A stretch of DNA of 64,000 nucleotides, from NCBI GenBank assembly GCA_903934015.1, contig CAIZMI010000021.1, positions 10,868 through 74,867 of the forward strand. Direction: 5' to 3'. Within the stretch, counting starts at the first letter, position 1. Every line of letters begins with the position of its first letter. The translations under genes and the position numbers were made by a program. Source of the DNA: an uncultured bacterium. GTDB lineage: Bacteria; Patescibacteriota; Andersenbacteria; UBA10190; CAIZMI01. The notes below the pieces were generated by a model. The model was not told the DNA's origin and did no database searches. It saw nothing but the letters and a program-made list of their open reading frames with translations. This document shows, in pieces, positions 1-64,000 of the stretch.

Positions 1-466
1 CGGGCGAAAGCTTCGGGATGATCTCGACTTCGCCAAAAAGGTCCACGTCGTCGGGCTGAAGAAGAAGGCGGAGAAATTCCGCAAACTTCTGTTTGATACC
101 GCGTTTGAGGCGGTCGAGCGGTTGGAAAAGATGGTCGAGCTCCTTCCGAAAGTCACGCCGAAAAAAAAGGTGTCGGGGAGGCCTACTTTGTGGGGCGCCA
201 CAAGCTCTAACTCGAGCCCATGTTACGAGGTTGTTTCGGGGGAGGGGGGACGCCAACTCTAGTCGGAGATCGTCGAGTTCTTTCCAACGGGTGAACATCA
301 TGTTCACCCGTATTTTTTTTGTTTATTATCGAAATATTGGAAATTATTTGCCCGCCACGACGGCGGATCCGCCGAGGTGGCGGAAAATTTTGGGCGTAGA
401 TAAATATTGCAAAAGTCTCTGATTTTAGATACAATGAATAAGTAAAATCTCACTTATTAGACACTT

Positions 467-1105
467 ATGCATCTTAGTTGGCTAGGACTATCCAGTTTTA
501 AAATGGAAACTAAAGACGCGGTTTTGGTGATGGACCCTTATGGTCCGAAGGTGTCCGAAAAGCCCTTACGTGCAAAGGCGGATATTGTCACTATCAGTCA
601 ATTTGGCGATCCTGTTCATGGACACATTGACGCTATTCAGGGCGAACCATTTGTAATTGATCACGCGGGTGAGTTTGAAATTAAAGGTATTTATATTCAG
701 GGCGCGGAAGTGCCAATGAAAGATGCAAAAAAATCATCGACTGTTTTTTGGTTTGATGTTGAGGGAATGCGTGTGGCTCACCTTGGCAACCTTGAAACTA
801 TTCCTTCCACGGAAGTGATGGAAAAAATGGACGGTTTGGAAGTGGATATTTTGATGCTTCCTGTTGGTGGAAATGGGTTGGAACTTAAGCAGGCGATGAA
901 GCTGGTTAACGATATCGAACCACGAATTGTTATTCCAATGCATTACGCACAAGAAGGGGTGAATGTTGGAACAAAGTTAAATTCGGTATCAGCGTTTTTG
1001 AAAGAAATGGGAGCGTCGAATGTAAAACCAGTAGATAGAATGTTGTTCAAGAAGAAAGATTTGCCGAGTGCGGAAGACACACAGGTAATTTTATTTTCTG
1101 CGTAG
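467..1105 (+). CDS. MBL-fold metal-dependent hydrolase (beta-lactamase superfamily)
   Basis: The translation has an HGHID-like metal-binding stretch and an overall beta-lactamase-fold layout (DPYGP...HGHIDAIQG...MHYAQ). It has the size of UPF0173-type hydrolases. Confidence 0.6.
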   Translation: MHLSWLGLSSFKMETKDAVLVMDPYGPKVSEKPLRAKADIVTISQFGDPVHGHIDAIQGEPFVIDHAGEFEIKGIYIQGAEVPMKDAKKSSTVFWFDVEGMRVAHLGNLETIPSTEVMEKMDGLEVDILMLPVGGNGLELKQAMKLVNDIEPRIVIPMHYAQEGVNVGTKLNSVSAFLKEMGASNVKPVDRMLFKKKDLPSAEDTQVILFSA

Positions 1106-1106
1106 T

Positions 1107-1568
1107 TTGGTTGAGTCGTTTAAGTGTTTAGAAGTAAGGTTAATACTAGCGAATCCAAAAATTATGTTTAATTATTTGTCCGAAATAAAAAAGAGAGACG
1201 AAGCGTCCAAACAGCGTTTTGTTGTGATTGGTACGGCTATCAGTTTTGTCGCCATTATTGGTGTTTGGGTGCCGATTCGCATCGCGCAATGGAAGACACA
1301 CGGCGATGCGGTGGTGGCAAAAACGGAGAATGTCGCACCTGTTGTTACATCTATTCCAACCGTGGCAGGCGATGAAGCAGTACGTGTCTTATTGGGTGGT
1401 TCAACAGAAAAAACAACTGCAACTCCCGTTGTGTCATCGAAACCGCTATTTGCGAATCCTGTGGTGACCGCAACGCCGGTAGTTTCTGGGCAATTTGTTC
1501 CTGAAAATTCAATTTCTGAAGTAGCACCGGAAGCAACACCAACGTCAACCGATTTCCCGACTTTATGA
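1107..1568 (+). CDS. hypothetical membrane-anchored protein (one TM helix, Thr/Val/Pro-rich tail)
   Basis: The ORF has a hydrophobic segment (VVIGTAISFVAIIGVWVPI) and a low-complexity C-terminus. The start is uncertain; Met codons at 1107 and 1164 are both possible. Confidence 0.35.
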   Translation: MVESFKCLEVRLILANPKIMFNYLSEIKKRDEASKQRFVVIGTAISFVAIIGVWVPIRIAQWKTHGDAVVAKTENVAPVVTSIPTVAGDEAVRVLLGGSTEKTTATPVVSSKPLFANPVVTATPVVSGQFVPENSISEVAPEATPTSTDFPTL

Positions 1569-1596
1569 TTTTCTAGTATAAATTAGCAACACCCCC

Positions 1597-4059
1597 ATGC
1601 CTGAAACAATCACCCCACGTGAAATAAGCGAAGAAATGCAACAATCCTATTTGGATTATGCCATGAGCGTGATTGTTTCTCGTGCTTTGCCTGATGTGCG
1701 CGACGGCTTTAAACCCGTGCATCGCAAGATTTTGTATGCCATGAATGAGATGGGGCTAAGGGCCAATTCGCGTTTTAGAAAGTCTGCCACAGTGGTCGGT
1801 GAAGTGCTTGGTAAGTATCATCCGCACGGCGATATCGCGGTATATGACACGATGGCTCGTATGACGCAGGAATGGTCGATGCGTTATCAGTTAATTAATG
1901 GACAGGGAAACTTTGGTTCTATCGACGGTGATTCGCCCGCGGCCATGCGTTACACGGAAGCTAAACTTGCCAAAATTTCGGAAGAAATGTTGCGCGATAT
2001 TGATAAAGAAACCGTTTTGTTTGTCGACAACTATGATAGTACGCGCAAAGAACCGTCGGTAATGCCGGCGGCGTTTCCGAACTTGTTGGTAAATGGCACG
2101 GTGGGTATCGCGGTCGGTATGGCCACGAATATTCCTCCGCATAATTTGTCGGAAGTAATTGATGCTATTATCCATCTTTCCGAAAATCCGGATGCCAACG
2201 TGGAAGACTTGCTTCAGTTTGTAAAAGGTCCCGATTTTCCGACCGGAGGATTTATTTTTAATAAACAGGATATCGCGCACGCTTATGCTACGGGGAAGGG
2301 TGGCATGGTTACGCGCGCTAAGGCTGAAATTGAGGAAGTAAAAGAAGGTGAGTTTAAAATTATCGTTACGGAAATTCCTTATCAGGTGAACAAGTCCACC
2401 TTGTTAGAAGAAATTGCCAATGGAGTAAAAGAAAAGCGTTTGGACGGAATTCGTGATTTGCGCGATGAGTCGGATAAAGATGGTATTCGTGTTGTAATTG
2501 AATTGAAGCGTGATTCGTATCCGAAAAAGGTTTTGAACCAGCTTTTTGTGCATACACAACTGCAAAAATCGTTCCATTTGAATATGTTGGCGTTGGTGGA
2601 CGGGATTCAGCCGAAAGTTTTGACATTGAAAGGCGTTTTGGAATGTTTCTTGGATCACCGTAAGGTAGTTATTCGTAAGCGCACAGAATATGAATTACGT
2701 AAAGCCAAGGAACGTGCGCACATTTTAGAAGGATTAACGAAGGCGCTTGATCATATTAATGAAGTAATCGAAACGATTAAGAAATCGGCCACTAAAGAAA
2801 TCGCGCATGTAAACCTAGTTAAGAAATTCCGCTTATCGGAATTACAAGCCGCGGCTATTTTGGAAATGCGTTTGTCTACGCTTGCCGGTCTTGAGCGCAA
2901 AAAAATTGAAGATGAATTGGAAGAGAAGCGAAAACTCATTGCCAGTTTGGAAGATTTGCTTAAGTCGCCAAAGAAAATTTTGGGTGTGGTTATTTCTGAA
3001 CTTTTAGAAATCAAAAAGAATTTTGGCGACGAACGACGCACTAAGGTAGTGGCCGGGCCGGTTGGTGAATTTTCGACTGAAGATTTGGTGCCTGATGAAG
3101 ATACTGTGCTGACAGTTACTGCCGGTGGTTATGTGAAGCGTTTACCAATTGATACTTATCGTGTGCAGGGTAGGGGCGGTAAGGGAGTGATTGGAATGAC
3201 TACCAAAGAAGAAGATTCGGTGGAGCAAATTATTGTTACTCGCACGCATTCGGATGCGTTATTCTTCACCAATACCGGAAAAGTTTTTGCCAGCAAAGTG
3301 CATGAATTGCCACCATCCTCACGAACGGCTAAAGGACAAGCGTTACAAAATTTCTTGTCTTTGAAATCAGAAGAAAAAGTTACGGCGGTACTCGCGCTTC
3401 CCAAAGACACAAAAGCAAAGTTTCTTGTGATGGTCACCGCTTCGGGAACAATTAAGAAAGTGGCAATTGAAGAATTTGAGCATGTGCGCCGTAGTGGTCT
3501 TATTGCGATTCGTTTGGAGCCTACTGATCATTTGGATTGGGTGTCGCCAAGTAATGGTAAGGATGAAATTATGGTTGTTACCGCAAAGGGTAAGGGGATT
3601 CGTTTTAAGGAAACGGACGTGCGTCCCATGGGTCGGCCGGCATCCGGTGTGCGTGGGATCAAAATGAGTAAAGAGGACGCTGTGATTGGCATGACGGTAA
3701 TTCCTCAGGAATTAAAAGCAAAAGACGCGCACGTGTTGGTTTTGATGGAGCATGGTTATGGAAAGCGTGCCGGTCTTTCGGCATTTAAGGTGCAACATCG
3801 TGGCGGTTCGGGAATCAAAACAGCCAATGTGACACCAAAAACCGGTAAAGTTGTTGGGATGAAACTGATTCCGGCTTCTGAAAAAGAAGCATCCGTGATT
3901 GTCACATCTGCCAAGGGACAAGTGATTCGCGTGCCGATTGCGTCGGTGCCTATCTTGGGTCGCGCCACGCAAGGTGTTCGTATTATGCGCCTCGAGGGTG
4001 ATGAAAAAGTGGCGACGTTTACGACGTTTGTAACAGTGGAACGACTGACGACGGAGTAG
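1597..4059 (+). CDS. gyrA: DNA gyrase subunit A
   Basis: The N-terminus (YAMSVIVSRALPDVRDGFKPVHRKILYAM...) is typical of GyrA, and the C-terminal beta-pinwheel repeats are present. Length is 820 aa. Confidence 0.95.
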   Translation: MPETITPREISEEMQQSYLDYAMSVIVSRALPDVRDGFKPVHRKILYAMNEMGLRANSRFRKSATVVGEVLGKYHPHGDIAVYDTMARMTQEWSMRYQLINGQGNFGSIDGDSPAAMRYTEAKLAKISEEMLRDIDKETVLFVDNYDSTRKEPSVMPAAFPNLLVNGTVGIAVGMATNIPPHNLSEVIDAIIHLSENPDANVEDLLQFVKGPDFPTGGFIFNKQDIAHAYATGKGGMVTRAKAEIEEVKEGEFKIIVTEIPYQVNKSTLLEEIANGVKEKRLDGIRDLRDESDKDGIRVVIELKRDSYPKKVLNQLFVHTQLQKSFHLNMLALVDGIQPKVLTLKGVLECFLDHRKVVIRKRTEYELRKAKERAHILEGLTKALDHINEVIETIKKSATKEIAHVNLVKKFRLSELQAAAILEMRLSTLAGLERKKIEDELEEKRKLIASLEDLLKSPKKILGVVISELLEIKKNFGDERRTKVVAGPVGEFSTEDLVPDEDTVLTVTAGGYVKRLPIDTYRVQGRGGKGVIGMTTKEEDSVEQIIVTRTHSDALFFTNTGKVFASKVHELPPSSRTAKGQALQNFLSLKSEEKVTAVLALPKDTKAKFLVMVTASGTIKKVAIEEFEHVRRSGLIAIRLEPTDHLDWVSPSNGKDEIMVVTAKGKGIRFKETDVRPMGRPASGVRGIKMSKEDAVIGMTVIPQELKAKDAHVLVLMEHGYGKRAGLSAFKVQHRGGSGIKTANVTPKTGKVVGMKLIPASEKEASVIVTSAKGQVIRVPIASVPILGRATQGVRIMRLEGDEKVATFTTFVTVERLTTE

Positions 4060-4086
4060 GGATACGTTCAGACTTCTATGGTTGTG

Positions 4087-4127
4087 CCATTCCCGTTGTC
4101 ACGGGAATGGTGGGTTAGTGTTTTTAA
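4087..4127 (+). terminator. hairpin (ccattcccgttgtcacgggaatgg) followed by a T-run; likely a rho-independent terminator after gyrA, and a copy of a dispersed hairpin repeat
   Basis: A perfect stem ttcccg/cgggaa with loop ttgtca sits 27 bp after the gyrA stop and is followed by tgggttagtgttttta. Confidence 0.5.
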
Positions 4128-4180
4128 AGCGAACGAAGTGATAGTGTTTGTTGTTCGTTATAAATATCAATTCTTAAAAC

Positions 4181-4250
4181 CACCACCCCCGAGACATCGG
4201 GGGTCTACGACGTATCGCCGTGGATTCCCGTTGTCACGGGAATGGTGGGT
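4181..4250 (+). repeat. repeat family A: composite two-hairpin element (ccaccaccccc-GA..-ggggg ... ggattcccgttgtNacgggaatgg)
   Basis: The same composite recurs at 15512..15583 (+) and inverted at 25575..25636. A solo second-hairpin copy lies at 4087..4116. Confidence 0.7.
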
Positions 4251-4342
4251 TATGTGGAGTAAAAGCAAAATTAACATCTTTCTATCAACAAACATTCGAA
4301 AGTGTTATAGTTATTACAGATAACAAACAGTCAACAAACTCC

Positions 4343-4906
4343 ATGCCAATAAATTCAATTCGTACCGGAAATTTTATTCGCCCTGACGCGGTATTGCGTG
4401 ATGTTGGTATTAAAGAGGGAATGAAAGTTGTGCATTTGGGTTGTGGTCCGGGGTTTTATGTTATTCCGGCGGCAAAATTTGTCGGTCCATCGGGTAGGGC
4501 AGTGGGTATTGATATTCGCGAACAATCGTTGCAAACATTGCGTCATAAAGCAAAAATGGAAGGATTGGATAATGTTGATGTTATCCGGGGTGACCTAGAA
4601 AAAGAGGGTGGTTCGCATTTGCCTAATGCTTGGGCGGATTTGGTAATAATGGTGAATATCTTGCATCAAAGCGATCCGCGCAAAGTAATGGCGGAGGCAG
4701 TACGCATTCTTCGTCCTGAAGTAGGCCGTCTTTTAACGATAGAATGGGAAGTAACAAATGTTCCCATGGGCCCCCCGGTGGATGATCGTATTACACCTGA
4801 TACAATTCTAGCGGCGGCTAAAAGTAATAACCTTGTCGTGTTGCGTCGTTTTAAGCCAAGTTCTTATCATTTTTCTTTTCTTTTTGCTCGCGCGATTGCG
4901 GGATGA
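4343..4906 (+). CDS. class I SAM-dependent methyltransferase
   Basis: A glycine-rich SAM-binding motif (VVHLGCGPGFY) is followed by an acidic motif (VGIDI) and a Methyltransf_11-like layout. The start was moved to the ATG at 4343, in frame with the ORF-track start at 4220; the upstream part overlaps repeat DNA. Confidence 0.65.
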   Translation: MPINSIRTGNFIRPDAVLRDVGIKEGMKVVHLGCGPGFYVIPAAKFVGPSGRAVGIDIREQSLQTLRHKAKMEGLDNVDVIRGDLEKEGGSHLPNAWADLVIMVNILHQSDPRKVMAEAVRILRPEVGRLLTIEWEVTNVPMGPPVDDRITPDTILAAAKSNNLVVLRRFKPSSYHFSFLFARAIAG

Positions 4907-6288
4907 AAACTATGTTTACGAAATTTCTAAAAAATATAAAAAAAGAGGCGGTAATTAGGGTACGACCTCTTAGAGGTCGGACCCTAAGCGGTTCATTTGC
5001 TAAGCTCGGTCTATTACTTGGCGTCGTCGCTCTCTTTGGTGCCGGTTGCGGAAAAACAAACGCCCCTCCTGCTTCCAAAACACCGATTTCTATTTGGGGT
5101 ATCTTTGATGACGCCGAGGGAATGGATCCGTTTCTTAAAACATTTTCCAACACTGAACTTCCTGGAGCAAAGGTAAGTTATCGCAAACAAAGTCCTGTGG
5201 ATCAATATGAAAATCAGTTACTAAGTGCTATCGCGGAAAATCGGGGGCCGGATGTTTTTCTTATTCATAGTTCTTGGTTACCGCGCTGGAAGAATCGTAT
5301 TTTACCGGCACCGGTGGCTATTATGAATGAGAAGCAAGTTAATGAGCAATATGTTGATTTGGTTTCCAAAGATGTTATTGCAAGTGGTCGTGTGATGGCA
5401 CTTCCGCTTTTTATGGATACATTGGCGCTTTATTACAACAAAGATATTTTTAATGCTTCGGGTGTTACTCGCGCCCCAAAAACGTGGGCGGAAGTAATGG
5501 AAATAGTGAAGCGTACGACAAAAAGTAATATGACGGAAACGAATCAAATCGATCAAAGCGGTATCGCGATGGGAACAGGGCAAAATGTAAATCGCGCTTC
5601 TGATTTATTGTCGATTTTAATGATGCAAAATGGCGTAGCGATGTTGGATGGTGATGGTAATCCCGGTTTTGGCGATAGTGCCGATGCGGTGAGGGCATTG
5701 CAGTTCTATACCGATTTTGCCAATCCCACCAAAGATGTTTACGCGTGGAATACGCGTAGCGACTATTCCATTGACGCGTTTGCGACTAATAAATCAGCAA
5801 TGATGATTAATTATTCTTATCACATGGCTACAATCAAGGCGAAAAATCCGCGTCTCAATTTTGCCATTGCGCCGTTGCCACAGGTGGAAAATTGTCCAAC
5901 TTGTAAGCCGGTAACTTATGGCGGTTATTGGTTGTTGGCTGTTTCCAAACAAACAATCAGTCCTGATACGGCTTGGCGCTTTGTGAAGTTTATGAGTAAT
6001 ACGGCTGCGAATCGTGATTATCTTCAAAAAACCGGTTATCCACCGGCCAGAAAAGATTTGATACAAGAATTGCAAAACGATCCGAGGATCGGTGTTTATA
6101 CTGTGCAAGCCTTAAACGCCGAATCATGGAAGCAAGTTGATAGTCGCTTGGTTGATCGTTTATTCTCGGAGGCAATTGATGAAGTTGTAACAGGAAAGGA
6201 CACTGCGGATGGGGCGTTAAGAAGGGCTTCTCAGCAGTTAAAGGCGGCAACAGAAACAATGAAAGCGCAGGGGAATACGACTAATTAA
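4903..6288 (+). CDS. extracellular solute-binding lipoprotein (ABC transporter substrate-binding protein, family 1-like)
   Basis: A lipobox (LFGAGC) follows a long N-terminal leader. Size and composition fit SBP_bac_1-type sugar-binding proteins. No permease or ATPase genes are adjacent. Confidence 0.6.
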   Translation: MKTMFTKFLKNIKKEAVIRVRPLRGRTLSGSFAKLGLLLGVVALFGAGCGKTNAPPASKTPISIWGIFDDAEGMDPFLKTFSNTELPGAKVSYRKQSPVDQYENQLLSAIAENRGPDVFLIHSSWLPRWKNRILPAPVAIMNEKQVNEQYVDLVSKDVIASGRVMALPLFMDTLALYYNKDIFNASGVTRAPKTWAEVMEIVKRTTKSNMTETNQIDQSGIAMGTGQNVNRASDLLSILMMQNGVAMLDGDGNPGFGDSADAVRALQFYTDFANPTKDVYAWNTRSDYSIDAFATNKSAMMINYSYHMATIKAKNPRLNFAIAPLPQVENCPTCKPVTYGGYWLLAVSKQTISPDTAWRFVKFMSNTAANRDYLQKTGYPPARKDLIQELQNDPRIGVYTVQALNAESWKQVDSRLVDRLFSEAIDEVVTGKDTADGALRRASQQLKAATETMKAQGNTTN

Positions 6289-6300
6289 ATTTATGAAATT

Positions 6301-7185
6301 ATGAAAATCTTTACAAAAACTTGTTTAACTGGCGTGTTGTTGTTATTCCCGGCGTTAGTGTGGGGCGCGCAGACAATGGTGCCGTATCCCGCAAGAAGTT
6401 TTAATATAGATTATGGCGGAGGATATACAGCGAATGTTACGATCAGCGGAAACATTAATTCGGCGAATATTAATTCAACGGTTTATAGTCAAACTGGTGG
6501 ATTTAATTTTAACGGTTTTTCTGCCGACACAACGGTATCAATTAAAGCAACGGGGTCCCCCTCATATTCTGGAGCAACAACTGCATATATAGCAGAGGGA
6601 ACTGGCACAAATAAAATGATCACGGAGAGAGTAGCGACGGATAAAAGTATTTTAAACACCACAGTTGGGGAAATTAGACAATTATCTAATCCACGGTTAA
6701 CCGTAAGACAGGCAACAGGAGAAACAAAAACAACTGGAATTGTTTCAGGGACAGAGTCATCTCGCCCTGCTTTTTTAGATCAACAGCCTGATCCGCCGTC
6801 GTCGAGTTACGGACAGCCTGGCGATAATAGTCAGTCCGCAAAAAGTCCTTCAGATACAGCGGGTGCCGGAGGGTCGGGTTCAGGCTCAAAACTCGTTCCA
6901 TGTGACGGCGCAGATTGTACGCTTGCTATGTTAAAACAAATGGGCGCGAATATTTATAATTATCTGGCCGGTTTTGGGGCGATTTTGGCGGTAGGAGCGA
7001 TTGTATTGGCCGGTTTTTCATACATCAAATCCGGTGGGGACCCATCTGCGATGAAAGAAGCAAAACAGAAGATTGTTTATGCAATAACAGGCTTGATAAT
7101 TTTGGGCGCCTCAGTATTAATTGTAAACACGGTCCTGAAAGTGTTTGAACCGAAAACATTTCAAAAAGTGGAAGATGTTAAATAA
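6301..7185 (+). CDS. secreted protein with a C-terminal VirB2/TrbC-like pilin domain (large relative of the downstream paralog array)
   Basis: It has a Sec signal peptide. The C-terminal 90 aa (YLAGFGAILAVGAIVLAGFSYIKSGGDPSAMKEAKQKIVYAITGLIILGASVLIVN) share the two-helix motif of the seven downstream paralogs. Confidence 0.6.
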   Translation: MKIFTKTCLTGVLLLFPALVWGAQTMVPYPARSFNIDYGGGYTANVTISGNINSANINSTVYSQTGGFNFNGFSADTTVSIKATGSPSYSGATTAYIAEGTGTNKMITERVATDKSILNTTVGEIRQLSNPRLTVRQATGETKTTGIVSGTESSRPAFLDQQPDPPSSSYGQPGDNSQSAKSPSDTAGAGGSGSGSKLVPCDGADCTLAMLKQMGANIYNYLAGFGAILAVGAIVLAGFSYIKSGGDPSAMKEAKQKIVYAITGLIILGASVLIVNTVLKVFEPKTFQKVEDVK

Positions 7186-7360
7186 AAATAGTGATGCAAC
7201 GTCTTTTGCCAAATTTATTTAAACCCCTCTTAATCTCCCCTTATCGAAGGGGAGAAAACGCGACGATCTCCTCCCTTTATTCAAAGGATGCACATACATC
7301 GGCGGTGTTGACCTGAAGGTCTAAAGGCGGGGAGGGATTTCGTGAAAGATTGTTGCAAAA

Positions 7361-7389
7361 TTGACCGCATTACTTAAACAAAATATAAT
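7361..7389 (+). promoter_or_regulatory. sigma70-like promoter TTGACC-N17-TATAAT upstream of the pilin-like array
   Basis: The -35 ttgacc (7361-7366), a 17-nt spacer and the -10 tataat (7384-7389) are near-consensus. They lie 11 nt upstream of the ATG at 7400. Confidence 0.5.
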
Positions 7390-7399
7390 TCACTTAAAG

Positions 7400-7780
7400 A
7401 TGATAACAAAAAACAAAATCGTTCTCGGGGTGCAAATGCTGATGTTGTCGGGGTTGGGTTTCGCGCAACTGGCTTTCGCGCAAGGAAGTGGCGGTATTCA
7501 AAATCCGATAAATGTTAATAGTTTGGAGGATCTTATTGCCAAAATTGTTAAGTACGCTCTTGGTCTTACAGCGGTATTGGCGGTTGCCTATATCGTTTAT
7601 GGTGGTTTTCTTTACATTTCTTCCGCGGGTGATGAGTCTCAACTAAAAGCCGGCAAGCAAGCAATTATCGGCGCGGTGATAGGGATTATCGTTATCGGTT
7701 TAGCATATGCGTTAGTGGAATTTGTTGTTAACGCCATGGGTGGTGGGGGTGGAGCTAATGGTGGAAATCTAAGAGGATGA
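7400..7780 (+). CDS. VirB2/TrbC-like (T4SS-pilin-like) small secreted two-helix protein, paralog 1
   Basis: It has a signal peptide, the YGGFLYISSAGDESQLKAGKQAII motif and a Gly-rich tail GGGGGANGGNLRG. The ORF-track start at 7361 is a TTG that overlaps the predicted promoter, so the ATG at 7400 is preferred. Confidence 0.65.
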   Translation: MITKNKIVLGVQMLMLSGLGFAQLAFAQGSGGIQNPINVNSLEDLIAKIVKYALGLTAVLAVAYIVYGGFLYISSAGDESQLKAGKQAIIGAVIGIIVIGLAYALVEFVVNAMGGGGGANGGNLRG

Positions 7781-8163
7781 AAAATAACATTAACAAATTG
7801 TGTATAGTAATTTTGGCTGTATTTTTTCCAGTGTTTGTATTTGCCGCAGATCTTGGTCTTGATAAAGCGGAAGGAATCGGTCTACAAGGCGGACTTGAAG
7901 AGATGATCGCAAATATTGTTAAAACAGCCTTAGGGCTCGTTGGTGCCTTAGCATTAGCGTTTATTGTTTATGGCGGATTTTTGTATGTCACGGCAGCCGG
8001 GGATGAATCGCAAATTAAAAAAGGTAAAACTGTGATTATTTACGCGATTATTGGAATTATCGTTATTGGTGTGTCTTATGCTTTGGTGTCATTTGTTGTT
8101 GGAGCCTTTAGTGGTGGAGGAAGTGGTGGTGGGGGAGCTAATGGTGGAAATCTAAGAGGATGA
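7777..8163 (+). CDS. VirB2/TrbC-like pilin-family protein, paralog 2
   Basis: Its start overlaps the stop of paralog 1 (ATGA). It carries the same core motif, and its 3' end is nearly identical at the DNA level to that of paralog 1. Confidence 0.7.
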   Translation: MKNNINKLCIVILAVFFPVFVFAADLGLDKAEGIGLQGGLEEMIANIVKTALGLVGALALAFIVYGGFLYVTAAGDESQIKKGKTVIIYAIIGIIVIGVSYALVSFVVGAFSGGGSGGGGANGGNLRG

Positions 8164-8495
8164 AAAATATTGTAAAATTTGTGTCATTGATGAGCTCTTC
8201 TTTGTTCGCCTTATCCGCACAAGCACAACTCTCCAAACCTAAAAATCCCGGGTTACCTGATACACCTTTGCCTGCAATGATAATGCAGTTAGTAAATTAT
8301 GCGCTAGGTCTAGTCGGTGTTTTGGCTCTTGGTTTTATCGTCTACGGCGGTTTTCTCTACATCACCGCTCACGGTGATGATAAACAGGTTACTTCGGCAA
8401 AAGGGATAATAATTAACGCCGTAATTGGGATCGTCGTAATTGGTTTGGCGGCCGCGCTGGTCAATTTTATTGTGAAAGGGATGACCGGCGGATAA
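8160..8495 (+). CDS. VirB2/TrbC-like pilin-family protein, paralog 3
   Basis: Its start overlaps the stop of paralog 2. It contains the motif FIVYGGFLYITAHGDDKQVTSAKGIIINAVIGIVVIGLAAALVNF. Confidence 0.7.
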   Translation: MKNIVKFVSLMSSSLFALSAQAQLSKPKNPGLPDTPLPAMIMQLVNYALGLVGVLALGFIVYGGFLYITAHGDDKQVTSAKGIIINAVIGIVVIGLAAALVNFIVKGMTGG

Positions 8496-8507
8496 AAAAG
8501 CTTATCT

Positions 8508-8536
8508 TTGTCAAAAAAAATAATTTACGTTATAAT
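8508..8536 (+). promoter_or_regulatory. sigma70-like promoter TTGTCA-N17-TATAAT
   Basis: The -35 ttgtca is at 8508-8513 and the -10 tataat at 8531-8536, 18 nt upstream of the ATG at 8555. Confidence 0.45.
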
Positions 8537-8554
8537 AATCTCAATAAAACACAT

Positions 8555-8905
8555 ATGAAAAAACTCAACATATTTAAGAAGGCATCAATTACGGCTCTTG
8601 GTCTGCTTTTGCCGATGTTTGCGTTCGCGCAAATGGGGATACAAGAAATTCAAAATTACCAAGGTTCAAACCAACGTGATCTTCCAACTGCCATTATGAC
8701 AATTGTTAATTATGCTTTAATTATTGTGGGTGTTTTGGCTCTCGCTTTTATCGTCTACGGAGGTTTTCTGTATATTACTGCTCATGGCGATGATAAGCAG
8801 GTTTCATCGGCGAAAGATATCATTATTAATGCCGTGATTGGTATTGTCGTTATAGGCATCGCGGCCGCTTTGGTAAACTTTGTAGTTGGCGCGGTGTCGC
8901 AGTAG
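8555..8905 (+). CDS. VirB2/TrbC-like pilin-family protein, paralog 4
   Basis: It has a signal peptide plus the conserved core, and is very similar to paralog 3. Confidence 0.7.
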   Translation: MKKLNIFKKASITALGLLLPMFAFAQMGIQEIQNYQGSNQRDLPTAIMTIVNYALIIVGVLALAFIVYGGFLYITAHGDDKQVSSAKDIIINAVIGIVVIGIAAALVNFVVGAVSQ

Positions 8906-8945
8906 ACAAAATTTATTTATTTTATTGGGAGGAGGTGAGTACGAC

Positions 8946-9302
8946 GTGAAAAATCGATTTCAAACAATTATCGTAGGTTTATCTATGCTCTTACCGGGTG
9001 TGGCAATGGCCCAGCTAACAGGCGCACCAGTTCCGCCAGGGACAGCGCGAGGGGATTTGGCATCCGTCATTTTGAACATTATTAATTATGTTCTCGCGAT
9101 TGTGGGTGTCGTCGCGCTCGCGTACCTCATTTACGGCGGGTTTCGTTATATCACATCCGGTGGTAATGATACGGTTATTGAAGAGGCGAAGAATGTTATT
9201 ATCAACGCGGTTATTGGTATCGTCATCATTGGTGTGGCGGCGGCCTTGGTCAATTTCGTGGTTCGCGCGGTGGGTGGCGGAGTGCCAGCCGGCGCAATTT
9301 AA
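8946..9302 (+). CDS. VirB2/TrbC-like pilin-family protein, paralog 5
   Basis: An in-frame GTG at 8946 lies 5 nt after a strong SD (gggaggaggtgag). It gives a 119-aa product with a signal peptide, matching the size of the other paralogs; the ORF-track start at 8886 overlaps the previous gene. Confidence 0.6.
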   Translation: MKNRFQTIIVGLSMLLPGVAMAQLTGAPVPPGTARGDLASVILNIINYVLAIVGVVALAYLIYGGFRYITSGGNDTVIEEAKNVIINAVIGIVIIGVAAALVNFVVRAVGGGVPAGAI

Positions 9303-9337
9303 GCAAAAATTCTGGAGGAAATGCAAACACAAAAAGT

Positions 9338-9368
9338 AAAAACACGCCCATAACGGGCGTGTTTTTTA
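9338..9368 (+). terminator. rho-independent terminator
   Basis: A GC stem (aacacgccc-ataa-gggcgtgtt) is followed by tttttt, 36 nt after the stop of paralog 5. Confidence 0.8.
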
Positions 9369-9390
9369 GTAGTCGTCATTTTTTTGTGAT

Positions 9391-9502
9391 AAACCCACCC
9401 CCGCCCTCCCTTACAAAGGGAGGGAATGCTTTAAGGAGAACGTATGCTTCAAGAACCGTTTCCTCCCCTTTGTAAGGGGAGGAACAAGGTGGGGTTTAGA
9501 TA
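9391..9502 (+). repeat. repeat family C: 112-bp imperfect palindromic element (aaacccacc...cctcccTTTgtaaggggagg...ggtggggttt), left copy flanking the DUF559 gene
   Basis: It is a near-identical direct repeat of 9891..10007. Shorter relatives occur at 7201..7335 and 60668..60705. Confidence 0.75.
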
Positions 9503-9517
9503 GTGTAAAATGCATAG

Positions 9518-9892
9518 GTGAAATCTCTCATAAAATATAGATCAGATCTAAAACAAAAAGCACGAAAACTGCGTCACGATTCCACTCCTGCGGAAAAATT
9601 CATTTGGATAAAAATCCTAAGAAACCGACAACTACTCGGTTATAAGTTTATCCGCCAGAAACCAATAGGGAATTTCGTCGTAGATTTTTTCTGCTCAAAA
9701 CTTAAATTGGCTATTGAAATAGACGGGCATACGCATGATATTGACAGTGAATACGACAAACAAAGAACAATACAACTAAACAGTTTAGGTATAGAGGTTG
9801 TCAGATATTCTAATTCTGATGTTCTGAAAAACATCGAAGGAGTTTATTGCGATTTAATGGAAAGAGTTAAGAATAATGAAAAATATTTCTAA
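9518..9892 (+). CDS. DUF559 (Vsr/endonuclease-like) domain protein
   Basis: The sequence PAEKFIWIKILRNRQLLGYKFIRQKPIGNFVVDFFCSKLKLAIEIDGHTHD...D..R...L...G..VVRYSN..V matches the DUF559 pattern (KF.RQ..IG.Y..DF.C....L.IE.DG..H). The stop TAA overlaps the first bases of the right-hand repeat. Confidence 0.7.
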   Translation: MKSLIKYRSDLKQKARKLRHDSTPAEKFIWIKILRNRQLLGYKFIRQKPIGNFVVDFFCSKLKLAIEIDGHTHDIDSEYDKQRTIQLNSLGIEVVRYSNSDVLKNIEGVYCDLMERVKNNEKYF

Positions 9893-16710: not shown

Positions 16711-17625
16711 TTATTGCGCTACTTGTGTTTTTGATAATGAATCAATAGAGACTGATTTCAGATTTGATTTCTGATAGACACCCAAATACTCTCCAGATAC
16801 TGTTTCCCAGCTAAATAGATTGGTTGTGAATTTTTGGAGAGATTTTGCTTTTGCGCGGTATTTCGAATATTTATTTTTCAGTTCTTTTGTGGCATTATCG
16901 ATCGCGAGTGGGGAAGCGTAGGGAATATATAAAGCATTGTTCCGGAAAATATCGCGGTAGGTTTCCGTATTGAACGTAACGATTGGTAAACCCAAGAGTG
17001 CAAATTTTCGAAGTATGTTCGTATCCAAGTCGGTTTTAAGGAGAAAGAAAGCCGCCACGCTTTGAATGGTTGTGAAAGAATCAGCTGATTCAATTTCTTG
17101 TTCGGAGATGGTGCAGAATTTTACGCGTTTCGATTTGAAGCGACGCGTAATGTTGTTGGTTCGTTTTTGATCGGCGATCAAACCGAGACGGGACAAATCC
17201 TTTTTTCCTTGCTTGAAAAATTTCTTGGAAAGTGTTGCACCAAGCGGAACGTATGCGGGAAGGCGTCCGTATTTTTGATAGATTTCATATTGTAAAGTTT
17301 TTTCTGAAGTAACGATTTGGTCGGCAAATTTGATGCCGATGTAGAAACTAAGGCCTCTTGCTTTTTCTAAACCATACAAAGAAAGAATGATTGATGCGTC
17401 GCGGTGAATAAGATGAGATAATGGGATTAGGAAAGAAGAGCGTAGGTCGTGAAAATCATAGACATCGGCCCTCGTTGCAAAAAGAGTCACGAGTGTGGCG
17501 AAAAATCCGCCAGTTTGTAGCGTGGCGTCGTTTCCGCGTTTTCGAAATTGCCACAAAAGTTGTAGCATGGCTTCTTGTTCCTGTGCGGTAGGACGAGGAT
17601 TGTTGATTAAAATGATTTTTGCCAT
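16711..17625 (-). CDS. hypothetical protein, possibly a divergent GT-B-type glycosyltransferase
   Basis: The C-terminal stretch LLGLPIVTFNTETYRDIF..NALYIPYASP..LA.AI resembles the GT1/GT4 C-terminal motif. The assignment is weak. Confidence 0.35.
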   Translation of the reverse strand: MAKIILINNPRPTAQEQEAMLQLLWQFRKRGNDATLQTGGFFATLVTLFATRADVYDFHDLRSSFLIPLSHLIHRDASIILSLYGLEKARGLSFYIGIKFADQIVTSEKTLQYEIYQKYGRLPAYVPLGATLSKKFFKQGKKDLSRLGLIADQKRTNNITRRFKSKRVKFCTISEQEIESADSFTTIQSVAAFFLLKTDLDTNILRKFALLGLPIVTFNTETYRDIFRNNALYIPYASPLAIDNATKELKNKYSKYRAKAKSLQKFTTNLFSWETVSGEYLGVYQKSNLKSVSIDSLSKTQVAQ

Positions 17626-17668
17626 GACAGAGCAAGGTAACAGAAGGTCAAGGTTTTAGTCAATGGAT

Positions 17669-17725
17669 TGGACTTTAAGGGTAACTCCTAAAGTCTCGAC
17701 TTTAGACTTTAGGAGTTACCCTTAA
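17669..17725. promoter_or_regulatory. 23-bp perfect inverted repeat (ctttaagggtaactcctaaagtc ... gactttaggagttacccttaaag) in a divergent intergenic region
   Basis: The palindrome lies between the minus-strand gene ending at 17625 and clpC, which starts at 17778. It is a candidate operator or hairpin. Confidence 0.4.
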
Positions 17726-17777
17726 AGTAATTAATGCCCTTAACACCCGACAGTGGGGGCGGTAAAATAGAGCACAT

Positions 17778-20492
17778 ATGGCACAACTTATTTGCGAAAA
17801 ATGTAAAATTCGCCCTGCGGCGATTACGTTGCTACGCACCGTAAACGGTAAAGAACAGAGAATCAATCTTTGTAATGCTTGTGCAGAAGAAATGCAGGTA
17901 TTTGGTCAGCCTTTTGCCGACTTCGGACAATTTTTTAATGATCCGATGTTGGGCAACAAGCGTATTCCCGGGTGGCAACCTCGTGAAGAAGAACGAGTAA
18001 ATATTTTGGAAATGTTTGCCGATCGCGCGAAAGATGTTTTAGTAAAAGCATCCGCGATGGCGATGGAGAGGGGCGCAAAATATTTAGATACGGAACATTT
18101 GTTAATCGGTGTGGCGCAGGAAGGTGAAGTAGGAGAGAAGCTTCTTAAAGAGTTGGATGTTAAACCGGATGATTTAGTGAATTACTTGAAAGAAAATACC
18201 GCCAAAGGAGAAATGCGGACGACTGAACCGGAGCTTTCGCCACGTGCGAAGCAAGCGTTGGAGCTAGCTTTTCATGCGTCGCGCAATCTTGAACACGATT
18301 ATGTGGGCAGTGAGCATATTTTGCTTGGGTTAATTTTAGAAGCGGAAGGTTTGGCCGCGCAGACCTTAAAAAAATATGGCATTACCGAAACAAAAGCGCG
18401 ACAAGCAATTTTGTCGCTTGTTGGTGCAAAAGGAAAAAAGAAAGGACCCGTTGCGGAAAAAAGCAAGACACCGACACTGGATATTTACTCGCGTGATTTG
18501 TCGCAATTGGCGCGTGAGGGAAAACTTGATCCGGTGATTGGTCGTGCGTCGGAAGTACAGCGCGTGATTCAAATTTTAAGTCGGCGCACAAAAAATAATC
18601 CTGTGTTGATTGGTGAGCCTGGTGTTGGTAAGACGGCGATTGCGGAGGGATTGGCTGCGCGCATCGCATCAAATACAATTCCTGAAGGTTTGCGTGGTAA
18701 AAGAGTGTTGGCCTTGGATTTGCCTGGTATGTTGGCGGGAACAAAATTTCGCGGTGAATTTGAAGAACGCTTAAAAAAATCCGTAGAAGAGATTCAAAAA
18801 GCCAGTAATGAAATTATTTTGTTTATTGATGAATTGCACACAGTAGTTGGAGCGGGTTCGACGGGCGAAGGCGGGGGAATGGATGCGGCAAATATATTAA
18901 AGCCCGCATTAGCGCGTGGTGAACTGCAAGCAATAGGCGCAACGACTCTTAACGAATACCGTAAATACATTGAAAAGGATTCGGCGCTGGAGCGACGTTT
19001 TCAGCCCGTACTTGTTGCAGAACCAAGTGTGGAAGATGCAATAGAGATTTTGCGTGGGCTGAAGGATCGTTATGAGGCACATCATAAGGTGCGAATTACC
19101 GATGAAGCAATTCAGGCGGCATCGGTGTTATCCGAAAAATATATTCGTGACCGTTTTTTGCCTGACAAAGCAATTGATTTGGTGGATGAAGCGGCGGCTA
19201 AAGTGAGACTATCGGCTTTAGAAAAGCCGGATGAAATGACTAATAAGGAAAATAATTTAAAACGTTTGAAACGCGAACGTGCCGCGGCACAGCGTGTTGT
19301 GAATAAAGAGAAAGAAAAAAAACTTGCCGATGAAATTGATAAAATCACCAAAGAAATTACTGAGCTTCAGGCGCAATGGCATTCTAAGAGGGGAGTAACA
19401 GATTTGGAGGTTCGGGCAAGTGATATAGAGCAAATTATCGCTCAGTGGACTGGAATCCCAGTTGAGAAACTGTCTGCGACCGAATTAGACCGTCTTTTGA
19501 AATTGGAAGAGTTGTTGCATCGTCGTGTTATCGGGCAAGAGGAAGCCGTTCGTGTCATTTCAGAAGCGGTACGTCGGGCACGCGCCGGAATGAAAGATCC
19601 GAAACGACCTATTGGATCATTTCTTTTTTTGGGGCCGACGGGTGTAGGCAAAACGGAACTGTCTCGCGCATTAGCTGAGGCCCTATTTGGTGACGAAGAC
19701 GCGATGATTCGCATTGATATGACGGAGTATATGGAAAAACACGCGGTCTCACGTTTGATTGGATCTCCACCAGGATATGTTGGTTATGATGAGGGTGGGC
19801 AACTCACAGAAAAAGTGCGTCGAAAGCCTTACAGTGTGATTTTATTGGATGAAATTGAAAAAGCACATCCGGATGTGATGAATATCTTGTTGCAGGTTTT
19901 GGATGATGGACGTTTAACAGATGGAAAAGGAAAGACGATCGATTTCAAAAATACGATTATTATTGCTACATCCAATATTGGGAGTAAGGAAATTCACACT
20001 GCAACAGCTGAAGAAATACCTTCCGCGGAAAATTGGAACAAACTTAAACAAGCGCTCTTGGAGCATCTTAAAGATGTTTTTCGACCGGAATTTTTAAATC
20101 GTCTGGATGAAATAGTTGTTTTTCATGCTCTTTCTAAAATGCATGTCCAGCAAATTACAGACTTATTATTGCAAGAAGTGGTAAGAAGGATGCACGCGCA
20201 GAGTTTCAATCTATTGGTAAGCAGTGATGTGAGAAATCGGGTGGCTCAGGATGGTTTTGATCCAAGTTTTGGAGCAAGGCCACTTAGGAGGGAAATACAG
20301 CATCGTTTAGAGAATCCATTGGCTACAGCGCTTCTGAAGCAAACTTTCCCGCGTGGTGCAACGATTCGGGCTGTCTTGAGGGGTGACGATGTGGTGTTTG
20401 AAGTCGAAGATGGGATTCAAAAGAAGTCTGAAAAACCGAAGAAAAGCTTGTCTTCACGAGGCGTTTCAATACGGAAGAAATCTCTCGCCTAG
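17778..20492 (+). CDS. clpC: ATP-dependent Clp protease ATP-binding subunit ClpC (N-terminal zinc ribbon, Clp-N repeats, two AAA+ modules)
   Basis: A CxxC...CxxC N-terminus, a Clp R-domain repeat, Walker A motifs GEPGVGKT and GPTGVGKT and a short M-domain identify the ClpC class. Confidence 0.9.
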
Positions 20493-20619
20493 CGTAGTGG
20501 AGTACCCAAGGGTGCTCTATTTAGGAGGTGATCGGCGCGTTATTTTCTTAATCAGTGCGCGGTTACGTTTTGCCGGTTTGCAAAAAAACAGGCCCTATGT
20601 TACCGTATAAGTCATACAT

Positions 20620-20889
20620 ATGAGTAAAGTTGATACGGAAAAACCAAAGATTATTCAAAAGTATCGTATTCATGATACTGATACCGGTTCTCCGGAGGTT
20701 CAAATTGCGATTTTCACAGAAAAAATCGTGGAATTGACGGAACACTTGAAGACACACAAGAAAGATCAGCACTCACGTCGTGGTTTGTTGGGAATGGTGA
20801 GCAAGCGCAAGCGTTTGTTGACCTATTTACAGCGCGAAGATTTGCCACGATATACGCAAATCATCAAAAAACTAAAGCTTAAAGGATAA
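20620..20889 (+). CDS. rpsO: 30S ribosomal protein S15
   Basis: An 89-aa product contains the S15 signature ([14 protein letters not shown]...[19 protein letters not shown]). It sits immediately upstream of pnp, which is a conserved linkage. Confidence 0.9.
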
Positions 20890-21292
20890 GAGGGAACAAC
20901 TGTAGGTTGTTTGGGTTTATTGAGTGATAAGGAAGATCACTGTTTTTTTGAGTTTAATGACTCCCCAAATGTCTAATTACTAATGAAATTTCAAAATGTC
21001 TAAATGCGACGCGTTCCATTAGAAATTGGGAATTAGATATTGGAAATTATTTGTGGTGATGTTGTGTATAGATGAAAAAGGTGATAATCTCGAATAAACC
21101 CTCGTAAATGGTGGAGTACAAAGGGTTCTCCATGCGTTCTCTTATTATTATTTCGATCGGTAATTGAGCGCCCAACTTTTTAGGCGGTCTTCATACACAC
21201 ATGGTTTGCGGGAAATTCCTCAATAAACCTTGTTGCATGACGATCGGTTAAATGAATTGGTAAAACCGGCGAAAAAAGAAAGGTAAAAAATT

Positions 21293-23404
21293 ATGGCGGA
21301 AGCCAAATCAAACGAGTTTAAAAAAACCATCGGTGGTGAAGAGTTTATTTTGACCATTGGCGGATTAGCTCCTCAAACTGACGCATCGGTAACTTGCCAA
21401 ATTGGTGGGACATTTGTGTTGGCAACGGTGGTAATGTCGGGCGAATGTCGTCCAGGTGTTGATTACATGCCGTTGTTGGTGGAATACGAAGAAAAGTATT
21501 ACGCAGCCGGTAAAATCAAGGGTAGTCGTTTTGTGAAGCGTGAAGGTCGTCCAACAGATACGGCAGTAACGACCAGTCGCATGATTGATCGTGCTTTGCG
21601 TCCACTTTTCCCTGATAATATGTTGAATGATGTACAGGTTGTAACAACTGTTTTGTCTTATGATGGGGAACATCAACCAGACGTTCCGGCAATGATTGCC
21701 GCCAGTACGGCTTTGGCAATTTCACGAACCCCGTGGGCTGGTCCGCTCGCTATGGTGCGCGTGGGCAAAATCGACGGTCAATTTGTGATCAATCCAAAAG
21801 TTTCCGACGTTGAGAAGAGCGAATTGGATTTAATCGTCTCCGGCACCAAAGATGAGGTTGTGATGTTGGAAGCGGGAGGCAAAGAAGTTCCGGAAGCTAC
21901 TTTGTTTGAAGCTATTCAGTTTGGTCAAAAAGAAGTTTCTTCCATTGCGGAATTGATTTTGGACATTCAAAAACAATTTGGCGTGGAAAAAAGTGACTAT
22001 ATCAAGTCGGATGTTCCGGCGGAATTGGTTGCGCGTATCAAAGAAGTGGCGCAAGTATCGGCTGAAGTTATCTTTGAAAAAGGTGGTAGAAAAATGGATA
22101 TTGAGAAAGGTTTCTCAGAATTAACTGCGAAAGTGGTTGCTCAATTGGAACTTAAAGATAAGGATGTTTATTCCGCCAAAAAAGCCATTCGCGAAATTTA
22201 TCGCGACATCACCCGTGAGAAGATCCTAAGCGAAGGGAAGCGTATGAATAGTCGCGGATTGGACGAAGTAAGAAAGATTTCCGTTAAGCTTGGCGTTGTG
22301 CCTCGTGCTCACGGTTCCGCCTTGTTTGAACGTGGTGAAACACAAGTCTTGACTATTATTACCCTTGGTTCCCCTGGAGACGCGATGCTTTTGGACACAA
22401 TGACAGATAACGATTTCGAAAAGCGTTATATGCATTTCTACAATTTCCCGGCTTTTTCCGTCCACGAAGTGCGTCCAAATAGGGGTCCCGGTCGTCGGGA
22501 TATCGGTCATGGCGCTTTGGCTGAAAAAGCAATTGAACAATTGATTCCCAATAAAGAACAGTTTGGGTACTCGATTATGGCTGTTTCTGAAGTTTTGTCA
22601 TCGAACGGTAGCAGTTCACAGGCTTCGGCTTGTGGTAGTTCATTGGCACTTATGGATGCCGGTGTGCCGATTTCTTCTACTGTTGCCGGAATTGCAATGG
22701 GTCTAGTTACTGATGAAAAGAATCAGGGTCGTAAGTCAGTCGTACTTTCGGATATTGCTGGCATGGAAGATGAGGGTTGTGATATGGACTTCAAGGTTGC
22801 CGGAACACGTACCGGTATCACGGCAGTACAAGTTGATATAAAGACACATGGTATTTCAATGGAAGTAATCGAACAAGCAATTAAGGGAGCGAAAGTCGCT
22901 CGTTTGAGCATCATAGAAACAATGGAGTCTGTTATTAAAGAGGCGCGCAAAGAAATGTCGCCATTTGCTCCACGTTTGATTACAATCCGTATCAATCCGG
23001 AAAAGATTGGTGATCTTATTGGGCCAAAGGGTAAGAATATCAATAAGATTATCGAAGAGACCGGCGTGCAAATCGATGTCGAGGATGATGGTTTGGTGAC
23101 AATCACTGCCAAAGATCCGGTTGGTATGGAAAAGGCCAAAGTATGGGTTGAAAATTTGACCCATGAGGTAAAAGCCGGCGAACGTTTTGATGGTCGAGTA
23201 ACACGTTTGATGAATTTTGGCGCCTTCGTAGAAGTTTTGCCTGGTATCGAAGGTATGGTGCATATTTCCGAGTTGGCAGATCAGCGTGTGAATCGCGTGG
23301 AAGATGTTGTAAAGGTTGGTGATCGAATTCCTGTCGTTGTGATTGAGATTGATGATAAGGGTCGTATTAACCTTTCGCATAAACGCGCAAAAAAGGTAGA
23401 ATAA
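21293..23404 (+). CDS. pnp: polyribonucleotide nucleotidyltransferase (PNPase)
   Basis: It has two RNase PH domains plus KH and S1 domains (GKNINKIIEETG...; FGAFVEVLPGIEGMVHISE). Confidence 0.95.
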   Translation: MAEAKSNEFKKTIGGEEFILTIGGLAPQTDASVTCQIGGTFVLATVVMSGECRPGVDYMPLLVEYEEKYYAAGKIKGSRFVKREGRPTDTAVTTSRMIDRALRPLFPDNMLNDVQVVTTVLSYDGEHQPDVPAMIAASTALAISRTPWAGPLAMVRVGKIDGQFVINPKVSDVEKSELDLIVSGTKDEVVMLEAGGKEVPEATLFEAIQFGQKEVSSIAELILDIQKQFGVEKSDYIKSDVPAELVARIKEVAQVSAEVIFEKGGRKMDIEKGFSELTAKVVAQLELKDKDVYSAKKAIREIYRDITREKILSEGKRMNSRGLDEVRKISVKLGVVPRAHGSALFERGETQVLTIITLGSPGDAMLLDTMTDNDFEKRYMHFYNFPAFSVHEVRPNRGPGRRDIGHGALAEKAIEQLIPNKEQFGYSIMAVSEVLSSNGSSSQASACGSSLALMDAGVPISSTVAGIAMGLVTDEKNQGRKSVVLSDIAGMEDEGCDMDFKVAGTRTGITAVQVDIKTHGISMEVIEQAIKGAKVARLSIIETMESVIKEARKEMSPFAPRLITIRINPEKIGDLIGPKGKNINKIIEETGVQIDVEDDGLVTITAKDPVGMEKAKVWVENLTHEVKAGERFDGRVTRLMNFGAFVEVLPGIEGMVHISELADQRVNRVEDVVKVGDRIPVVVIEIDDKGRINLSHKRAKKVE

Positions 23405-23439
23405 GAGAGAAGGGGATAATCCCCACACAAATTCACTCA

Positions 23440-25137
23440 ATGAACCAACAACAAAACCAACAACAACCAAATGAATTGCAAAATAAAGCAGAGGCCGCGC
23501 TTTCTGCTTCTTTTGCGATGCCGATAATTCGCACAATGGCCGATGATCTGCTCGAGGTCAGTAAGGGTGTTTCCGTTCCCGTTGTTGCATCCGAGCCACC
23601 GGTTATCGTGATAAAGACAGTACAGCAACCGACAGTTTCAACAAAACCGGCAATCGAATCGGTACCCGCTGTTCCTAAACCAATGGTTTCGCGTTCGGGG
23701 GTGTCTCCCGTTTCCGGTGTCACGCAAAGGCAAATGGCCGGAAATACTGTGGCAATGCCGAGTCCTTTAAAAGAAACCGATAGTAAGTCTTTTGTGATAA
23801 GTATGCTTGTTGGGGTTGGTGTGGCTCTTATTATCGGGGCGGTTGTACTTTCGGGCTATCTTTTTTGGCCAAAGAGGACAAATACGATTGCTGATAAAAT
23901 TCCCGCCGAGACAATTGCGTTTATTAGCGTAAAACGTGGTTCTGGTGCGCTTGAAAAAGCTGTTTTACCGAATATTCTTAAGAGTATGGGATTAAATGAC
24001 GGTTCATTGAATTCAGAATGGAACGAATTAGTTTATGGTGTAATTTCAGGAAGTTCCTCTTCGGAGCCGGTCAGTTATCTTATGACTGATAGTTCCGCAT
24101 CGATAGATGTAAGCGCGAATTCAAATTTGGTATTAAAAAAATTGGCTAACGGTAACAATGTCGTTGTTGATTCTAAAGAAACCGGACGTTTGGATGGTTT
24201 GAGTGGAAATAGTTTGGCCGATACTAACGAATATCGAGCACTGGCAAAACAGTTACCGGTTAGTCCGGAGTATATATTTATTGGGCAAGAGGAAGCGACT
24301 TTGTTTAAGAGTTTTTCGTTGTTATCTTTGGGCGATTCCGGAGCAACGCTTTTTGCCGTAAAACCTTCTGAACAAGGAAGTAATATGCTTCCAGTGGTGC
24401 TTGCGAGAAGTAATAGTGCAGAGTTTGTTAAGAACCAATTGCCTTGGGAGTTGTTGAGTAAGGCGATACCGGCTACTGCTGTCGCTGTTGCGGGGCATGC
24501 TGATGTGGCGAGCGATGTTGATAAATGGCGTTTAAGTAAATCGGATAATCCTCAGATGCAGGAGTTTCTTAACGCATTAACTGCTCAAAGTAGTGCGGTT
24601 GACGCTTTAAAAGCAAATCTTAATGGTAACTATATTGTCGGTTCCTTGGTCACAAATTCACCTGTGCCCGATGGCGTCGCCGTTTTGCCGATAAAAGATG
24701 GAATGACGGCGTTAGTTCAAGCACAGATGACAAGTTTAGAAGAGGCATTGAGGCTACTGGGTCCCTTGGTTGGCGGGGTTGATTATAAAGATGTTCAATT
24801 TTTTGATGGAAATCATCGTGATGTGCCGATAAGGTTTGTAAATTTTGGTGATGCTAGTCGCACGATTGATTACGCGATTGTTGATTCGTTGCTCTTGGTT
24901 TCTACTTCTAAGGGGAGTATGGAACAAATGATTGACGTCTATAAGGGGAGTACGGAAAATTTTGCAATTAGGTTTGCTGAGCAGGCCACAGGCCAAATTG
25001 ATTGGCAGTATCTGCGTTTTGACGAAAATATCGTTGGGCGTTTACCTGTTGCCTTACAGACAATGTTATCCGGTTTTAAATCGACCTATTTCGAACCGAT
25101 TAAAACAGGCGTATACACAGGCAATATCGCGTACTGA
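23440..25137 (+). CDS. hypothetical membrane-anchored protein
   Basis: A Gln-rich N-terminus, a single TM helix (ISMLVGVGVALIIGAVVLSGYLF) and a large extracytoplasmic domain; no recognisable family. Confidence 0.5.
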   Translation: MNQQQNQQQPNELQNKAEAALSASFAMPIIRTMADDLLEVSKGVSVPVVASEPPVIVIKTVQQPTVSTKPAIESVPAVPKPMVSRSGVSPVSGVTQRQMAGNTVAMPSPLKETDSKSFVISMLVGVGVALIIGAVVLSGYLFWPKRTNTIADKIPAETIAFISVKRGSGALEKAVLPNILKSMGLNDGSLNSEWNELVYGVISGSSSSEPVSYLMTDSSASIDVSANSNLVLKKLANGNNVVVDSKETGRLDGLSGNSLADTNEYRALAKQLPVSPEYIFIGQEEATLFKSFSLLSLGDSGATLFAVKPSEQGSNMLPVVLARSNSAEFVKNQLPWELLSKAIPATAVAVAGHADVASDVDKWRLSKSDNPQMQEFLNALTAQSSAVDALKANLNGNYIVGSLVTNSPVPDGVAVLPIKDGMTALVQAQMTSLEEALRLLGPLVGGVDYKDVQFFDGNHRDVPIRFVNFGDASRTIDYAIVDSLLLVSTSKGSMEQMIDVYKGSTENFAIRFAEQATGQIDWQYLRFDENIVGRLPVALQTMLSGFKSTYFEPIKTGVYTGNIAY

Positions 25138-25366
25138 TACGAAGGGGGGAGATGAAATAATCAGGGATTTTCCTTTCGTTCACTCTGAACAGGGTTGAAG
25201 AGCAGGAGAATCCCTGATTATTTTATATTACTTATCTGTTTTTTCTTTCGATGAATTTTATATAAAGGAGTGTGATTTAGATTTGCCGGTTGTATTTGGT
25301 ATATAGTATATGAATTTGAGAAATGTTTACGTACTTCAAATTATTACGCATTTTTAAAGTTGTTAG

Positions 25367-25477
25367 TCATTCCTGCCGAAGACCTCAAATCTTTCGTCAA
25401 GTAATCAATAATCATCTTCTTGTTTTATTAAATAAGGTGTTCGACGTTTGAGTACGGCAGGAATCTGTCGTCGTCGT
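25367..25477 (+). repeat. repeat family B variant (gtcattcctgccg ... cggcaggaatc long hairpin)
   Basis: Terminal inverted arms match the family B stem. It lies in the repeat-rich intergenic region 25140..25860. Confidence 0.55.
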
Positions 25478-25574
25478 ATGGGAGCATCCTTTATGTACAC
25501 TATTACTTCCGCTTGTAACTACTCACTCCAATGAAAGTTGCTCCATATTTCAATCAAACCTTATTCAAATCACC

Positions 25575-25636
25575 CATTCCCGTAACAACGGGAATCCACT
25601 TTTTGGTCCCCCGGAGTCTTTGGGGGTGGTGGTTTT
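25575..25636 (-). repeat. repeat family A composite element (inverted copy)
   Basis: Its reverse complement, ccaccacccccaaagactccgggggacc...ggattcccgttgttacgggaatgg, matches 4181..4250 and 15512..15583. Confidence 0.7.
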
Positions 25637-25861
25637 TCAAGGACTTAATAATCTATTCAAACTTTCATACTGGTGAGTAGTTACATCCTGCATTACACAT
25701 TATTGACAAAACCTGGAAAAGGGAGTAGCGTTATTCGTTAGTTCACGGGAGTGCAGGGCGTGAGGGAGCCTGATCCTTCACAATTGAATATGGGTTAGTT
25801 TCAAGTGGTAGGCTCGTGCTTACCTCAAATTCAAGAGCCGGAAAACGGCAAGGAGTGAAAG

Positions 25862-26296
25862 ATGAGTTTTGATTTTTTCCCAATCTATGTGCTGGTGCAC
25901 ATGTTTGAAGATTGGCCCGTCGGGACCATTATTGGGGTTGTGGTGGTGGCCACCATGGTTTGTATGCTAGCCTTGATTGTGTATGTGGTTGGTAGTTTTC
26001 TTGACTCCTGTTTTTTGAAAACAAAACGGGCAGTTGGTAAAATCGTGGGAAAGGATTTTGTTCCGGCCCACAGCACAATGATCATGATTTTTAACCCCAT
26101 CCTCAAGATGAGTGTGCCACAACTGATACACCACTCTGATGACTGGAGATTGTGCATCGAGGTCGATGGAAAACAGACATGGACGTCTGTTTTGTCCAAT
26201 TATTACGAAAAAGTCACAAGTGGTGACGAAACCACCGTCGACTACGCAACCGGACGGTTCAGTGGGCGCCTATACGTAAAAGCTGTTTATGGATAG
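25862..26296 (+). CDS. hypothetical small membrane protein
   Basis: The ORF has one hydrophobic helix and weak support. Confidence 0.3.
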   Translation: MSFDFFPIYVLVHMFEDWPVGTIIGVVVVATMVCMLALIVYVVGSFLDSCFLKTKRAVGKIVGKDFVPAHSTMIMIFNPILKMSVPQLIHHSDDWRLCIEVDGKQTWTSVLSNYYEKVTSGDETTVDYATGRFSGRLYVKAVYG

Positions 26297-28123
26297 AGCC
26301 GCATGAGGACTCGATAAACTTCATCGTTCAATAAAATCGAACGGTCAAACAGTCTGATGAGAAATCTTCAAGGCTGTTTTTTTTATGAATAAATAAACAT
26401 ATTTATAATAAAGGTCTATATAAATAGGGAGGTAAGTAAATTAAACTAGTAATTTTACGGAGTATCCTTTCGCAAGATACTCCCTAAAACAATGTACTAA
26501 TACAATTAACCTCGCGTAGGGGCAATTCATGAATTGCCCAAAAATAGCACGCCGAAATTTGTATCGATATGTTAATGAAATAAATTTTGTTTTGATTTGA
26601 TATGGAAAAGAAAATGTGCGTCTGGTAAAAAACAACAAGACAATTTTTAAGGTCCGACCCTTGCAATGGTTGGACCTTAAAGTGTCACAACAGGTCGCCA
26701 AAAAATACGTAATAAAATAGGTTACCAAATAAGTAAACGGTATGAACACTATCGTTGTGCAGACAGAACACAAATAGTGTTCAATAGTTAAATATGAGCA
26801 CAAATTGGCTTCAATAATCACTATATTATGATGAAAATTAATGTGTAAAGTATTACAAAAATATCGAGTAATGAGAGAATGAAATCGTGATTGATTATGT
26901 TAAAAAGTGAGCGAATTGTTTGATCTGCCAGCCCATTGAATATGTAATATATTGCTGTTTAAATTGGTAGAAAATTGACTGAAACAAATGCATGATTTAA
27001 ATGAAAATTCGTGACAATATTGTTATAAGATATGGCAATATATTTATTTAATTTTGTCGCGTAATTAGTATATGAAGTAAATAAAAATATGTTGTATATT
27101 CGTGTGCTGAAAAGTTCATTGTTGTGTCCAGTTTTATTGAAATAAGAAAGCTTAATTGATTCATATATTTATATGATTGACGTTGGGAATATATATCCCT
27201 TGTTGCGTATTTGTTGTACTCATTCTGCTCACGAACAGGTGTAACAATGCGATAAGTGATGATTGTATTCTACGCAATAAATCGTTTATGGATGATGTTG
27301 CTAAGTATAGGTAAGCAGTTCTCCTTCAAGGTGGTGCACGCTTGTACTATCTCCGAGTTGGACGTTACAAAAACACTCTTTACTTACAAGCGGTAATAAT
27401 TATTGGTGGAAAATTAATATTCGTGGCTCGCTACGCGTGAAGTGTTGTGGTTGTTACAGTTTGAGCCATTATTTTCCGGACATATTCTTCCTCTGTGGAA
27501 AAGTAGGGAGGTGAATAGTTAATCATTAATCAAATTGTTATTAGGTAAATTAATTCAATTATTAATTTGCGTGCTTAGGTAAGCCAAATTAGTTATTTTT
27601 TATTGAAGGATTGACGAGACCTCTTTTTTCTGCTATGATAAATGGGTAGTAAGTAGTTTGTTCATTCGAAATTGACTTAAATCCATCGGTCGAAGGTGTT
27701 AATGAATTGGAGTCACCTTTCGACCACTAATCTCCCCCTATTAGTGGTCGTAAGGTGTCTCTGAACAAAGTGATGTGCACGCATCCATCAAAAAAACAAA
27801 AACAAACACCTCAAAAAAAGATTGCACTTTTGATCTTTGGAGGAGATAGGTAGGAAAAAGAGTTTTTGGGAGATTAATCTTTTTCTTCACCGGAAGATCG
27901 GAGTCACCGACTTATTCGTTCGTGCAGGAGAATAAGTGAAATCGCTCTAAGCGTCATGAAGTCATGTCCTCCGGGCACTCGTACACAGAATAATTTCTGT
28001 TTAGGAGCGCTCGGACGATGTGCAGACTCTTAGGGCTTAAAGCCCTAGTAGGCACATATTTATTTATTGGCCGTTATCTAGGGCTTTTCCATATCTATTA
28101 AATTTATCCATCATAAAAATCAA

Positions 28124-28480
28124 ATGACATTACCTAAGGAATTTGTCGCCGGTCAAAAAGAAAAATTGCTAGCCGAAAAAATATTGTTGGAATCGGAACT
28201 TAATAAAATTTCCACCAAAGATAATAATTTGGAAGGGAACTTTGATGCCAACTTTCCGGATTACGGCAGATCGCCGGAAGATAACGCGACTGAGGGTGAA
28301 GAATATTCATCGCGGGTGGGAATTGAGAATTCGCTTGAATTAAAATTGCAAGATGTTAATTTGGCGCTGGACAATATAAAAGAAAATAATTATGGCGTGT
28401 GCAATAAGTGTGGTGCAGAGTTGGAACAAGACAGGCTAGTGGTGATGCCATCGGCGACGCGTTGTGTAACTTGTAAGTAA
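28124..28480 (+). CDS. DksA/TraR-family C4 zinc-finger protein
   Basis: The C-terminal motif YGVCNKCGAELEQDRLVVMPSATRCVTC (CxxC-17-CxxC) follows a coiled-coil N-terminus. Confidence 0.75.
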   Translation: MTLPKEFVAGQKEKLLAEKILLESELNKISTKDNNLEGNFDANFPDYGRSPEDNATEGEEYSSRVGIENSLELKLQDVNLALDNIKENNYGVCNKCGAELEQDRLVVMPSATRCVTCK

Positions 28481-28483
28481 TTA

Positions 28484-28930
28484 TTGGCGATAATTATTTT
28501 GATGTTGGTTAAATCAAAATACTTTGGTTTGGTTTTAGGTGTAGTAGTTTCGGACGTCGTAATAAAGTTTGTCGTCGAAAAATATCTGGCGCGTGAGTTT
28601 GCGTTTGGATTATTTAGAATTGGCAATTATGAAAATCCACAGGGTCTTTTTGGGCTTGTTGGTATTACTGAAATTATTTTAATTAACATACTTGTTTTTG
28701 GAGCGGTTGTTTTTTTAATTTGGAAATCTGAAAATGAGCGGGAACGGATGGCGTTGTTATTTATTATTTCCGGAGGGGCACTGAATTTATTTGAAAGAAT
28801 TGCATTAGGTTTTGTGAAAGATAATTTTGCGATTGGAAATTTGGGATATTTTAATTTCGCGGATGTGGCGATTGGGACGGGGATTGTGATTTTGATTAGA
28901 GAATATATTTATTCAAGTAAGAAAGTTTGA
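28484..28930 (+). CDS. lspA: lipoprotein signal peptidase (signal peptidase II)
   Basis: It has four TM helices and LspA motifs (ISGGALNLFERI..., FVKDNFAIGN..FNFADVAIGTG). Confidence 0.75.
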   Translation: MAIIILMLVKSKYFGLVLGVVVSDVVIKFVVEKYLAREFAFGLFRIGNYENPQGLFGLVGITEIILINILVFGAVVFLIWKSENERERMALLFIISGGALNLFERIALGFVKDNFAIGNLGYFNFADVAIGTGIVILIREYIYSSKKV

Positions 28931-29466
28931 ATAGGTTCTAGTCTTGGATAAGTTTGACCAAGATCGTAACGGATCATACGCAATTAGCTTGGAGCAAATA
29001 GATGATCACAAGAAAAAGTAGACCGTTATACTCGAATCCTTACGTGTTCTTGCGAGCCATTGATCATCCGTGAGGATGAGCAAGGCGTGGCAATCTCAAT
29101 AACAATACGATGAATTTTCTATTTTTTAACGGGAGATTGCTTCAGCACGCGACAAGTCGCGTGTTTCGCAAAGACGACGTTTTAAGATGTTATATTGTTT
29201 TTAAAACAAAACTGTCTCCAGATGATTTGCGTATGATCCTTCGTAACTTGGTTGGCGTGTAGTGTTTCTTATAATGCGGTTTTTAAAAGCGTTGTTATTT
29301 TTAATCAGTGGGGAATTGAGACAACGTAACCATTAAATATCTCCTGAGGGTCGATAATGATTCCGTTAACACGGAGTCGTTTGTTTGTGCAAAGTGCGTT
29401 GTGGTACACTGTATTTAATGTTATGGAAAACTTTTTCCAATAGCGGTTAACAAATAACATCCAAAT

Positions 29467-31542
29467 ATGAACATCAATATTAAAAAGCTGGGATTAACAG
29501 GAAGATTTCTTTCTTGGTTTTTAGCAGTTTCCATTGTTCCGATGGCGATAGTCGGATATTTAAGTTACAGCAGTGCCAAAAATGCCATACAACAGGAAGT
29601 TGTTTCTGGGGCGAGTAGTCTTGCTGAATCATTGGAGCGACATATTGTCACTTATTTTGAGGAGCAGAAAGTTACAATAGAATTGCTTGCAAAGAACAGT
29701 GTCTTTCAACAGCGAGAAGATGTGTCAAGCATACAAAATGTGATTGACGATTATTTAAAAGATTCAAAAAGTATTTATTCTTTGATGATTTTTGATAAAA
29801 ACGGAATTTGTATTGCATCAACTGACCCGACAATGAAGGGGCAAGATAGAGCGTCAGACCCGTATTTTGTTGAGGCAAAAAATAAAACTTACATTAAAGA
29901 CGTTTATAAATCCACAACCACGGGATCGTTTGGTTATACTGTTTCTTCTCCACTCAAGAATGGCGATGGATTCAATGGAGTTATTGTTGCGAGATATAAA
30001 CTAGATAGTCTTAATGAAATGCTTGCAATCGCCAATCAGGGAGAAACAATGAAATCGCACCTTGTTGATTCAGGCGGATTTGTATTTACGGCAACGAGAT
30101 TTGGGGGAGAGAAGGACATTTTGTCTTTGAGAGGTGATTCTGCTTCCGTAAAGAACGCTATGTCTTCAAAAGAGGATCAGCATGGAATAAATGTGGATTA
30201 CCGAGGCAAAGAGGTGCTTGGTTCATTCCAAACAGCTCATTTACAGGAAAAGCTTGAAAAGAAATGGGTTTTAGTAGTAGAAGAAGATACAAAAGAATCC
30301 TATGCGCCTGTTAGTTCGCTTCGAAATAAGGTTCTGGCTATTTCGCTAATAATTATCGCATTAATTTTCGGCTTGGCTTACATCGCCTCTCGTTCGATCG
30401 GTAATTTTGTGCGTAATCCGATCAAGAATGCCGTAAAACAACTGGCACAGGCGGCCGATGTATTGGCTGCTTCTACGCAAATGTCGTCTGCGGCATCTCA
30501 GCAAAATTCTTCCACCGCGCAACAGTTGGCGGCAGGAGCATCGTCCCAATCACATCAATCTGAGGAAATTTCAAAGAATATTGCGGAAATGGCAGCAGCG
30601 AGCAGTCAAATGGCAGCTTCAGCACAAGAAGCGGCCGTCTCTAGCTCAAAGGCGGCGGAAATGGCACAAAAGGCCGGCAGTCTTGGTGCAACATCGCAAA
30701 AAAACCTCAATGATATTAAGTCGATGGTTGGTGAAACTTCGCAAATGGTTAAAAACATTGCCGGCAGTTCGGAACAAATTGGTGATATTGTTGACGCGAT
30801 AACCTCAATTGCCGATCAGACAAACCTCTTGGCGCTAAATGCCGCCATTGAAGCCGCGCGGGCAGGAGAGGCGGGTAGAGGGTTTGCAGTAGTGGCGGAT
30901 GAGGTGCGGAAATTAGCTGAAAGTTCTGCCAAGTCGGCGGAAGAAATTAAAGGGCGCATTAAAAGTGTTTTGGGTCAAGTGGAAGAGACTGTTACGGCTG
31001 TTGAGTCGGGTGCGGAAAATGCCGAATCGAGCGCAAAAGCAATCGGAGATACGCTTGGTACCCTGCAGGAAATTTCCTCCGCTGTTTTGCAGGTTTCCGC
31101 TAAAATTCAAGAATTATCCGCCGGTATTCAACAGCAAACAGCTTCGGTACAGGAATTGGCAAAGACAATGGATTCAATTGCATCGGTAGCAACACAGAAT
31201 GCATCCGGCGCTCAACAACTTTCAGCTTCAACACAACAACAAGCCGCGGCGAATCAGCAAATTGCCGCGTCAACACAGCAGTTAATGGCATTGTCGGAAA
31301 CATTGCAAGATTTGTCCGGTGGCGTGGAAATTATTAAGTCTAGTTTGGGTGGCATATTAAATAGGAAAAACAGGGTTGCAAAGAAAGAAGGAAGGACTTC
31401 ATTAGACGAGCAACATGTTGATAATATCGAGCCGGAGAAAGAACCTTCCATTATTCTTTCAGAACCCACAAAAGTGGTGCCGAAAATAAGGAGAATTACA
31501 AGAAAAAATACAGAAAAAAACGATCAATCTTTTAACGGTTAA
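29467..31542 (+). CDS. methyl-accepting chemotaxis protein (Cache-like periplasmic sensor, two TM helices, MA signalling domain)
   Basis: TM helices at about aa 15-35 and 285-305 flank a periplasmic domain. The conserved MA core is present ([35 protein letters not shown]). Confidence 0.9.
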
Positions 31543-31555
31543 TGTTGATTCCGTT

Positions 31556-32143
31556 ATGGAAAACGAATTACAGAAGGCCGTAGCAAACGTAAAACCTTCA
31601 TCCACTAAAAACAAGAAGGTGGTTGAGGAACGGCATCAGTTGGTTGTTTTTGAGTTGGATAACGAGGAGTATGCGGTACCAATTCAAGATTTGCAAGAAA
31701 TTATCAAAATTCCCGTAATCACGCCAATTCCAAGCGCGCCGGATTTCATCAGCGGTATTTTTAATCTTCGAGGGAGGATCGTTGTTGCCATAAATTTGGA
31801 GAAGCATTTTAACTTAGTGCGTGAAAAAAAGACGCCTTGTAATCACATTATTGTGTCGGAAATTAACGCCAATATTTTTGGTGTAATTGTTGATAATGTG
31901 GTGGAAGTCATTCAAGTTCCTGTTTCTCAAATCAAACCGACGCCATCATTAGTTTCAGCAAAAATAAAAGCTGATTACCTAAGTGGTGTTGTGGTAATAG
32001 GCGGGGAAGCAGAAGAGGGTCAGGAAACTGGTGAAAGCAAAGAGAAGAGTCGCTTAATTATCTTGATGGATCTACCAAAACTGCTTCAGGAGAAAGAACT
32101 TTTAGATATTGGCGCGCAAGTGGCAGACACAGCTAATCATTAA
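31556..32143 (+). CDS. cheW: chemotaxis coupling protein CheW
   Basis: A CheW-like domain is present (EEYAVPIQDLQEIIKIP..ITPIP.AP.FI.GI.NLRGRIV). Confidence 0.8.
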   Translation: MENELQKAVANVKPSSTKNKKVVEERHQLVVFELDNEEYAVPIQDLQEIIKIPVITPIPSAPDFISGIFNLRGRIVVAINLEKHFNLVREKKTPCNHIIVSEINANIFGVIVDNVVEVIQVPVSQIKPTPSLVSAKIKADYLSGVVVIGGEAEEGQETGESKEKSRLIILMDLPKLLQEKELLDIGAQVADTANH

Positions 32144-32152
32144 GAATATTTT

Positions 32153-32740
32153 ATGCAATTTAGTAAAGAAAATTTGGAGATTGCGGCGATTAAGGGGTCG
32201 AGAAACGTTGCGGAAGCGTTTTCTAAGCTTGCGAAAACTTCGATTAAAGTAGAAACGTCTAAGGTGGAAACAGTGTCTTTTGACGTGGCAATTTCTCGTA
32301 TCAAGCCACCAGGCGATCACGCGGTGGTGGTTCATTCGAACGTCCTATTTGGGGCAAAAGGGGCTGCGATATTGATGTTATCCAGAGAAGATTCATTGGT
32401 TTTAGTTGATTTATTGCATAATCAAGAGATTGGCACCACGGGCATCCTAAAAGATCTTGATCGTTCCGCTTTGAAGGAAACATTAAATATCCTTTCCAAC
32501 TCTTTCGTTACTGCACTCTCGGATGTCACGAATGTGGAGTTGGGGCTGGGTGTCCCGGGGATGATTACTGCCGGTCGATTAGAGGAAATAATTGGCGCAA
32601 TGCGTACCGGAAACAAGGTAAAAAATGACGATAACGAGTCGCTAATTTTCGAAACTAGTTTTTCCGCATTTAAGCAAAAAATCGACGCTAGTTTGTATCT
32701 TCTTTTTAGCGAAGGAATTGTTGATTACATTAAGGAATAA
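32153..32740 (+). CDS. CheC/CheX-family chemotaxis phosphatase, paralog 1
   Basis: It carries duplicated CheC-type motifs (E..NI.....A..ALS; LKETLNILSNSFVTALS). Confidence 0.65.
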   Translation: MQFSKENLEIAAIKGSRNVAEAFSKLAKTSIKVETSKVETVSFDVAISRIKPPGDHAVVVHSNVLFGAKGAAILMLSREDSLVLVDLLHNQEIGTTGILKDLDRSALKETLNILSNSFVTALSDVTNVELGLGVPGMITAGRLEEIIGAMRTGNKVKNDDNESLIFETSFSAFKQKIDASLYLLFSEGIVDYIKE

Positions 32741-32745
32741 AAGAT

Positions 32746-33339
32746 ATGGAACTGTCTAAAGACATTTTGAGTAGGGCCACCACTGAAGGATCAAAAAAAG
32801 TGGCAGAAGCGATGACGATTTTAACTTCTACTTCAGTGGAAGTGGAAGTATCGCGCGTTGAAAGTATGCCTTTCAATGATGCTCTAAATCGTATGTCTAC
32901 CAGCGGTGATTATGGTGTAGTAGTTTTTTCTAATATCGACACCAAAAATGTCATTTCGGGAGTTTCTTTGCTCACAATAGCGCGACCCGATGCGTTAATG
33001 TTGGTGGATATTTTAAATAAGCAAGAAGACGGAACGACCAGGATTCTTAAAGAAATTGATCGTTCTGCGATTAAAGAAATGCTAAATATTCTCTCTAATT
33101 CATACGCTAACGCAATCGCGGAAGCGTCGGAAATTGAATTAAAAATTGATATTCCATCGATGATTACCGTAACGCGATTACAAGGCATTATTTCGCAGGC
33201 GTTTCGGTTTAATGCCGGGCAAATGGAAGGATTATCAATAATTTTTGAAACAACCCTGACGATTGCAAATAAAAAAATTAGAGTTGGTTTGTTTCTCATT
33301 TTTAATGAAAACTTTGCCAAATTGTGTTGCTCAATTTAA
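32746..33339 (+). CDS. CheC/CheX-family chemotaxis phosphatase, paralog 2
   Basis: Same architecture as the upstream paralog (IKEMLNILSNSYANAIAEAS). Confidence 0.65.
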   Translation: MELSKDILSRATTEGSKKVAEAMTILTSTSVEVEVSRVESMPFNDALNRMSTSGDYGVVVFSNIDTKNVISGVSLLTIARPDALMLVDILNKQEDGTTRILKEIDRSAIKEMLNILSNSYANAIAEASEIELKIDIPSMITVTRLQGIISQAFRFNAGQMEGLSIIFETTLTIANKKIRVGLFLIFNENFAKLCCSI

Positions 33340-33348
33340 TTTTTAATT

Positions 33349-33714
33349 TTGATTAATGATATGGAAAAAAGTTCAAAAGTATTACTAGCGGACGATTCTG
33401 CCTTTATGCGCAAGGTGTTGAAAGACATCCTTGAGGGGATAGGGTTCACCAATTTTATCGAGGCGGAAAACGGCGTCGAAGCAATTGAAAAATTTAACGC
33501 TGAAAAGCCATCCTTAGTTATGTTGGATATTATTATGCCCGTTAAAAACGGCATTGATGTTCTAAAGGAGATTGGGAAAAAGGCGCAAATAATTGTTGTG
33601 TCGGCAGTGGGGCAGGATGGGATGATCGAAGAAGCAAAGACCTTGGGAGCGGTAGATTATATCATCAAACCTTTTGACAGGGCCCAGGTTGAAGAAAAAA
33701 TTGCCGCTCTTTAG
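33349..33714 (+). CDS. cheY: chemotaxis response regulator CheY (single REC domain)
   Basis: The LLADDS...VMLDIIMP...VVSA...KPF receiver motifs place the phospho-acceptor Asp in the expected position. Confidence 0.8.
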   Translation: MINDMEKSSKVLLADDSAFMRKVLKDILEGIGFTNFIEAENGVEAIEKFNAEKPSLVMLDIIMPVKNGIDVLKEIGKKAQIIVVSAVGQDGMIEEAKTLGAVDYIIKPFDRAQVEEKIAAL

Positions 33715-33740
33715 TTGGATTTAATAATAAAGATTATCAA

Positions 33741-34742
33741 ATGCGCGAGAATTCTAAAATTCTAATCATCGATGACGATAAATTCTTTTTGGAATTTTAC
33801 CGTGCAGAGTTTGCTCAATTAAATTTGACTACGGATTTCGCCAAGGATGGCGAGGATGGATTACAAAAAATACTTGAACTTCAGCCAGACGTTGTTTTGC
33901 TTGACCTAATGTTGCCGAAAAAAGATGGTTTTGCGGTTTTGCGTGAAATGCGCGCCAACGATCAAACAAAAAAAATTCCTGTTGTTGTAGTAACCTCATT
34001 AAATGCACCCTTAGCGCTGAAACAACTTGAGGGGCTTGAAGTGCAAAAAATATTCAACAAATTATTCAGTTTACCGAAAGAAGTGGTGGAATATGTTTGT
34101 GAGTTACTTGATAGAGAAAATGGTCGTGTTGCGGAAACCGGAAAATCGGTCGAGAAAAAAGGGTCTTATTTGTCTAAAGCGACTCTGGAGCAAATTTTTA
34201 AAGGTAGTCTGACAGAGATTGAGCTGGCCTTCGAAAGAATATTCTCTCAAAAAGCACAAATTGAAGACTATAATATGGCATTAATTCCACCAAGCGAATT
34301 CAAAAAAAACATTATTGATTTAACCCGCCAGCCAGGAGCAGTTTTTCTGTTTGCACCGATTAAGGCGGTTGTGGCGGGGGCGGCACTGATGGCAATGCGT
34401 CGCAGTGATGTGCTGACAATGATTAAATTGATTCAAGAAAGCGCCTTGGGGAAGAATCTTGAGTTGAACACGGACGATAGGGTGGTAGAAGAATTTTTCA
34501 ATATGATTATTAATTCCTTTCTTACAAAACTTTCAAGTTCTATGACCGGCCCCGTTCTCCTGCAGACGCCAGTTTTTGTGAACGAGAAAGAAGTTGTTGA
34601 TGAATTGGCTAAAATAGATGCTTTCGACTTGAAGGATTCTTCGGTGATGTTTATTGAAGAATCATATTCCTTCAAAGATCTCGATTTAGATATTGCCATA
34701 TACATTACGTTTGGCAGTGAATTATTTACAAAACTACGATGA
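33741..34742 (+). CDS. response regulator with an N-terminal REC domain and a C-terminal CheX/CheC-like domain of about 200 aa
   Basis: REC motifs are ILIIDDD...VLLDLMLP...VVVTS. The C-terminal region (FAPIKAVVAGAALMAMRR...FFNMIINSFLTKLSS) resembles CheX-type phosphatases. Confidence 0.55.
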   Translation: MRENSKILIIDDDKFFLEFYRAEFAQLNLTTDFAKDGEDGLQKILELQPDVVLLDLMLPKKDGFAVLREMRANDQTKKIPVVVVTSLNAPLALKQLEGLEVQKIFNKLFSLPKEVVEYVCELLDRENGRVAETGKSVEKKGSYLSKATLEQIFKGSLTEIELAFERIFSQKAQIEDYNMALIPPSEFKKNIIDLTRQPGAVFLFAPIKAVVAGAALMAMRRSDVLTMIKLIQESALGKNLELNTDDRVVEEFFNMIINSFLTKLSSSMTGPVLLQTPVFVNEKEVVDELAKIDAFDLKDSSVMFIEESYSFKDLDLDIAIYITFGSELFTKLR

Positions 34743-35110
34743 ACAAAGATATTTCAATTTTAGTAGTTGACGATTCAGCTTTCATGCGACAATACATTAT
34801 TGGGTTTTTGCATGAATTGGGTTATGAAAAAATCAGTGAGGCTGGTAATGGTCCTGCCGCATTGAATGCAGTAAACGAGAGTATGCCGGATGTTGTTTTG
34901 TTGGACATGATTATGCCAATAATGGATGGTATGGAGGCTTTGGAGAAACTCGTAGAATTAAACGCGCGCGTAATTGTTGTTACCGCGATGGGTCAACGTA
35001 TTACGATCGTGAAAGCCATTGAAAAAGGTGCGCGTGGTTATTTTGTAAAACCATTTTTCACGGCACATGAGTTGGGACGTAAAATTGAAGAGGTAATAAA
35101 CGAGGATTAA
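34739..35110 (+). CDS. CheY-like response regulator (single REC domain)
   Basis: REC motifs are ILVVDDSAFMR...VLLDMIMP...VVTAMGQ...KPF. Confidence 0.8.
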   Translation: MNKDISILVVDDSAFMRQYIIGFLHELGYEKISEAGNGPAALNAVNESMPDVVLLDMIMPIMDGMEALEKLVELNARVIVVTAMGQRITIVKAIEKGARGYFVKPFFTAHELGRKIEEVINED

Positions 35111-35113
35111 AAG

Positions 35114-36181
35114 ATGGTAAAAACGCAGTCCACGATAAGAATAGTCATCGCTGACGATTCGTTTTTTATGCGTCGTTTGCTGACAGAGATAATTAAAAAT
35201 TATCGTGACCTGGAGATTGTCGGTGAAGCGCGAGATGGACAGCAAGCGTTGGAATTAGCCAATAAATTGAAGCCGGACGTAATTACGATGGATTACAATA
35301 TGCCGGTTTTGAATGGCGCAGAAGCAACAAAGAAGATTATGCGAGTGATGGAAAACCCGCCGGCGATAATCATGCTCTCCGCGCATACACGTGAAGGCGC
35401 AGCCGAAACATTTCGGTGTTTACGGGCAGGCGCACTTGAATACATTACCAAACCATCAGGCGAGTTATCGCTTGATATCAACATAATTGAGGATGAAATA
35501 ATTGAAAAAATTCGTACTGCTTCTCAGTCGCGAGTAAAAAAATACGAAGAAATAAAACAGCGGGAAAAAAGAGGAGTTGTGACAGCGAAGAAGCTGACTA
35601 AGGTGGTAGTAATTGGCGCTTCAACCGGTGGGCCGCCTTTAGTGGAAAATCTCGTGAGCGAAATGCCCGCAAATTTAAACGTGGCCGTTGTTATTATTCA
35701 GCATATGCCGAAGTTTTTTACAGAAATATTTGCGGAAAGACTGAATGATATTTCTGTCTTGCCAGTAAAAGAAGTGGTTAATGGAGATGTCCTTGAGGCG
35801 GGGAAAATGTATCTTTCGCCGGGGGGAAATGTGCTGAAATTTACCAGACTGGAAACCGGTGTGCGCAAAGGCGAAGTAATAATGGAACTACTTACTGAGA
35901 AGGTCCATTCTAAGCTCAGCACAATCGATGGCGCCATGGCTTCGCTGGCGACGGTATTCAAGAAAAATATTATTGCAGTGCTTTTGACCGGTATGGGTGA
36001 GGATGGCTTGGTTGGGGTGAAAGAAGTTAAGCAAGCCGGGGGTTATGTGATTGCGCAAGATCCAAACACTGCGGCGGTGCGTTCAATGCCGGAAGCGGTA
36101 ATTCAGGCGCAACTGGTAGATGCTGTTTTGTCACCGGAGAAAATAATCGATAAAATAATTGAACAATGTCAATCGATCTAA
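35114..36181 (+). CDS. cheB: protein-glutamate methylesterase CheB (REC plus methylesterase)
   Basis: An N-terminal REC domain is followed by a CheB methylesterase domain (VVIGASTGGPPLVENL...VIIQHMP...GMGEDG). Confidence 0.85.
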   Translation: MVKTQSTIRIVIADDSFFMRRLLTEIIKNYRDLEIVGEARDGQQALELANKLKPDVITMDYNMPVLNGAEATKKIMRVMENPPAIIMLSAHTREGAAETFRCLRAGALEYITKPSGELSLDINIIEDEIIEKIRTASQSRVKKYEEIKQREKRGVVTAKKLTKVVVIGASTGGPPLVENLVSEMPANLNVAVVIIQHMPKFFTEIFAERLNDISVLPVKEVVNGDVLEAGKMYLSPGGNVLKFTRLETGVRKGEVIMELLTEKVHSKLSTIDGAMASLATVFKKNIIAVLLTGMGEDGLVGVKEVKQAGGYVIAQDPNTAAVRSMPEAVIQAQLVDAVLSPEKIIDKIIEQCQSI

Positions 36182-37848
36182 ATAAGTTTAAAAACATATT
36201 TCTGGAAGAGGCGGAAGAGCATATCCAAAAGTTGAATGATAATTTGTTGTTGTTGGAAAAAAACCCGGACGAACCAAAAATTTTTGACGAATTAATGCGT
36301 TCAGCGCATACAATCAAGGGCTCATCGGCAACGATGCAATTTCAGCAGGTGGCCTTTTTGACGCACGTAATGGAAGATATTTTTGACTATGCACGCAATG
36401 GTCAACTGGCGATAACTAAAAAGATTATTGGATTACTTTTTGAGGCTTTGGATGGTCTTCAGAATGCTATGAGTGAAATCGGTAAAAACAAGGAGGAGCC
36501 GAACCTTTCGGTGCTTTCCGCTAAGTTAAAAAAAGTAACCGGTGTGGCAACTGAAGGAATAGGAAGGTCACTTCGGACAGTTGATGGAAAACCAGTCGTG
36601 CAAGAGAAAGAAAAGAATAAAAATGAAAACGGCGCGCCCGTTTTGTTGTCCGGTATTGAACATGCGGTAGAAAAACTCTCACACATCAAAGTACCGGTTG
36701 AAAGAATGGACGCCCTGATGGATCTCATGGAAGAGTTGTTGATTGATAAAATGCGCTTATTGCAGATTGAAAAGGGAAATAAAAAAACCGACGAAGTGGT
36801 GGAACACATTAGTCGCTTGATTTCCGATTTGCAATTCCAGGTGATGCAGGTGCGCTTGGTGCCGGTAGAGCAAGTTTTTGCGCGTTTTCCACGGATGGTT
36901 CGCGACCTTAGTGTTGCGCAGGGGAAAAAAGTGGATTTTGAGATAGTTGGCGGTGAACTGGAATTAGACCGCACAATCGTTGATAAGCTGAGTGAACCGA
37001 TATTGCATATGTTACGTAACGCCATTGATCATGGGATTGAAAAAGATGGTTATGTGAAACTTTCGGCGGCGCGTGAAAAAGAATTTGTCTTGCTGTCTGT
37101 TGAAAATGGCGGAATTGATATTGATTGGAAGAAGTTGGTTACAGTAAGCGCAAAGAAGGGAATTGTTTCCGACGAGAAAGCCGGCGAATATCTTACCGAA
37201 TTGAGCGCGGATGAAAGCAGAACCCCCAGAGCAGAGATTGTTGATCTGTTATTTGGAGGAGTTTCTACGAATGATGCAGTGACAGAAACATCCGGTCGAG
37301 GTGTGGGAATGAGTATTGTTAGAAAATTTGCTGAGGCCGTAAACGGCGCTGTACAAGTGGAGTCGCCATTGGCTGGAGGGAAAGGTGCAAAAATTACGTT
37401 AGAGCTACCGCCCACGTTGGCAATTATTAATGCACTCCTGGTAGAAATTAATCATGAAACGATGGCTATTCCTTTTTCGAGTGTTGATCGTGCGGTTGCG
37501 ATTCAAGAACAAAACATAAAATTGATGGGTGACAGAGAAGTTGCGGTGGAAAGTGATGCGGATTTACCGCTCGTTCGTTTTCGCAAACTAGAAGGAACAA
37601 ATAATTTGGTGAGCAAGGAAGTGAAAAAGAAACAAGAAACTGTTGTAATTGTTAAAAGGGGTAAAGATCGTGCGGGGATAGTAGTAGACAAGATTGTTGG
37701 TGGCTACGAAATAATTGTGAAGCCGATGGCGCCGGTTTTACGTCATTTAAATGGCTTTAGTGGCTCTACGATTTTGGGAGACGGCCGGACAATCTTAATT
37801 ATTGATGTGCTGACAATGTTGAAAAGCACGCGCATTCTTCAGAATTAA
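36166..37848 (+). CDS. cheA: chemotaxis histidine kinase CheA
   Basis: It contains an HPt domain (SAHTIKGSSATMQF), an HATPase_c domain (GRGVGMSIV) and a C-terminal CheW-like domain. Confidence 0.9.
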   Translation: MSIDLNKFKNIFLEEAEEHIQKLNDNLLLLEKNPDEPKIFDELMRSAHTIKGSSATMQFQQVAFLTHVMEDIFDYARNGQLAITKKIIGLLFEALDGLQNAMSEIGKNKEEPNLSVLSAKLKKVTGVATEGIGRSLRTVDGKPVVQEKEKNKNENGAPVLLSGIEHAVEKLSHIKVPVERMDALMDLMEELLIDKMRLLQIEKGNKKTDEVVEHISRLISDLQFQVMQVRLVPVEQVFARFPRMVRDLSVAQGKKVDFEIVGGELELDRTIVDKLSEPILHMLRNAIDHGIEKDGYVKLSAAREKEFVLLSVENGGIDIDWKKLVTVSAKKGIVSDEKAGEYLTELSADESRTPRAEIVDLLFGGVSTNDAVTETSGRGVGMSIVRKFAEAVNGAVQVESPLAGGKGAKITLELPPTLAIINALLVEINHETMAIPFSSVDRAVAIQEQNIKLMGDREVAVESDADLPLVRFRKLEGTNNLVSKEVKKKQETVVIVKRGKDRAGIVVDKIVGGYEIIVKPMAPVLRHLNGFSGSTILGDGRTILIIDVLTMLKSTRILQN

Positions 37849-37857
37849 CTATCTTTT

Positions 37858-38460
37858 ATGTTTACAGAATTTGAGCAAGATGAGTTGAGAGAAATTGTAA
37901 ATATCGGTTCCGGTAACGCGAGCACGGCATTAGCAAAAATGCTAAAACAAAAAATCCATGCGTCCGTGCCGTTGATTTTGTTTGACGAGGTGCAGAATAT
38001 TTTACCAAAACTCGGGTTGGCCGATAGTCGTGTGACCGTTGTTTTAGTGCGTGTCGATGGCGAGATTCCCGGAGTCTTCTTTATTGCGTTGCCATTAGAA
38101 AACGGATTGGAGTTGGCATCCATGCTGACGGGCGAAGAAAAATCAGGGACTCTCTTGAATGAATTTGGCAGCTCCGCACTTAAAGAAGTGGGGAACATTC
38201 TCTCCGGGGCGTCACTTACGGCACTTTCAAAGTTTTTAGGTTTGGATTTTGTGCAGTCTGTTCCGGAAATTACATCTGATATGCTGGGGGCAATTTTGGA
38301 GTCGATTTTAGTCGAGACGGGTGAAGCGTATGAAAAAATTCTTTTGATTAGCACGAACCTGGATTTTGCTACCGATTGTCACGCGCGATTGTTCTTCGTT
38401 TTCAATCCGGATGCAACAAATGGAATATTGTCGGCTGTTCAGCGGAAATTAGAAAAATAA
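37858..38460 (+). CDS. cheC: chemotaxis phosphatase CheC
   Basis: The classic CheC motifs ELREIVNIGSGNASTALAKML and ALKEVGNILSGASLTALSKFLG are present. Confidence 0.8.
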   Translation: MFTEFEQDELREIVNIGSGNASTALAKMLKQKIHASVPLILFDEVQNILPKLGLADSRVTVVLVRVDGEIPGVFFIALPLENGLELASMLTGEEKSGTLLNEFGSSALKEVGNILSGASLTALSKFLGLDFVQSVPEITSDMLGAILESILVETGEAYEKILLISTNLDFATDCHARLFFVFNPDATNGILSAVQRKLEK

Positions 38461-38462
38461 TT

Positions 38463-38930
38463 ATGCATGAGGATGTAAAATACATTGGCACTGGCGAGGT
38501 GGCGGTTTCAAGTACCGGCATCATCAAAACTTCCGGTATCGGATCCTGTATTGTCGTGACGCTTTACGATGGTGAGAAAAAAATTGGCGGGATGGTGCAT
38601 GCGATGCTACCGGCGAGAAAAGAGAATGGAACGGAGTATCTTTTATCTCCAAAATATACCGATGAAGCAATTGAAATTTTAATTGATGAAATTGAACAAC
38701 AAGGTGGTAGCAGAGAAAGGTTAAAAGCAAAGTTGATTGGCGGTGCAAAAATGTTTCGGTTGTTGAGTGGCGATAACTTTGGAATTGGTTTTAAGAATAT
38801 TGAATCAGCCAGGGAAAATCTTGGGGCTATCGGGATCTTGATTGAGAGTGAAGATGTTGGTGGCACTATTGGGCGCAGTGCGGAATTAAATCTGGAGAAT
38901 GGTTTGGTTTTAGTCAGTTCGATGATGTAG
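38463..38930 (+). CDS. cheD: chemoreceptor glutamine deamidase CheD
   Basis: The CheD motif GIGSCIVVTLYD...GMVHAMLP is present. The start was moved to the ATG at 38463, directly after the CheC stop; the ORF-track start at 38376 overlaps cheC. Confidence 0.8.
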   Translation: MHEDVKYIGTGEVAVSSTGIIKTSGIGSCIVVTLYDGEKKIGGMVHAMLPARKENGTEYLLSPKYTDEAIEILIDEIEQQGGSRERLKAKLIGGAKMFRLLSGDNFGIGFKNIESARENLGAIGILIESEDVGGTIGRSAELNLENGLVLVSSMM

Positions 38931-38959
38931 GGGCGTTACTTGATGATTATTAAACTTTC

Positions 38960-40471
38960 ATGTCCGCAATAGTTAGATCAGTTACACTTACCGGTTTAGA
39001 TGTTCATCCAGTTGATGTGGAAGTGGAGGTTTTGCCTGGGCTTCCGTCGGTAACAATCGTTGGTTTGCCGGATACTGCCGTAAAAGAGGCGAAGGAAAGG
39101 ATTGTCGCGGCGCTGGCAAATTCTGGTTTCGAACCACCCAGGCACCGAACGATTGTAAATTTAATGCCCGCCCACATTCGTAAGGTGGGACCACAGTTTG
39201 ATTTGCCGATTGCGTTGGCATTTTTGATGGCAACAGGACAATTGACTGCGCGGGTGGAACATTTTGTGTTTGTGGGCTCTTTGGGCTTAGATGGAAAATT
39301 GCAACCGATTTTGGGGACGGTGGCAATGGGAGACTATGTGAAAAATTTTGGTAAAGATATTCTGTTTGTTCCGAAAGAAAATGGTCGGGAAGCGGTTTTG
39401 GCCGGTGGTGAAGTAATTGCCGTGGAAAGTTTGCGGGCGATTGTGGAGCACTTAGAAAATCGATCACCGCTGGCACCGATAGTGAAAGATGAAGAAGAAG
39501 AAACCGTTGAATATTACATCGGGACAAATTTTAGGGAGATTGCCGGACAAGAGCATGCCAAACGGGCATTGGAAGTGGCAGCGGCGGGTGGTCATAACGT
39601 GCTTTTGCATGGTCCACCAGGATCGGGAAAGACTTTATTGGCACGCGCTTTTGCGGGCATTCTGCCACGACTAAGTAAGTCAGAAGCTTTTGAGGTTACA
39701 AAAATATACAGCATTAAAGGATTACTGTCGGCACAGGATGCTTTAATCAGCACGCGTCCTTTTCGTTCGCCACATCATTCCACGTCTGCTGTCGCTTTGA
39801 TTGGTGGCGGAAGTAATCCGCAACCGGGAGAGGTAACGCTGGCACATCGTGGGGTGTTGTTTTTGGACGAATTTGCGGAATTTCCGCGCACTGTGCTGGA
39901 TCATATGCGTGAACCGTTAGAAGAAGGTTTTGTGACCGTTAGTAGAGCGGCGGGCAGTCAAAGTTTCCCGGCAAGGTTTTCACTAGTCGCAGCAATGAAT
40001 CCTTGTCCGTGTGGTTACTACGGTGATTCCAATCGCACCTGTTCTTGTGGGGCGGGGGAAGTGGCAAAATATCAACGACGTGTTTCAGGGCCACTTTTGG
40101 ATCGTATTGATTTACATGTGCATGTGCCGGCCGTAAAAGCCGATATTGTTTTGGATCATTTTGAAGCGGAGCCGTCTGAAAAAATTCGGGAACGGATTGA
40201 GAAAGCTAGGACAAAACAACGACAGCGTTTTTCGGCAGAAAAAGCGAACGCGGAAATGAGCGGGGAACAGATTCGAAAATATTGTGAGTTGTCACCGGAA
40301 AGTCGAAACCTGTTAGCACGGGCCGCCGAAAGTTTACGTTTGAGTACTAGGGCAGTGCATCGAACAATCAAGGTTGCTCGTACGATCGCCGATTTGGCAA
40401 ATGAAGCGGATATATCATCAGCGCATCTGGCAGAAGCTTTACAGTATCGGACGCCGTTGGGAGAGAACTAA
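38960..40471 (+). CDS. comM: YifB/ComM-family Mg-chelatase-like AAA+ ATPase
   Basis: It has an N-terminal Lon-protease-like domain, Walker A GPPGSGKT and a ChlI-type AAA core. Confidence 0.85.
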   Translation: MSAIVRSVTLTGLDVHPVDVEVEVLPGLPSVTIVGLPDTAVKEAKERIVAALANSGFEPPRHRTIVNLMPAHIRKVGPQFDLPIALAFLMATGQLTARVEHFVFVGSLGLDGKLQPILGTVAMGDYVKNFGKDILFVPKENGREAVLAGGEVIAVESLRAIVEHLENRSPLAPIVKDEEEETVEYYIGTNFREIAGQEHAKRALEVAAAGGHNVLLHGPPGSGKTLLARAFAGILPRLSKSEAFEVTKIYSIKGLLSAQDALISTRPFRSPHHSTSAVALIGGGSNPQPGEVTLAHRGVLFLDEFAEFPRTVLDHMREPLEEGFVTVSRAAGSQSFPARFSLVAAMNPCPCGYYGDSNRTCSCGAGEVAKYQRRVSGPLLDRIDLHVHVPAVKADIVLDHFEAEPSEKIRERIEKARTKQRQRFSAEKANAEMSGEQIRKYCELSPESRNLLARAAESLRLSTRAVHRTIKVARTIADLANEADISSAHLAEALQYRTPLGEN

Positions 40472-41547
40472 ATTTTCAATGATCAATTTCCAATTTTGCA
40501 ATTAATTATCAATTTTTAATTTTCAAAACAGCTTCTTCTGAAAATTGAGGCTTGAACATTATTTGAAAATTGATAATTAGAAATTGAAAATTAGAAAGTG
40601 CTGGGGTTATAGTAAATCAAAACAATAAAATATGGCTAATAAAAGCTAAGAATTAGCAGTATTCATACTATACTATTGACAATTTCGTTTTTTTAGAGTA
40701 TACTTCAGAGTTATTTAATCGAAGGAATTAGGTGATTGAACCGCCCCTTTGACAATTGAATAATGAAGGTAGGATGCTAAAAAGATTTTTTGGCACTCCG
40801 CCCATGGCGGCACAGTCGGTTATCCGGTTGGTCGCCAGAGGCGGGGGGATAAAAAGGATTGCTGAGCATTGTCTGTCTGTAAGGATGGGCAAGGCGAAGC
40901 AATTTTCCCAAGTCCGATAGGAAGCGGGCAATAGGGGCGTGGTTTTAACTCAATCCACGATAAAAAATGGGCGTGGGGATTCATACTCTGGATCCCCACC
41001 ATACTTGAGTTTCTCACTTGTCCCAAAAGACTTGTCGGAAATTCAAGATTTGGTTAAAATCGTGGAAATACCCGGATCTGCCTCGGGTGTACATTCTTTT
41101 TTCAGACCGTATTTCGCCTGGTTAGGTGAAAGGCAGAACGGTCAGCAACGCCAGAGGGAAAGGACCTACCAAATGGCGCGTGGCAATATTTCTGAAATGC
41201 CCCCTGTCGAGCCGGGGCGACAAGTTTCAGCTCGAGTGTTTTGTATCGGGGGTTGCGTCAGGCGTGTCGGGAATAAGGAAGCCGAAAAGCCCGCCGTTGC
41301 TGATGACGCCGGAGGCGACGACACCACCTTCACCACGGACGGCCAGGTCGACGCGACCATTAACGCGTCGTCCGCCCAGTCGACCTCGGTCGACGAAGAG
41401 TCGAAAGGGTGGGTCTGGAAACCCACTCGGACGGCGGCCATGGAGCACGCCGAACGACACACCAAACCGCGTCGGTGGGTGCGCGTCGGCTCCGGCGCGT
41501 CGACTGGTGCCATCGGCACCGGATGTCGTCGCTAGCCGACCGTCGCT

Positions 41548-41620
41548 GTCATTCCTGGCCATGACCAGGAATCAGCGACGACCGCGATGACTGGCTCCTG
41601 CTCGTGGGCAGGAGCGACAA
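41548..41620 (+). repeat. repeat family B two-hairpin element
   Basis: gtcattcctggccatgaccaggaatcagcgacg...ggctcctgctcgtgggcaggagcgaca. A direct repeat of the same element lies at 43094..43200. Confidence 0.7.
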
Positions 41621-42230
41621 TAAAAAAACCGAAGCGATCGAGTCAATGGACTCTTTCGCTTCGGGATTCACAAATGGTAACGAGAGGAATATTATTTCGT
41701 TATCGGTTGTGTGTTTTTTTCAAAGTTCGCTGTTTCGAAATGGCCACGAAAAGGACGCGTTTCGTGGTTCAAGACAGGGTGCGTCAGGGAGGGGATGGCT
41801 ATGTGTTGGATGGATCAGGTTCAGGAGGCGGTGGTACTGGAGACGGAAGAAATCCATCGGTGTCCTGGTCGAAGGGTGGGCTGGAAGCCTCATCCGGTTC
41901 GTGATGTTCTCGGACATCCGGTTAATCGCAGGGTTCTTCGTGCGGTTGAACGCCAGGTTGAAAAGGAATTCGGCCTGCCTTGTTCGTCGCAAAAAGTGCG
42001 ACCACGGTAGTGTTCCGATGGTCGAGGAATTTTTTCACCCCACACACAGTTTTACTGGATCGTGTGGGGTACATCTCTCGGTTTGGCAAGAAGTACTTAC
42101 TGGCTCGAGAAGATGTGCAAAATAAAATACAAAGGAATAAGATAAAGCGTATGGGGGAGTAGTTCTTTTAGAACTGAACCCTTTTCAAGTTTCGTAACTG
42201 GTGCAAAACTCCAAAGAAAGGAGGCTTGTC

Positions 42231-42659
42231 ATGTCACCGGCTCAAAAGTTTTATGAATGGTTGGAGGTTGTTCTTAACAGTATCGATGTTGGACAGGTGT
42301 TCCTGATTCACAGGGAGGAATCTAATGTTGTCTTTGCATCCACCGGTGAGGTGTTGAACATCCCCAGACTCGTTGTTGCCTGTGATGAGATCCCAGAAGA
42401 CATGGAAGTTATTGTTGGTGGTATTTCACAAGTTTTCGACGAGTTTGATTCACAGCTGTGGGCCAATGAGAGGCATGGGGAGTATCTTATTGGGTGGGCC
42501 CGACCGCTAAACATCACGAGACAAGGAAAGTCGTTAGTTTTCTCGACTGGAGAGCCTAAAGATATTCCATGGATGCGGGGGGTTCCATGCGGGTACCATA
42601 ATGAGACTCAAGAATGGAATGTCAGGAGGAAACTCGCGGAATTGGATGGTTGTTATTAG
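42231..42659 (+). CDS. hypothetical protein
   Basis: An ATG lies 6 nt after an AAGGAGG SD, and the ORF is not embedded in overlapping frames. It lies between the two family B repeat copies. Confidence 0.45.
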   Translation: MSPAQKFYEWLEVVLNSIDVGQVFLIHREESNVVFASTGEVLNIPRLVVACDEIPEDMEVIVGGISQVFDEFDSQLWANERHGEYLIGWARPLNITRQGKSLVFSTGEPKDIPWMRGVPCGYHNETQEWNVRRKLAELDGCY

Positions 42660-43093
42660 GACGAGGCTTGTTTGAGCGCAAAGCGTCATTGGGACGCTTT
42701 GCGCGAAGAAAAACGAGTATCATAATCTCGTCCACTTACCAGTAATCGCAAAAACATTGTGATCACTGGTAAGGAGAAAAAATGAAAAAACAATAAGTGG
42801 CTTACCACTTATCGAATATAGTGTTTTGTGTTTTTTTGTTTCACTACCTGGTTCGTAGCGAGTTTGGGTAGAAGCTTTTTTTTTAGGAGGGTAAGGACGT
42901 GGATATGGGGCATATTGCTTTGGTGTTTGTGACTGCAGTGGTGGCGTTTTTTTGGGGTCGGTTTAACTGCAATCCAACCATCTGGAGTTAGTGATTGGCG
43001 GAAATGGGAGTGGTCCGCCATTATTTGTCGAGAGTTGGTCTAATAGGCCAGCTCTTTTTTATTTCATCTTTAAAAAAATATTCTTATAAGTCC

Positions 43094-43200
43094 GTCATTC
43101 CTGGCTCATTGTCCCGCGTAGCCTTGTGTGAAGTGGGAGTGACCAGGAATCACCGACGATCGTAACGACGGGCTCCTGCTCGTAGGCAGGATCGACACGG
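43094..43200 (+). repeat. repeat family B two-hairpin element
   Basis: gtcattcctggctc...gagtgaccaggaatcaccgacg...gggctcctgctcgtaggcaggatcgacacgg. Confidence 0.7.
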
Positions 43201-43244
43201 TTTTATATTACACGCGTTTTCCGTGCTTGTGCTATTCTTAGCTA

Positions 43245-44117
43245 GTGACAAACAACGACATAAACATAGTAAATTTTGCCAACAAGGCGCCAAATTTTGC
43301 CAAGTTAGCAAATCAAACACAAGAAAAGGAAAATGTTAAAGGATCTTTCCCAGTGCCTTCCGAGCGGTTTTTATCAATGACGGCGCATGAGATGCAGGTA
43401 CCAATCACTTCTCTTTCGTGGAATATGGAAAGACTGGTTAAAGTGTTGGGAGAAGATGCGGTAAAACCTGATGTGGCAAAAATTTTAAAACGAATAAGCG
43501 AGGCGGATACGCGCCTGGTTACTTTAGTGGAAGATTTGTTGAATGTTGCCAAGATGCAAGAAGGTGCATTCTTAGTTGCAAAACGTCCGATGCAGTTAGT
43601 GGAAGTGGTGAGAAGGGCATTGCGTACCAATGAGCGCGAGGCCTTGAAACGGGGAGTCGTGGTAAAATGGTCGGCAGATTCGGCGCAGATTCCTTTGACA
43701 ATTGGTGATCCGGAAAGGATCTATCAAGTGACCGTGAATATTTTGAGTAATGCGGTGAAATACACGCCTCGCGGTGGAACAGTAACAGTTACCGTAAGGA
43801 AAACGCAGGAGATTGCGCCCGCGACTGTTGCGCATGGTATTCCTGATAATAAAATAAAAGCCGATTATGTTATGTGCAGTGTTGAGGATACCGGTATCGG
43901 CATTGCTAAAGATGAACAACAAAATATTTTTACGCAGTTTTTTCGCGGTCAAAAAGCGGTGGCAACCGATGAGAGCGGGACTGGACTGGGACTATTTTTA
44001 GTAAAAAGAATTATTGAACAGCACGACGGCGCAATTTGGTTTTCATCACGTGAAGGGTATGGGTCGACATTTTTCTATACTCTGCCCGTAATGGATCCAT
44101 ATGAAGATAATAAATAA
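43245..44117 (+). CDS. sensor histidine kinase (HisKA plus HATPase_c, no TM helices)
   Basis: The H-box MTAHEMQVPITSL and N/G boxes (ILSNAVKYTPRGG; DTGIGI; GTGLGL) are present. Confidence 0.8.
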   Translation: MTNNDINIVNFANKAPNFAKLANQTQEKENVKGSFPVPSERFLSMTAHEMQVPITSLSWNMERLVKVLGEDAVKPDVAKILKRISEADTRLVTLVEDLLNVAKMQEGAFLVAKRPMQLVEVVRRALRTNEREALKRGVVVKWSADSAQIPLTIGDPERIYQVTVNILSNAVKYTPRGGTVTVTVRKTQEIAPATVAHGIPDNKIKADYVMCSVEDTGIGIAKDEQQNIFTQFFRGQKAVATDESGTGLGLFLVKRIIEQHDGAIWFSSREGYGSTFFYTLPVMDPYEDNK

Positions 44118-44119
44118 CA

Positions 44120-44506
44120 ATGTCAAAAATTCTGATAGTTGAAAGCGAACAAGCGTTACTTTCCACGTTGTGTGAAGAGTTGGAGGAACGTGGTTTTGAT
44201 GTGGATCCGGCCACCAATGGCGGGGAGGCGTTGCGTAAGTTGCATGTTCGTCCGGATGTGATTGTTTTGGACGGTATTTTGACTGATATAGACGGGTTGA
44301 CTTTACTCGCCCAGATTAAAAGCGACCAAGACTTAAAGAATGTGCCGATAGTATTTTTGCTGGAATCCGGTGACGAATCGAAGGCACACGCCGCCGCAGA
44401 GCTGGGAGTTTCCAAAAGTATTATCAAGACAAGTTATGGTTTGGGTGGTTTGTGTGATTTGATCGAAAAATATTTACCGCAGAAGAAAAAGATTCGGTAC
44501 GTTTAG
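44120..44506 (+). CDS. response regulator receiver protein (stand-alone REC)
   Basis: REC motifs are ILIVESE...DVIVLDGILTDIDG...KSI. Confidence 0.7.
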   Translation: MSKILIVESEQALLSTLCEELEERGFDVDPATNGGEALRKLHVRPDVIVLDGILTDIDGLTLLAQIKSDQDLKNVPIVFLLESGDESKAHAAAELGVSKSIIKTSYGLGGLCDLIEKYLPQKKKIRYV

Positions 44507-44572
44507 GGTGAATTTTATTGTCTTTCTAATTTGCGATTTGACGTGTACAATACGATGTAGTAGAGTAGTCGT

Positions 44573-45151
44573 ATGTTTATAAAAGACATCGCAGAAGTTC
44601 AAGCCGGATTTGCTTTCCGTGAAGCCATTGTACCGAATCGTGAAGGAAATATTTGCGTTTTTCAGGCCAAGGATCTAGTTCAGGGGGTGCCTTTTACTAA
44701 TACTGCTTCTTTGATAAAAGTTTCCCTAGAATTGCCGGAATATGTTGGCCATCTTAGAAAAAATGACGTTCTTTTGGTTGCGCGGGGCATGAAAGCCGGA
44801 ACATTTCGTTCAACGGTCTTCAATACTGACGAAGTCAACGTGATTGCTTCTTCCTCTGTGCACATTATTCGCATTACCGCTAACGACGTTATTCCCGAAT
44901 ATGTTTCGCACTACTTGAATTGCAAGGATGGCCAGAATGCTATTTCGGAAATCTTATCCGGGGCGCATATTGGGGTAATACCGCGGAAAGAGTTGGAAAA
45001 TATGAAAATCCCGATACCGGTTATTGGTAAACAGAAATCAATAGTTAACTTAATGAATAATATGCGCGAGCAACAGCGAATAGTGGAAAAAAGAAACGCC
45101 TTGAAACAAGAAATTATCGATGGAACTTTTAGAAATCTAACCACCAAATAA
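44573..45151 (+). CDS. hsdS: type I restriction-modification specificity subunit, half-size (single target-recognition domain)
   Basis: One TRD is followed by a conserved C-terminal helical repeat (KQKSIVNLMNNMREQQRIVEKRNALKQEIID). At 192 aa it is about half a canonical HsdS. Confidence 0.7.
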   Translation: MFIKDIAEVQAGFAFREAIVPNREGNICVFQAKDLVQGVPFTNTASLIKVSLELPEYVGHLRKNDVLLVARGMKAGTFRSTVFNTDEVNVIASSSVHIIRITANDVIPEYVSHYLNCKDGQNAISEILSGAHIGVIPRKELENMKIPIPVIGKQKSIVNLMNNMREQQRIVEKRNALKQEIIDGTFRNLTTK

Positions 45152-45156
45152 AAATT

Positions 45157-46671
45157 ATGACTAATCCAACAAAATTCAATCAAGAAGATCTTAATAAAAC
45201 GCTCTGGGCGGCGGCGGACTCTTCGCGTAGTCAGTTGGCAGCGGAGGTATACAAAGATTATGTATTACCGATGTTGTTTTTGAAATACATCAGTGATTTA
45301 AACAAGAAACGGCGCGCCGAATATAAAGAACGTTTTGGCGCCGATGAAAAACGTATTGATGAAAAAATGAAACTGGATCGCTTTTATTTGCCGCCAAAAT
45401 CTTCGTTTGATTACATTTACGGCAAAATTGAGGAAGATAATATCGGAGAAGAAATTAACAAGGTTCTTGATCGCATTGAGGAAGCAAATAAAGAGAAACT
45501 CGACGGCGTATTCAGTGTTGATTTCAACTCGGAATCCGTTTTGGGAAAAATTGATCAACGCAACAAAATGTTGCGCCATCTAATTCAGGACTTTGCAAAA
45601 ATCGATTTGGCGGACGTTGGTGATGATATTATCGGCAATTCGTATATGTATATGATCGAGCGTTTTGGCGCCGATGCTGGTAAGAAGGCGGGCGAATTTT
45701 TTACCATGAGATCGGTAGCAAAACTGGTGGCAATGTTGGCCGAACCGCAAAAGGGCGACAGGATTGCGGACCCGGCCTGCGGATCAGGTGGCCTGCTTTT
45801 ATTGGCCGGTGAAGAAGTGGAGAAAAAAGGATCCAAGAATTACGCGCTTTATGGGCAGGAATCAACAGGCTCCACGTATCAGCTAGCACGGATCAATATG
45901 TTTCTTCATGGCAAGGATTCGGCGCGACTTGAATGGGGTGACACGCTGAATAATCCATTACTTGTGGAAAACGACCAATTGATGCATTTCGACGTGGTTG
46001 TTGCCAACCCGCCATTTTCCTTGAAAAAATGGGGTGCTGAACATGCAGGAGAAGATAAGTACAATCGCTTTTGGCGTGGTGTTCCTCCCAAGGATAAAGG
46101 TGATTACGCGTTTGTTACCCATATGGTGGAAACCGCCAAACCAAAAACCGGGCGCGTGGCGGTGATCGTACCGCACGGTGTTTTGTTTCGCGGGGGCGCG
46201 GAAGGTAGTATTCGCGAGCAATTTTTGAAGGAAAATATCATTGATACGGTGATTGGGCTTCCGGCGGGGCTGTTTCAAACAACGGGTATTCCGGTGGCGA
46301 TTCTGGTGATTGATCGGTCGCGCGAAAAGGGCGGAGCCAATGAAAACAAAAAAGATGTATTGTTTATCGAGGCCTCAAAAGAATTTAAGCCAGCGAAAGC
46401 CAAAAATATCTTAACCGAGGAAAACATTACGAAAATATTTGATACCTATAAACAACGTAAAAACGTCAAAAAGTTTTCCCGCAAAGTAAATTTTAAGGAA
46501 ATCGAAGAAAACGATTTCAATTTAAATATCACTCGCTACGTTGATACGTTTGAAGAAGAAGAGCCGATTGATATTAAGGCAAATCTAAAAGAATTGGAAA
46601 AGCTTGAACCGGAATTGAAAAAACTGGAAAAACAAATGGTGGAGTATTTAAAGGAATTGGGAATTAATTAA
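45157..46671 (+). CDS. hsdM: type I restriction-modification DNA methyltransferase subunit M (N6-adenine)
   Basis: An HsdM N-terminal domain, the SAM-binding motif DPACGSGGLL and the catalytic motif VVANPPFS are present. Confidence 0.9.
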   Translation: MTNPTKFNQEDLNKTLWAAADSSRSQLAAEVYKDYVLPMLFLKYISDLNKKRRAEYKERFGADEKRIDEKMKLDRFYLPPKSSFDYIYGKIEEDNIGEEINKVLDRIEEANKEKLDGVFSVDFNSESVLGKIDQRNKMLRHLIQDFAKIDLADVGDDIIGNSYMYMIERFGADAGKKAGEFFTMRSVAKLVAMLAEPQKGDRIADPACGSGGLLLLAGEEVEKKGSKNYALYGQESTGSTYQLARINMFLHGKDSARLEWGDTLNNPLLVENDQLMHFDVVVANPPFSLKKWGAEHAGEDKYNRFWRGVPPKDKGDYAFVTHMVETAKPKTGRVAVIVPHGVLFRGGAEGSIREQFLKENIIDTVIGLPAGLFQTTGIPVAILVIDRSREKGGANENKKDVLFIEASKEFKPAKAKNILTEENITKIFDTYKQRKNVKKFSRKVNFKEIEENDFNLNITRYVDTFEEEEPIDIKANLKELEKLEPELKKLEKQMVEYLKELGIN

Positions 46672-46763
46672 AAGTAGTTTTATGGAAATAATTTTTACGC
46701 GATCAACATCAAATAATACTTTGTATGAGGTTCTTGAAAAATTGAAGCTGTTAAAATCGGTAT

Positions 46764-47963
46764 ATGAAAGCTAAGCAGGTAAAAAAAAATGGTTGTGATG
46801 GATGGTTGATAATAAAACTTGGTGATCTTGCTGTGATTAGTCGTGGTGGATCTCCTCGACCCATAGAGTCTTATATAACTGATGATAAAAATGGTCTTAA
46901 TTGGCTTAGGATTGGTGATATAAAACTGGGTGCTAAATATGTATATGGGACTAGTCAAAAAATAAAAAAAGAAGGACTATCAAAAACGACTCTGGTTGAG
47001 AGTGGTGACTTCATTCTCTCCAATTCAATGAGCTTTGGTCGTCCTTACATTATGAAAATAAGTGCATGCATTCATGATGGTTGGCTTGCACTTAGAAAGA
47101 TTAAAACTGATCTGGTTAGCAAGGAGTTTTTGTACTATTTATTATCGTCAAAAAAGATTCAGAACGATTTTGTGTCTATTTCTGCTGGGTCAGGTGTTCA
47201 GAATTTAAAAAAAGATACAGTGTCTACTGTTGCAGTAAAAATACCATTGGTTGATGAGCAGAACAGCATTGTCGCCGTCTTGGAAACATGGGATGAAGCG
47301 ATTGAAAAACTAACTAAAAAAATTGAAATTAAGAAGGCAATTAAAAAAGGATTGATGCAGGAATTGCTTAAGGGAAAAACTCGGTTGTCTGGGTTTAAGG
47401 ATAAATGGGAAGTTAAAAAACTAGGGGATGTGTGTGATATTGGCACTGGGAGTAAAAACAATCAAGATAAAATCAGCAATGGGGTTTATCCTTTTTATGT
47501 AAGGTCTCCTATTATCGAGCGAATTAACTCATATTCGTACGATGGAGAAGCAATACTAATTCCAGGGGAAGGAAATATTGGGAAAATATTTCATTATATA
47601 AATGGCAGATTTGATTTTCATCAGCGTGTGTATAAAATTAGTGACTTTAAATTAAACGTACTTGGTAAGTATCTCTATTACTATTTGGTTAAGCACTTTT
47701 CGAAAGCAACAAAATCAGATTCAGTTAAGGCGACAGTTGATTCTTTGCGTTTGCCCACCTTCACTAAATTTCAGGTTCAAATTCCAGCCTTAGCGGAACA
47801 AAAAGCAATTGTCGAAATTCTTGATGTTGCAAATGAGGAAGTAAAAAAATTACAAAAACAACTCACAATCCTTAAAGATCAAAAAAAGTTTCTGCTGAAC
47901 AATCTAATCACGGGCGCGATTCGCACGCCTGAAAAATTTAGCATTAAAACAACAAAGCGATGA
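46764..47963 (+). CDS. hsdS: type I restriction-modification specificity subunit S (two target-recognition domains)
   Basis: Two TRDs are separated and followed by conserved coiled-coil repeats (SIVAVLETWDEAIEKL...; KAIVEILDVANEEVKKLQKQL). Confidence 0.85.
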   Translation: MKAKQVKKNGCDGWLIIKLGDLAVISRGGSPRPIESYITDDKNGLNWLRIGDIKLGAKYVYGTSQKIKKEGLSKTTLVESGDFILSNSMSFGRPYIMKISACIHDGWLALRKIKTDLVSKEFLYYLLSSKKIQNDFVSISAGSGVQNLKKDTVSTVAVKIPLVDEQNSIVAVLETWDEAIEKLTKKIEIKKAIKKGLMQELLKGKTRLSGFKDKWEVKKLGDVCDIGTGSKNNQDKISNGVYPFYVRSPIIERINSYSYDGEAILIPGEGNIGKIFHYINGRFDFHQRVYKISDFKLNVLGKYLYYYLVKHFSKATKSDSVKATVDSLRLPTFTKFQVQIPALAEQKAIVEILDVANEEVKKLQKQLTILKDQKKFLLNNLITGAIRTPEKFSIKTTKR

Positions 47964-48796
47964 ACAAAAAACAAGTGGACAGCACAAAGATCACCATTTT
48001 CGAGGAAAAAGAAGTGCGTCGAGTTTGGCACAACGAACAGTGGTATTTTGTTATTACCGACGTAATTCAGATTCTTACGGACTCCATTAATGCGAGTGAT
48101 TATCTTAAAAAGATGAGAATTCGTGATGAAGAGCTTTCCAAAGGGTGGGGACAAATTGTCACCCCCCTTCAGATTGAAACAAAAGGAGGAAAACAGACGA
48201 TAAATTGTGCCGATACTGAAGGGATTTTTCGCATTATTCAGTCAATTTCTTCTCCCAAGGCGGAGCCGTTCAAACGTTGGCTGGCCAGGGTAGGAAAAGA
48301 GCGCATCGAAGAAATTGCCGATCCTGAACTGGCTGTCACAAGGGCGAAGGAAATTTATGACAAGAAGGGTTATCCAAAGGATTGGGTTGATAAGCGAATA
48401 CGCGGTATTGCCGTTAGAAATACGTTAACTGATGAGTGGAAGCAAAGAGGTGTAATAAAGGGTCTTGAGTTTGCGATCTTAACCGATGAAATATATAAAG
48501 CAACTTTTGAAAAAACCGCCAAAGAATACATGGAACATAAGGGGCTTGATAAAAAAGCGGGTGATAATTTGCGCGATCATATGGGTGATATCGAATTGAT
48601 TTTAACAATGCTGGGTGAGGCGACGACGACAAAAGTCACGACGGAGAAAGATTCCAAGGGCTTGGAAGCGTTAAAAAAGGATGCGCAGGTTGGTGGTGGT
48701 ATCGCGGGACGAACGCGGAAAGACATTGAAGAAAAAACGGGAAAGAAAGTGGTATCAAGCGATAATTTTAAAAATTTGAAGCTTTTAAAGAAATGA
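47960..48796 (+). CDS. Bro-N/DinD-like (DNA-damage-inducible protein D family) protein embedded in the RM operon
   Basis: The N-terminus (FEEKEVRRVWHNEQWYFVITDVIQILT) resembles the Bro-N/KilA-N fold of DinD. Translational coupling on both sides is consistent with its membership in the hsd operon. Confidence 0.5.
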   Translation: MNKKQVDSTKITIFEEKEVRRVWHNEQWYFVITDVIQILTDSINASDYLKKMRIRDEELSKGWGQIVTPLQIETKGGKQTINCADTEGIFRIIQSISSPKAEPFKRWLARVGKERIEEIADPELAVTRAKEIYDKKGYPKDWVDKRIRGIAVRNTLTDEWKQRGVIKGLEFAILTDEIYKATFEKTAKEYMEHKGLDKKAGDNLRDHMGDIELILTMLGEATTTKVTTEKDSKGLEALKKDAQVGGGIAGRTRKDIEEKTGKKVVSSDNFKNLKLLKK

Positions 48797-51700
48797 AAAT
48801 ACAGCAAAACGAAAATACCACATTAGGCAACGAATCTTATAGACCATTGCTAAAAGAAGTAAATTTTGACGAAGCGAAACAGTCACAGCTCCCGGCGATT
48901 GAAATGCTTTTGGCAATGGGTTACGAATATGTTTCTGTCGATGAGGCACTTCGGCAACGCGGGGGAGATATCGGCAATTTTATTCTCTCCAATGTCGCAA
49001 AAGAGAAATTGATGGAAATTAACGGGTACGAGGTGAACGGCGTGAAATATAAATTCAGCGAAAAAGATGTACAGGACGCGATTGATGAACTGGAGCATAT
49101 TCAATACGAAGGTCTAATCGATACGGCGCAGAAAATATACAACGTAATTATGCCGACGAGCGGTGGAAAAACGATCAAGGTTAGTATTGGCGGAAAAACC
49201 GTTTCCAAGAATTTTCGCTTTATCGATTTTGAAAATTTGGCAAACAATGTTTTTCACGTATCTGCGGAATTTGTCGCGTCCGGCAAACAAAATATTCGTC
49301 CTGATGTTGTTTGTTTTGTAAACGGTATTCCGTTTGCCGTAATCGAGAATAAAAAATCGAGTGTGAATGTTTCGGAAGCGATCAATCAAATGAATCGAAA
49401 TCAGGGGCCGGAATTTTGTCCGAAGCTTTTTACCTTCACGCAACTTTTAGTGGGGACAAATGGCAAAGAACTGGAATACGGGACAACGGGCACGCCGAAC
49501 AAATTTTATGTGGTCTGGAAAGAGAAGGGGATGGCGTTGGATAAAATTGATGCAAAATTGGCGACTTTGATCGCAAAGAAAATTAAGCCGGATATTTATG
49601 CGCAGATATTAACCGATTTGAATGGTTATACCAACGGGCACACACAGCGAACTGATCGCTTGCCAACCGAGCAGGACAGAGGAATTTTTGCGCTTTTTGA
49701 ACCAAAAAGACTTTTAGATTTGGCAAAAAATTATGTTTTGTTTGACGCGGGAATTAAAAAACTTTCTCGTTATCAGCAATATTTTGCGATTAATAAAATA
49801 TTAAATAGAATCAGGGAAGAAGAAACGATGCCAAATGGTACATCGAGACGCCGTGGTGGTTTGGTGTGGCACACGCAAGGATCCGGCAAGTCTTTAACGA
49901 TGGTGATGTTTGTCAAAGCGCTGATTGAAAATCAGGGGATAATTAATCCGCGAATTATCATTGTCACGGATCGGCGGGATTTGGATCGGCAGATTAAGGG
50001 AACTTTTAAGAATTGCAATTTAAAGAAAGAAGTAATTCAGGCGAAAAGTGGTCAGCATTTGTTGGAATTGATAAAAGAAAAAAACCTCGCGGTTATTACG
50101 ACAGTAATCGATAAGTTTGAGTCTGTGGCAAATAAGAACAAGAAGACATGTTTTGTTGATGCTGATAAAAATATCTTTGTGTTGGTTGACGAAGCGCATC
50201 GAAGTCAAAGCGGGATTGCCAATTTGGAGATGAATCGGATTATTCCGAACGCTTGTTATATCGGTTTTACCGGCACGCCGTTGATGAAAAAAGACCGTGA
50301 AAGCTGGAAAAAATTCGGCGGATACATTGATCAATACACGATTGACGACGCGTTGGCGGATAAAATTATTTTGCCGTTAATCTATGAGGGAAGATATGTC
50401 ACGATGGTGCAGAACGCGGAGCAGATTGATCGTCACGCCGAATATATCTCGGAGGATATTGTTAAGAAATTTGATACGAGTGCCGATTCAAAATTTCGAA
50501 CGCTACAGAAGCAAATTACGGCGGATGTTATCAAAAATAATCCTCAAAGAATCGAGGAAATTGCGCGTGATATAGAGAAACACTATTCCGAACATTTTAA
50601 AAATACCGGACTGAAAGCGCAAATTGTGGCCCCGTCCAAATTTTCGGCCATCAAATTTCAAAAGTTCTTCCAAGATCGTGGTAATTTATGCACGGCGGTG
50701 GTGATTTCTGATGAACATGATGATGGTGATGAAGAGGACACGCACAAGAAAGAAGTCGTTAATTATCTTGATACTGTTCGCAAAAAATACAGCAGTGTCG
50801 CCAAGTACGAGAAAGATGTGATTGATAGTTTTAAGTACAACGAGGATGGCATTGAGATTATTATTGTTGTTGATAAGTTGCTTACCGGCTTTGACGCGCC
50901 ACGCAACACCGTGCTTTACCTTGCAAAAGACCTGCGCGATCATAACTTGCTTCAGGCAATCGCCCGCGTGAATCGTTTGCATGAAAACAAGAAACGTCCC
51001 AAGACTGCCGGGTACATAATTGATTATTCGGAAAATGCCAAAAATATCGATACGGCGATGAAGTTGTTTGGCAATTACGATGAAAAAGATGTTAAAGGAA
51101 CGCTGATTGATGTTAAAGAGAAAGTACAGGAACTCGAGGAAGGTTATAGTCTTTTGCACGATATTTTTAAGGGGGTTGAAAGTACGACAGATGATGAAGC
51201 CTTTTTACGTTTTCTGGATGATGCGCCAAAACGAGAGATGTTTTATAAAGCGCTTAACGCGTTTATTAAGAATCTTAATGAATGTTTTGTGCTTCAGGAT
51301 TTTGTGCATGAATTTAAATATCTTGATATTTATACGCGGGAACTAAAAAAGTTTATGGAACTGCGTAAATCGGCCAGTCTAAAATATGCCGACCGCATTG
51401 ATTTGTCTGAATACAAGCAGGCACTGGTTAATATTTTGGACAAATACGTTGACGCTGAAGGTGTTGAACTTTTAACGAAGCAAATCAATATCACCGATCG
51501 TAAGCAATTTGAACAAGCGGTTGAAACATTGGGATCCGATAAATCAAAGGCGGAAGCCATTGCCGCGCAAACACAAAGAACGATTACGGAAAAAATGGAT
51601 TCGGATCCGGAATTCTATGACCGATTTTCCAAGAAAATTAGAGAAATCCTGCAGAAGATGTATGACGGAAAGATGGCGGATATTATCGCACTTAAACAGA

Positions 51701-52068
51701 TGAAACTTATCGAAGACGATGTTGTTGCAAAAAAAGACGCGAGTTTGCCGAAACCTATTGTCGCGGAAAAAGGTTCGGACGTATTCTTTCGCAATCTGCA
51801 TGGCTCATTTAATAAATTTAATTTGGAAGAGGAAGTTTATATCAGCTTGGTATTGGATATATTCCATATTGTAAAAGAAGAAGCAATTATCGACTGGCAC
51901 AATAATCTGGACGTAAAACGGCGCATGATTGGCGCAATTGATGATTTTCTTTATGACGTTGTTAAGCGGGAGCGGGGTGTTGACTTATCGGACGAGGACA
52001 TGAAAGCAATTATCGCGTCGGTAATGGCGCTTGCGGAGAACAATAATGGAATCTTTGTCGAATCTTAA
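48793..52068 (+). CDS. hsdR: type I restriction enzyme R subunit (HsdR)
   Basis: It has an N-terminal PD-(D/E)xK nuclease region and an SF2 helicase with motif I (GSGKSLT) and motif II (VLVDEAHRSQ). Length is 1091 aa. Confidence 0.9.
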   Translation: MKIQQNENTTLGNESYRPLLKEVNFDEAKQSQLPAIEMLLAMGYEYVSVDEALRQRGGDIGNFILSNVAKEKLMEINGYEVNGVKYKFSEKDVQDAIDELEHIQYEGLIDTAQKIYNVIMPTSGGKTIKVSIGGKTVSKNFRFIDFENLANNVFHVSAEFVASGKQNIRPDVVCFVNGIPFAVIENKKSSVNVSEAINQMNRNQGPEFCPKLFTFTQLLVGTNGKELEYGTTGTPNKFYVVWKEKGMALDKIDAKLATLIAKKIKPDIYAQILTDLNGYTNGHTQRTDRLPTEQDRGIFALFEPKRLLDLAKNYVLFDAGIKKLSRYQQYFAINKILNRIREEETMPNGTSRRRGGLVWHTQGSGKSLTMVMFVKALIENQGIINPRIIIVTDRRDLDRQIKGTFKNCNLKKEVIQAKSGQHLLELIKEKNLAVITTVIDKFESVANKNKKTCFVDADKNIFVLVDEAHRSQSGIANLEMNRIIPNACYIGFTGTPLMKKDRESWKKFGGYIDQYTIDDALADKIILPLIYEGRYVTMVQNAEQIDRHAEYISEDIVKKFDTSADSKFRTLQKQITADVIKNNPQRIEEIARDIEKHYSEHFKNTGLKAQIVAPSKFSAIKFQKFFQDRGNLCTAVVISDEHDDGDEEDTHKKEVVNYLDTVRKKYSSVAKYEKDVIDSFKYNEDGIEIIIVVDKLLTGFDAPRNTVLYLAKDLRDHNLLQAIARVNRLHENKKRPKTAGYIIDYSENAKNIDTAMKLFGNYDEKDVKGTLIDVKEKVQELEEGYSLLHDIFKGVESTTDDEAFLRFLDDAPKREMFYKALNAFIKNLNECFVLQDFVHEFKYLDIYTRELKKFMELRKSASLKYADRIDLSEYKQALVNILDKYVDAEGVELLTKQINITDRKQFEQAVETLGSDKSKAEAIAAQTQRTITEKMDSDPEFYDRFSKKIREILQKMYDGKMADIIALKQMKLIEDDVVAKKDASLPKPIVAEKGSDVFFRNLHGSFNKFNLEEEVYISLVLDIFHIVKEEAIIDWHNNLDVKRRMIGAIDDFLYDVVKRERGVDLSDEDMKAIIASVMALAENNNGIFVES

Positions 52069-52768
52069 TCGCAAATTCGTTTTTGGGTCATTTGAATATT
52101 GCTATGACTTGATTAAACAGGAACGAAAGACTTTGAGTCTTACGGTTACACCGAATTTACAGATTTTTTTGAAAAGTCCCAATCAAGCCGATAATAATCG
52201 CATTGATAAATTCCTGAAAAAGAAATGGTTCTGGCTTGAGAAACAGTTGGCGTATTTCCGAAAATTTCAGCGAAAACAATACAAAAAAGAATATGTTTCG
52301 GGTGAGAGCTTGTTTTATTTGGGGAAGCAATATCGTCTTCAAGTAAAACGAGGAAAAAATGAAAAAGTGTCTTTGTTGCGCGGATGCTTGTTAGTCATAA
52401 CGAAGAATTCGGTTTCTGACGGAGTGCACACAAAAAAATTAGTTACTAAATGGTTTGATGAGAAAACAAATAAAATTTTTAACGAGCGTTTTGAGGCAGT
52501 AAAAACATTGTTTGCTTATGATGAAATGCCAAAACTGGTTGTGAGAGATATGAAACGGCGGTGGGGAAGTTATAAAGATAATCATATAATCGGTCTCAAC
52601 CCCAAATTAATTCGTGTTCCAAAAGAGTGTATTGATTACGTCATCGCGCACGAAATGTGTCACGTGAAACATCGCGATCACGGAAAAGAATTTTATCGAT
52701 TATTAGAAAAAAAATATCCAAAATGGGAAAAAATTAAGGACAAGCTAGAGGAATTCGGGGTAAAGTAG
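52031..52768 (+). CDS. YgjP/DUF45-family metal-dependent hydrolase (M48-like HExxH peptidase fold), an hsdR-associated gene
   Basis: The C-terminal motif VIAHEMCHVKHRDHGKEFY matches the DUF45 zinc-binding motif. The family is characteristically linked to type I hsdR genes. Confidence 0.7.
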   Translation: MRRTIMESLSNLNRKFVFGSFEYCYDLIKQERKTLSLTVTPNLQIFLKSPNQADNNRIDKFLKKKWFWLEKQLAYFRKFQRKQYKKEYVSGESLFYLGKQYRLQVKRGKNEKVSLLRGCLLVITKNSVSDGVHTKKLVTKWFDEKTNKIFNERFEAVKTLFAYDEMPKLVVRDMKRRWGSYKDNHIIGLNPKLIRVPKECIDYVIAHEMCHVKHRDHGKEFYRLLEKKYPKWEKIKDKLEEFGVK

Positions 52769-52810
52769 TTTTTTGTGTTGCTCTCGCGCTACAAATAAAA
52801 AACACACACC

Positions 52811-53102
52811 AAAGGTAGCTCCGAAAAATTAGCCTGTTGGCAAATTTTTTGGAGTTCTTCGGTTCTTGTGCAAAACGACTCAACAGGACGTTGAGTCGTT
52901 TTGTGTACATTGTATGGTTTCGCTTAGCGAAACAAATCTCGAGTGCGCTCGGAGGGACTCGGCTTCGCCTCGGCTAGCCACCGGTAAGCGGTTCCGTTTC
53001 GACGGAACATCGCTTACCGTTCTCGTCCCTCTCGCAACACAAGCAGTTGTGTTGCTCTCGCGCTACATAAACAAACCGCACCAAAGTGCAGTTTGTTTAT
53101 TG
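52811..53102. other. E2: hairpin-rich conserved element immediately 3' of tRNA-Arg(TCT), homologous to E1
   Basis: It shares the 5' three-hairpin module (with covariation) and the core ctcgcaacacaagcagttgtgttgc with 15638..16079. It contains a 20-nt direct copy (tgcgctcggagggactcg) and an inverted T-arm-like copy of the adjacent tRNA 3' end. Confidence 0.5.
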
Positions 53103-53176
53103 TGCGCTCGGAGGGACTCGAACCCCCAACCTAGAGGTTAGAAACCTCTTGCTCTGTCCGGTTGAGCTACGAGCGC
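53103..53176 (-). tRNA. tRNA-Arg (anticodon TCT)
   Basis: The reverse complement GCGCTCGTAGCTCAACCGGACAGAGCAAGAGGTTTCTAACCTCTAGGTTGGGGGTTCGAGTCCCTCCGAGCGCA folds as a cloverleaf with anticodon loop TTTCTAA. Confidence 0.85.
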
Positions 53177-53384
53177 TTAAGCACAAATACTACTTTAAAC
53201 AAAGCATATTTTCAAGACACACAAGCTTGATTATTAAAGGAATTTGGAATAGTATTGCGATATTGGATTTTTAATTTCCAATAATAATTTGGTGGCTATG
53301 GTTCAAAAGCAGAACGTCCGGTTGTGGTCCGGGAGACGAGGGGGCGGTACCCTCTAGCCACCCATAGTGGAATTAATAAAGTGA

Positions 53385-53461
53385 GCCCCTGTAGCTCAGC
53401 TGGATAGAGCGCCTGGCTTCGGACCAGGAGGTCGTGGGTTCGAATCCTGCCGGGGGCACCA
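53385..53461 (+). tRNA. tRNA-Arg (anticodon TCG), with encoded CCA
   Basis: GCCCCTGTAGCTCAGCTGGATAGAGCGCCTGGCTTCGGACCAGGAGGTCGTGGGTTCGAATCCTGCCGGGGGCACCA has anticodon loop CTTCGGA. The T-stem contains two G-U pairs. Confidence 0.8.
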
Positions 53462-53778
53462 AGTAATATAAAACAGTCCCCTGGGACTGTTTTATATTAC
53501 TTCTAGAAGTACGGCAGGATTCGAAGGGAATGTAAAATAATTGAACTGCTTCAATTATTTTACATTCCCCGGCTTTCCCTACTACAAAATTCCTTCGAGC
53601 GAAGCGAGCGGAATTTTGTAGTAGGGAAAGGAGTCCTGCCGGAGACAAGCCACCTGCGTGTGTCGTGTGCGGATTCGAACGGCAATCGTTGTTTCGTTAG
53701 TAACGAAACCGATTGTCGGTGGCCAGAAAATTTTGTATCAACAAAAGTTTCGAGGCCGAATCCTGCCGGGGGCACCAA
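53462..53778 (+). other. E3: hairpin-rich element 3' of tRNA-Arg(TCG), ending in a 21-nt direct repeat of the tRNA 3' end
   Basis: A terminator-like hairpin lies at 53464..53500. Further in are an inverted T-arm copy (cggcaggattcgaa), two perfect 17-19 bp hairpins, and gaatcctgccgggggcacca repeated at 53757..53778. Confidence 0.5.
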
Positions 53779-53854
53779 AAATCAATCACGCTGTTGTTTC
53801 AAGTTATCGTCTATTAAAACACAGTAATTGGTGATATCGTGAAAAAATAAAAAT

Positions 53855-55066
53855 ATGGAAATAGATAAAGGGAAATTAGAAAATAATATTTGGAAACTCT
53901 ATCTATACGAAACTTTGTATAGCTTGATGTTTTACACTCCTATTATTGTTTTGTTTTATCAGAGTAACGGACTGAAACTAACCCAGATAATGATTTTGCA
54001 GTCTATCAGTTCTATTGTTTGGATATTGGCGGAAATTCCCACCGGTCATTTTGCCGATGTTATTGGCAGAAGAAAGTCATTGCTTTTGACGGGTATTTTC
54101 GCAACTTTAGCTATGACTATATATGCGTTTGGAAACAGTTTTTTCTATTTTCTATTTGCTGTTTTATCTTGGGCTTTAGCTGGTGCATTTGTCTCTGGTG
54201 CAGATTCAGCTTTTATGTATGACAACTTAAAAGCGTTAGGAAGAGAGCATTCCTATAAAAAAGTCTGGGGTAATGCAACTTTCTTTTATTTAATAGGAGT
54301 CGCTGTGGCGAGTATTGTTGGTGGTTTTTTGGGTGGCCATAATTTACGCTACCCGTTTTTTGCGATGATCCCATTCTATCTGCTACTGATTCTTGTTTCA
54401 CTTTCTTTTTATGAACCTAAGCATATTAGTGATTTGACGACTAAAAATTCCATATTTAATTCACTGGGATTAATAAAAAAGGCAATTTTTCATAACAAAG
54501 AAATACGATGGTTGCTTATTTATTCCGCGATTATTACTAGTGCTATTAGTGTTTCTTACTGGTTGTATCAGCCTTATCTAAAATTATCTGGTCTTAGTAT
54601 TGTTTATTTTGGCTTGGTATTTGCATCTTTTAATTTGATTAGCGCCGTTAGTGCTAAGTACTCGCACATTCTTGAGGAGAAATTGGGTCGTAAGGTTTCT
54701 TTGGCTTCATTATTTATCCTTACTAGCCTTGGATATTTATTAATGGGGAAAATAATTTTTATTTTTAGCTTTGTTTTTGCTTTTACTTTTCAATTTGTCA
54801 GCGGTTTTTCATCAGTAGTGATTTCTGATTATGTTCACAAAGAAATCGATTCAAGTGTTAGAGCAACTACATTTTCTATAAAAAGCTTTATTGACCATAT
54901 ATTTTATGTACTAATGGCGCCAATGGTTGGGTGGATAGTAGATGTGTATACTTTGCCACAGGCCTTGATGGTTATGGGTGTAATAGTTGGTGTTGTTGGA
55001 TGTATTATTATCGGTGCCATGATGTTTCCAGCAAAAGAGTTCAGTAATCGAAAACAGAGTGAGTAA
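53855..55066 (+). CDS. MFS transporter
   Basis: About 12 predicted TM helices and MFS-type loop motifs (GHFADVIGRRKSLL) are present. Confidence 0.8.
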   Translation: MEIDKGKLENNIWKLYLYETLYSLMFYTPIIVLFYQSNGLKLTQIMILQSISSIVWILAEIPTGHFADVIGRRKSLLLTGIFATLAMTIYAFGNSFFYFLFAVLSWALAGAFVSGADSAFMYDNLKALGREHSYKKVWGNATFFYLIGVAVASIVGGFLGGHNLRYPFFAMIPFYLLLILVSLSFYEPKHISDLTTKNSIFNSLGLIKKAIFHNKEIRWLLIYSAIITSAISVSYWLYQPYLKLSGLSIVYFGLVFASFNLISAVSAKYSHILEEKLGRKVSLASLFILTSLGYLLMGKIIFIFSFVFAFTFQFVSGFSSVVISDYVHKEIDSSVRATTFSIKSFIDHIFYVLMAPMVGWIVDVYTLPQALMVMGVIVGVVGCIIIGAMMFPAKEFSNRKQSE

Positions 55067-55093
55067 TCCGTCGTTTTCCTGTAAGATGCTTTT

Positions 55094-57166
55094 ATGGATC
55101 TAAACACACAGGTCGGTAATTTACCGGCCGTAAATGACAAAGTTGTTGCCGGACTTCGACGATTGGGGATTAAAAATTTACGTCAGCTTTTGTTTTATTT
55201 TCCAAATCGTCACGAGGATCGACGGGTGATAAGTAATGTACGTGATGTTGTTATTGGTAAGCAGTGCGTATTGCAGGGGAAAATAATAAAAATTAGCGGG
55301 GAAGCGACTTTTCGAAAAAGGCATGGAAGGGCAAAACAAGTTTTGATTACTAAGGCGTTATTCCAGGATGAGTCGGGAAGTATTCCATTGGTTTGGTTTC
55401 ATCAAAGATTTATCGAGAAAAATTTTCCCAAAGGAACGGAAGTCGTATTAGTTGGAACACCTTCAGAGGGGGACAGTGGAATATCAATTATTTCTCCGGA
55501 AGCGGAAAAAATTACCACTTTGCATCCGCCGGTTCATGCGGTGCGTTTTACTCCCATTTATTCTGAAACAGAAAATGTATCGTCGCGTTTTTTGCGATAT
55601 TTGGTGATGCGAGCATTGCCGTTAACACCAAAACTGATCGATTATCTGCCGGAAACAACAAGGGAAGAAGAGGGGCTGTTTAGTTTCAGTGACGCGATTA
55701 AGGGGATTCATTTTCCGGATTCGTTTGAAGAATTAACGTCTAGTCGCAAGCGTTTGGCTTTTGATGAGTTGTTTATTTTGCAATCGGCGTCATTGGTGCG
55801 CAAGAAAGAACGGTTGCAAGAAATCGGAATAAAATTAAAAATGTCGGAAGAAAAAATAAAAGTTGCCACGAAAAAATTGCCGTTTATTCTCACATCTTCG
55901 CAAGAAGAGGCAATAAAACAAATCGCGGGGGATATTGCAACTGCAGTGCCAATGAATCGTTTAGTAGCGGGAGATGTTGGTTCAGGCAAAACAGTGGTGG
56001 CCGGAATGGCTGCTCTTATTGCCAAAGAAAATGGTGCGCAGACAGCGCTTGTGGCACCGACAGAAATTTTAGCGACCCAGCACGCAGAGGGATTAGCAAA
56101 AATTTTTGAACCGATGGGTCTTCGTGTGGCGCTTTTGACTGGTTCGTTGAGAGTGAGCGAGCGAAACGCGGTTGCTGACGGCGTATTTTCCGGTGAGATT
56201 GATTTGTTGGTTGGTACGCATGCTTTATTTCATGCTGATCTGAATTTTAGGAAGCTTGGACTGGTCGTTGTTGATGAACAGCACCGGTTCGGCGTTGATC
56301 AGCGTGATGAATTAGTTAAAGGGGGCGAGGGTCAGCCTACTCCGCATTTTCTCTCACTTACGGCCACGCCAATTCCGCGCACGTTACAACTAACAGCTTA
56401 TGGTGATGTGGATGTTACTCCGCTTGATAGTCGGCCAGGGCAACAAGTAGTAAAAACAGAGGTTGTTCCGCCTGATCGGCGCGATGAGGTTTATCGATTA
56501 CTGGCTGATCGGATGAAAAATAAGGAACAAGTTTTTGTTATATGTCCGCGAGTGGAAGAGGTTGACGATGAAGAAGATGACACTAAATCGGTCATTACCG
56601 AATATAAAAAATTAATGTCCGTGGTTTTTCCTGATTTTCGAGTAGGAATGGTGCATGGTAAGTTGCCGTCGGATGAAAAACGCCAAATTTTGACAGATTT
56701 TCGTGACGGAAAATTGGATTTATTGGTGGCCTCGTCGGTTGTTGAAGTGGGAGTTGATATCCCCAACGCCACGGCGCTTCTTATCGAAGGTGCGGAAAGA
56801 TTTGGTTTAGCTCAGTTGCATCAATTTAGGGGACGTGTTGGGCGTCGTGGTCAGGAGGCTGTTTGTTATCTGGCAAGTGAAAGTCAGGACGATGTTGTTT
56901 TGAGTCGTCTGACAATTTTGGAAAATCTATCTAACGGATTGCAAATTGCGGAAGAGGACTTAAAACGTCGAGGGGCGGGGGAGATATACGGAACGCGTCA
57001 ATCCGGGGGTGTAAAACTTAAGGTTGCCAATATCGCTGATGTGCCGTTTTTGCTAAATGTTCGCAAGGCTGCGGAAAAACTTTTAGATCGTGACCCGGAA
57101 TTAAAAACAGCCGATTTGATTAAGAAAAGAATAGCGCAATTGAACGTCACGACGCATTTTGAATGA
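55094..57166 (+). CDS. recG: ATP-dependent DNA helicase RecG
   Basis: A wedge domain is followed by an SF2 helicase with motifs GDVGSGKT and VVVDEQHRFG and a TRG motif region. Confidence 0.9.
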   Translation: MDLNTQVGNLPAVNDKVVAGLRRLGIKNLRQLLFYFPNRHEDRRVISNVRDVVIGKQCVLQGKIIKISGEATFRKRHGRAKQVLITKALFQDESGSIPLVWFHQRFIEKNFPKGTEVVLVGTPSEGDSGISIISPEAEKITTLHPPVHAVRFTPIYSETENVSSRFLRYLVMRALPLTPKLIDYLPETTREEEGLFSFSDAIKGIHFPDSFEELTSSRKRLAFDELFILQSASLVRKKERLQEIGIKLKMSEEKIKVATKKLPFILTSSQEEAIKQIAGDIATAVPMNRLVAGDVGSGKTVVAGMAALIAKENGAQTALVAPTEILATQHAEGLAKIFEPMGLRVALLTGSLRVSERNAVADGVFSGEIDLLVGTHALFHADLNFRKLGLVVVDEQHRFGVDQRDELVKGGEGQPTPHFLSLTATPIPRTLQLTAYGDVDVTPLDSRPGQQVVKTEVVPPDRRDEVYRLLADRMKNKEQVFVICPRVEEVDDEEDDTKSVITEYKKLMSVVFPDFRVGMVHGKLPSDEKRQILTDFRDGKLDLLVASSVVEVGVDIPNATALLIEGAERFGLAQLHQFRGRVGRRGQEAVCYLASESQDDVVLSRLTILENLSNGLQIAEEDLKRRGAGEIYGTRQSGGVKLKVANIADVPFLLNVRKAAEKLLDRDPELKTADLIKKRIAQLNVTTHFE

Positions 57167-57374
57167 TTTATGAATGACGATTTATGAGGCGCGCGTTGTG
57201 AAATTCGTGAGATGTTATTAGTGATTGACATTTGTGGTTTATATTATTAGTATAAGTTCTTGTGGTAGCTTTTTGGCTACGTGTTGATTGTTCATTTTTC
57301 ATTAGGTAAGAAAGGGGAATATTTTCGGACTTGTTTGCGTTCAGTTTGGATGAGAATCAAAACAAGAGGAAATC

Positions 57375-57989
57375 ATGACAGAAGAAAGAGAATACGGTAA
57401 TTTTTATTCGTTCGATCAATTGCTCGCCATTGTTCGAGAGCGAGGACTTCACAGTGGAGGAGCGCTATTTTGTGCACCTCCGAAGAGCGGGCGGAAGAAA
57501 AAGAGAACCGTTATTATCTCGGCGGGGGAATTGTCCGGGTTGCGCTGTTGCGCCTGTGGTTGCCACTTTTTTCGGGGTGGAAATGCGGGTAAGAATGAAG
57601 AGGTTGTGGTTCTCCGTGATCAAGATGCGAAAATTCTAGTTCCGTTGTGTGATTTGTGTGTGTGTCGGCAAGATCGACAAGGGGACGAAGAACAACAGAT
57701 CACCACTGCCGGCGTGGATTTGAAGGTCGGAGAAGAAGGCCAGATCACGACTGAAAATGGCGAACATTGTGAAATGGTGGTGGGCGGAACAACTGTAGTC
57801 GTGACGTCGGAATTCACCCCTAGCTGTCGTAGCTCGATCATTTCAGTTGCTGGTGTGAAGGATGATGACCTTCTGTCAAAGAAAAGCAAATCAAACGGAG
57901 GAACTCCTGCCAAGTGTTTGAGGAGGGAAAGGGTGTCCGGCGCCACGGCGATTCGTCGCAGTTGTCGAAGACGAGGTGTCCGCAAGTAG
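57375..57989 (+). CDS. hypothetical protein (Cys-rich, GC-rich segment)
   Basis: The ORF lies in a local GC-rich patch. It has CxxC motifs but no recognisable family, and alternative frames exist. Confidence 0.25.
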   Translation: MTEEREYGNFYSFDQLLAIVRERGLHSGGALFCAPPKSGRKKKRTVIISAGELSGLRCCACGCHFFRGGNAGKNEEVVVLRDQDAKILVPLCDLCVCRQDRQGDEEQQITTAGVDLKVGEEGQITTENGEHCEMVVGGTTVVVTSEFTPSCRSSIISVAGVKDDDLLSKKSKSNGGTPAKCLRRERVSGATAIRRSCRRRGVRK

Positions 57990-58048
57990 CAACAGTGCGT
58001 GCCGTATGAGGATAGCCGGTGAGAGATTAACGTCTCCTCCGGTTTTTT

Positions 58049-59203
58049 TTATTTCTTTTTTTCGATCAACGATTGGTATAACTCTGTCATCTTCCGAACC
58101 ATTTTTTCTTCTGAAAATTCATTGGCGCGGGGAATGGATTTTTCAGCTAATGAGTCACGTAGTTTGGGAGATTCAATTATTGAAAGTAGTTTTGTGGCAA
58201 AATCATTAACGGTAGGTTTAGTAATTAATCCATTGATGCCATTAGTAACAATATCGCGGTTACCAGGGGCGTCTACTACCACAGCAGGAAGGCCGGTTGC
58301 TAAAGCTTCAAGTGTTACAAGTCCCTGAGTTTCACTTAAAGACGGGTAGGCAAAGATGTCCGCGCCGATAAGGAAGTCGGGGACTTCTTCGTGTGGAAAG
58401 CTTCCTGAAAAAATTATTTTTTCTTTCAACCCAAGTTTTGTGGCTAATCTTTTTAGACTGCCGGTTGCTGGACCATCGCCACCCAAAATTAATCGAAGCG
58501 ATTTTTTTGTTTTTTCTTGTATTAGGGCAAATGCCTTGAGTAGTAATTCAAAATTTTTCTCTTTGGATAAACGGGCAAATGAAATAATCACGGTTTCTGT
58601 TTCTTTGATGCCCCATTTTTTGCGAGTGGCGTTTCTAACTTCAGAGTTACGAACAAAGAATTGCGGATTAATGCCTGTTGGAATTACTGTCACGGGTGTT
58701 TTAATTTTTCTTTGATAAAGAATTTTTTCGACTGATTCGGATGGGGCCACAACGGCGGAAACCTTATTGGCAAAACGCATGACGCGCTTGACGACAATTT
58801 TTTGTAGTAAGCTCTTTGGGAGGAATGACGCGTAATGAACATATTGTTCATACATTGCGTGGTGGGTAAAAACAAATGGAATATGATTTTTGCGCGCAAC
58901 TTTTAAAGCTGTTTTACCCAAAAGAAATGGTTGATGAGTATGGATTATGTCTGGTTTAAATTCGGCGACAACTTTTGCGATAAAACTTTTTCCGGGATAG
59001 GGGAGTGGAATAAGTGGTGGACGAAAAGGATAAGACGGGACGCGATAAATTTTAGGATTTGTTTCGGTGAATCCAGGGAAAGCAGGAACAATTAAACGTA
59101 CTTCGTGTCCTAGTTTTTCTAAATTACGAATAGTGCGGGTAATGGATGTGGCCACGCCACTGACGTGGGGTAAGTAGTGATTAGAGAGCATTAAAATCTT
59201 CAT
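58049..59203 (-). CDS. glycosyltransferase family 4 (GT-B fold)
   Basis: An N-terminal Glyco_trans_4-like domain (MKILMLSNHYLPHVSGVA) and a C-terminal GT1 motif (GLVTLEALATGLPAVVVDAPGNRDIV) are present. Confidence 0.85.
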   Translation of the reverse strand: MKILMLSNHYLPHVSGVATSITRTIRNLEKLGHEVRLIVPAFPGFTETNPKIYRVPSYPFRPPLIPLPYPGKSFIAKVVAEFKPDIIHTHQPFLLGKTALKVARKNHIPFVFTHHAMYEQYVHYASFLPKSLLQKIVVKRVMRFANKVSAVVAPSESVEKILYQRKIKTPVTVIPTGINPQFFVRNSEVRNATRKKWGIKETETVIISFARLSKEKNFELLLKAFALIQEKTKKSLRLILGGDGPATGSLKRLATKLGLKEKIIFSGSFPHEEVPDFLIGADIFAYPSLSETQGLVTLEALATGLPAVVVDAPGNRDIVTNGINGLITKPTVNDFATKLLSIIESPKLRDSLAEKSIPRANEFSEEKMVRKMTELYQSLIEKKK

Positions 59204-59970
59204 TTTTTTATTTGATGATCCGTAATGAATTTATTGATCCGTTCAAATACTTCTTCTTTTCCATGATCGATAAGGACAACATGATAGCGATTTTCTACCC
59301 ACATCACTTCAAAATCATCGGTGTTGATGGAGTCGCGCAGTACATTGATGGTCTCATCATCAACGGCGTGGTCGGTTGTGGATTGAACAGCTAAAACAGG
59401 GCACTTGATTGTTGGGAGAGCAGTGCGCGATAGTTCAATCACTTTTAAAACCTGAGGGGCTGATATTAGTGGAATGCTTTTATAATTTGGTCGTACTTTG
59501 CGAATTTCAGGGTCGAGTGATTTTTGGTACCATTTTCGTTGGTAATTTATTCCAAGGGCACGATAGGCATAGTAGAGTGCTTTGTAGGATTTTTCATGTT
59601 TGAATTTGAGTGGTACGCCAATAAAGATAATTCCGGCAAAATTTAATTCTTGTGCCAATGTCGCGAGAAAATTTCCACCAAGAGAGATGCCAAGGGCATA
59701 AACAATAGGGTAGTCTTTAATTAATTCATAATAAGCTGTCCTGACGGAATTTAACCAGTCGTCGAGATTTGTCTTGGCCAGGTCTCTTGGAGAAGTGCCG
59801 TGGCCCGCTACAAGTACGCCTCTGGTGGCGATACCGTGTGTCGTTAAGTATTCTCCGCAAGCGCGAACATCATAGGTGGTGCTGGTAAAGCCGTGTACCA
59901 AAAGACAAGCAACCTTACCGTCGGTTTTGTAGTAGAATGGTTCCGCGCCGGGGATGAGTTGTTTGGACAT
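59200..59970 (-). CDS. alpha/beta-hydrolase fold esterase/lipase
   Basis: The nucleophile elbow GISLGG, an upstream HGF-type oxyanion region (LLVHGFTST) and a C-terminal His are present. It is translationally coupled to the GT4 gene. Confidence 0.75.
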   Translation of the reverse strand: MSKQLIPGAEPFYYKTDGKVACLLVHGFTSTTYDVRACGEYLTTHGIATRGVLVAGHGTSPRDLAKTNLDDWLNSVRTAYYELIKDYPIVYALGISLGGNFLATLAQELNFAGIIFIGVPLKFKHEKSYKALYYAYRALGINYQRKWYQKSLDPEIRKVRPNYKSIPLISAPQVLKVIELSRTALPTIKCPVLAVQSTTDHAVDDETINVLRDSINTDDFEVMWVENRYHVVLIDHGKEEVFERINKFITDHQIKK

Positions 59971-60057
59971 TGGTTGAATTGATTATAAGGCCAAATTTTA
60001 GATAGTAGAAGTCTAATTCATTCCACAATCATATCTTTCTTGTGATAAGCTTTTAGT

Positions 60058-60606
60058 GTGTTTGATCTCCTAATTTCCAGCTTATATTTGTTTCTGCCTG
60101 CTTATATCGCCAATATGGCGCCCGTGGTGGCGACAAAAGTGAATATTTTTCCACGGTTGAATGTTCCAATAGACGGGAGTAATAAAGATACGATGCGCCC
60201 ACTTTTCGGTGTCAATAAAACCTATCGAGGTTTTGTGACGGGTATTTTGGCAGGAGTCGGTGTCGCTTTTTTGCAGTTACTGGTGCGAAGAAACGGGGCG
60301 GGGAGATTATTTACCGAATTTCCGTATACGTATGAAAATTTTTTGCTTTGGGGTTTAGTTTTGGGTGCGGGAGCGTTGATTGGTGATTTGGTAAAAAGTT
60401 ATTTTAAGAGACGTCTAAACATTCCTTCTGGCCACAGATGGTTGCCGTGGGATCAGCTAGATATGGTTTTGGGCGGGTTACTGTTTGGTTCGTTGATGTA
60501 TCGTTTTTCGTGGCAACAAGTTGTTGTGTTGTTGGTTGTGTCGCCACTTTTGATTTTGATTGTTAATTTGGTTAGTTATTGGCTGAAGATTAAGAAGGAG
60601 TGGTAA
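60058..60606 (+). CDS. CarS-like (CDP-archaeol synthase / DUF46, CTP-transferase-1 superfamily) membrane protein
   Basis: It has five or six TM helices and the motifs GVNKTYRGFVTG and GDLVKSYFKRRLNI, which resemble the archaeal CarS signature. Confidence 0.5.
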   Translation: MFDLLISSLYLFLPAYIANMAPVVATKVNIFPRLNVPIDGSNKDTMRPLFGVNKTYRGFVTGILAGVGVAFLQLLVRRNGAGRLFTEFPYTYENFLLWGLVLGAGALIGDLVKSYFKRRLNIPSGHRWLPWDQLDMVLGGLLFGSLMYRFSWQQVVVLLVVSPLLILIVNLVSYWLKIKKEW

Positions 60607-60667
60607 CTCTGTAAGGGTAGAGGACGCAGGGTACAGGCGGTCAGGGCTCGCGGATAATCGCACAGCT

Positions 60668-60705
60668 TCCTCCCTTTATCCAAAGGGGGGCGGGGAGGGA
60701 TTTGG
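60668..60705 (+). repeat. repeat family C short copy (cctccctttatccaaaggggggcggggagggattt)
   Basis: It matches the core of 7240..7335 (tcctccctttattcaaagg...ggcggggagggatttcg). Confidence 0.55.
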
Positions 60706-60852
60706 TTTTGTATGTGGTATTTGAAATTATTGACAATAATTATTTTTGAAGTCTCGTTTGTTTATAATCTGTTTCTTCAACTTAGGGGCGATTCATGAAT
60801 CGCCCCTACAGCGCATGATCGCTTCTAGAATAAAAAAAGAAGTGAGGAATAC

Positions 60853-61221
60853 TCACTTCGGGGATTCGTCGGTCGTGGTGTCCGTGGCGTAGTCGGGTTT
60901 GTGTTTTTCAATGTACTCGATGACTCGCATCAGCAATTCCGTCGCCGTCGGTTCTCGTGACATCACTGGAAAGTCCATGTGGCTCAAAAGGTGCGCCGTG
61001 ACATCCTTGATTTCGGGTACTCCCGCGCATTCGTTGCGCGCAAGAACAATAAGGATGCCGCGTAGTGCTCTCTTCCCGCCGATCGTGATCAATTGTTGCA
61101 ATGCTGTAAAGAGTACGGTTTCGATTGGGTCATTCTCGGATACAACGGCAAAATTAATAAAATTGAATACCATTGGAATCTTCCCCTTAACAGAACAAGA
61201 AACAACACTCGAACAAAACAA
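60853..61221 (-). CDS. hypothetical protein
   Basis: The ORF has a plausible internal start (MVFNFINF...) and no recognisable family. Confidence 0.35.
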   Translation of the reverse strand: MFCSSVVSCSVKGKIPMVFNFINFAVVSENDPIETVLFTALQQLITIGGKRALRGILIVLARNECAGVPEIKDVTAHLLSHMDFPVMSREPTATELLMRVIEYIEKHKPDYATDTTTDESPK

Positions 61222-61400
61222 ACGCCAGATTTTTATAATGTATTATATTTTTTCTGTCAACTTTGACAAAAAGTCGCATTTGAATTAAGATATAGGTAGT
61301 AATTGTTCCTTAGACAGGTGAAAAAAGTTCTAGCTCGCGGATTTTGGTGTCTCTTGCACGGTGCATGAGAACTCCAGAAGGATCCTTTGGAGAAAAAAAC

Positions 61401-61604
61401 ATGGACCCGCGCGCTTTAGAACCGCTTCTGCAGTTCATTCTGCCCATTGCCCTCACACTCGTGGCACTCAATGTGGGTGCAAACATGATTGGTTTTGGAA
61501 AGAAATGGATCAAGAAGCTCACGACGAAGGTTGTGCAAGGATTGGTGGCGGTGAGCATTTTTTGGCTCGCCATCCTGATCCTCGCCGAAGCCGTTCGTCG
61601 CTAG
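61401..61604 (+). CDS. small membrane protein (two TM helices)
   Basis: An ATG at 61401 inside the 61344 ORF gives a 67-aa product with two hydrophobic helices. A terminator follows at about 61746. Confidence 0.4.
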   Translation: MDPRALEPLLQFILPIALTLVALNVGANMIGFGKKWIKKLTTKVVQGLVAVSIFWLAILILAEAVRR

Positions 61605-61745
61605 TTTTTCCCTGCCACCCATAGTCTTGGCGAAGGATGGGCCTTTCGCTCTTTCATCCTTGAGTCCTCTTTGTGTCACCGGTACCTCGCATGCGAAGTG
61701 CCCAGGAGCCTTTGGACTCAAGGATCGACATGTAAACAGACATGT

Positions 61746-61769
61746 AAAAACACCCACGGGTGTTTTTTT
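61746..61769 (+). terminator. rho-independent terminator
   Basis: The hairpin aaaacaccc-acg-ggtgttttttt is followed by a T-run. Confidence 0.7.
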
Positions 61770-61828
61770 CTTGCTTTCGATAATGTCTGAACCTTGTTTT
61801 TACGCGCATTTTGCGTTAGCTTTTCTGT

Positions 61829-62908
61829 ATGTCAAATAATACTGAATCAGAGGACGAAATCTACAAAAAATATTCGTTGATGTCTCGACCTGATATTTTA
61901 GAAGCGGTAAAAAGAGGGGATATTTATTACGAAGACGGCAAAGAAAGTAATATAAAGTCTTCCAGTGTCGACCTGACACTTGGTCCCTGGTATTGGGAAG
62001 AAACATCGCCAACAATTGAAAGACGTATTTTTAATCCGAATTCGGCTGAAGATGTAAACCGTGTTTGGGGTAGGCTTTGTTTTGCGCCACGGCACAGTTG
62101 GTGGTTACACAATCGCTATATTGAAAATACGCTGGAAGGTTTTCACCCGGAAGATCGGATCTATTTTATTGCTCCACAAAAGCAACTGCTTACCAGTACG
62201 CGTGAATTCATTGGCGGGACAACGCGTGATATTACAACCATGATGAAAGCCCGTTCCGGGGCAGGGCGCAGTTTTTTGGAAGTGTGTCGATGCGCAGGGT
62301 GGGGCGATATTGGGTATCACAATCGTTGGACAATGGAATTTAATAATTCTTCCGATACGCACTATATTCCGTTGAAAGTGGGACAGCGTTATGCGCAACT
62401 TGTTTTTTTCCGCGGGCGTGAATTGGGACAAAACGATACTGATTATCGTCAAGATGGAAAATATCAGGCAAATGTGGCACAAGGTGTGCGATCGCAGTGG
62501 ACGCCGGAAATGATGCGTCCCGCCATGTTTAGGGATCCGGAAATTATGTGTAAAGATTGCGTACAGAAAGTTTATTACCGTTGTGAAAATCCGGCTTGCG
62601 CGAAAGATGGCGCGGATGTCATTGATAATGTTCCAAAACAGTGTGCCGATTGCGGTACTCGCTTGAGAATATATGAAACACCGCCGGTAATCGAAAAGGT
62701 TTGGCCTCTTTACGATGTCTGTGTCGATTGTGGCTGTATTCATGGCGTTACTCAGAAATCTACTAGAATAGAGAGTCGTAATTATCGGCTACAGCAAGAA
62801 GTTGAACGAGCTAAACCGTTGCTTTGTGATAAGTGCAAAATCGGTTTTCGGCATTTTATCGGTGGTGATTACGAAGTTTGGTTGCCCGATGCTTCTTGTT
62901 TGCAATAA
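61829..62908 (+). CDS. dCTP deaminase/dUTPase-fold protein with a C-terminal Cys-rich (4x CxxC) zinc-ribbon extension
   Basis: The N-terminal 210 aa align with the Dcd family (ILEAVKRGDIYYE...SSSVDLTLG; AGWGDIGYHNRWTMEFNNSSDTHYIPLKVGQRYAQLVFF). The C-terminal 140 aa contain CKDC...C..C, CADC, CVDCGC and CDKC motifs. Confidence 0.65.
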   Translation: MSNNTESEDEIYKKYSLMSRPDILEAVKRGDIYYEDGKESNIKSSSVDLTLGPWYWEETSPTIERRIFNPNSAEDVNRVWGRLCFAPRHSWWLHNRYIENTLEGFHPEDRIYFIAPQKQLLTSTREFIGGTTRDITTMMKARSGAGRSFLEVCRCAGWGDIGYHNRWTMEFNNSSDTHYIPLKVGQRYAQLVFFRGRELGQNDTDYRQDGKYQANVAQGVRSQWTPEMMRPAMFRDPEIMCKDCVQKVYYRCENPACAKDGADVIDNVPKQCADCGTRLRIYETPPVIEKVWPLYDVCVDCGCIHGVTQKSTRIESRNYRLQQEVERAKPLLCDKCKIGFRHFIGGDYEVWLPDASCLQ

Positions 62909-62932
62909 TTACTTTTAGATCACTACAATAAA

Positions 62933-64000
62933 ATGATTCGCTCAGAAATTCAAAATTTACTCGCTTTCTTTGTTGAAAAGGAAGCTCCGAAAAGATCAAC
63001 CGGTAGTGAAGATGCGATAGAGATATATTCGGCTACTCAGCAGGTTGATTCCGCTTATGAAAGATTTCGTAATTTATTGGATCCCGGTGATGAGGACGTG
63101 TTGAGGAGAAAGGCGATCGGTCGTTTTATAAATTTACGTTGGGAACTATCATCTGATCCGGAAAAGTTTGCGCTTGCCTTGTTGAAAGATTTGGCGCGCG
63201 GTCATTATATTCCGGTAAACACATCTCGAATTTTGGGAACTAGCATCGCTGTGGTTCTTAAGCGGGCTGTTTGCTTTATAAAACACAATAATCAAAACGT
63301 ACCGAAATGGTTTTTACCAATGGTGGCGGTAGAAGTGGATCGAATAATTTATCCACGCGAAGGGGATGATGCGTTAGTATATTTTTTCTTTGAAGAGGTT
63401 GAAAAGAAGACAATTTGGAAAGATGACACTATTGATGTTGAGGATAAAAATACACAATTGTTTCTTGCTTGTCACCGTGTTTTGGCAAAAACAGATGAAG
63501 CAGAGTTGTTTTGGCACTTATATCGAACCGCAGAACCATCTTGGCAGGAAGAAGAATTGAACGATGATAAAATGAATTTGGTGGTTAAAAACTTTGCTCA
63601 TCTGCAACAAGAAATAGAAACCGCCTTGTATTCACCGATGTCGGTTCGTGTTTTGCGTCGGTTGCATTCGCCAGCGGTGCCATATCGCATTTTGCGTGAT
63701 GTTTTGCGACAACCCAACGCGACTGTAATTCTCGCTAATAATGAGTTGTTGGCAACGAGTGTACGTGATTTATTAATGCGCAGAATCAAGAAGACTGAAA
63801 AGCAAATGTTGAAACGCGTGTGGCATGCCGCCGCCTTTCTTTTTCTTACCAAAAGCGTATTAGCTATTGCTACGGAAATACCATATGAAATATTTCTCGG
63901 AGGAGTACGATATTTTCCGCTAATGATTAATTTATTATTTCCATCAACCTTACTTTTCCTAATGGCTGGGACAGTTGTCAGACCGGGGAATGATAATACA
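62933..64000 (+). CDS. hypothetical protein, 3'-truncated by the window edge, with C-terminal TM helices
   Basis: The frame stays open from the ATG at 62933 to the end of the window (355 codons read manually without a stop). It has hydrophobic segments near the end and is absent from the ORF track because no stop falls inside the window. Confidence 0.5.
   Translation, partial: MIRSEIQNLLAFFVEKEAPKRSTGSEDAIEIYSATQQVDSAYERFRNLLDPGDEDVLRRKAIGRFINLRWELSSDPEKFALALLKDLARGHYIPVNTSRILGTSIAVVLKRAVCFIKHNNQNVPKWFLPMVAVEVDRIIYPREGDDALVYFFFEEVEKKTIWKDDTIDVEDKNTQLFLACHRVLAKTDEAELFWHLYRTAEPSWQEEELNDDKMNLVVKNFAHLQQEIETALYSPMSVRVLRRLHSPAVPYRILRDVLRQPNATVILANNELLATSVRDLLMRRIKKTEKQMLKRVWHAAAFLFLTKSVLAIATEIPYEIFLGGVRYFPLMINLLFPSTLLFLMAGTVVRPGNDNT

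Follow-up and report, generated by a model that had tools for sequence, protein, structure and literature searches.

Intergenic palindromic dimers of three families in an Andersenbacteria genome and their candidate nuclease partners

The window, by which we mean the whole 64,000-nucleotide stretch of DNA analysed here, carries three families of short palindromic repeats, A, B and C, every copy of which is intergenic (Table 1). Two family C composites frame a DUF559 endonuclease gene that is inserted in a tandem array of T4SS-pilin paralogues, and a GC-rich island has edges in GC content that coincide with family B clusters. Motif searches against shuffled sequences confirmed all copies listed by an earlier sequence-only reading as far above chance, with folds far more stable than those of shuffled sequences, and its coordinates were borne out, the position 7201 given for family C being approximate. 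Its remark that pairs of repeats surround a selfish gene or a GC-rich insert also held, for the DUF559 gene (9518–9892) and the island (~10.5–14.1 kb) respectively. Of 52 perfect hairpins with a stem of at least 8 bp, 41 fall in non-coding DNA, which makes up ~17% of the window. The elements have a GC content of 0.49–0.62 against 0.43 for the window, with the exception of a family B copy that contains an AT-rich loop insert.

Table 1. Palindromic elements and associated features of the window (positions are those of the window).
Feature	Position	Strand	Evidence or context
Family A solo right-hand unit (ATTCCCGTTGTCACGGGAAT + GGTGGGTTA)	4084..4117		24 nt past gyrA stop codon
Family A inverted dimer: A1 (CCACCA-CCCCCG..CGGGGG-TCTACG), spacer, reverse-complement A2	4176..4252	+	fold -46 kcal/mol, z -5.3
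Family C-type hairpin (TCTCCCCTT..AAGGGGAGA, G-rich third block) and split unit (CCTCCCTTTATTCAAAGG, 34-nt insert, GGCGGGGAGGGATTT)	7224..7340		motif match, fold
Family C composite: TAAACCCACC, hairpin 1, spacer, hairpin 2, GGTGGGGTTTA	9391..9505		fold z -4.6; ends 12 nt before DUF559 start codon
DUF559 / Vsr-like PD-(D/E)XK endonuclease gene, 124 aa	9518..9892	+	PF04480; PDB 3HRL, E 6e-20
Family C composite overlapping DUF559 stop codon	9891..10008		right 55 nt 96% identical to 9448-9502
Family B cluster, three TGTC-type units (+, -, +), degenerate third at 10513	10423..10541		22 nt past pilin gene; left edge of GC-rich island
GC-rich island (0.48-0.61), low skew; minus-strand genes without family assignment and SPFH gene	10542..14129		bounded by family B clusters
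Family B inverted dimer (TGTCATTCCTGGTCGTGACCAGGAATC ... GGCTCCTGCTCACGGGCAGGAGCGACA)	14130..14217		fold z -4.0; right edge of GC-rich island
Family A inverted dimer	15508..15588	+	fold z -4.3, A2 motif match
Family B single unit, 75-nt AT-rich insert in loop	25365..25467	+	motif match, fold
Inverted-repeat arms, 26 nt, 25514-25539 and 25660-25685, 85% complementary	25514..25685		enclose family A copy
Family A inverted dimer, opposite orientation, centred in another inverted repeat	25563..25642	-	motif match
Family B inverted dimer	41547..41619		11 nt past stop of gene 41005-41535; fold z -5.8
Family B inverted dimer, 32-nt hairpin within loop of first unit	43093..43197		motif match, fold
Family C-type solo unit, uninterrupted form of 7268-7340	60665..60705		motif match, fold

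In every family a single palindromic unit is repeated as an inverted dimer, in the manner of REP doublets, and the heads of the two units face outward. The two hairpins of a dimer are reverse complements of each other (B1 and reverse-complemented B2 agree at 20–22 of 29 nt, A1 and reverse-complemented A2 at 22–25 of 34 nt), and what had been taken for composites of several stems are therefore inverted dimers of a single unit. The family C copies at 9391–9505 and 9891–10008 are likewise inverted pairs, with a possible TA at the ends of the composites. Families A, B and C are real palindromic elements with a selfish look. All assemblies of the organism are 100% identical and hold no polymorphic copy of any family, so mobility of the three families in the present genome can only be inferred.

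The family B unit has the form TGTC-ATTCCTGG..CCAGGAAT-C. The pair GTCATTCCTG..CAGGAATC occurs with short loops at 10424 (as the GTCGTTCC variant), 14131 and 41548 and with loop inserts at 25366 (75 nt) and 43094 (32 nt); exact short-loop matches number two in the window and none in shuffles. Its counterpart GGCTCCTGC..GCAGGAGC is found at 14191, 41593 and 43171 and, in variant form, at 10472. Stems are of 9 bp with a 4-nt loop (ATTCCTGGT/ACCAGGAAT) or of 8 bp with 6-nt loops (ATTCCTGG and GCTCCTGC), and begin with AT except in B2, where they begin with GC. The head is TGTC in seven of eight aligned units, the 10472 variant having ATC, while the loop-insert copies carry CGTC (43093) and AGTC (25365). 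In all units but that variant GTC stands directly 5′ and C directly 3′ of the palindrome. Four of the five family B sites are inverted dimers or clusters.

Judged from these features, family B is a member of the CGTC/TGTC-tagged REP superfamily, that is, the dRS3/NTS/SRM repeats, a known cross-phylum class that the sequence-only reading did not recognise. Members of this superfamily have an unpaired CGTC head (TGTC or CCTC being allowed), a stem of 8–9 bp starting with A-T pairs, a loop of 4–5 nt and a 3-nt tail fitting CCA, and occur between genes, mostly as inverted dimers (Di Nocera et al. 2013, PMC3733652). Set against the CCA rule, the tails in the window read CAA, CAG, CCG, CCCG and CCAG. 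Direct recognition of this repeat class by an enzyme was shown experimentally in Neisseria (Chenal et al. 2025, PMC11893778), where Ssn, a 94-amino-acid GIY-YIG enzyme, binds the hairpin on one strand of single-stranded DNA, with its cut lying upstream of the GTC head by a few nucleotides; for SsnA, cleavage and binding are determined by the GTC 5′ and the C 3′ of the palindrome. In that system the ssn gene encodes a single-domain GIY-YIG protein of the cd10448 type and is usually flanked by the repeats. Searching bacteria at one genome per species for GTCATTCCTGG-N4-8-CCAGGAATC yielded over 117 stretches, where our own estimate put the expected number at roughly 5, and B-type hairpins occur in Gammaproteobacteria, Nitrospirota, Bacteroides, Campylobacterota, Planctomycetota and several CPR groups. 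Across phyla the units carry a TGTC head in 122 of 155 cases and a C followed by a CAG tail in 79 of 155. Single-domain, Ssn-like GIY-YIG genes of 94–95 aa lie directly beside B-type hairpins in three other genomes.

Family C, again judged from its sequence, has the “triplex-motif” build of BoxC/PIT/TMECO, a nested palindrome with a mirror image; the sequence-only reading saw neither this likeness nor the tie to DUF559. A pyrimidine arm followed, after a loop, by the complementary purine arm and then by a short loop and a G-rich third block occurs four times in the window (7224, 9395, 9460 and 9967) and in none of 20 shuffles, while the strict TMECO consensus CCCTCNCCC-N3-6-GGGNGAGGG-N3-GGGNGAGGG has no match on either strand of the window. 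Intrastrand triplex formation by TMECO has been studied with CD or NMR (PMC4666352).

The neighbourhood of DUF559 and such palindromes recurs well beyond the present bacterium. BoxC-like elements were present at all 15 DUF559 loci that we inspected, including those of Deinococcus and E. coli ycjD. Polypyrimidine-stem hairpins lay at most 125 nt from DUF559 in 10 of 12 cases (110 kb, four genomes), and 72 of the 120 top homologues have translated-hairpin extensions, compared with 2% in a shuffled control. In the paa operon of Deinococcus psychrotolerans a DUF559 gene sits between paaD and paaZ, enclosed by 56-nt terminal inverted repeats with 98% complementarity, whereas the paaD-paaZ site of Deinococcus sp. 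QL22 is free of the gene; in this one comparison of a filled with a gene-free site the flanks are too diverged for a target-site duplication to be defined. The ycjD gene of E. coli K-12 is 170 nt away from TMECO #9. The gene is carried by 3378 of 5426 E. coli genomes, and the median number of TMECO-like matches per genome is 18 with ycjD and 4 without it, as raw genome counts that ignore kinship. This pairing of DUF559 and palindrome, from the present bacterium to E. coli, is not described in the searchable literature, and we know of no biochemical activity for any DUF559 of this clade. We tentatively suggest that the DUF559 (Vsr-like PD-(D/E)XK) proteins of this clade might be dedicated partners of BoxC/PIT/TMECO-type palindromes across Bacteria, the framed gene being a minimal selfish cassette able to insert into the spacers of operons and the gene-less palindromes its non-autonomous offspring, a proposal to which we give rather less than even weight. 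The spacers concerned are those of the pilin array, paaD-paaZ, sufB-sufC and MFP-RND. If true, DUF559-BoxC would join RAYT-REP and Ssn-NTS as a third partnership of nuclease and repeat and would supply an origin for the long-unexplained BoxC elements of E. coli.

Family A is a lineage-specific hybrid dimer of the same construction as families B and C. Its A2 motif GGATTCCCGTTGTNACGGGAATGG lies on the plus strand at 4087 (two mismatches), 4222 and 15558 and on the minus strand at 25574, with no occurrence in shuffles, and its A1 motif CCACCACCCCC..GGGGG at 4180, 15512 and 25622 (minus strand). The solo unit near gyrA shares 29 identical nt with 4224–4252, and the copy within the 26-nt arms at 25514–25685 makes up a nested palindrome. 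The outer ends are C-like (AAACCACC/GGTGGGTT), and one hairpin fits the dRS3 core (ATTCCC-N8-GGGAAT) but without a GTC head. Neither relatives nor a partner gene of family A were identified, and it was found nowhere outside the present sequence.

Taking the families together, we think it fairly probable that all three are REP/REPIN-like intergenic elements, two of them belonging to cross-phylum classes that are partnered by small stand-alone nucleases instead of RAYT transposases and family A being specific to its lineage. The short units, arranged as inverted dimers, would extrude hairpins in single-stranded DNA. Family B would have an Ssn-type GIY-YIG partner, as in other bacteria, and two copies of family C would form the ends of a small cassette with the DUF559 nuclease as its only gene, the gene-less copies at 7224–7340 and 60665–60705 being MITE-like derivatives of it. 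Recognition and nicking of the hairpins by these nucleases may then drive spread, homing or local recombination in the present genome.

A different cause for the same associations, which we consider unlikely but worth weighing, is that the palindromes are fragile sites of non-B-DNA (cruciform or triplex) that act as recombination hot spots without a dedicated enzyme, and that DUF559 genes, GIY-YIG genes and islands accumulate there because the sites permit insertion. Raised local variability at E. coli TMECO loci (PMC4666352), the divergence of E. coli genomes about 40 nt from TMECO #9, the islands that abut family B dimers, the inserts within hairpin loops (25366, 43094 and 7268–7340) and the element centred in another palindrome all suit this idea. 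It leaves unexplained, however, why at 15 of 15 loci, across phyla, a particular nuclease family stands beside a particular repeat type, why 56-nt inverted ends surround a single gene and why repeats are fewer where ycjD is absent, and enzyme-repeat recognition has been demonstrated for the B class in Neisseria (PMC11893778).

It is improbable that the copies are independent, convergent rho-independent terminators with neither common origin nor mobility. Six copies do begin 11–60 nt past a stop codon and T-rich tails follow a few, but the intrinsic-terminator criterion of a GC-rich hairpin with a T-run directly after it, placed downstream of a same-strand gene, flagged only 4085 and 10427 (plus strand) and A1 (minus strand); most copies have no T-run. 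There is no enrichment of terminator-like sites (20 found, 16.4 expected), and termination, which the sequence-only reading proposed for several copies, is not supported as a general role. Between copies it is sequence, beyond structure, that is conserved over 24–55 nt, some copies lie upstream of genes or within other palindromes, and the same sequences stand beside nuclease genes in distant phyla. Earlier studies that PMC4666352 cites saw no terminator activity of PIT/BoxC.

Two transposase-based origins are more doubtful again. Classical REP/BIME spread by a RAYT (an IS200/IS605-type Y1 transposase) whose gene lies elsewhere in the genome would account for dispersed, GC-rich inverted dimers of short intergenic palindromes, which is the REPIN layout; yet the heads are TGTC in family B, CCACCA in family A and AAACCCACC in family C, none of them GTAG, PF01797 has no match among the genes called in the window and its flanks, and no transposase was found linked to CGTC-tagged REPs (Di Nocera et al., PMC3733652). 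Within the window and its flanks the suggested RAYT or IS200/IS605 link finds no support, while the likeness to REP/BIME or MITE behaviour survives in the dispersed GC-rich palindromes and the pairs bracketing a gene or insert, with partners that look like small nucleases. Still less credible is an origin as MITEs of a conventional DDE-transposase insertion sequence elsewhere in the genome: the elements have terminal inverted repeats, are 70–120 bp long and intergenic and, in the family C composites, may end in TA, but the window contains no transposase gene, no clear target-site duplication was found, the arms are palindromes in their own right, as is usual for REP-type but not for IS-derived MITEs, and DUF559 is the only gene between such ends. 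To our knowledge DUF559 is not a transposase. That the repeats are structured small RNAs or mRNA-stabilising 3′ hairpins under host selection seems least credible of all, for despite strong predicted folds and many copies at gene 3′ ends there is no Rfam match even at E<=1, copies occur in both orientations relative to neighbouring genes, any RNA from the elements would be strand-ambiguous because the dimers are symmetrical, and SsnA is inactive on RNA (PMC11893778).

Like REP/BIME-RAYT (REPIN) systems, the window combines a nuclease-type gene flanked by its own palindromes with dispersed, gene-less intergenic inverted dimers; unlike them it lacks the GTAG head and an HUH/Y1 transposase, and its candidate partners are GIY-YIG and PD-(D/E)XK (Vsr-like) nucleases, for which we know of no transposition chemistry. 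The elements resemble MITEs such as the Correia elements of Neisseria in being short, gene-less, intergenic, bounded by terminal inverted repeats and able to nest, but neither a target-site duplication nor a parent IS could be identified, and their arms are themselves hairpins.

Family C is like BoxC/PIT/TMECO (Holder et al. 2015) in its C-rich arm, loop, G-rich arm, 3–5 nt loop and second G-rich block and, like TMECO, is frequently found as intergenic tandem-inverted (“palindromic”) pairs; the window stretch CCCACCCTAACCCTCTCCCCAG nearly equals CCTCACCCTAACCCTCTCCCCAG of E. coli. It differs in its CCTCCCC/GGGGAGG stems, which leave the strict consensus unmatched, and in the two copies that frame a DUF559 gene, whereas Holder et al. 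found no associated mobility or nuclease gene.

Family B differs from NTS/SRM in having the stem ATTCCTGG instead of ATTCCCGC, and its units have T where the published degenerate SRM search sequence requires V, which is why that sequence has no match in the window (0–1 in shuffles). Its tails are AAC/AGC/ACC against CCA/CAG, two copies have large loop inserts, and, unlike in NTS/SRM-Ssn, the 74.7 kb formed by the window and 10.7 kb of extra flank contain no GIY-YIG/ssn gene. It nevertheless shares with the CGTC-REP/dRS3/NTS/SRM class the (C/T)GTC head, the AT-starting stem of 8–9 bp, the short loop, the C after the palindrome and the intergenic inverted dimers with spacers of 20–40 nt that bracket variable genes. 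The dimers around the GC-rich island and around a second small-gene pair match the NTS-gene-NTS layout described in Neisseria.

All hairpin copies that the sequence-only reading had listed for families A, B and C, three dispersed repeat families, are present in the window. Every copy is intergenic, most are GC-rich (0.49–0.62 vs 0.43 for the window), and on folding most reach z-scores of −3 to −5.8 relative to shuffled sequence. In all three families the first hairpin is repeated, as its reverse complement, in the second. B1 matches the reverse complement of B2 at 20–22 of 29 nt and A1 that of A2 at 22–25 of 34 nt (1 and 2 being the first and second hairpins of a composite), while hairpin 1 of family C likewise pairs with the reverse complement of its hairpin 2. 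A composite thus consists of one unit present twice in inverted orientation (an inverted dimer), with the heads facing outward. Inserts interrupt the hairpin loops of two B copies and one C copy, and the minus-strand copy of family A forms the centre of another, 26-nt inverted repeat, so that insertion seems to favour hairpin tips, consistent with either loop-directed nicking or instability of palindrome centres.

The window is bacterial chromosome and not phage, as gyrA, clpB, rpsO-pnp, a chemotaxis operon and a type I restriction system indicate. It also holds tandem T4SS-pilin (PF18895) paralogues and recG, has 43% GC with GC skew positive throughout, and bears most genes on the plus strand. 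The many PF18895 paralogues are what suggests a CPR-like organism. A phage origin was tried and rejected, a megablast of 20 kb against phages giving only short housekeeping matches. The sequence recurs at 100% identity in several ENA and Logan metagenome assemblies, and no presence/absence differences of repeat copies between strains were found, 13 of 13 contigs of other assemblies being identical to the window. Two contig ends diverge from it, one break (L002) falling within a pilin paralogue. The type I restriction system has a second hsdS upstream of hsdM.

Coordinates of features in the window
Feature	Position	Remark
T4SS-pilin/TrbC-like tandem array	6301–10400	six to seven paralogues, period ~375 bp; DUF559 cassette between last two
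DUF559/Vsr-like gene, 124 aa	9518–9892	framed by two family C composites
Family B copy, variant or loop-insert	10424	
Family B copy, variant or loop-insert	10513	
Family B copy, variant or loop-insert	25366	
Family B copy, variant or loop-insert	43094	
B cluster	10423–10541	edge of 3.6-kb island
B cluster	14130–14217	edge of 3.6-kb island
tRNA-adjacent module	15633–16087	
tRNA-adjacent module	52811–53570	
Perfect palindrome, 23 bp	16038–16087	abuts tRNA-Leu 3' end; one assembly breaks inside, at 16059
Perfect palindrome, 25 bp	17672–17728	
AT-rich tandem 14-nt repeats (ATTAGAAATTGNNA)	21018–21056, 40562–40600	upstream of pnp and downstream of Mg-chelatase-like gene
~1.3 kb at 35% GC	26800–28100	no called gene or ORF of at least 60 aa; beside A/B-containing spacer
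Bro-N domain gene	47960–48796	between hsdS and hsdR
Fourth tRNA	53292–53362	Rfam 44.8 bits; missed by ARAGORN
22-nt exact direct repeat, first copy	53441–53462	overlaps last ~21 nt of ARAGORN tRNA-Arg(tcg) call, 53385–53461
22-nt exact direct repeat, second copy	53757–53778	

The two tRNA-adjacent modules are dense in long perfect hairpins (stems 9–23 bp) and share pieces that are 81–89% similar (15633–15759 with 52811–52938; 15999–16036 with 53018–53055). On the strand opposite tRNA-Leu they contain GTTCGAGTCTCTC strings that resemble a tRNA T-arm, and Rfam gave no match in either. The 22-nt direct repeat encloses ~300 bp with 19- and 20-bp perfect hairpins and resembles the att-type duplication that integration of a small element would leave. 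Compared with the window and locus L011, locus L010 (BUCK21-1 scaffold_1642) has a tandem duplication of ~160–180 bp beside tRNA-Arg(tct), at its positions 7287–7305 (window 52943–53120). The two perfect palindromes lie in divergent or tRNA-flanking spacers.

Each half of a family C element runs from a pyrimidine arm through a loop to a purine arm, and from there over a second loop of 4–5 nt to a G-rich block, as in TCCTCCCC-TTTGTAA-GGGGAGGA-ACAA-GGTGGGGTTT. The complete element joins such a half to its mirror image and is closed by AAACCCACC/GGTGGGGTTT; the window has four instances of this build and 20 shuffles none. The BoxC/PIT/TMECO triplex-motif repeats of E. coli are built in the same way, and CCCACCCTAACCCTCTCCCCAG is common to BoxC and the window; the strict TMECO consensus has no match in the window. 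At the gene for DUF559, a Vsr-like PD-(D/E)XK nuclease, one family C composite ends 12 nt before the start codon and the other overlaps the stop codon, and the C-DUF559-C unit is inserted as a whole into the pilin array.

This DUF559 protein has 804 homologues over many phyla, the best only 51–58% identical. N- or C-terminal extensions (NQPPSVPPCQGG, SPDKGRAGEGF, PPLSGG etc.) are found in 72 of the 120 top homologues, vs 2% in a shuffled control, and are translations of such palindromes. At the DNA level, elements lie beside the DUF559 gene at 15 of 15 loci inspected, from at least six phyla (the window, three MAGs, Picosynechococcus, Pseudanabaena, Synechocystis, Azospirillum, Shinella, Sphingomonas, Deinococcus, Photobacterium, N. 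gonorrhoeae and two E. coli). Within four longer loci totalling 110 kb, 10 of 12 polypyrimidine-stem hairpins are at most 125 nt from DUF559. The cassettes occupy operon spacers, namely paaD-paaZ, sufB-sufC, an RND adaptor/pump gap and the pilin array. Inverted ends of 56 nt, 98% complementary, flank the gene in Deinococcus psychrotolerans, and Deinococcus sp. QL22 has paaD-paaZ without the gene; with flanks only 77% identical, exact insertion boundaries in Deinococcus are not definable. None of the papers searched connects DUF559 or ycjD, a DUF559 gene of E. coli, to repeats. We regard the association of DUF559 with family C as very probably real, and suggest more tentatively, from that association only, that DUF559 might act on C-type elements.

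In E. coli K-12, ycjD lies 170 nt from TMECO #9 with degenerate copies in between; Holder et al. (PMC4666352) state explicitly that there is no mobility gene near TMECOs. Of 5426 complete E. coli genomes, 3378 carry the gene. Across an even sample of 60 genomes, the median number of TMECO-like matches per genome was 18 with ycjD vs 4 without it (Mann–Whitney p = 4e-10, a statistic that ignores kinship), and the global means agree (~19 and ~6). Genomes without ycjD (O157:H7, locus L148, compared with K-12, locus L147) diverge ~40 nt before TMECO #9 and have a TetR/RND efflux island there instead.

Family B units take the form TGTC-ATTCCTGG..CCAGGAAT-C, with a stem of 8–9 bp (ATTCCTGG or GCTCCTGC), a loop of 4–6 nt and a C directly after the palindrome. 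The short-loop B1 motif has two exact occurrences in the window and none in shuffles. TGTC heads seven of eight aligned units, the exception being the variant at 10472 (ATC), and the loop-insert copies have CGTC (43093) and AGTC (25365). When one genome per bacterial species was scanned with GTCATTCCTGG-N4-8-CCAGGAATC, the matches listed included more than 117 stretches, against ~5 expected by our own estimate. Those listed came from Gammaproteobacteria, Coxiellaceae, Ca. Magnetobacterium, a Bacteroides MAG, Sulfurovum, Uabimicrobium, Omnitrophota and Brocadia, and from many CPR groups (Saccharibacteria, Gracilibacteria, Peribacteria, Microgenomates, Blackburnbacteria, Parcubacteria). Among 155 units from the matches listed, the head is TGTC in 122 and CGTC in 26, the tail is CAG in 79, and many of the listed units are followed 10–40 nt on by an inverted unit ending ..GGAATGAC.

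The CGTC-tagged REPs defined by Di Nocera et al. 2013 (PMC3733652) form inverted dimers and have “no dedicated transposase”; their units show a CGTC/TGTC head, a stem of 8–9 bp that starts AT, a loop of 4–5 nt and a CCA tail. The NTS/SRM repeats have as partner Ssn, a 94-aa single-domain GIY-YIG nuclease that binds the hairpin solely as ssDNA, cuts a few nt upstream, and depends on the base triplet 5' of the palindrome and on the C that directly follows the palindrome (Chenal et al. 2025, PMC11893778). In three genomes, one a Gracilibacteria MAG, genes for GIY-YIG proteins (PF01541) of 94–95 aa begin no more than ~15–20 nt from such a unit. Given these neighbouring genes and the match of unit features to the published definitions, family B is probably a new member of the CGTC/SRM class, which is itself already known. 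The published SRM pattern has no match in the window, where T stands at a position requiring V, and the tail form common in the class differs from family B tails. A tblastn search with an Ssn-like protein found no GIY-YIG gene in the 74.7 kb of the organism's readable sequence (window plus flanks). The lineage-specific B pattern had six matches in a metagenome collection without this organism, all in coding-looking GC-rich DNA with no hairpin context and consistent with chance. The island edged by the two B clusters has 48–61% GC and flat skew, and B dimers at 41547 and 43093 enclose two small ORFs; Pfam and NCBIfam gave no family for ORFs of the island or beside B copies. In one MAG (CBDBHR010000030.1; loci L096 and L038), TGTC-type units form long tandem arrays (period 51–74 nt), interleaved with repeated GTCATTTCATCGAGTT pieces, beside truncated Ssn-like gene fragments.

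Family A comprises three dimers and one solo unit, closely alike (A2 24/24 nt); four occurrences of the 24-nt A2 motif in the window compare with none in shuffles. Its outer ends resemble family C (AAACCACC..GGTGGGTT). The dRS3 core ATTCCC-N8-GGGAAT fits the A2 hairpin, but A2 has ACC where NTS-type units carry GTC. In scans of viral contigs A2 and the C core had no matches, and A1 had three, roughly the chance number, one of them a plain terminator-like hairpin. With no relatives in the fetched loci or viral contigs, family A looks lineage-specific and recent.

On balance we lean towards a picture in which hairpin units are nicked by small nuclease partners and then spread through repair. It draws on direct observations, namely the anatomy, class assignment by sequence, gene–repeat associations, one filled vs gene-free site and the co-variation in E. 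coli. In single-stranded DNA arising during replication, transformation or repair, the units would extrude as hairpins, and a small nuclease would recognise head and stem and nick nearby. The candidate for family B is Ssn, on the strength of homology to a system demonstrated by experiment, and for family C it could be DUF559, by association only. Repair would then copy, move or recombine the element and whatever lies between two elements. The strongest rival holds that the repeats are enzyme-free fragile sites; TMECO loci are known variability hot spots, but fragility leaves both the one-gene-one-repeat specificity and the 56-nt inverted ends unexplained. We also considered RAYT-driven REPs, plain terminators and IS-derived MITEs. 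The sequence-only reading had proposed REP/BIME- or MITE-like elements, with a RAYT to be looked for and several copies probably terminators; the REP/MITE-like character held up, whereas a RAYT type and termination as the main role did not. Structured RNAs were considered as well, and Rfam gave no match at the repeats at the gathering threshold or at E ≤ 1.

Few short bacterial repeats are as widespread as CGTC-type REPs and BoxC/triplex motifs. Neither had a known partner enzyme until 2025, and BoxC is still without a known one. Here both classes stand side by side in one small genome, with one class framing a DUF559 gene. The 15/15 pairing and the ycjD/TMECO co-variation make the origin and upkeep of BoxC-like repeats directly testable, reducing the BoxC question to one small protein and one oligonucleotide, and the C-DUF559 pairing is worth a bench test. 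If DUF559 were structure- or sequence-specific it could serve as a useful tool enzyme, in the way Ssn does for ssDNA. Many N- and C-terminal extensions annotated on DUF559 proteins (GRAGEG, PPCQGG, PLSGG etc.) are spurious and are explained by these repeats.

The inverted dimers with outward heads in all three families have the same layout as REP doublets, and the B clusters and dimers flanking the island and the two small ORFs echo the NTS-gene-NTS layout of Neisseria. Beside these systems, the pairing of family C with DUF559 seems to be a variation on the nuclease-plus-palindrome theme that has not been described before.

Follow-up and report, generated by a model that had tools for sequence, protein, structure and literature searches.

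The chemosensory cluster occupies positions 29467–38930 of the window, the whole 64-kb stretch of DNA that was analysed. It consists of eleven co-directional, near-contiguous genes on the + strand, in the order MCP, CheW, C'1, C'2, CheY1, REC-CheC-like hybrid, CheY2, CheB, CheA, two-site CheC, and CheD, where C' denotes a single-site CheC-like protein. All of the open reading frames are present, and the intergenic gaps range from -16 to +26 nt. The coordinates, strand, gaps, and Pfam content agree with the original prediction of a tightly spaced array of eleven chemotaxis genes. The genes of the cluster and its flanks are:

28124–28480, + strand: DksA/TraR zinc-finger protein (Pfam); upstream flank, outside the system
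28484–28930, + strand: signal peptidase II LspA (Pfam); upstream flank, outside the system
29467–31542, + strand: methyl-accepting chemoreceptor (MCP), 691 aa (Pfam MCPsignal 3.9e-44, dCache_1 1.3e-21)
31556–32143, + strand: CheW coupling protein, 195 aa (Pfam CheW 5.6e-32; NCBIfam CheW 2.3e-19)
32153–32740, + strand: C'1 (ORF3), single-site CheC-like protein, 195 aa (motif; NCBIfam CheC_Thtogales 6e-13)
32746–33339, + strand: C'2 (ORF4), single-site CheC-like protein, 197 aa (motif; NCBIfam CheC_Thtogales 2.3e-13)
33361–33714, + strand: CheY1, core single-domain response regulator, 117 aa (Pfam Response_reg 6.5e-24)
33741–34742, + strand: REC-CheC-like hybrid, 333 aa (Pfam REC 1.2e-16)
34739–35110, + strand: CheY2, second single-domain response regulator, 123 aa (Pfam REC 8.7e-25)
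35114–36181, + strand: CheB methylesterase/deamidase with N-terminal REC, 355 aa (Pfam CheB_methylest 7.5e-55 and REC)
36166–37848, + strand: CheA histidine kinase, 560 aa (Pfam Hpt, H-kinase_dim, HATPase_c, CheW)
37858–38460, + strand: canonical two-site CheC, 200 aa (Pfam CheC 9e-20, CheX 3.3e-12; NCBIfam CheC_Thtogales 1.3e-32)
38463–38930, + strand: CheD receptor glutamine deamidase, 155 aa (Pfam CheD 7.8e-26; NCBIfam CheD_Thtga 1e-35)
38960–40471, + strand: ComM/YifB-like Mg-chelatase-family ATPase (Pfam Mg_chelatase 1.1e-91, ChlI, Mg_chelatase_C); downstream flank

Families were called using Pfam curated cut-offs and NCBIfam equivalog cut-offs. The Pfam cut-offs are exceeded by the MCP, CheW, three REC domains and the REC domain of CheB, the CheB methylesterase domain, CheA, CheC, and CheD. 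CheB alone passes an NCBIfam equivalog cut-off (333.8 bits against 293 for NF001965), and the remaining cluster proteins score below theirs. The cluster contains four REC domains, four CheC-family domains, and five predicted active sites; judged by sequence motifs, the catalytic and phospho-acceptor residues are intact throughout.

The receptor can be divided into a first transmembrane segment (residues ~14–33), a periplasmic dCache_1 domain (39–271), a second transmembrane segment (~285–312), and a long signalling hairpin, as indicated by Pfam and the hydropathy profile; it has no HAMP domain. The hairpin arms comprise ~22 heptads each and meet at the tip motif EAARAGE, which starts at residue 462. 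Conserved QQ and QE pairs occur at heptad spacing, fit the methylation/deamidation consensus, and are kept in six CPR receptors. Each arm contains a 28-aa insertion, symmetric to that of the other arm and shared only with the related locus L005. CheA is composed of a single Hpt domain, a dimerisation domain, HATPase_c, and a CheW-like P5 domain, and lacks a C-terminal REC domain. Among its top 120 homologues (41–80% identity), every named one is from Patescibacteria.

CheC (70.8 bits, two CheC stretches in Pfam) has the two sites D8xxxE12xxN15...P38 and S106xxxE110xxN113...P136, and its gene lies directly upstream of cheD. In C'1, which is 56% identical to its orthologue L005_a from an Uhrbacteria MAG, the first active site is lost and the second is intact (S105-ALK-E109-TL-N112...P135). 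C'2, with the site S107-AIK-E111-ML-N114...P137, is by sequence an old tandem paralogue of C'1; it shares 42% identity with C'1, compared with 51% with the orthologous L005_b. The weak Pfam FliM and CheX matches of C'2 reflect the common CheC fold. ORF3, ORF4, and the C-terminus of the hybrid score below the Pfam cut-offs; all three contain the E-x2-N-x22-P motif, and profile-profile matches place them in the CheC family. A profile of the C' family aligns with T. maritima CheC (PDB: 2f9z/1xkr) over 181 residues with an E-value of 6e-16, and all 37 significant Foldseek matches belong to the CheC superfamily. Their membership of the CheC family is thus confirmed by motif, profile-profile, profile-versus-PDB, and structure comparisons. 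The E-x2-N-x22-P site that is left does not vary within the C' family, and this motif predicts phosphatase activity for both C' and the hybrid.

The hybrid consists of an N-terminal receiver (D11-D13, D55, T85, K107), a linker of ~20 aa, and a C-terminal domain of ~190 aa that has a complete CheC fold with a single active site (E251-FF-N254-x22-P277). The Asp or Ser normally found four residues ahead of the glutamate is moved by one position (D246...E251). An alignment of 13 homologues shows no variation at D55, K107, E250/E251, or N254. Pfam and NCBIfam do not recognise the C-terminal domain at their cut-offs, and hhalign matches it to the C' family at 98.7% (E 1.9e-16), identifying it as a paralogue of C'. 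In Foldseek searches with the AF2 models (pLDDT 78–80), CheC structures 3qta, 1xkr, and 2f9z lead (E 1e-9 to 7e-8, TMq 0.61–0.67), followed by FliY, CheX (E 5e-7, TMq 0.50), and FliM; the best structural and sequence match is the haloarchaeal CheC-like protein 3qta. An identity as CheX was rejected, the domain being of full CheC size and paralogous to ORF3 and ORF4 by hhalign and Foldseek. The proposed REC-CheX fusion is therefore a phosphorylatable receiver fused to a phosphatase-type domain of the CheC superfamily, not CheX, in which the active-site motif is intact; the profile and structure matches also speak against the domain being unrelated to CheX and CheC. The earlier counts of three REC proteins and three or four CheC/CheX proteins are likewise corrected, to four REC domains, including that of CheB, and four CheC-family domains, that of the hybrid being CheC-like.

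An exhaustive profile search of 1.84 billion representative proteins recovered ~14 fusion-length clusters of the hybrid family at 50% identity, all with an N-terminal REC domain. Covalent joining of a CheC-superfamily domain to a two-component domain also occurs in Psyr_0886 of P. syringae, annotated as 'REC + CheC domain' (PMC5654926), and in the Leptospira CheA-CheC/CheX fusions (PMC10542144), whereas the domain in the CPR hybrid is derived from the C' branch, which is specific to CPR. We found no demonstrated mechanism for receiver-CheC/CheX fusions in the literature.

The CheY1 reading frame opens at TTG 33349, but ATG 33361, which matches public gene calls, is the more likely start. The CheY1 orthogroup takes in the sole CheY of the basal CPR clusters (46–68% identity). 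CheY2, the start of which overlaps the stop of the hybrid by 4 nt, forms a separate orthogroup with 47–60% identity inside the group and ~40% to CheY1; every pilus-linked cluster has it, whereas the three basal clusters without such linkage do not. The best NCBIfam model of CheY1 is archaeal CheY, and the haloarchaeal CheY model scores best for both regulators. CheB, aligned to solved CheB structures, keeps the catalytic motifs GASTGGP, IQHMP, and GMGEDG. CheD matches T. maritima CheD (PDB: 2f9z_C) with an E-value of 8e-28 and keeps the GxGSC...H motif; a longer TTG version opens at 38376 within cheC, but the ATG at 38463, used in public gene calls, is the more likely start.

The window holds an array of seven T4SS_pilin genes, and the named GyrA relatives are all from Parcubacteria-group or Patescibacteria. 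Together with the CheA relatives, these similarities bear out the predicted CPR-like context, and confirm the host as an ultra-small CPR/Patescibacteria bacterium of the Parcubacteria group. CPR bacteria have been described as being without flagellar motility and chemotaxis machinery (PMC11974145), and chemotaxis is generally held to be missing from this group, yet the locus is a chemosensory operon with all 11 genes intact.

The CheA protein falls in a clade found across CPR, the core cluster of which is MCP-CheW-C'-CheY-CheB-CheA-CheC-CheD. The cluster order is conserved in 11 related loci, and orthologues at 40–80% identity retain it. Type IV pilus genes (PilB, PilC, PilM, and pilins) flank or enclose the cluster in six of these relatives, in five arrangements:

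L005: pilins and PilM upstream, PilC and PilB/T downstream
L006: PilB-PilM-PilC immediately downstream, in the same orientation
L009: PilB-PilC and three pilins downstream
L018 and L019: PilB-PilC-pilin...PilM downstream
L020: cluster enclosed by PilB-PilC on one side and PilM-pilins on the other, all on one strand

These arrangements give direct support to the pilus output that had been suggested as a generalisation from small-genome bacteria. The linkage is correlative and partly inherited, and the six loci are therefore not six independent events. The basal clusters L015, L016, and L017 have no pilus linkage within 10 kb, and the window and an extra 13 kb contain no pilus gene, so that the output of the Che cluster is deduced from the relatives. 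Some related clusters contain additional PAS proteins and histidine kinases.

CheY2 was acquired in the pilus-linked subclade, most members of which also acquired the hybrid. The history of the cluster may have led from the core cluster through the acquisition of CheY2 and pilus linkage to the insertion of the hybrid, followed by the duplication of C' and the lengthening of the receptor by four heptads per arm and, in this lineage, the move between lspA and comM. In L016, dksA-lspA-comM are contiguous, so that the Che cluster here sits between the latter two genes. The redundancy originally called unusual arose step by step in particular lineages, as an elaboration of a simpler core cluster shared across CPR.

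Because in relatives the operon adjoins type IV pilus operons or is enclosed by them, it probably steers pilus-driven movement or attachment and not flagella. We propose, with a probability of about 0.6, that it is a functional chemosensory operon of the CheC/CheD/CheB type known from Thermotoga, Bacillus, and archaea ('F1-like', a class resting on gene content and best-matching models and not on formal class HMMs), co-opted to type IV pili, so that its likeliest output is the type IV pilus machine. The pilus output is most likely extension and retraction, and hence twitching, host approach, or attachment. In CPR bacteria, type IV pili serve motility and the establishment of host infection (PMC11665869).

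In the proposed pathway, the dCache_1 receptor would bind an extracellular ligand and control CheA through CheW. Phosphorylated CheA would pass phosphate to CheY1, CheY2, the hybrid receiver, and CheB, and one or both of the phosphorylated CheY proteins would act on the pilus motor PilB/PilM/PilC. By analogy with PilG/PilH or PixG/PixH, CheY1 and CheY2 may be antagonistic. The single-site C' phosphatases would set signal decay, and two-site CheC and CheD may form a pair as in B. subtilis and T. maritima, with CheD sequestered depending on phosphorylated CheY. The receptor's numerous Gln-Gln sites would be deamidated by CheD and CheB; cheR was found in none of the regions searched, and the adaptation branch may therefore be incomplete or work differently. 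Phosphorylation of the hybrid receiver would most likely switch on or position the phosphatase domain, providing kinase-dependent feedback termination of the CheY signal. Alternatively, the hybrid may dephosphorylate itself and serve as a self-emptying phosphate sink. The 'self-contained signal-terminating module' of the original prediction is a plausible role, one of at least two.

The B. subtilis and T. maritima systems (class F1 of Wuichet & Zhulin) share with the cluster a single-Hpt CheA, CheW, free CheY, CheB, and a two-site CheC whose gene immediately precedes cheD; their receptors are likewise long (~44 heptads), carry Gln-encoded sites, and lack a C-terminal pentapeptide. Among curated models, CheC and CheD score highest against those of Thermotogales, and the gene order cheB-cheA-...-cheC-cheD is similar to that in the fla/che operon of B. 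subtilis. The CPR clusters differ in lacking cheR and having pilus genes, in relatives, instead of flagellar genes as neighbours; CheV and FliY are also absent here, and the C' paralogues, the hybrid, and the second CheY are additional. Pil-Chp of Pseudomonas, Tax1/PixGH of Synechocystis, and the 'Tfp' class resemble the CPR relatives in linkage to type IV pilus genes, and, like the cluster here, have two single-domain CheY-like regulators, possibly with opposing actions (PMC11181946; PMC12129077). However, ChpA has many Hpt domains and a REC domain, Tfp systems do not include CheC, CheD, or C', and a PilK-type CheR is absent here, so the CPR system may work like Tfp systems without being a member of the class.

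It is tentatively possible that the pathway controls pilus-dependent or other functions and not directed movement, such as DNA uptake or competence, host adhesion, or a swarmer-attached switch ('alternative cellular function' in chemosensory classification). ComM is a transformation-associated helicase, and the ComM-like gene begins 29 nt past cheD and may be co-transcribed with the cluster, but this adjacency is not conserved in relatives. CPR pili are also implicated in adhesion and DNA uptake (PMC9938205; PMC11665869), and the embedded PAS proteins and histidine kinases are compatible with such an output; nevertheless, the genes linked to the cluster encode the actual motor and platform of the pilus (PilB, PilC, PilM). 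The Dif system of M. xanthus and the Dif-like system of Geobacter use CheC and CheD and regulate matrix, not motor reversal (PMC2577667), but Dif clusters lack CheB, C', and the hybrid, and the Dif receptor is almost devoid of a periplasmic domain, in contrast to the dCache_1 sensor present here. The many phosphatases of phosphorylated CheY and the two free CheY proteins suggest fast temporal, taxis-type signalling.

The hybrid and C' might instead be adaptors, homologous to the FliM middle domain, that bind phosphorylated CheY and dock the signal onto the pilus in a CheF-like role, which we consider doubtful. Their CheC fold is common to the FliM and FliY switch proteins, C' is the sole component without a standard E. 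coli counterpart in every CPR cluster with MCP and CheW, and the first active site is lost in both families. FliM itself lacks the E-x2-N-x22-P motif, whereas the invariance of this site in both the C' and hybrid families argues for retained catalysis. Archaea joined the same CheC/CheD/CheB-type design to a type IV pilus-like motor, the archaellum, through the adaptor CheF, which CheC2 binds, and have several CheC paralogues per operon; their operons normally include cheR (PMC7289035), and their target is rotary, whereas the target here would be an extending and retracting pilus. No CheF homologue was recognised, and no CheY-to-pilus adaptor was identified.

A standard flagellar F1-class operon, with cheR and flagellar genes elsewhere in the genome, is quite improbable. 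CheA, CheW, CheY, CheB, CheC, CheD, and the ~44-heptad receptor match the flagellar systems of Bacillus and Thermotoga, and B. subtilis cheR also lies outside the che operon, which makes its lack in one cluster weak evidence. What stands out is that none of the 11 related CPR clusters examined contains cheR. As originally predicted, neither CheR (PF01739/PF03705) nor flagellar Pfam families occur among the ~60 ORFs that represent every sizeable gene in the window, nor among the precomputed Pfam assignments for the adjoining 10 kb on its left and 3.4 kb on its right; flagellar families are also absent within 10 kb on either side of any related cluster, pilus genes instead taking the neighbouring positions in the six linked loci, and the CPR host belongs to a group described as lacking flagella.

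A reading of the locus as a non-functional island, newly transferred or in decay, is scarcely credible: it breaks the dksA-lspA-comM arrangement, and contigs of independent assemblies end at window positions 28685/~28692 and 40577, bracketing the cluster and comM, but all eleven ORFs are intact with their catalytic residues, orthologues hold the same gene order, the GC content does not stand out within the window, a search for flanking repeats found none, and identical proteins occur on 11–16 public contigs from several samples.

The che cluster consists of 11 ORFs on the + strand (29467-38930) with intergenic gaps of -16 to +26 nt. The 11 co-directional chemotaxis genes of the original prediction are borne out by the ORFs, their spacing, and the Pfam calls, which are above curated cut-offs unless marked as sub-threshold.

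Genes of the che cluster with their Pfam domains
29467-31542, +, chemoreceptor (dCache_1 and MCPsignal)
31556-32143, +, CheW (CheW)
32153-32740, +, ORF3, C'1 (sub-threshold CheC, CheX or FliM only)
32746-33339, +, ORF4, C'2 (sub-threshold CheC, CheX or FliM only)
33349/33361-33714, +, CheY1 (REC)
33741-34742, +, hybrid (N-terminal REC; C-terminal half sub-threshold CheC, CheX or FliM)
34739-35110, +, CheY2 (REC)
35114-36181, +, CheB (REC and methylesterase)
36166-37848, +, CheA (Hpt, dimerisation, HATPase_c, and CheW-like)
37858-38460, +, CheC (two CheC stretches)
38376/38463-38930, +, CheD (CheD)

On identical contigs, CheY1 begins at 33361 and CheD at 38463 in the public gene calls; both starts are ATG and do away with an implausible overlap. 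Because a scan for promoters and terminators gave counts equal to the shuffled expectation, the operon is proposed from gene spacing alone. CheB matches the Pfam methylesterase model at 7.5e-55 and exceeds the cut-off of NCBIfam NF001965; its alignment with solved CheB structures retains the catalytic Ser, His, and Asp motifs, and the protein has the REC and methylesterase domains expected of CheB. CheD aligns with that of T. maritima (E 8e-28), including the Cys of the GSC motif and the His that characterize the deamidase. The acidic pocket, acceptor Asp, Thr/Ser, and Lys of receivers are present in the aligned N-terminus of the hybrid, CheY1, CheY2, and CheB. The best NCBIfam models of CheC, CheD, and the single-site CheC-like proteins (C') are from Thermotogales, and those of CheY1 and CheY2 are haloarchaeal CheY; all of these proteins score below the equivalog cut-offs and are thus divergent. 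Several metagenomes contain identical proteins, on 11-16 public contigs of up to 103.8 kb, and the che cluster is a real, conserved system.

CheC proper, of the B. subtilis and T. maritima type, is the partner of CheD and is recognized by two active sites and the adjacency of cheD. The product of 37858-38460 contains both canonical sites in a motif scan (D8xxxE12xxN15...P38 and S106xxxE110xxN113...P136) and reaches 70.8 bits against the Pfam CheC cut-off of 22 bits, and cheD starts 3 nt past the cheC stop. Judged by its sequence, this protein is a predicted CheC proper. ORF3 and ORF4 retain the second site alone (S-A-[LI]-K-E-x-L-N...P, motif scan) and fall below both the Pfam and NCBIfam cut-offs; with full-length homology and at least one intact site, they belong to the CheC family. 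Profiles were compared using hhalign for eight C'-type proteins from clusters of Patescibacteria (CPR) (alignment A3), seven CPR CheCs (A4), and 13 homologues of the hybrid C-terminal domain (A2). The C' profile matches CPR CheC (99.4%, E 1.9e-21) and, over its full length, the T. maritima CheC structure in the PDB (E 6e-16). The hybrid domain matches C' (98.7%, E 1.9e-16, 183 columns), and its similarity to the CheC of the window is weak (E 0.008). The window therefore contains three subfamilies of one superfamily, and the hybrid domain comes from the C' branch.

The hybrid is a 333-residue protein in which the REC domain precedes a CheC-like domain with one site, E251-FF-N254-x22-P277 (motif scan). 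Relative to the phosphatase signature (D/S)-x3-E-x2-N-x22-P, the upstream acidic residue is at position -5 (D246), not -4. Residues D55, K107, E250/E251, and N254 are invariant across the 13 homologues, and both halves of the hybrid are under selection. The C-terminal domain reaches 18 bits with Pfam CheX (cut-off 27 bits) and matches no NCBIfam model; its homology is assigned from the profile-profile comparison and the structure. The AlphaFold2 model of residues 140-333 has a pLDDT of 79.7 and a pTM of 0.77. In a Foldseek search of the PDB, all 37 matches at E<=1e-3 are CheC, FliY, CheX or FliM. The CheC-like 3qta and CheC structures 1xkr and 2f9z rank at the top (E 1e-9 to 7e-8, TMq 0.61-0.67), followed by FliY, CheX (E 5e-7, TMq 0.47-0.55), and the FliM middle domains. 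The domain is thus modelled with the alpha/beta fold of CheC. We took CheX to be compact, at about 150 aa, and to combine a single site with the CheX topology. The hybrid domain has about 190 aa and aligns end-to-end with CheC-length proteins (184 columns with ORF3, 198 with 1xkr), and CheC outranks CheX in Foldseek, so its identification as CheX was rejected. Profile analysis of the C-terminus, proposed as a check in the original prediction, thus established kinship with the CheC superfamily, which Foldseek corroborates, and the predicted REC-CheX fusion is revised to REC-CheC-like. The REC domain is just 25-26% identical to CheY1 or CheY2, which share 39% identity with each other, so it is not a recent duplicate of either.

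The hybrid is rare. A word-indexed search of 5.8 billion proteins returned 13 full-length homologues, a metagenome scan found four loci with the hybrid domain, and among 185,579 species-representative genomes the domain is present in an Uhrbacteria MAG only. When 1.84 billion representative proteins were searched exhaustively with an HMM, 75 matched at E<=1e-3. About 14 of them have a length of 320-430 aa and match in their C-terminal half; the others are free-standing C' proteins (about 190 aa). All fusion-length members checked have an N-terminal REC and lack a recognized C-terminal Pfam domain. Fusions of a receiver/CheC type are already known, since the architecture "REC + CheC/CheX domain" occurs in annotation, as in Psyr_0886 (PMC5654926), and Leptospira has CheA-CheC/X fusions (PMC10542144). 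The lineage of the hybrid is new and is missed by current domain libraries.

The chemoreceptor has two TM segments and a dCache_1 sensor, and lacks a HAMP domain and a C-terminal NWETF-type pentapeptide. Each arm of its hairpin comprises ~22 heptads (about 44H), as estimated from the positions of TM2 and the hairpin tip and not from class HMMs. Many heptad-spaced Gln-Gln or Gln-Glu pairs fit the pattern [ASTG]xx[EQ][EQ]xx[ASTG] and are conserved in six CPR receptors. Compared with four other CPR orthologues, the window receptor and its counterpart in the Uhrbacteria MAG (L005) carry matching 28-residue (4-heptad) insertions in both arms, at residues about 400-428 (descending arm) and 517-544 (ascending arm), or nt about 30660-31100. 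The insertions probably represent a clean symmetric change of heptad class, estimated at roughly 36H to 44H.

Eleven related loci were recovered, and pilus genes were scored within 10 kb of them.

Related clusters (L-numbers) and their pilus genes
L015, closed 1.14-Mb contig OZ246404.1, MCP-CheW-C'-CheY-CheB-CheA-CheC-CheD core; no pilus genes
L016, same core as L015; no pilus genes
L017, variant without MCP, CheW, and C'; no pilus genes
L020, GCA_964533715.1, core with second CheY; cluster flanked by PilB-PilC and PilM-pilins, one strand
L006, with hybrid between two CheYs; PilB-PilM-PilC immediately downstream, same strand
L009, with hybrid; PilB-PilC and three pilins downstream, same strand
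L018 and L019, with hybrid (E 5.8e-35 against A2); PilB-PilC-pilin...PilM downstream, same strand
L005/L008, Ca. Uhrbacteria MAG GCA_043805995.1, with hybrid and C' in two copies; upstream pilins and PilM; downstream, on the opposite strand, PilC and PilB/T
10.8-kb JGI contig, with hybrid; contig stops just past CheD

Linkage to type IV pilus genes is seen in six related loci, and is absent from the window and L015-L017. The second CheY forms its own orthogroup, which is present in every pilus-linked cluster and missing from the three unlinked ones. Two C' copies occur only in the window and L005; the pairs ORF3/L005_a and ORF4/L005_b share 56% and 51% identity, respectively, which places the C' duplication before the split of the two lineages. 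In L016, dksA-like, lspA, and comM-like genes are contiguous (19023-21442, a Magasanikbacteria-type locus), whereas in the window the 9.5-kb che cluster lies between lspA (dksA/lspA 28124-28930) and the comM-like gene 38960-40471. The gene order suggests that the cluster was inserted or relocated between lspA and comM, apparently away from the pilus genes, in the lineage of the window. The same comM, placed after cheD, would suit a pilus function other than taxis, such as competence, adhesion or life-cycle switching; this is a serious alternative to taxis, although the adjacency of comM is not conserved.

Some relatives contain sensory parts absent from the window: proteins with PAS domains, encoded between CheY2 and CheB, histidine kinases of the soluble type within the cluster, and a zinc-binding CZB domain, either attached to the receptor or encoded by a gene of its own (L005 11412-12518; L006 8031-8813 and 12807-13730; L009 7958-8929; C-terminus of the L018 MCP). 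The inputs of the system thus vary between lineages. A histidine kinase/response regulator pair of the window (43245-44506) finds no support as a conserved accessory, with a generic 26% identity to a kinase in the L009 cluster.

CheR is described in PMC3447774 as a core enzyme of all three chemosensory functional families, which makes the absence of cheR beside the retained CheB and CheD notable. Pfam detects neither CheR nor a flagellar family among ~60 ORFs (every sizeable gene of the window), or in the adjoining sequence on public contigs (10 kb on the left, 3.4 kb on the right). The original prediction of no CheR and no nearby flagellar genes thus holds for the window and 13 kb beyond. cheR is likewise absent from all 11 related clusters, though a gene missing from an operon may still be present elsewhere in a genome. 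In L018 (2487-3266) and L019 (2512-3285), a UbiE/ToxA-like SAM-methyltransferase gene is immediately upstream of the chemoreceptor, preceded by genes for a PorA-like protein and a periplasmic binding protein. It was rejected as a CheR substitute because its PDB relatives are small-molecule UbiE/ToxA-type enzymes and none is CheR; with the methyltransferase 4220-4906 of the window it shares the SAM-binding motif alone.

A normal flagellar system with its genes elsewhere in the genome is unlikely: none of the 12 neighbourhoods contains a flagellar family, with pilus genes in those positions, the host is a CPR bacterium, and CPR are described as having no machinery for motility and chemotaxis (PMC11974145). 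The CPR-like context noted originally is confirmed by three lines of evidence, which point to a host in the Parcubacteria group. The named relatives of GyrA, at 62-68% identity, all come from Parcubacteria-group, Moranbacteria, Buchananbacteria, Komeilibacteria, Doudnabacteria or "Patescibacteria group" organisms. Every named protein among the best 120 homologues of CheA (41-80% identity) is from Patescibacteria. The third is an array of seven T4SS_pilin genes (PF18895) in 6301-10400, such arrays being a hallmark of CPR genomes. The window contains no rRNA gene.

T4SS_pilin/TrbC-like genes (PF18895)
6301-7185, +
7361-7780, +
7777-8163, +
8160-8495, +
8555-8905, +
8886-9302, +
10038-10400, +

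T4SS_pilin arrays are typical of CPR, and seven tandem paralogues are many; a DUF559 endonuclease-like gene (9518-9892) breaks the array.

That the cluster is a decaying island is contradicted by its intact ORFs and by synteny kept at 40-80% identity. A mobile island was also rejected, as the sequences around 28.7 and 40.6 kb show no convincing direct repeats and the GC content is unremarkable. Independently assembled contigs have their ends at similar positions: L002 starts at 28685, L003 spans about 28692 to 40577, and coordinate arithmetic places the end of the sister contig k141_586188 near 28710. The coincidence of the ends indicates that the segment carrying both comM and the che cluster may vary between strains. 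A search of the flanks at about 28685-28692 and 40577 revealed no long direct repeats; AT-rich inverted repeats are present at 40471-40600.

By the criteria of Wuichet & Zhulin (2010), the cluster has the core of the F1 class, CheA/W/Y/B with CheC and CheD, and a CheA with a single Hpt and no REC. CheR, a further component of F1, is absent from the loci searched (the window, 13 kb beyond it, and the 11 related clusters). The flagellar or archaellar association of F1 is missing, and the neighbours in the contexts examined are pilus genes. CheA also differs from the ChpA type of the Tfp class (Pil-Chp-type), which has multiple Hpt domains and a C-terminal REC, and the pilus-gene linkage of that class is seen in six related loci and not in the window or L015-L017.

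A pathway can be outlined from knowledge of B. subtilis and T. maritima (summarised in PMC7289035). Binding of a ligand to dCache_1 would modulate the activity of CheA through CheW, and CheA~P would phosphorylate the four receivers. CheC and CheD would form a CheY~P-dependent adaptation couple, CheD and CheB would deamidate Gln sites of the receptor, and the C' proteins may hydrolyse CheY~P. CheY1~P and/or CheY2~P may act on PilB, PilM or PilC, as suggested by synteny and by analogy to PilG/PilH and PixG/PixH. The usual logic of response regulators favours a hybrid whose phosphatase domain would be regulated by phosphorylation of the REC, to which we assign a probability of about 45%; such an enzyme would make signal termination proportional to kinase activity. 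The main alternative, a self-dephosphorylating phosphate sink, is doubtful, and a FliM-like or CheF-like adaptor is unlikely.

Che signalling is wired to motility machines through FliM in bacteria and CheF in archaea. A third, independent wiring would follow from a joint reading that we consider improbable: a methyltransferase-free CPR pathway with a deamidation-only timer, in which C' and the hybrid couple CheY~P to the pilus motor. The nearly all Gln-Gln receptor sites would be deamidated irreversibly by CheD and CheB only, and adaptation would be a one-way, timer-like "ageing" that fits a swarmer cell which is short-lived, does not grow, and seeks a host. The C' proteins and the REC-C' hybrid would provide the missing link from CheY~P to the type IV pilus motor.

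Patescibacteria account for a large share of bacterial diversity. To our knowledge, all cultivated CPR are epibionts on other microbes and reach new hosts by type IV pili. The window and its relatives show that many CPR lineages possess a conserved, intact pathway for chemosensing, which is repeatedly tied into pilus operons; it is a concrete candidate, open to testing, for the means by which ultra-small bacteria find hosts or nutrients. This would be the second case, after archaea, of a CheC/CheD-type pathway re-targeted to a machine of the type IV pilus family. Two CheY orthogroups, CPR-specific single-site CheC paralogues, and a very rare receiver-CheC fusion offer experimental handles, and the missing cheR beside the kept cheB and cheD poses a defined question of adaptation without methylation. 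Chemosensing is unmentioned in a recent review of Patescibacteria (PMC11665869) and in a study of Saccharibacteria pili, and a recent paper presents CPR as devoid of motility and chemotaxis machinery (PMC11974145). A global phylogeny of chemoreceptors includes Patescibacteria among the receptor-bearing phyla (bioRxiv 10.1101/2025.06.24.661292), and public annotation already names che genes, for example "chemotaxis protein CheA [Candidatus Uhrbacteria]". Our literature search found no paper on Che signalling in CPR, on its link to pilus genes, or on either the hybrid or the C' family; as its coverage was incomplete, this is absence of evidence only.

Several other segments of the window stand out. 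The stretch 40500-43200 is gene-poor and of higher GC (about 0.49); its ORFs are of low complexity, overlap one another in several frames, and match no Pfam model; its gene calls vary by strain (198 aa in L001, 176 aa in L002, both window-matching contigs). Upstream of dksA, about 3 kb of low GC content (0.355; 25138-28123) contain almost no credible ORFs, apart from one encoding a 144-aa membrane-like protein (25862-26296). A permissive Rfam search of 25.1-29.5 and 40.4-43.3 kb gave chance-level matches only. The segment 10600-14000, with genes on the minus strand, has a GC content of about 0.51, compared with 0.42-0.45 around it, and may be foreign DNA. A type I restriction-modification locus, in which two specificity genes flank hsdM, occupies 44573-52768.

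Genes of these two segments
10632-11522, -, unknown 296-aa protein
11543-12526, -, SPFH/Band_7 protein
44573-45151, half-size hsdS
46764-47963, full-size hsdS
47960-48796, Bro-N domain gene, inserted before hsdR
48793-52068, hsdR, followed by a YgjP-like metallopeptidase gene

Rfam places a fourth tRNA (44.8 bits), which ARAGORN does not report, between two tRNA-Arg genes at 53292-53362 (+). A CarS-like gene of the CDP-archaeol synthase family (PF01864) is present in this bacterial genome at 60058-60606 (+).

Follow-up and report, generated by a model that had tools for sequence, protein, structure and literature searches.

The tRNA-trailer cassettes described here constitute a previously undescribed, widely conserved structured non-coding family in Patescibacteria. 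In the window, which is the whole 64,000-nt stretch of DNA that was analyzed, they are represented by E2, E3a, E3b and the pair E1a/E1b (Table 1). The family has a fold backed by covariation, is linked to tRNA genes, carries segments that match the adjoining tRNA and is polymorphic, with zero, one or two copies at the repeat of the tRNA end. On balance, we consider it probable that these structured cassettes mimic the top half of a tRNA, most likely at the RNA level, and that they are gained and lost by recombination at the tRNA-end repeat.

Table 1. Features of the tRNA-Arg loci and of the E1 locus (positions in the window).
Feature	Position	Strand	Evidence	Sub-parts and remarks
tRNA-Arg(TCT) gene	53102-53176	-	ARAGORN; Rfam tRNA 70.4 bits	
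Terminator-like hairpin directly after tRNA-Arg(TCT)	53069-53098	-	inverted repeat I4	
E2, R1-type cassette	52940-53063	-	covariance model R1 101.2 bits, E 1e-25	partial anti-acceptor 53056-53066; hairpin A 53034-53055; anti-T 53019-53031; P1 52983-53018; P2 52959-52982, without apical hairpin; tail 52943-52960
Native trailer, module T	52814-52939	-	alignment to relatives	small hairpin 52917-52933; terminator-like hairpin 52871-52903; hairpin 52814-52857
Truncated start of second, distal R1 unit	52773-52807	-	repeat D1, 86% to 53047-53081	
tRNA-His(GTG)-like gene	53292-53362	+	Rfam tRNA 44.8 bits	non-canonical T-loop GGCGGUA
tRNA-Arg(TCG) gene	53385-53461	+	ARAGORN, Rfam tRNA model	encoded CCA
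Perfect 20-bp terminator-like hairpin after tRNA-Arg(TCG)	53461-53502	+	inverted repeat I2	
E3a, variant cassette	53510-53647	+	repeats, orthologue comparison	anti-T 53512-53525; hairpin 1 (CUGC loop) 53526-53569; hairpin 2 (loop UUCGAGCGAAGCGAG) 53573-53630; degenerate tail 53631-53647
E3b, R1-type cassette, distal half of E3	53637-53778	+	model R1 89.4 bits, E 2e-22	degenerate hairpin A 53645-53667; anti-T 53669-53680; P1 53681-53717; P2 53718-53759; exact tail 53758-53778
E1a, R1-type cassette	15889-16044	-	model R1 121.7 bits	after tRNA-Leu(TAG) (16079-16160)
E1b, degenerate unit	~15760-15870			follows E1a

The two tRNA-Arg genes lie on the strands given by the original prediction, which had called them convergent; they are in fact divergent and stand back to back. 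Between them lies a fourth tRNA, the His-like gene, 22 nt upstream of tRNA-Arg(TCG). It is not called by ARAGORN and is kept in L245, L248 and L250. With scores of 70.4, 67.1 and 44.8 bits, the flanking tRNA genes pass the gathering threshold of the Rfam cloverleaf covariance model RF00005 (29 bits). The cassettes themselves gave no tRNA call by Rfam or ARAGORN.

Both Arg genes are accompanied by an exact copy of their 3' end. The last 19 nt of tRNA-Arg(TCT) (53102-53120) recur at 52943-52961, and the sequence at 53441-53462 recurs after tRNA-Arg(TCG) at 53757-53778. These copies had been predicted at 52943 and 53757, but with lengths of 20 and 21 nt instead of the 19 and 22 nt found here. The expectation that they exceed chance was upheld, as neither repeat found a match in 100 shuffles of the window with up to three mismatches tolerated. 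The inverted T-arm copies were likewise located where they had been placed: 53512-53525 in E3 is a perfect 14-nt complement of 53439-53452, and GTTCTCGTCCCTC at 53019-53031 in E2 is an imperfect complement of the T-loop and T-stem of tRNA-Arg(TCT). The hairpins of E3 are perfect, at 20 bp (I2), 20 bp (I3) and 21 bp (I1), where 17-19 bp had been given for two of them. E3 had been taken for one element of about 300 bp; the bounded segment is indeed ~316 bp long, but comprises two units, E3a and E3b. A design shared with E1 had also been proposed, and covariance model R1 places E1a, E2 and E3b in one family. E3a varies the R1 architecture in a lineage-specific way, and its own tail is degenerate, an 82% copy. 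In its orthologues in L245, L248 and L250 the loops are conserved and the stems are fully compensated, and L248 holds two tandem copies. On the other side of the locus, module T stands directly 3' of the tRNA in relatives without E2, and a homologous module T also follows E1 (~15636-15760). The truncated distal unit breaks off at the end of a YgjP-like gene (type I R-M island), and in L247 a complete R1 unit occupies this position after module T.

The R1 family was retrieved by pattern scans of genomes and metagenomes, followed by nhmmer and covariance-model R1 searches, and comprises 106-111 units in 98 loci. Because a sequence pattern served for retrieval, the family is ascertained via its conserved core. 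The first genome-wide pattern yielded ~95 chance matches in high-GC genomes and the stricter metagenome pattern also matched high-GC coding regions; both were filtered by nhmmer and the covariance model. Where hosts are named, essentially all are Patescibacteria (CPR bacteria). A tRNA gene on the same strand was found at most 500 nt upstream of 83 of the 106 units, with 13 more units at a contig edge, and ~90% of the copies that could be judged lie just downstream of a tRNA gene in the same orientation. At least 30 tRNA species carry units, and orphan units without any tRNA occur. In ~60 of the 83 units the tail matches the tRNA exactly over at least 16 nt; the match commonly stops at N73/C74 and occasionally extends 50 nt or more into the trailer. 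Core similarity is uncorrelated with tRNA species (median 0.596 versus 0.592, p = 0.35), and orthology by tRNA type was rejected. Units were also found inside tRNA operons, L152 having the order Arg-unit-Lys-unit and L021 the order Ser-unit-Ser. Of 82 units, 52 are not separated from their tRNA by a terminator-like hairpin; both observations speak for action as RNA. The other 30, among them all three loci of the window, do have such a hairpin, which would limit co-transcription of tRNA and unit. Rfam 15 contains no family for the cassettes of the window, giving only chance microRNA-type matches over hairpins at gathering and permissive E-values, and nothing for the best-scoring R1 member, L092. 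Full-text literature searches brought up no account of the cassette, and the nearest paper, on group I introns in tRNA anticodon loops of Patescibacteria, is unrelated.

On the tRNA-sense strand, a canonical R1 unit of ~125-160 nt starts with an optional anti-acceptor and hairpin A (loop ..AACUGCUU..). These are followed by the anti-T segment, which is the reverse complement of tRNA positions 53-65, by a core of ~95 nt and by a tail that copies the adjoining tRNA from T-loop position ~57 to N73/C74. Anti-T and the T-stem strand of the tail pair into a 7-bp T-stem-like helix, which closes a three-way junction whose helices P1 and P2 both contain GA-rich internal loops. In about a quarter of the units the anti-acceptor additionally builds an acceptor-like stem, and in the modeled fold such a unit is a tRNA "top half" with the core in place of the T-loop. 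By inspection of the alignments, the P1 internal loop (5'-GGA/3'-AG) would allow tandem G.A pairs, with a 1-nt bulge only; in a kink-turn, tandem sheared G.A pairs come after a bulge of 3 nt.

RNAalifold revealed compensatory changes at 31 of the 39 pairs. Across 99 distinct R1 sequences 95.9% of the cells are paired, with double changes at 33 of 39 pairs, and the covariation score is 0.514, compared to 0.146 for shuffles and ~0.05 for slid partners. Covariation also links column 69 to position 59, the variable T-loop position in the tail. In favor of one strand and of RNA, G.U pairs outnumber A.C combinations (84, or 179 with an invariant U.G pair, versus 44), an excess of ~2:1 outside the invariant pair that was measured on a model-fitted alignment. 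Covariation so far above the controls is as expected of a structured non-coding RNA. The long perfect stems of E3a and E1b, with 205 Watson-Crick pairs versus 6 G.U, would also suit a DNA palindrome.

The inverted copies raise the alternative of a cis-acting precursor element, in which, within the primary transcript, the inverted copy would pair with the upstream tRNA on its T-arm/acceptor 3' strand. This would control tRNA folding, processing or termination, and the tail would compete as a decoy and so switch the pairing. Two identical sense copies are available to the anti segment for pairing and, in E1, one long hairpin takes in the tRNA 3' end together with the terminator and the anti-acceptor. 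Indeed, structure prediction supported the proposed sequestration of the tRNA 3' half for E1, with 7.0 expected pairs in the ensemble, but not for E2 and E3, where the inverted copy is predicted to pair with the tail of its own unit (5.6 versus 1.4 expected pairs in E2 and 8.9 versus 1.2 in E3). It is also the anti-T/tail helix that covariation backs. Furthermore, simple sequestration needs no conserved 95-nt core, the orphan units have no tRNA to act on, and, among the other tRNAs of loci with units, only ~17% have one. We therefore regard a cis-acting role as improbable.

Comparison of orthologous tRNA loci in relatives, as proposed in the original prediction, identified the tRNA 3'-end repeat as an insertion/deletion boundary. 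The 159-bp E2 unit, which includes the hairpin at 53069-53098, is present in 0, 1 or 2 copies with breakpoints exactly at this repeat. In L250/L251, L248 and L245, tRNA-Arg(TCT) is joined straight to the sequence that follows the E2 tail in the window, and strains L002/L004 carry two tandem units, the hairpin being duplicated along with the unit in L002. An insertion boundary is therefore favored. Tandem identical units also occur in L173 and L244. A second presence/absence comparison, the homologue search with the 265-aa neighbor of E1, gave two short matches only.

The direct repeats had been likened to the footprint of site-specific integration. A repeat-bounded insert and empty sites in relatives were both found, an adjacent or internal integrase was not, and the bounded segments (159-316 bp) contain no plausible ORF. 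The footprint of a conventional integrase-borne element is thus not what we see, since no recombinase is linked and the interior is a conserved covarying family at ~30 tRNA species in many Patescibacteria lineages. tRNA 3' ends are classical att sites and the region is rich in terminator-like hairpins, which might suggest decayed att scars of ordinary elements or prophages, or plain terminator hairpins with chance similarity. Repeats far above chance, the same conserved interior in many lineages and at many tRNAs, and a search that found no integrase remnants make this highly improbable.

A DNA-level miniature integrative cassette has more in its favor, though we still rate it as rather unlikely. 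A small circle would excise and re-integrate at the T-loop/3' end of a tRNA gene by means of a recombinase whose gene lies elsewhere; attL and attR would correspond to the copies of the tRNA 3' end, and the anti-T/tail helix with the core would be a folded single-stranded site like integron attC or CTX phage attP. The empty and filled sites with breakpoints exactly at the repeat and the tandem arrays, in which every unit closes in a tail, are consistent with this. So are the start of identity in the T-loop beside the T-arm-like conserved GRGCCGAAUCC, the tails that carry native trailer in ~20 loci, and the differing types (R1, E3a and module T in L248) that all close in a tRNA 3' copy. In L245 a mirror-image arrangement with a duplicated tRNA 5' part resembles the outcome of a Campbell-type crossover; it was the single fused case in a search for core-interrupted tRNA genes with a 5'-half HMM. 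However, clustering of the flanking ORFs of 24 loci revealed neither a recombinase nor a common neighboring protein, and neither the pattern scan of viral contigs nor blastn against phage and plasmid records found units. Within a genome, identical units are tandem only, with no near-identical copies at different tRNAs; identity between units at different tRNAs of a contig is 52-71% across the full alignment and at most 80% over the core (L152). Because anti-T is internal and tRNA-specific, a moved unit would misfit its new tRNA. The conserved GA-rich internal loops resemble RNA motifs, as do the invariant U.G pair and the surplus of G.U over A.C, and on inspection of the alignment the integron core sites RYYYAAC/GTTRRRY are unmatched.

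The units also track their tRNA. Between the orthologous loci L050 and L092 the tail follows a one-base-pair change in the acceptor stem, and anti-T matches the 3' strand over the tRNA's own 5' strand by 7 sites to 1, with 11 more sites uninformative. The duplication of 17-70 nt is always the tRNA end. An origin from mature tRNA (retro origin) was unconvincing, as an encoded CCA in the tail beside a CCA-less tRNA gene was seen in only ~4 of ~25 cases. Slippage accounts for the change from one copy to two or to none, but not for a first copy at a new tRNA. A further mechanism is needed because of the ~30 tRNA species, the orphan units and the mirror arrangement of L245.

Returning to the RNA-level mimic, we infer transcription, processing and any function in trans. 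The R1 fold would act as RNA, the unit being transcribed together with the tRNA. The tRNA-processing machinery probably releases it as a stable tRNA-like RNA, which may then bind some factor. Units would be duplicated and removed when the tRNA 3' end and its copy recombine or slip against each other, and the same process would keep the tail identical to the tRNA end. The cassette could serve the host or be selfish. More tentatively, the units may be protein-less genetic elements or RNAs of a new class: tRNA-templated modules that copy the end of the tRNA they follow, fold into a top-half mimic around the junction core and spread in arrays at tRNA genes across Patescibacteria. Such elements could be selfish and exploit the universally conserved T-loop/3' end and the machinery of tRNA processing or recombination, or could alternatively be the RNA subunit of a tRNA-specific RNP.

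This 64-kb window spends ~1 kb on units, with at least one behind each tRNA transcription unit, against the tiny genomes of Patescibacteria (~1 Mb). A structured nucleic acid matched base for base to the adjoining tRNA is without described counterpart and points either to a new kind of minimal mobile cassette anchored on tRNA ends or to a new layer of tRNA biology, such as quality control, processing, decoys or an RNP specific to a tRNA, in a major but little-understood radiation of bacteria. The units are unannotated and make assembly-sensitive repeats at tRNA loci. Model R1 is ready for the annotation of CPR genomes, and the 0/1/2-copy polymorphism is usable as a strain marker.

Several known classes were rejected on inspection: box C/D or H/ACA guide RNAs (no boxes), group I/II introns (too small and without domains), retrons (no RT) and CRISPR-like or TIGR arrays. 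A T-box was rejected as the tail is identical, not complementary, to the tRNA end. Like attL/attR integrative elements (phages, ICEs and genomic islands), the cassettes are bounded by a direct repeat from T-loop to 3' end, keep the tRNA intact, have empty sites in relatives and form tandem arrays. Unlike them, they measure 125-200 bp, hold no integrase or ORF and occur at ~30 tRNA species, and their interior is conserved and structured, with an internal segment complementary to the repeat. Integron cassettes share the arrays of units at one anchor, the strand-specific recognition and a unit end in an imperfect inverted-repeat structure with the fold rather than the sequence conserved. However, no IntI/attI context was found in the 64-kb window and the short loci, R1 units are geneless, their core has invariant GA-rich loops and their anchor is whichever tRNA adjoins. 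The attC consensus (R'' RYYYAAC, R' GTTRRRY) is not found in R1 units, which end in ..(U/G)(C/A)GAAC and CGARGCCGA(A/G)UC, so that the resemblance is partial and limited to GAAC.

REP/BIME and MITE-like palindromes are likewise small, hairpin-rich, multi-copy and intergenic at gene 3' ends. The cassettes differ from these in lacking terminal inverted repeats with a target duplication of fixed length, in their strict tRNA linkage and tRNA-matched segments, and in the absence of near-identical dispersed copies. A MITE was accordingly rejected, the duplication of 17-70 nt not being fixed. Natural tRNA scaffolds for small RNAs and functional tRNA trailers or spacers, of which the sRNA sponge 3'ETS-leuZ of E. 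coli is an example, are either short and without structure or specific to a lineage. The cassettes would share with them a non-coding RNA that derives from a tRNA transcript's 3' external spacer, but none of them is known to have a conserved junction core or a copy templated on the tRNA 3' end. Finally, tRNA-like ncRNAs (YrlA/Y RNA, tmRNA domains, viral 3' tRNA-like structures and mascRNA) also mimic the acceptor/T-arm "top half" and plausibly share a dependence on tRNA-processing enzymes. The one Rfam match to YrlA (E = 3.4) lies over the tRNA itself and is noise. In contrast to these RNAs, the cassettes are multi-copy, variable in copy number and without Rfam match, they copy the neighboring tRNA base for base, and a three-way junction replaces the T-loop.

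ARAGORN and Rfam both placed tRNA-Arg(TCT) on the minus strand and tRNA-Arg(TCG) on the plus strand, and the two genes are therefore divergent and not convergent, as the original prediction had it. Between them, Rfam recovered a tRNA-His(GTG)-like gene whose T-loop departs from the canonical form (GGCGGUA instead of UUCGAAU); the gene is kept in the relatives' loci L245, L248 and L250. A repeat finder recovered the direct copies of both Arg tRNA 3' ends that had been noted in the trailers, a third, imperfect copy of the Arg(TCG) end and the inverted T-arm copy in E3, the trailer of tRNA-Arg(TCG). Perfect hairpins of 20, 20 and 21 bp are present in E3 as well. The repeats are beyond chance, since shuffling the window 100 times never produced the 19-nt or the 22-nt repeat, even when 3 mismatches were tolerated.

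Coordinates of tRNA genes, repeats and associated elements in the window and in two other loci
Feature	Locus	Position	Strand	Basis or remark
tRNA-Arg(TCT)	window	53102-53176	-	ARAGORN, Rfam
tRNA-His(GTG)-like	window	53292-53362	+	Rfam, 44.8 bits; missed by ARAGORN
tRNA-Arg(TCG)	window	53385-53461	+	ARAGORN, Rfam
Direct repeat, Arg(TCT) 3' end	window	52943-52961 = 53102-53120		exact, 19 nt
Direct repeat, Arg(TCG) 3' end	window	53441-53462 = 53757-53778		exact, 22 nt
Third copy, Arg(TCG) 3' end	window	53631-53647		82%
Inverted T-arm copy in E3	window	53512-53525		perfect, 14 nt
Truncated R1 unit	window	52773-52807		start only
Type I R-M island	window	~44000-52768		HsdS, HsdM, HsdS, Bro-N, HsdR, YgjP-like
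Second trailer module, tRNA-Arg(TCT)	window	52814-52939	-	
Second trailer module, tRNA-Leu	window	~15636-15760	-	
Short GC-rich hairpins beyond E1	window	15500-15600		ATTCCCGTAACAACGGGAAT, CCACGTTACAACAAAACACGTGG, CCCCCGAAGAATCGGGGG
Mirror form	L245	774-989	-	
Operon Arg(TCG)-unit-Lys(CTT)-unit	L152	~4577-5045	-	strand as oriented

The inverted-copy design proposed for these trailers holds for all three tRNA transcription units of the window, which share one layout on the tRNA-sense strand: E1 (tRNA-Leu), E2 (tRNA-Arg(TCT)) and E3. A segment complementary to the T-loop and the T-stem 3' strand is followed by hairpins, by the motif GGTGGCYAG .. CGARGCCGARTC, and by a copy of the T-stem 3' strand and acceptor 3' strand. 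Within the 64 kb the two motifs co-occur only at these trailers. We refer to the unit as R1 (members E1a, E2 and E3b), consisting of hairpin A, anti-T, a core with arms P1 and P2, and a tail copying the tRNA 3' end. The variant E3a has the same plan of anti-T, two long hairpins and tail; its hairpin 1 bears the hairpin-A loop (AACUGCUU), and the apex of hairpin 2 bears GAGCGAAGCGAG, also found at the P2 tip of R1 units. In E3a orthologues (L245, L248, L250) the stems are wholly different yet fully compensated, while the loops are conserved. E1b is a simplified unit resembling E3a. The 5' acceptor strand of the His-like tRNA, GGUGGCUA, coincides, possibly by chance, with the conserved GGUGGCUAG of the R1 core. 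A second conserved module is common to the tRNA-Arg(TCT) and tRNA-Leu trailers and runs from a small hairpin through A(A/T)TGTACAC and a terminator-like hairpin to GAAGAACUCC..hairpin..GGAGCUACC. Relatives without E2 have this module as their native trailer; it is duplicated in tandem in L245, and in L248 it ends with a further tRNA 3'-end copy.

The units belong to a new and widespread family of structured elements that is tied physically and by sequence to tRNA 3' ends. Scanning one genome per species with a sequence pattern gave, besides many chance matches from high-GC genomes, at least about 25 clear relatives. Their labels are Magasanikbacteria, Yanofskybacteria, Saccharibacteria, Gribaldobacteria, Paceibacteria, Nomurabacteria, Uhrbacteria, "Patescibacteria group" and, for six MAGs with R1 units (L006, L031, L042, L050, L058, L078), 'uncultured Gammaproteobacteria'; the window's own organism was placed in the Parcubacteria group by RecG homologues. 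The Gammaproteobacteria label is probably wrong, because L050 and the Patescibacteria locus L092 are orthologues, with the same tRNA-Val/tRNA-Leu arrangement and a tRNA-Leu one base pair apart. A stricter metagenome pattern, combined with subsequent nhmmer and covariance-model searches (model built from 23 units), brought the family to at least 106-111 units at no fewer than 98 loci, ascertained via the conserved core and counted among the matches listed. The cassettes matched no Rfam family and nothing among viral contigs, phage records or plasmid records, and full-text literature searches found no description of them.

A same-strand tRNA lies within 500 nt upstream of 83 of 106 units, and its distance from the unit start is usually below 65 nt; of the others, 13 lie where a contig ends, and there are 10 orphans. 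Linked units occur at no fewer than 30 tRNA species, and about 17% of the other tRNAs in unit-bearing loci also have one. Exact agreement of the tail with the adjacent tRNA over at least 16 nt was seen in about 60 of the 83 linked units. Identity always begins in the T-loop (position ~57-59); it stops at N73/C74 in about 40 of these 60 units and runs 1 to more than 50 nt further, into the trailer or terminator, in about 20. Many tRNA genes at family loci lack an encoded CCA yet have C at position 74, and tail identity often stops right after that C. Between L050 and L092, the single acceptor-stem base-pair difference is mirrored in the tail, while the rest of the units has diverged. By crude register analyses of acceptor and T-stem, anti-T complements the tail by Watson-Crick pairing and does not copy the tRNA 5' strand (7 versus 1 informative non-Watson-Crick positions, 11 sites uninformative; E3a is one such case), and only about one unit in four has a correctly placed anti-acceptor segment. 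No protein was consistently near the units when the neighbourhoods of 24 family loci were compared. The orphans (L219, L058, L217, L083 and others) have a tRNA-like tail, for example Ser-like ..CUCUCCGCCA, but the several hundred bases around them contain no tRNA gene; they are mostly located after a protein-coding gene and its terminator.

RNAalifold on 23 units gave hairpin A, a T-stem-like closing helix of anti-T and tail, and arms P1 and P2, which meet this helix in a three-way junction; 31 of 39 pairs had compensatory changes. Across 99 distinct sequences, 95.9% of cells were paired, double changes occurred at 33 of 39 pairs, and the covariation score was 0.514, whereas column shuffles scored 0.146 and slid partners about 0.05; fitting this alignment to the model makes such numbers too favourable, but the margin is still very large. 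The pair at the variable T-loop position 59 covaries (UA 37, AU 28, CG 22, GC 6), and hence the helix is built on the tRNA-derived tail. The excess of G.U over A.C (84 versus 44, or 179 versus 44 counting the invariant U.G pair at the P2 base) points to a tRNA-sense strand in single-stranded form, most simply RNA. An att scar or chance origin is excluded by the shuffle tests, the family search with the R1 model and the covariation. Sequestration of the tRNA 3' half by the inverted copy, which had also been proposed, is predicted for E1 only; the prediction for E2 and E3 favours pairing of the anti segment with its own tail.

The repeated tRNA end is the exact place at which the copy number of units changes. 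The same-species strains L001 and L003 have the window form, and L002 and L004 carry a 159-bp block (terminator, unit and tail) twice in tandem; each form comes from two independent assemblies, and repeat assembly errors are still possible because these organisms are known from metagenomes alone. The Arg(TCT)/His/Arg(TCG) cluster is kept in relatives at 67-91% RecG identity. Comparison with them, suggested earlier as a way to find an insertion boundary, revealed clean empty E2 sites: in L250/L251, L248 and L245 the tRNA-Arg(TCT) 3' end runs straight into TCGAGA.. and the hairpin/terminator module found behind the E2 tail in the window. L248 carries E3a twice in tandem with no R1 unit and L250 a single E3a, and both E3a and E3b are present in the window and in L245. 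Behind the trailer module, L247 carries a complete R1 unit where the window retains a truncated start, cut by a type I R-M island missing from L248 and L250. The island lies between a response-regulator gene and the tRNA cluster, and its end adjoins the truncated distal unit. L245 also contains a mirror-image arrangement, the sole case among the loci examined, in which positions 1-53 of tRNA-Arg(TCT) and the native promoter region are fused to hairpin A and the R1 core; the fusion point is the T-stem/T-loop boundary, and 45 nt further downstream comes the complete tRNA. A miniature integrative cassette acting at the DNA level, that is, a folded att site served by a recombinase in trans, would better account for the existence of empty and filled sites, the tails with native trailers, this mirror form and the way identity stops sharply at the tRNA end. 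This main rival has to do without any recombinase, any circle or recent dispersed copies, however, and we regard it as rather unlikely. Units at different tRNAs of one contig are 52-71% identical over their whole length and not near-identical, while tandem copies are identical. In the L152 operon the cores are almost identical and hairpin A, anti-T and tails are specific to each tRNA, which suggests that cores are exchanged or homogenised inside one genome. Core similarity did not correspond to tRNA type.

Units inside tRNA operons (L152, L021), together with the lack of a preceding terminator-like hairpin in 52 of 82 units (crude scan), suggest that the fold works as an RNA produced from the tRNA transcript. 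The most likely reading, which we favour with modest confidence, is that this RNA folds as a mimic of the tRNA top half and would thereby display the conserved core of the junction. Units would be duplicated or deleted by recombination or slippage involving the tRNA end and the tail, and the same process would maintain the identity of tail and tRNA. The most conserved positions are the unpaired ones (GAAC, GGA/GA, AG and CGA), and by inspection these may allow tandem sheared G.A pairs. Such pairing would be reminiscent of a kink-turn, although, also by inspection, with a 1-nt bulge.

Follow-up and report, generated by a model that had tools for sequence, protein, structure and literature searches.

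dCTP deaminase (Dcd) is an ordinary enzyme of nucleotide metabolism that supplies thymidine synthesis. Towards the right-hand end of the stretch of bacterial DNA analyzed here (64,000 nucleotides, hereafter the window) a Dcd core is joined in a single polypeptide to a Cys-rich tail, and dCTP deamination for the purpose of nucleotide depletion is an established principle of anti-phage defence (bioRxiv 10.1101/2021.04.26.441389). What, then, is the fused protein: an immune effector, a deaminase tethered to a nucleic acid or to a membrane partner, an enzyme that has changed its job, or the enzyme of thymidine synthesis with a domain added to it? On balance, the evidence makes it probable that it is the cell's housekeeping Dcd2-type dCTP deaminase, endowed with a lineage-specific tail having a structural or regulatory, rather than immune, role. 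A preliminary description of the locus had mentioned such a “housekeeping enzyme with a lineage-specific tail” as an alternative, and synteny, equivalence of the genomic slot with that of a canonical Dcd and the negative PADLOC search all favor it.

The fused gene and its boundaries

The open reading frame, designated dcd-Zn in what follows, starts with ATG and encodes a protein of 359 amino acids. The features of the locus are:

61746–61767 (+), hairpin resembling a terminator, with a 9-bp stem and a T run behind it, shortly 5′ of dcd-Zn (consensus scan only)
61829–62908 (+), complete fused gene, Dcd core plus Cys-rich tail, stop codon included (ORF, Pfam, homologs)
61880–62413 (+), Dcd catalytic domain, residues 18–195, dUTPase-like β-barrel (Pfam PF22769, Foldseek, invariant columns)
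62414–62542 (+), C-terminal arm, residues 196–238, common to the short (~225 aa) CPR and amoebozoan Dcd2-type enzymes (alignments A1 and A3)
62543–62905 (+), orphan C-terminal domain, residues 239–359, with two predicted Cys4 metal sites
62582–62653 (+), predicted metal site 1: C252 and C257 (C-x4-C knuckle), C272 and C275 (12 fused homologs)
62720–62836 (+), predicted metal site 2: C298 and C301 (CVDC), C333 and C336 (CDKC) (12 fused homologs)
62843–62875 (+), invariant motif G-[YFW]-R-H-[FI]-[LI]-G-G-[DE]-Y-E, residues 339–349
62933–64000 (+), 5′ two-thirds (356 of 516 codons) of the gene of an uncharacterised CPR-specific membrane protein (ORF, homologs)

The fusion of a Dcd core with a Cys-rich tail, followed by a membrane-protein gene, stands as originally described, with all the catalytic residues in place, including those of the SSSVDLTLG stretch (residues 44–52) and of the GWGDIGY...EFNN...QLVFF region. 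What has to be moved is the boundary between the two parts of the protein: the 210 N-terminal amino acids had been correctly attributed to the Dcd/dUTPase fold, but the family core, which takes in the lid motif KYQ as well as an extension peculiar to the family, actually reaches approximately residue 238, so that the length of the tail is ~120 and not 140 amino acids. The AlphaFold2 (AF2) model of the whole fused protein has a mean pLDDT of 92.8 and a pTM of 0.88.

Since the hairpin preceding dcd-Zn has the appearance of a terminator that would close the upstream transcription unit, dcd-Zn probably opens a new one. The gene of the membrane protein does not follow the Dcd gene without a gap, as had been thought, but starts at 62933, 24 nt past the dcd-Zn stop codon; no terminator was found between the two genes, which are probably co-transcribed.

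The catalytic core

Three lines of evidence, namely the Pfam profile, the Foldseek comparison and the invariance of the catalytic residues, agree in identifying the protein as an enzyme of the Dcd/dUTPase fold. Pfam PF22769 (“DCD”) recognizes residues 18–195 with a score well past its threshold (79.4 bits against a cutoff of 27). Searched against the PDB with Foldseek, the AF2 model yields as top matches bifunctional Dcd-Dut enzymes and E. coli Dcd, the best E-value being 2.9e-12 (4xjc), with TM-scores on target of 0.75–0.79 for the top six matches (4xjc, 2qxx/4a6a, 2v9x), of 0.83–0.88 for the apo form of the M. tuberculosis enzyme (2qlp) and, within the top 20, of 0.75–0.88 for 4xjc, 2qxx/2qlp and 2v9x. 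The dUTPase-like β-barrel is superposable on the solved structures 4xjc, 2qxx, 2v9x and 1xs1 (E 1e-10 to 3e-12; TM-score on target 0.71–0.79). As a group, the canonical Dcd and bifunctional Dcd-Dut enzymes (E. coli 1xs1/2v9x, M. tuberculosis 2qxx, M. jannaschii 1ogh and B. halodurans 4xjc) have the same fold as the window protein (E in the same range; TM-score on target 0.64–0.88) and the same R-S-x3-R, AGW-x-D and T-[LM]-E catalytic motifs, which align with their equivalents in 4xjc and 1ogh; on the other hand, they are only 17–25% identical to it, lack the ~25 extra residues inserted in its core and have no counterpart of its 120-aa tail.

The motifs of the core are SSSVDLTLG, R142-S143-x3-R147, AGWGD (residues 156–160) and the catalytic E170. 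Residues S46, D48, G52, R142, S143, R147, D160, E170 and Q190 are invariant in alignments of 17 (A1) and 128 (A3) homologs, as are A156, G157 and Y212 among the 128 sequences of the latter, and the C-terminal arm holds G210-K-Y212-Q213 along with the invariant W224, P226, P231 and D236 (A1, A3). In Dcd structures the KYQ motif serves as the active-site lid. An enzyme so equipped would turn dCTP into dUTP, or straight into dUMP, thereby feeding thymidylate synthesis; R142, S143 and R147 would bind the nucleotide, D160 would lie in the AGWGD loop, E170 would act as the catalytic glutamate and KYQ would close the site as a C-terminal lid. The activity may be monofunctional or bifunctional (dUMP-forming), the sequence being compatible with either.

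The window protein scores 57.7 bits with the NCBIfam equivalog TIGR02274, whose cutoff of 92.8 is missed also by the short CPR form (89.7) and by the Dictyostelium homolog (86.9); taken by itself, the score of the window protein counts against a housekeeping Dcd.

Relatives of the fused protein

The core of the fused protein belongs to the “Dcd2” clade of CPR/Patescibacteria. Closest to it are ~2,900 short (~225 aa) Dcd-like sequences from Patescibacteria and Amoebozoa, which are 41–47% identical to it over residues ~1–240 and share with it the insertions relative to canonical Dcd, the invariant catalytic residues and the C-terminal arm GKYQ...W.P...P...D.E, but stop at about residue 225–240, without a Cys-rich tail. 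Dictyostelium Dcd2, which is reported to branch from within the CPR bacteria, complements an E. coli strain whose dcd is knocked out (PMC10733785); by its organism and clade position our sequence P0113 should be this published D. discoideum protein (DDB_G0268194). Complementation by a member of the same clade lends indirect support to the dCTP deaminase activity that the fused protein presumably possesses.

The fused forms are monophyletic in the core-domain tree and very rare, being confined to 12 protein clusters and one GTDB species, and a literature search on dCTP deaminases with a zinc ribbon or in Patescibacteria retrieved no description of the fusion. The ~120-residue C-terminal domain would have been gained by this one small clade in a single event. 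Two fused paralogs are found in one genome of 1.02 Mb, more than a plain housekeeping role needs.

The Cys-rich tail

Four conserved Cys pairs (C252-x4-C257, C272-x(1-2)-C275, C298-x2-C301 and C333-x2-C336) supply the eight ligands of two predicted Cys4 sites. The four Cys residues of site 1 are invariant in 12/12 fused homologs, the spacing of C272/C275 being C-x2-C in the window protein and C-x-C in most of the others; in site 2, C298, C301 and C333 are invariant and C336 is kept in 11/12. The four pairs originally proposed are borne out and are conserved in homologs, with the exception of the first pair then listed, CKDC (C241/C244), which is found only in the window protein and in P0002 and is not a conserved ligand. 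The metal bound is most likely zinc.

In the AF2 model the Cys knuckles are flanked by β-strands, and a β-hairpin plus a helix (residues 313–327) lie between the two halves of site 2. The description of this extension, absent from canonical Dcd enzymes, as zinc-ribbon-like is therefore supported: as in zinc ribbons and double zinc ribbons, paired Cys knuckles are each followed by a β-hairpin, with two pairs per site, four pairs in all and two Cys4 sites, conserved across the 12 homologs. Unlike in zinc ribbons, site 2 is broken by the 15-residue helix, and nothing in them corresponds to the C-terminal GYRHFLGGEYE motif. No significant match of sequence or structure to a described zinc-ribbon family was obtained, nor any sequence homolog among 1.84 billion representative proteins or structural neighbor in the PDB. 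That the tail came from a phage or another virus was considered and rejected: a pattern scan of IMG/VR detected no tail homolog, tblastn against the INPHARED phage records gave none either, its single weak match being to the core only (Dcd of Yersinia phage fEV-1), and the matches in BFVD concern the core only.

Within the full-length model the pLDDT of the tail is 90–98 in each 10-residue block, save for the last block (79), whereas in the tail modelled alone the confidence drops in the last ~11 residues and the pTM is 0.50; this drop is consistent with docking of the tail on the core. Its net charge, the confidence of the model and the absence of homologs point to a structural or regulatory role of the tail as the most probable one. 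The added domain, with its two Cys4 sites, would pack back onto the catalytic core and could, for instance, stabilize or gate the trimer or its lid; binding of nucleic acids and immunity are less likely roles.

What is new here is a housekeeping enzyme that, in one tiny clade of ultra-small CPR bacteria, carries a 120-residue domain predicted to fold confidently and to hold two metal sites. The gene of the enzyme adjoins that of a membrane protein which is just as much an orphan, and relatives have a canonical Dcd in this slot. The fused clade represents a clean natural experiment on the effect of an added zinc domain on a trimeric enzyme of the dUTPase fold. The result is a modest one: it adds a little to what is known of nucleotide metabolism in CPR bacteria, a poorly charted subject, and opens no long-standing question.

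Genomic slot and membrane-protein partner

The gene order RecG / GT4 / Hydrolase_4 / CarS-like / dcd-Zn / membrane protein / MOFRL is common to the window and to the 75%-identity relative, the GT4 / hydrolase / CarS-like / RecG backbone being syntenic with 59–75% protein identity. Other fused members adjoin PRPP synthetase, one adjoins class II ribonucleotide reductase and RNase HII, and another lies between uvrC and uvrA. In two related loci (L029 and L030) a canonical Dcd of 190 amino acids, scoring 171 bits with TIGR02274 (cutoff 92.8) and 22% identical to the core of the window protein, is situated between PRPP synthetase and a 55%-identical ortholog of the membrane protein; in L019 the fused form occupies exactly this slot. 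No second dcd or dut was found by Pfam scan among the 20 window ORFs of 128–228 aa, and BLAST of the ORFs of at least 60 aa, for which the core of the fused protein and a canonical Dcd served as queries, revealed no second dcd in the window or in the 6–10 kb flanks of all fused loci.

The membrane protein, whose complete gene is followed by that of MOFRL/DUF4147, has 516 amino acids, with an N-terminal helical cytoplasmic domain of ~290 residues and, past residue ~300, at least four hydrophobic/TM helices. It had been presented as a membrane protein with C-terminal TM helices and no recognisable family, and so it is: the fragment, the full-length protein and 33 family members gave no match in Pfam, NCBIfam or PADLOC, neither a profile search of the PDB nor a profile re-search of a database of 5.8e9 proteins provided an identity, and its ~40 homologs carry neither Pfam domains nor telling names.

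Could the tail serve as an adaptor through which the Dcd trimer is docked on this protein's cytoplasmic N-terminal domain, giving rise to a membrane-associated nucleotide-processing module? In a host-dependent CPR bacterium such a module might, for example, couple the uptake of scavenged pyrimidine nucleotides to their deamination. The two genes remain paired from 100% to 51% Dcd identity despite differing upstream flanks (window, L001, L021, L019, L022–L025), including in the most basal fused branch of the NJ tree; they are separated by 24–86 nt in the window, L001, L021 and L019 and have overlapping reading frames in L023 and L024. These data, together with the lack of an intervening terminator and with a tail that is not basic and would fit a protein–protein role, speak for the adaptor. 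However, the same membrane protein adjoins a tail-less canonical Dcd in L029 and L030, so that a tail is not required for the two genes to be adjacent; furthermore, the membrane protein has no neighboring Dcd in L031 and L032, its distant homologs (25–37% identity) never adjoin one, and the fused members P0008, P0009 and the paralog P0011 have no membrane partner nearby. The adaptor function seems unlikely. An obligate two-gene module, also considered, is weakened by these same unpaired members, Dcd-less homologs and canonical Dcd in the slot; the two genes probably lie side by side because the local gene order (PRPP synthetase / dcd / membrane protein) is conserved, and not because they form a dedicated two-component system. 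We likewise assign a low probability to the possibility that the double-Cys4 domain is a new interaction or sensing module linking Dcd to the membrane protein and PRPP synthetase in a membrane-associated pyrimidine-salvage unit peculiar to a host-dependent, ultra-small bacterium, or that the Cys4 sites gate the C-terminal lid according to redox or metal status.

Possible nucleic-acid binding or changed activity

The resemblance of the knuckle and β-hairpin architecture to zinc ribbons in the AF2 model raises the question whether the tail, as a double zinc ribbon, tethers the deaminase to DNA or RNA (e.g., at the replisome) or autoregulates its expression. Pfam does return Ogr/Delta (Ogr_Delta PF04606, E 0.0037) and DZR (PF12773, E 0.011) for the tail, and some members adjoin genes of DNA repair (uvrA/uvrC, RecG), but these Pfam scores (16–18 bits) remain well under the gathering cutoffs of 26–27. 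Moreover, the net charge of the tail is −2 in the window protein and ranges from −6 to +2 across members, with a pI of 5.2–7.0 in 11/12, values atypical of a nucleic-acid-binding module, and its most conserved motif, GYRHFLGGEYE, is not basic. The “nucleic-acid-tethered” variant that had been envisaged finds no support in this mildly acidic tail and is quite improbable.

A change of job, for example to that of a pure dUTPase or of an enzyme acting on another pyrimidine nucleotide, with the paralogs of a single 1-Mb genome dividing the labor, would be in keeping with the long, separate branch of the fused clade (mean core distance 0.59 from the short forms, 0.27 within the clade), with its 21 signature substitutions and with its TIGR02274 scores, the lowest recorded (57.7 and 51.6 bits). 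Nevertheless, both paralog lineages keep all the residues of Dcd chemistry, E170 included, the signature positions lie at the periphery and not among the catalytic residues, and the occurrence of a canonical Dcd in place of the fused form at this position speaks for an unchanged function, so that a new activity is rather improbable and the housekeeping dCTP deaminase remains the preferred reading.

Relationship to anti-phage dCTP deaminases

An accessory domain does not automatically make a defence gene of a dCTP deaminase, because the enzymes that act in defence have another fold. AvcD is a comparison system to be placed beside the defensive enzyme of Tal et al. Both share with the window protein the nominal reaction and the presence of an accessory domain, but in the enzyme of Tal et al. 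the catalytic fold is unrelated, zinc is catalytic, the accessory domain is an N-terminal kinase and the genes reside in defence islands. Indeed, defensive dCTP deaminases consist of a kinase domain and a zinc-dependent domain of the cytidine-deaminase fold (bioRxiv 10.1101/2021.04.26.441389); the window protein has neither, its dUTPase-like Dcd core starting at about residue 18, and gave no match in PADLOC at E ≤ 0.1. The difference in fold and the negative PADLOC search led us to discard a defence system as a candidate.

That the zinc tail senses infection and releases dCTP deamination for nucleotide depletion, as the anti-phage suggestion would have it, is accordingly very improbable: the established defensive use of the reaction, the rare and patchy occurrence of the fused form in databases and a type I restriction-modification system ~10 kb upstream (44.5–52 kb) could be adduced in its favor, but this system is missing from the flank of the relative and is separated from dcd-Zn by tRNA genes, MFS and RecG, no mobile-element genes flank the window locus, the neighbors are housekeeping and syntenic, and the slot itself is shared with a canonical Dcd.

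Enzyme core and family assignment

With moderate confidence, the gene dcd-Zn can be regarded as encoding a CPR-type dCTP deaminase with a housekeeping role, extended at its C-terminus by an orphan domain that is specific to the lineage, has two predicted metal sites, and is probably packed on the core and structural or regulatory. The frame lies where it was first placed, at 61829..62908 on the plus strand, with an ATG start and a product of 359 aa, whose fold, catalytic residues and Pfam score place it in the Dcd family. Residues 18-195 match Pfam PF22769 (dCTP deaminase-like) with 79.4 bits vs a cutoff of 27; the score against the NCBIfam equivalog TIGR02274 is 57.7 bits, below the cutoff of 92.8, a threshold also missed by the scanned CPR short form and by the Dictyostelium homolog.

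A search of 5.8 billion proteins returned 2,926 relatives of the product. Among the 120 matches listed, full-length fused forms account for only 12 clusters (P0001-P0012, 51-100% identity), the others being proteins of ~225 aa, 40-47% identical over residues ~1-240, which belong, where the source names the organism, mostly to Patescibacteria/CPR or to Amoebozoa (Dictyostelium, Vannella, Acytostelium). The residues of Dcd chemistry, namely R142, S143, R147, A156-G157-x-G159-D160, E170, Q190 and Y212 (part of the KYQ lid), are invariant whether 17 or 128 sequences are aligned, and line up with the matching motifs of solved Dcd-Dut enzymes. The best PDB matches to the AlphaFold2 model (mean pLDDT 92.8, pTM 0.88) are the bifunctional dCTP deaminase-dUTPases 4xjc and 2qxx and E. 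coli Dcd (2v9x, 1xs1); these matches have E-values down to 2.9e-12 and, among the top 20, TM-scores on target of 0.75-0.88, and span ~190-200 columns only, corresponding to the core. Dictyostelium Dcd2 can replace the missing enzyme in an E. coli dcd knockout (2023 paper, PMC10733785), and since we infer that the Dictyostelium match P0113 is this published protein, the clade of the window core would contain one experimentally functional dCTP deaminase.

The Cys-rich tail

The tail (residues ~239-359) is present only in the 12 fused clusters, whose members share eight invariant or nearly invariant cysteines, C252-x4-C257, C272-x(1-2)-C275, C298-x2-C301 and C333-x2-C336, and a G-[YFW]-R-H-[FI]-[LI]-G-G-[DE]-Y-E motif near the C-terminus. 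The zinc-ribbon tail of the preliminary description thus stands as regards the zinc-ribbon-like ligand geometry and the four conserved Cys pairs, but corresponds to no described family; moreover, the CKDC pair (C241/C244), originally listed among the CxxC pairs, is confined to the window protein and cluster P0002 and so is not conserved. Pfam yielded only sub-threshold matches on the tail (Ogr/Delta and double zinc ribbon), and a tail profile run against 1.84 billion representative proteins retrieved the family itself, one spurious repeat protein and nothing else. In the model each Cys pair forms a knuckle beside a β-hairpin, the second site being interrupted by helix 313-327.

Within the full-length model the tail has a pLDDT of 90-98 in each 10-residue block except the last (351-359), which has 79. 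When the tail is modelled in isolation, its pLDDT drops under 50 over positions 114-124, equivalent to residues 349-359 of the protein, and averages 48 in the block with the Y-E-V strand; this loss of C-terminal confidence, together with a pTM of 0.88 for the full-length protein vs 0.50 for the isolated tail, suggests that the tail docks on the core, above all by its conserved C-terminal strand. On the other hand, the idea that the tail tethers the enzyme to nucleic acids is disfavored by its mildly acidic character (net charge -6 to +2; pI 5.2-7.0 in 11 of 12 members), which argues against a generic nucleic-acid-binding module.

Origin and distribution of the fusion

Judged by the core domain only, the fused forms make up one monophyletic group on a long branch, indicating that the fusion arose once; none of the 21 signature positions separating them from the short forms is catalytic. 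Scanning with the tail pattern located the fusion in a single one of 185,579 GTDB species representatives (GCA_964396115.1, labelled uncultured Candidatus Saccharibacteria, with two fused paralogs) and in six JGI metagenome contigs, and in none of the IMG/VR viral contigs. The sole match in phage records is a weak, core-only one to a phage Dcd, and the structural matches in BFVD likewise reach the core only, the top one being a Pithovirus protein, which agrees with the giant-virus relatives noted in PMC10733785.

In one 1.02-Mb genome (JGI contig Ga0247854_1000003, equivalent to GCA_964396115.1) the two fused paralogs lie ~670 kb apart, at L001 10001-11077 (75% identical to the window protein) and L006 10001-11116 (51%). 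Only the former is accompanied by the membrane-protein gene; within 10 kb of the latter lie two NUDIX genes and one gene for an HD-domain protein.

Genomic neighbourhood

The window is ordinary chromosome, with the following features.

Features of the window
Left end: GyrA, ABC substrate-binding protein, T4SS-type pilins, ClpB/C, PNPase
6301-9302: four tandem PF18895 T4SS-pilin genes (6301-7185, 7361-7780, 7777-8163, 8886-9302)
Middle: complete chemotaxis cluster, ComM, histidine kinase, type I R-M system (44.5-52 kb), tRNAs
Right end: MFS, RecG, GT4, alpha/beta hydrolase, CarS-like, dcd-Zn, membrane gene
60853-61221, minus: small ORF
61344-61604, plus: small ORF, hydrophobic, 86 aa
61746-61767: terminator-like hairpin just upstream of dcd-Zn (consensus scan)

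The 1.02-Mb genome encoding the 75% identical Dcd shares, in synteny, the block RecG ... GT4 / Hydrolase_4 / CarS-like / dcd-Zn / membrane protein / MOFRL, without the R-M system in this flank, and a further contig, at 59% identity, preserves the order from GT4 to the membrane protein. Elsewhere the fused Dcd follows PRPP synthetase (L019), adjoins a class II ribonucleotide reductase and RNase HII (L018) or is placed between uvrC and uvrA (L016); the surroundings are those of nucleotide metabolism and DNA repair rather than of a defence island.

An anti-phage role had been considered by analogy with the defensive dCTP deaminases, which consist of an N-terminal kinase domain and a zinc-dependent cytidine-deaminase domain (bioRxiv 10.1101/2021.04.26.441389). 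The catalytic fold of these enzymes is, however, unrelated to that of the window protein, so that the likeness is limited to the name of the reaction; given also that a PADLOC scan of the dcd-Zn product gave no match and that the neighbourhoods are those just described, the link to defence is not upheld.

The downstream membrane protein

The downstream frame begins at 62933, 24 nt past the dcd-Zn stop, and leaves the window after 356 codons; no terminator-like hairpin lies between the two genes. As first described, the protein has no recognisable family, the window frame matching nothing in Pfam, NCBIfam or PADLOC. Its full-length counterpart P0135 (516 aa) comprises a helical N-terminal part of ~290 aa followed by at least four hydrophobic helices, and a MOFRL/DUF4147 gene comes next, with a 4-nt overlap. 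The family has only ~40-60 members, all unnamed or "hypothetical protein"; an organism is given for two of them, in both cases one of the Patescibacteria, and no Pfam or PDB relative was found for the members.

Since the pair is kept in eight distinct loci, with short gaps and with overlapping frames in two of them (L023, L024), the two genes are likely, from their arrangement, to be co-transcribed. The case for a dedicated two-gene module is weakened by unpaired members: in L031 and L032 the membrane protein directly follows PRPP synthetase with no Dcd between, and members at 25-37% identity have no adjacent Dcd.

In L029 and L030, PRPP synthetase and a canonical 190-aa Dcd (TIGR02274 171 bits vs cutoff 92.8; only 22% identical to the window core) precede P0147, the 55% identical ortholog of the downstream membrane protein; in L019 the order is the same with the fused form. 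Two very different Dcd types thus share one slot in related genomes, the pattern expected for in-situ displacement by a functional equivalent, and because a canonical, tail-less Dcd (L029 1712-2284) holds this slot, the Dcd/membrane-protein adjacency is independent of the tail. Farther downstream, about 1.2-3 kb from the membrane gene (L029 5221-7078), are genes for an integrase (rve_3) and for the toxin-antitoxin pair BrnT/CopG, and because of their closeness the region may be prone to recombination.

In the window, 1.2 kb (60607-61828) with only small ORFs without family and a G-rich sequence around 60610-60710 separate dcd-Zn from the CarS-like gene; the matching position in L030 and L031 holds PRPP synthetase, with the CarS-like gene on one side and the Dcd/membrane-protein slot on the other.

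Other features of the window

The chemotaxis cluster (29467-38930) is complete, with an MCP carrying a dCache domain, CheW, a FliM-like protein, response regulators, CheB, CheA, CheC/CheX and CheD; within the 64-kb window no gene for a structural part of a flagellum was seen. Judging from the T4SS-type pilins and the CarS-like gene, and from a relative with a genome of ~1 Mb, the cell would seem to be a member of the CPR/Patescibacteria. The segment 10001-14000 has a G+C content of 0.51-0.52 vs ~0.42 elsewhere, no rRNA by Rfam, and ORFs on both strands mostly without Pfam match, one encoding a Band_7/SPFH protein (11543-12526, minus); it may be foreign DNA. The type I restriction-modification system (44573-52068) consists of a half-size HsdS, HsdM, a full HsdS and HsdR; hsdS and hsdR are separated by an inserted gene with a Bro-N domain (47960-48796), and the whole system is missing from the syntenic flank of L001. 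A tRNA at 53292-53362, flanked by two tRNA-Arg genes, was called by Rfam (44.8 bits), not by ARAGORN.
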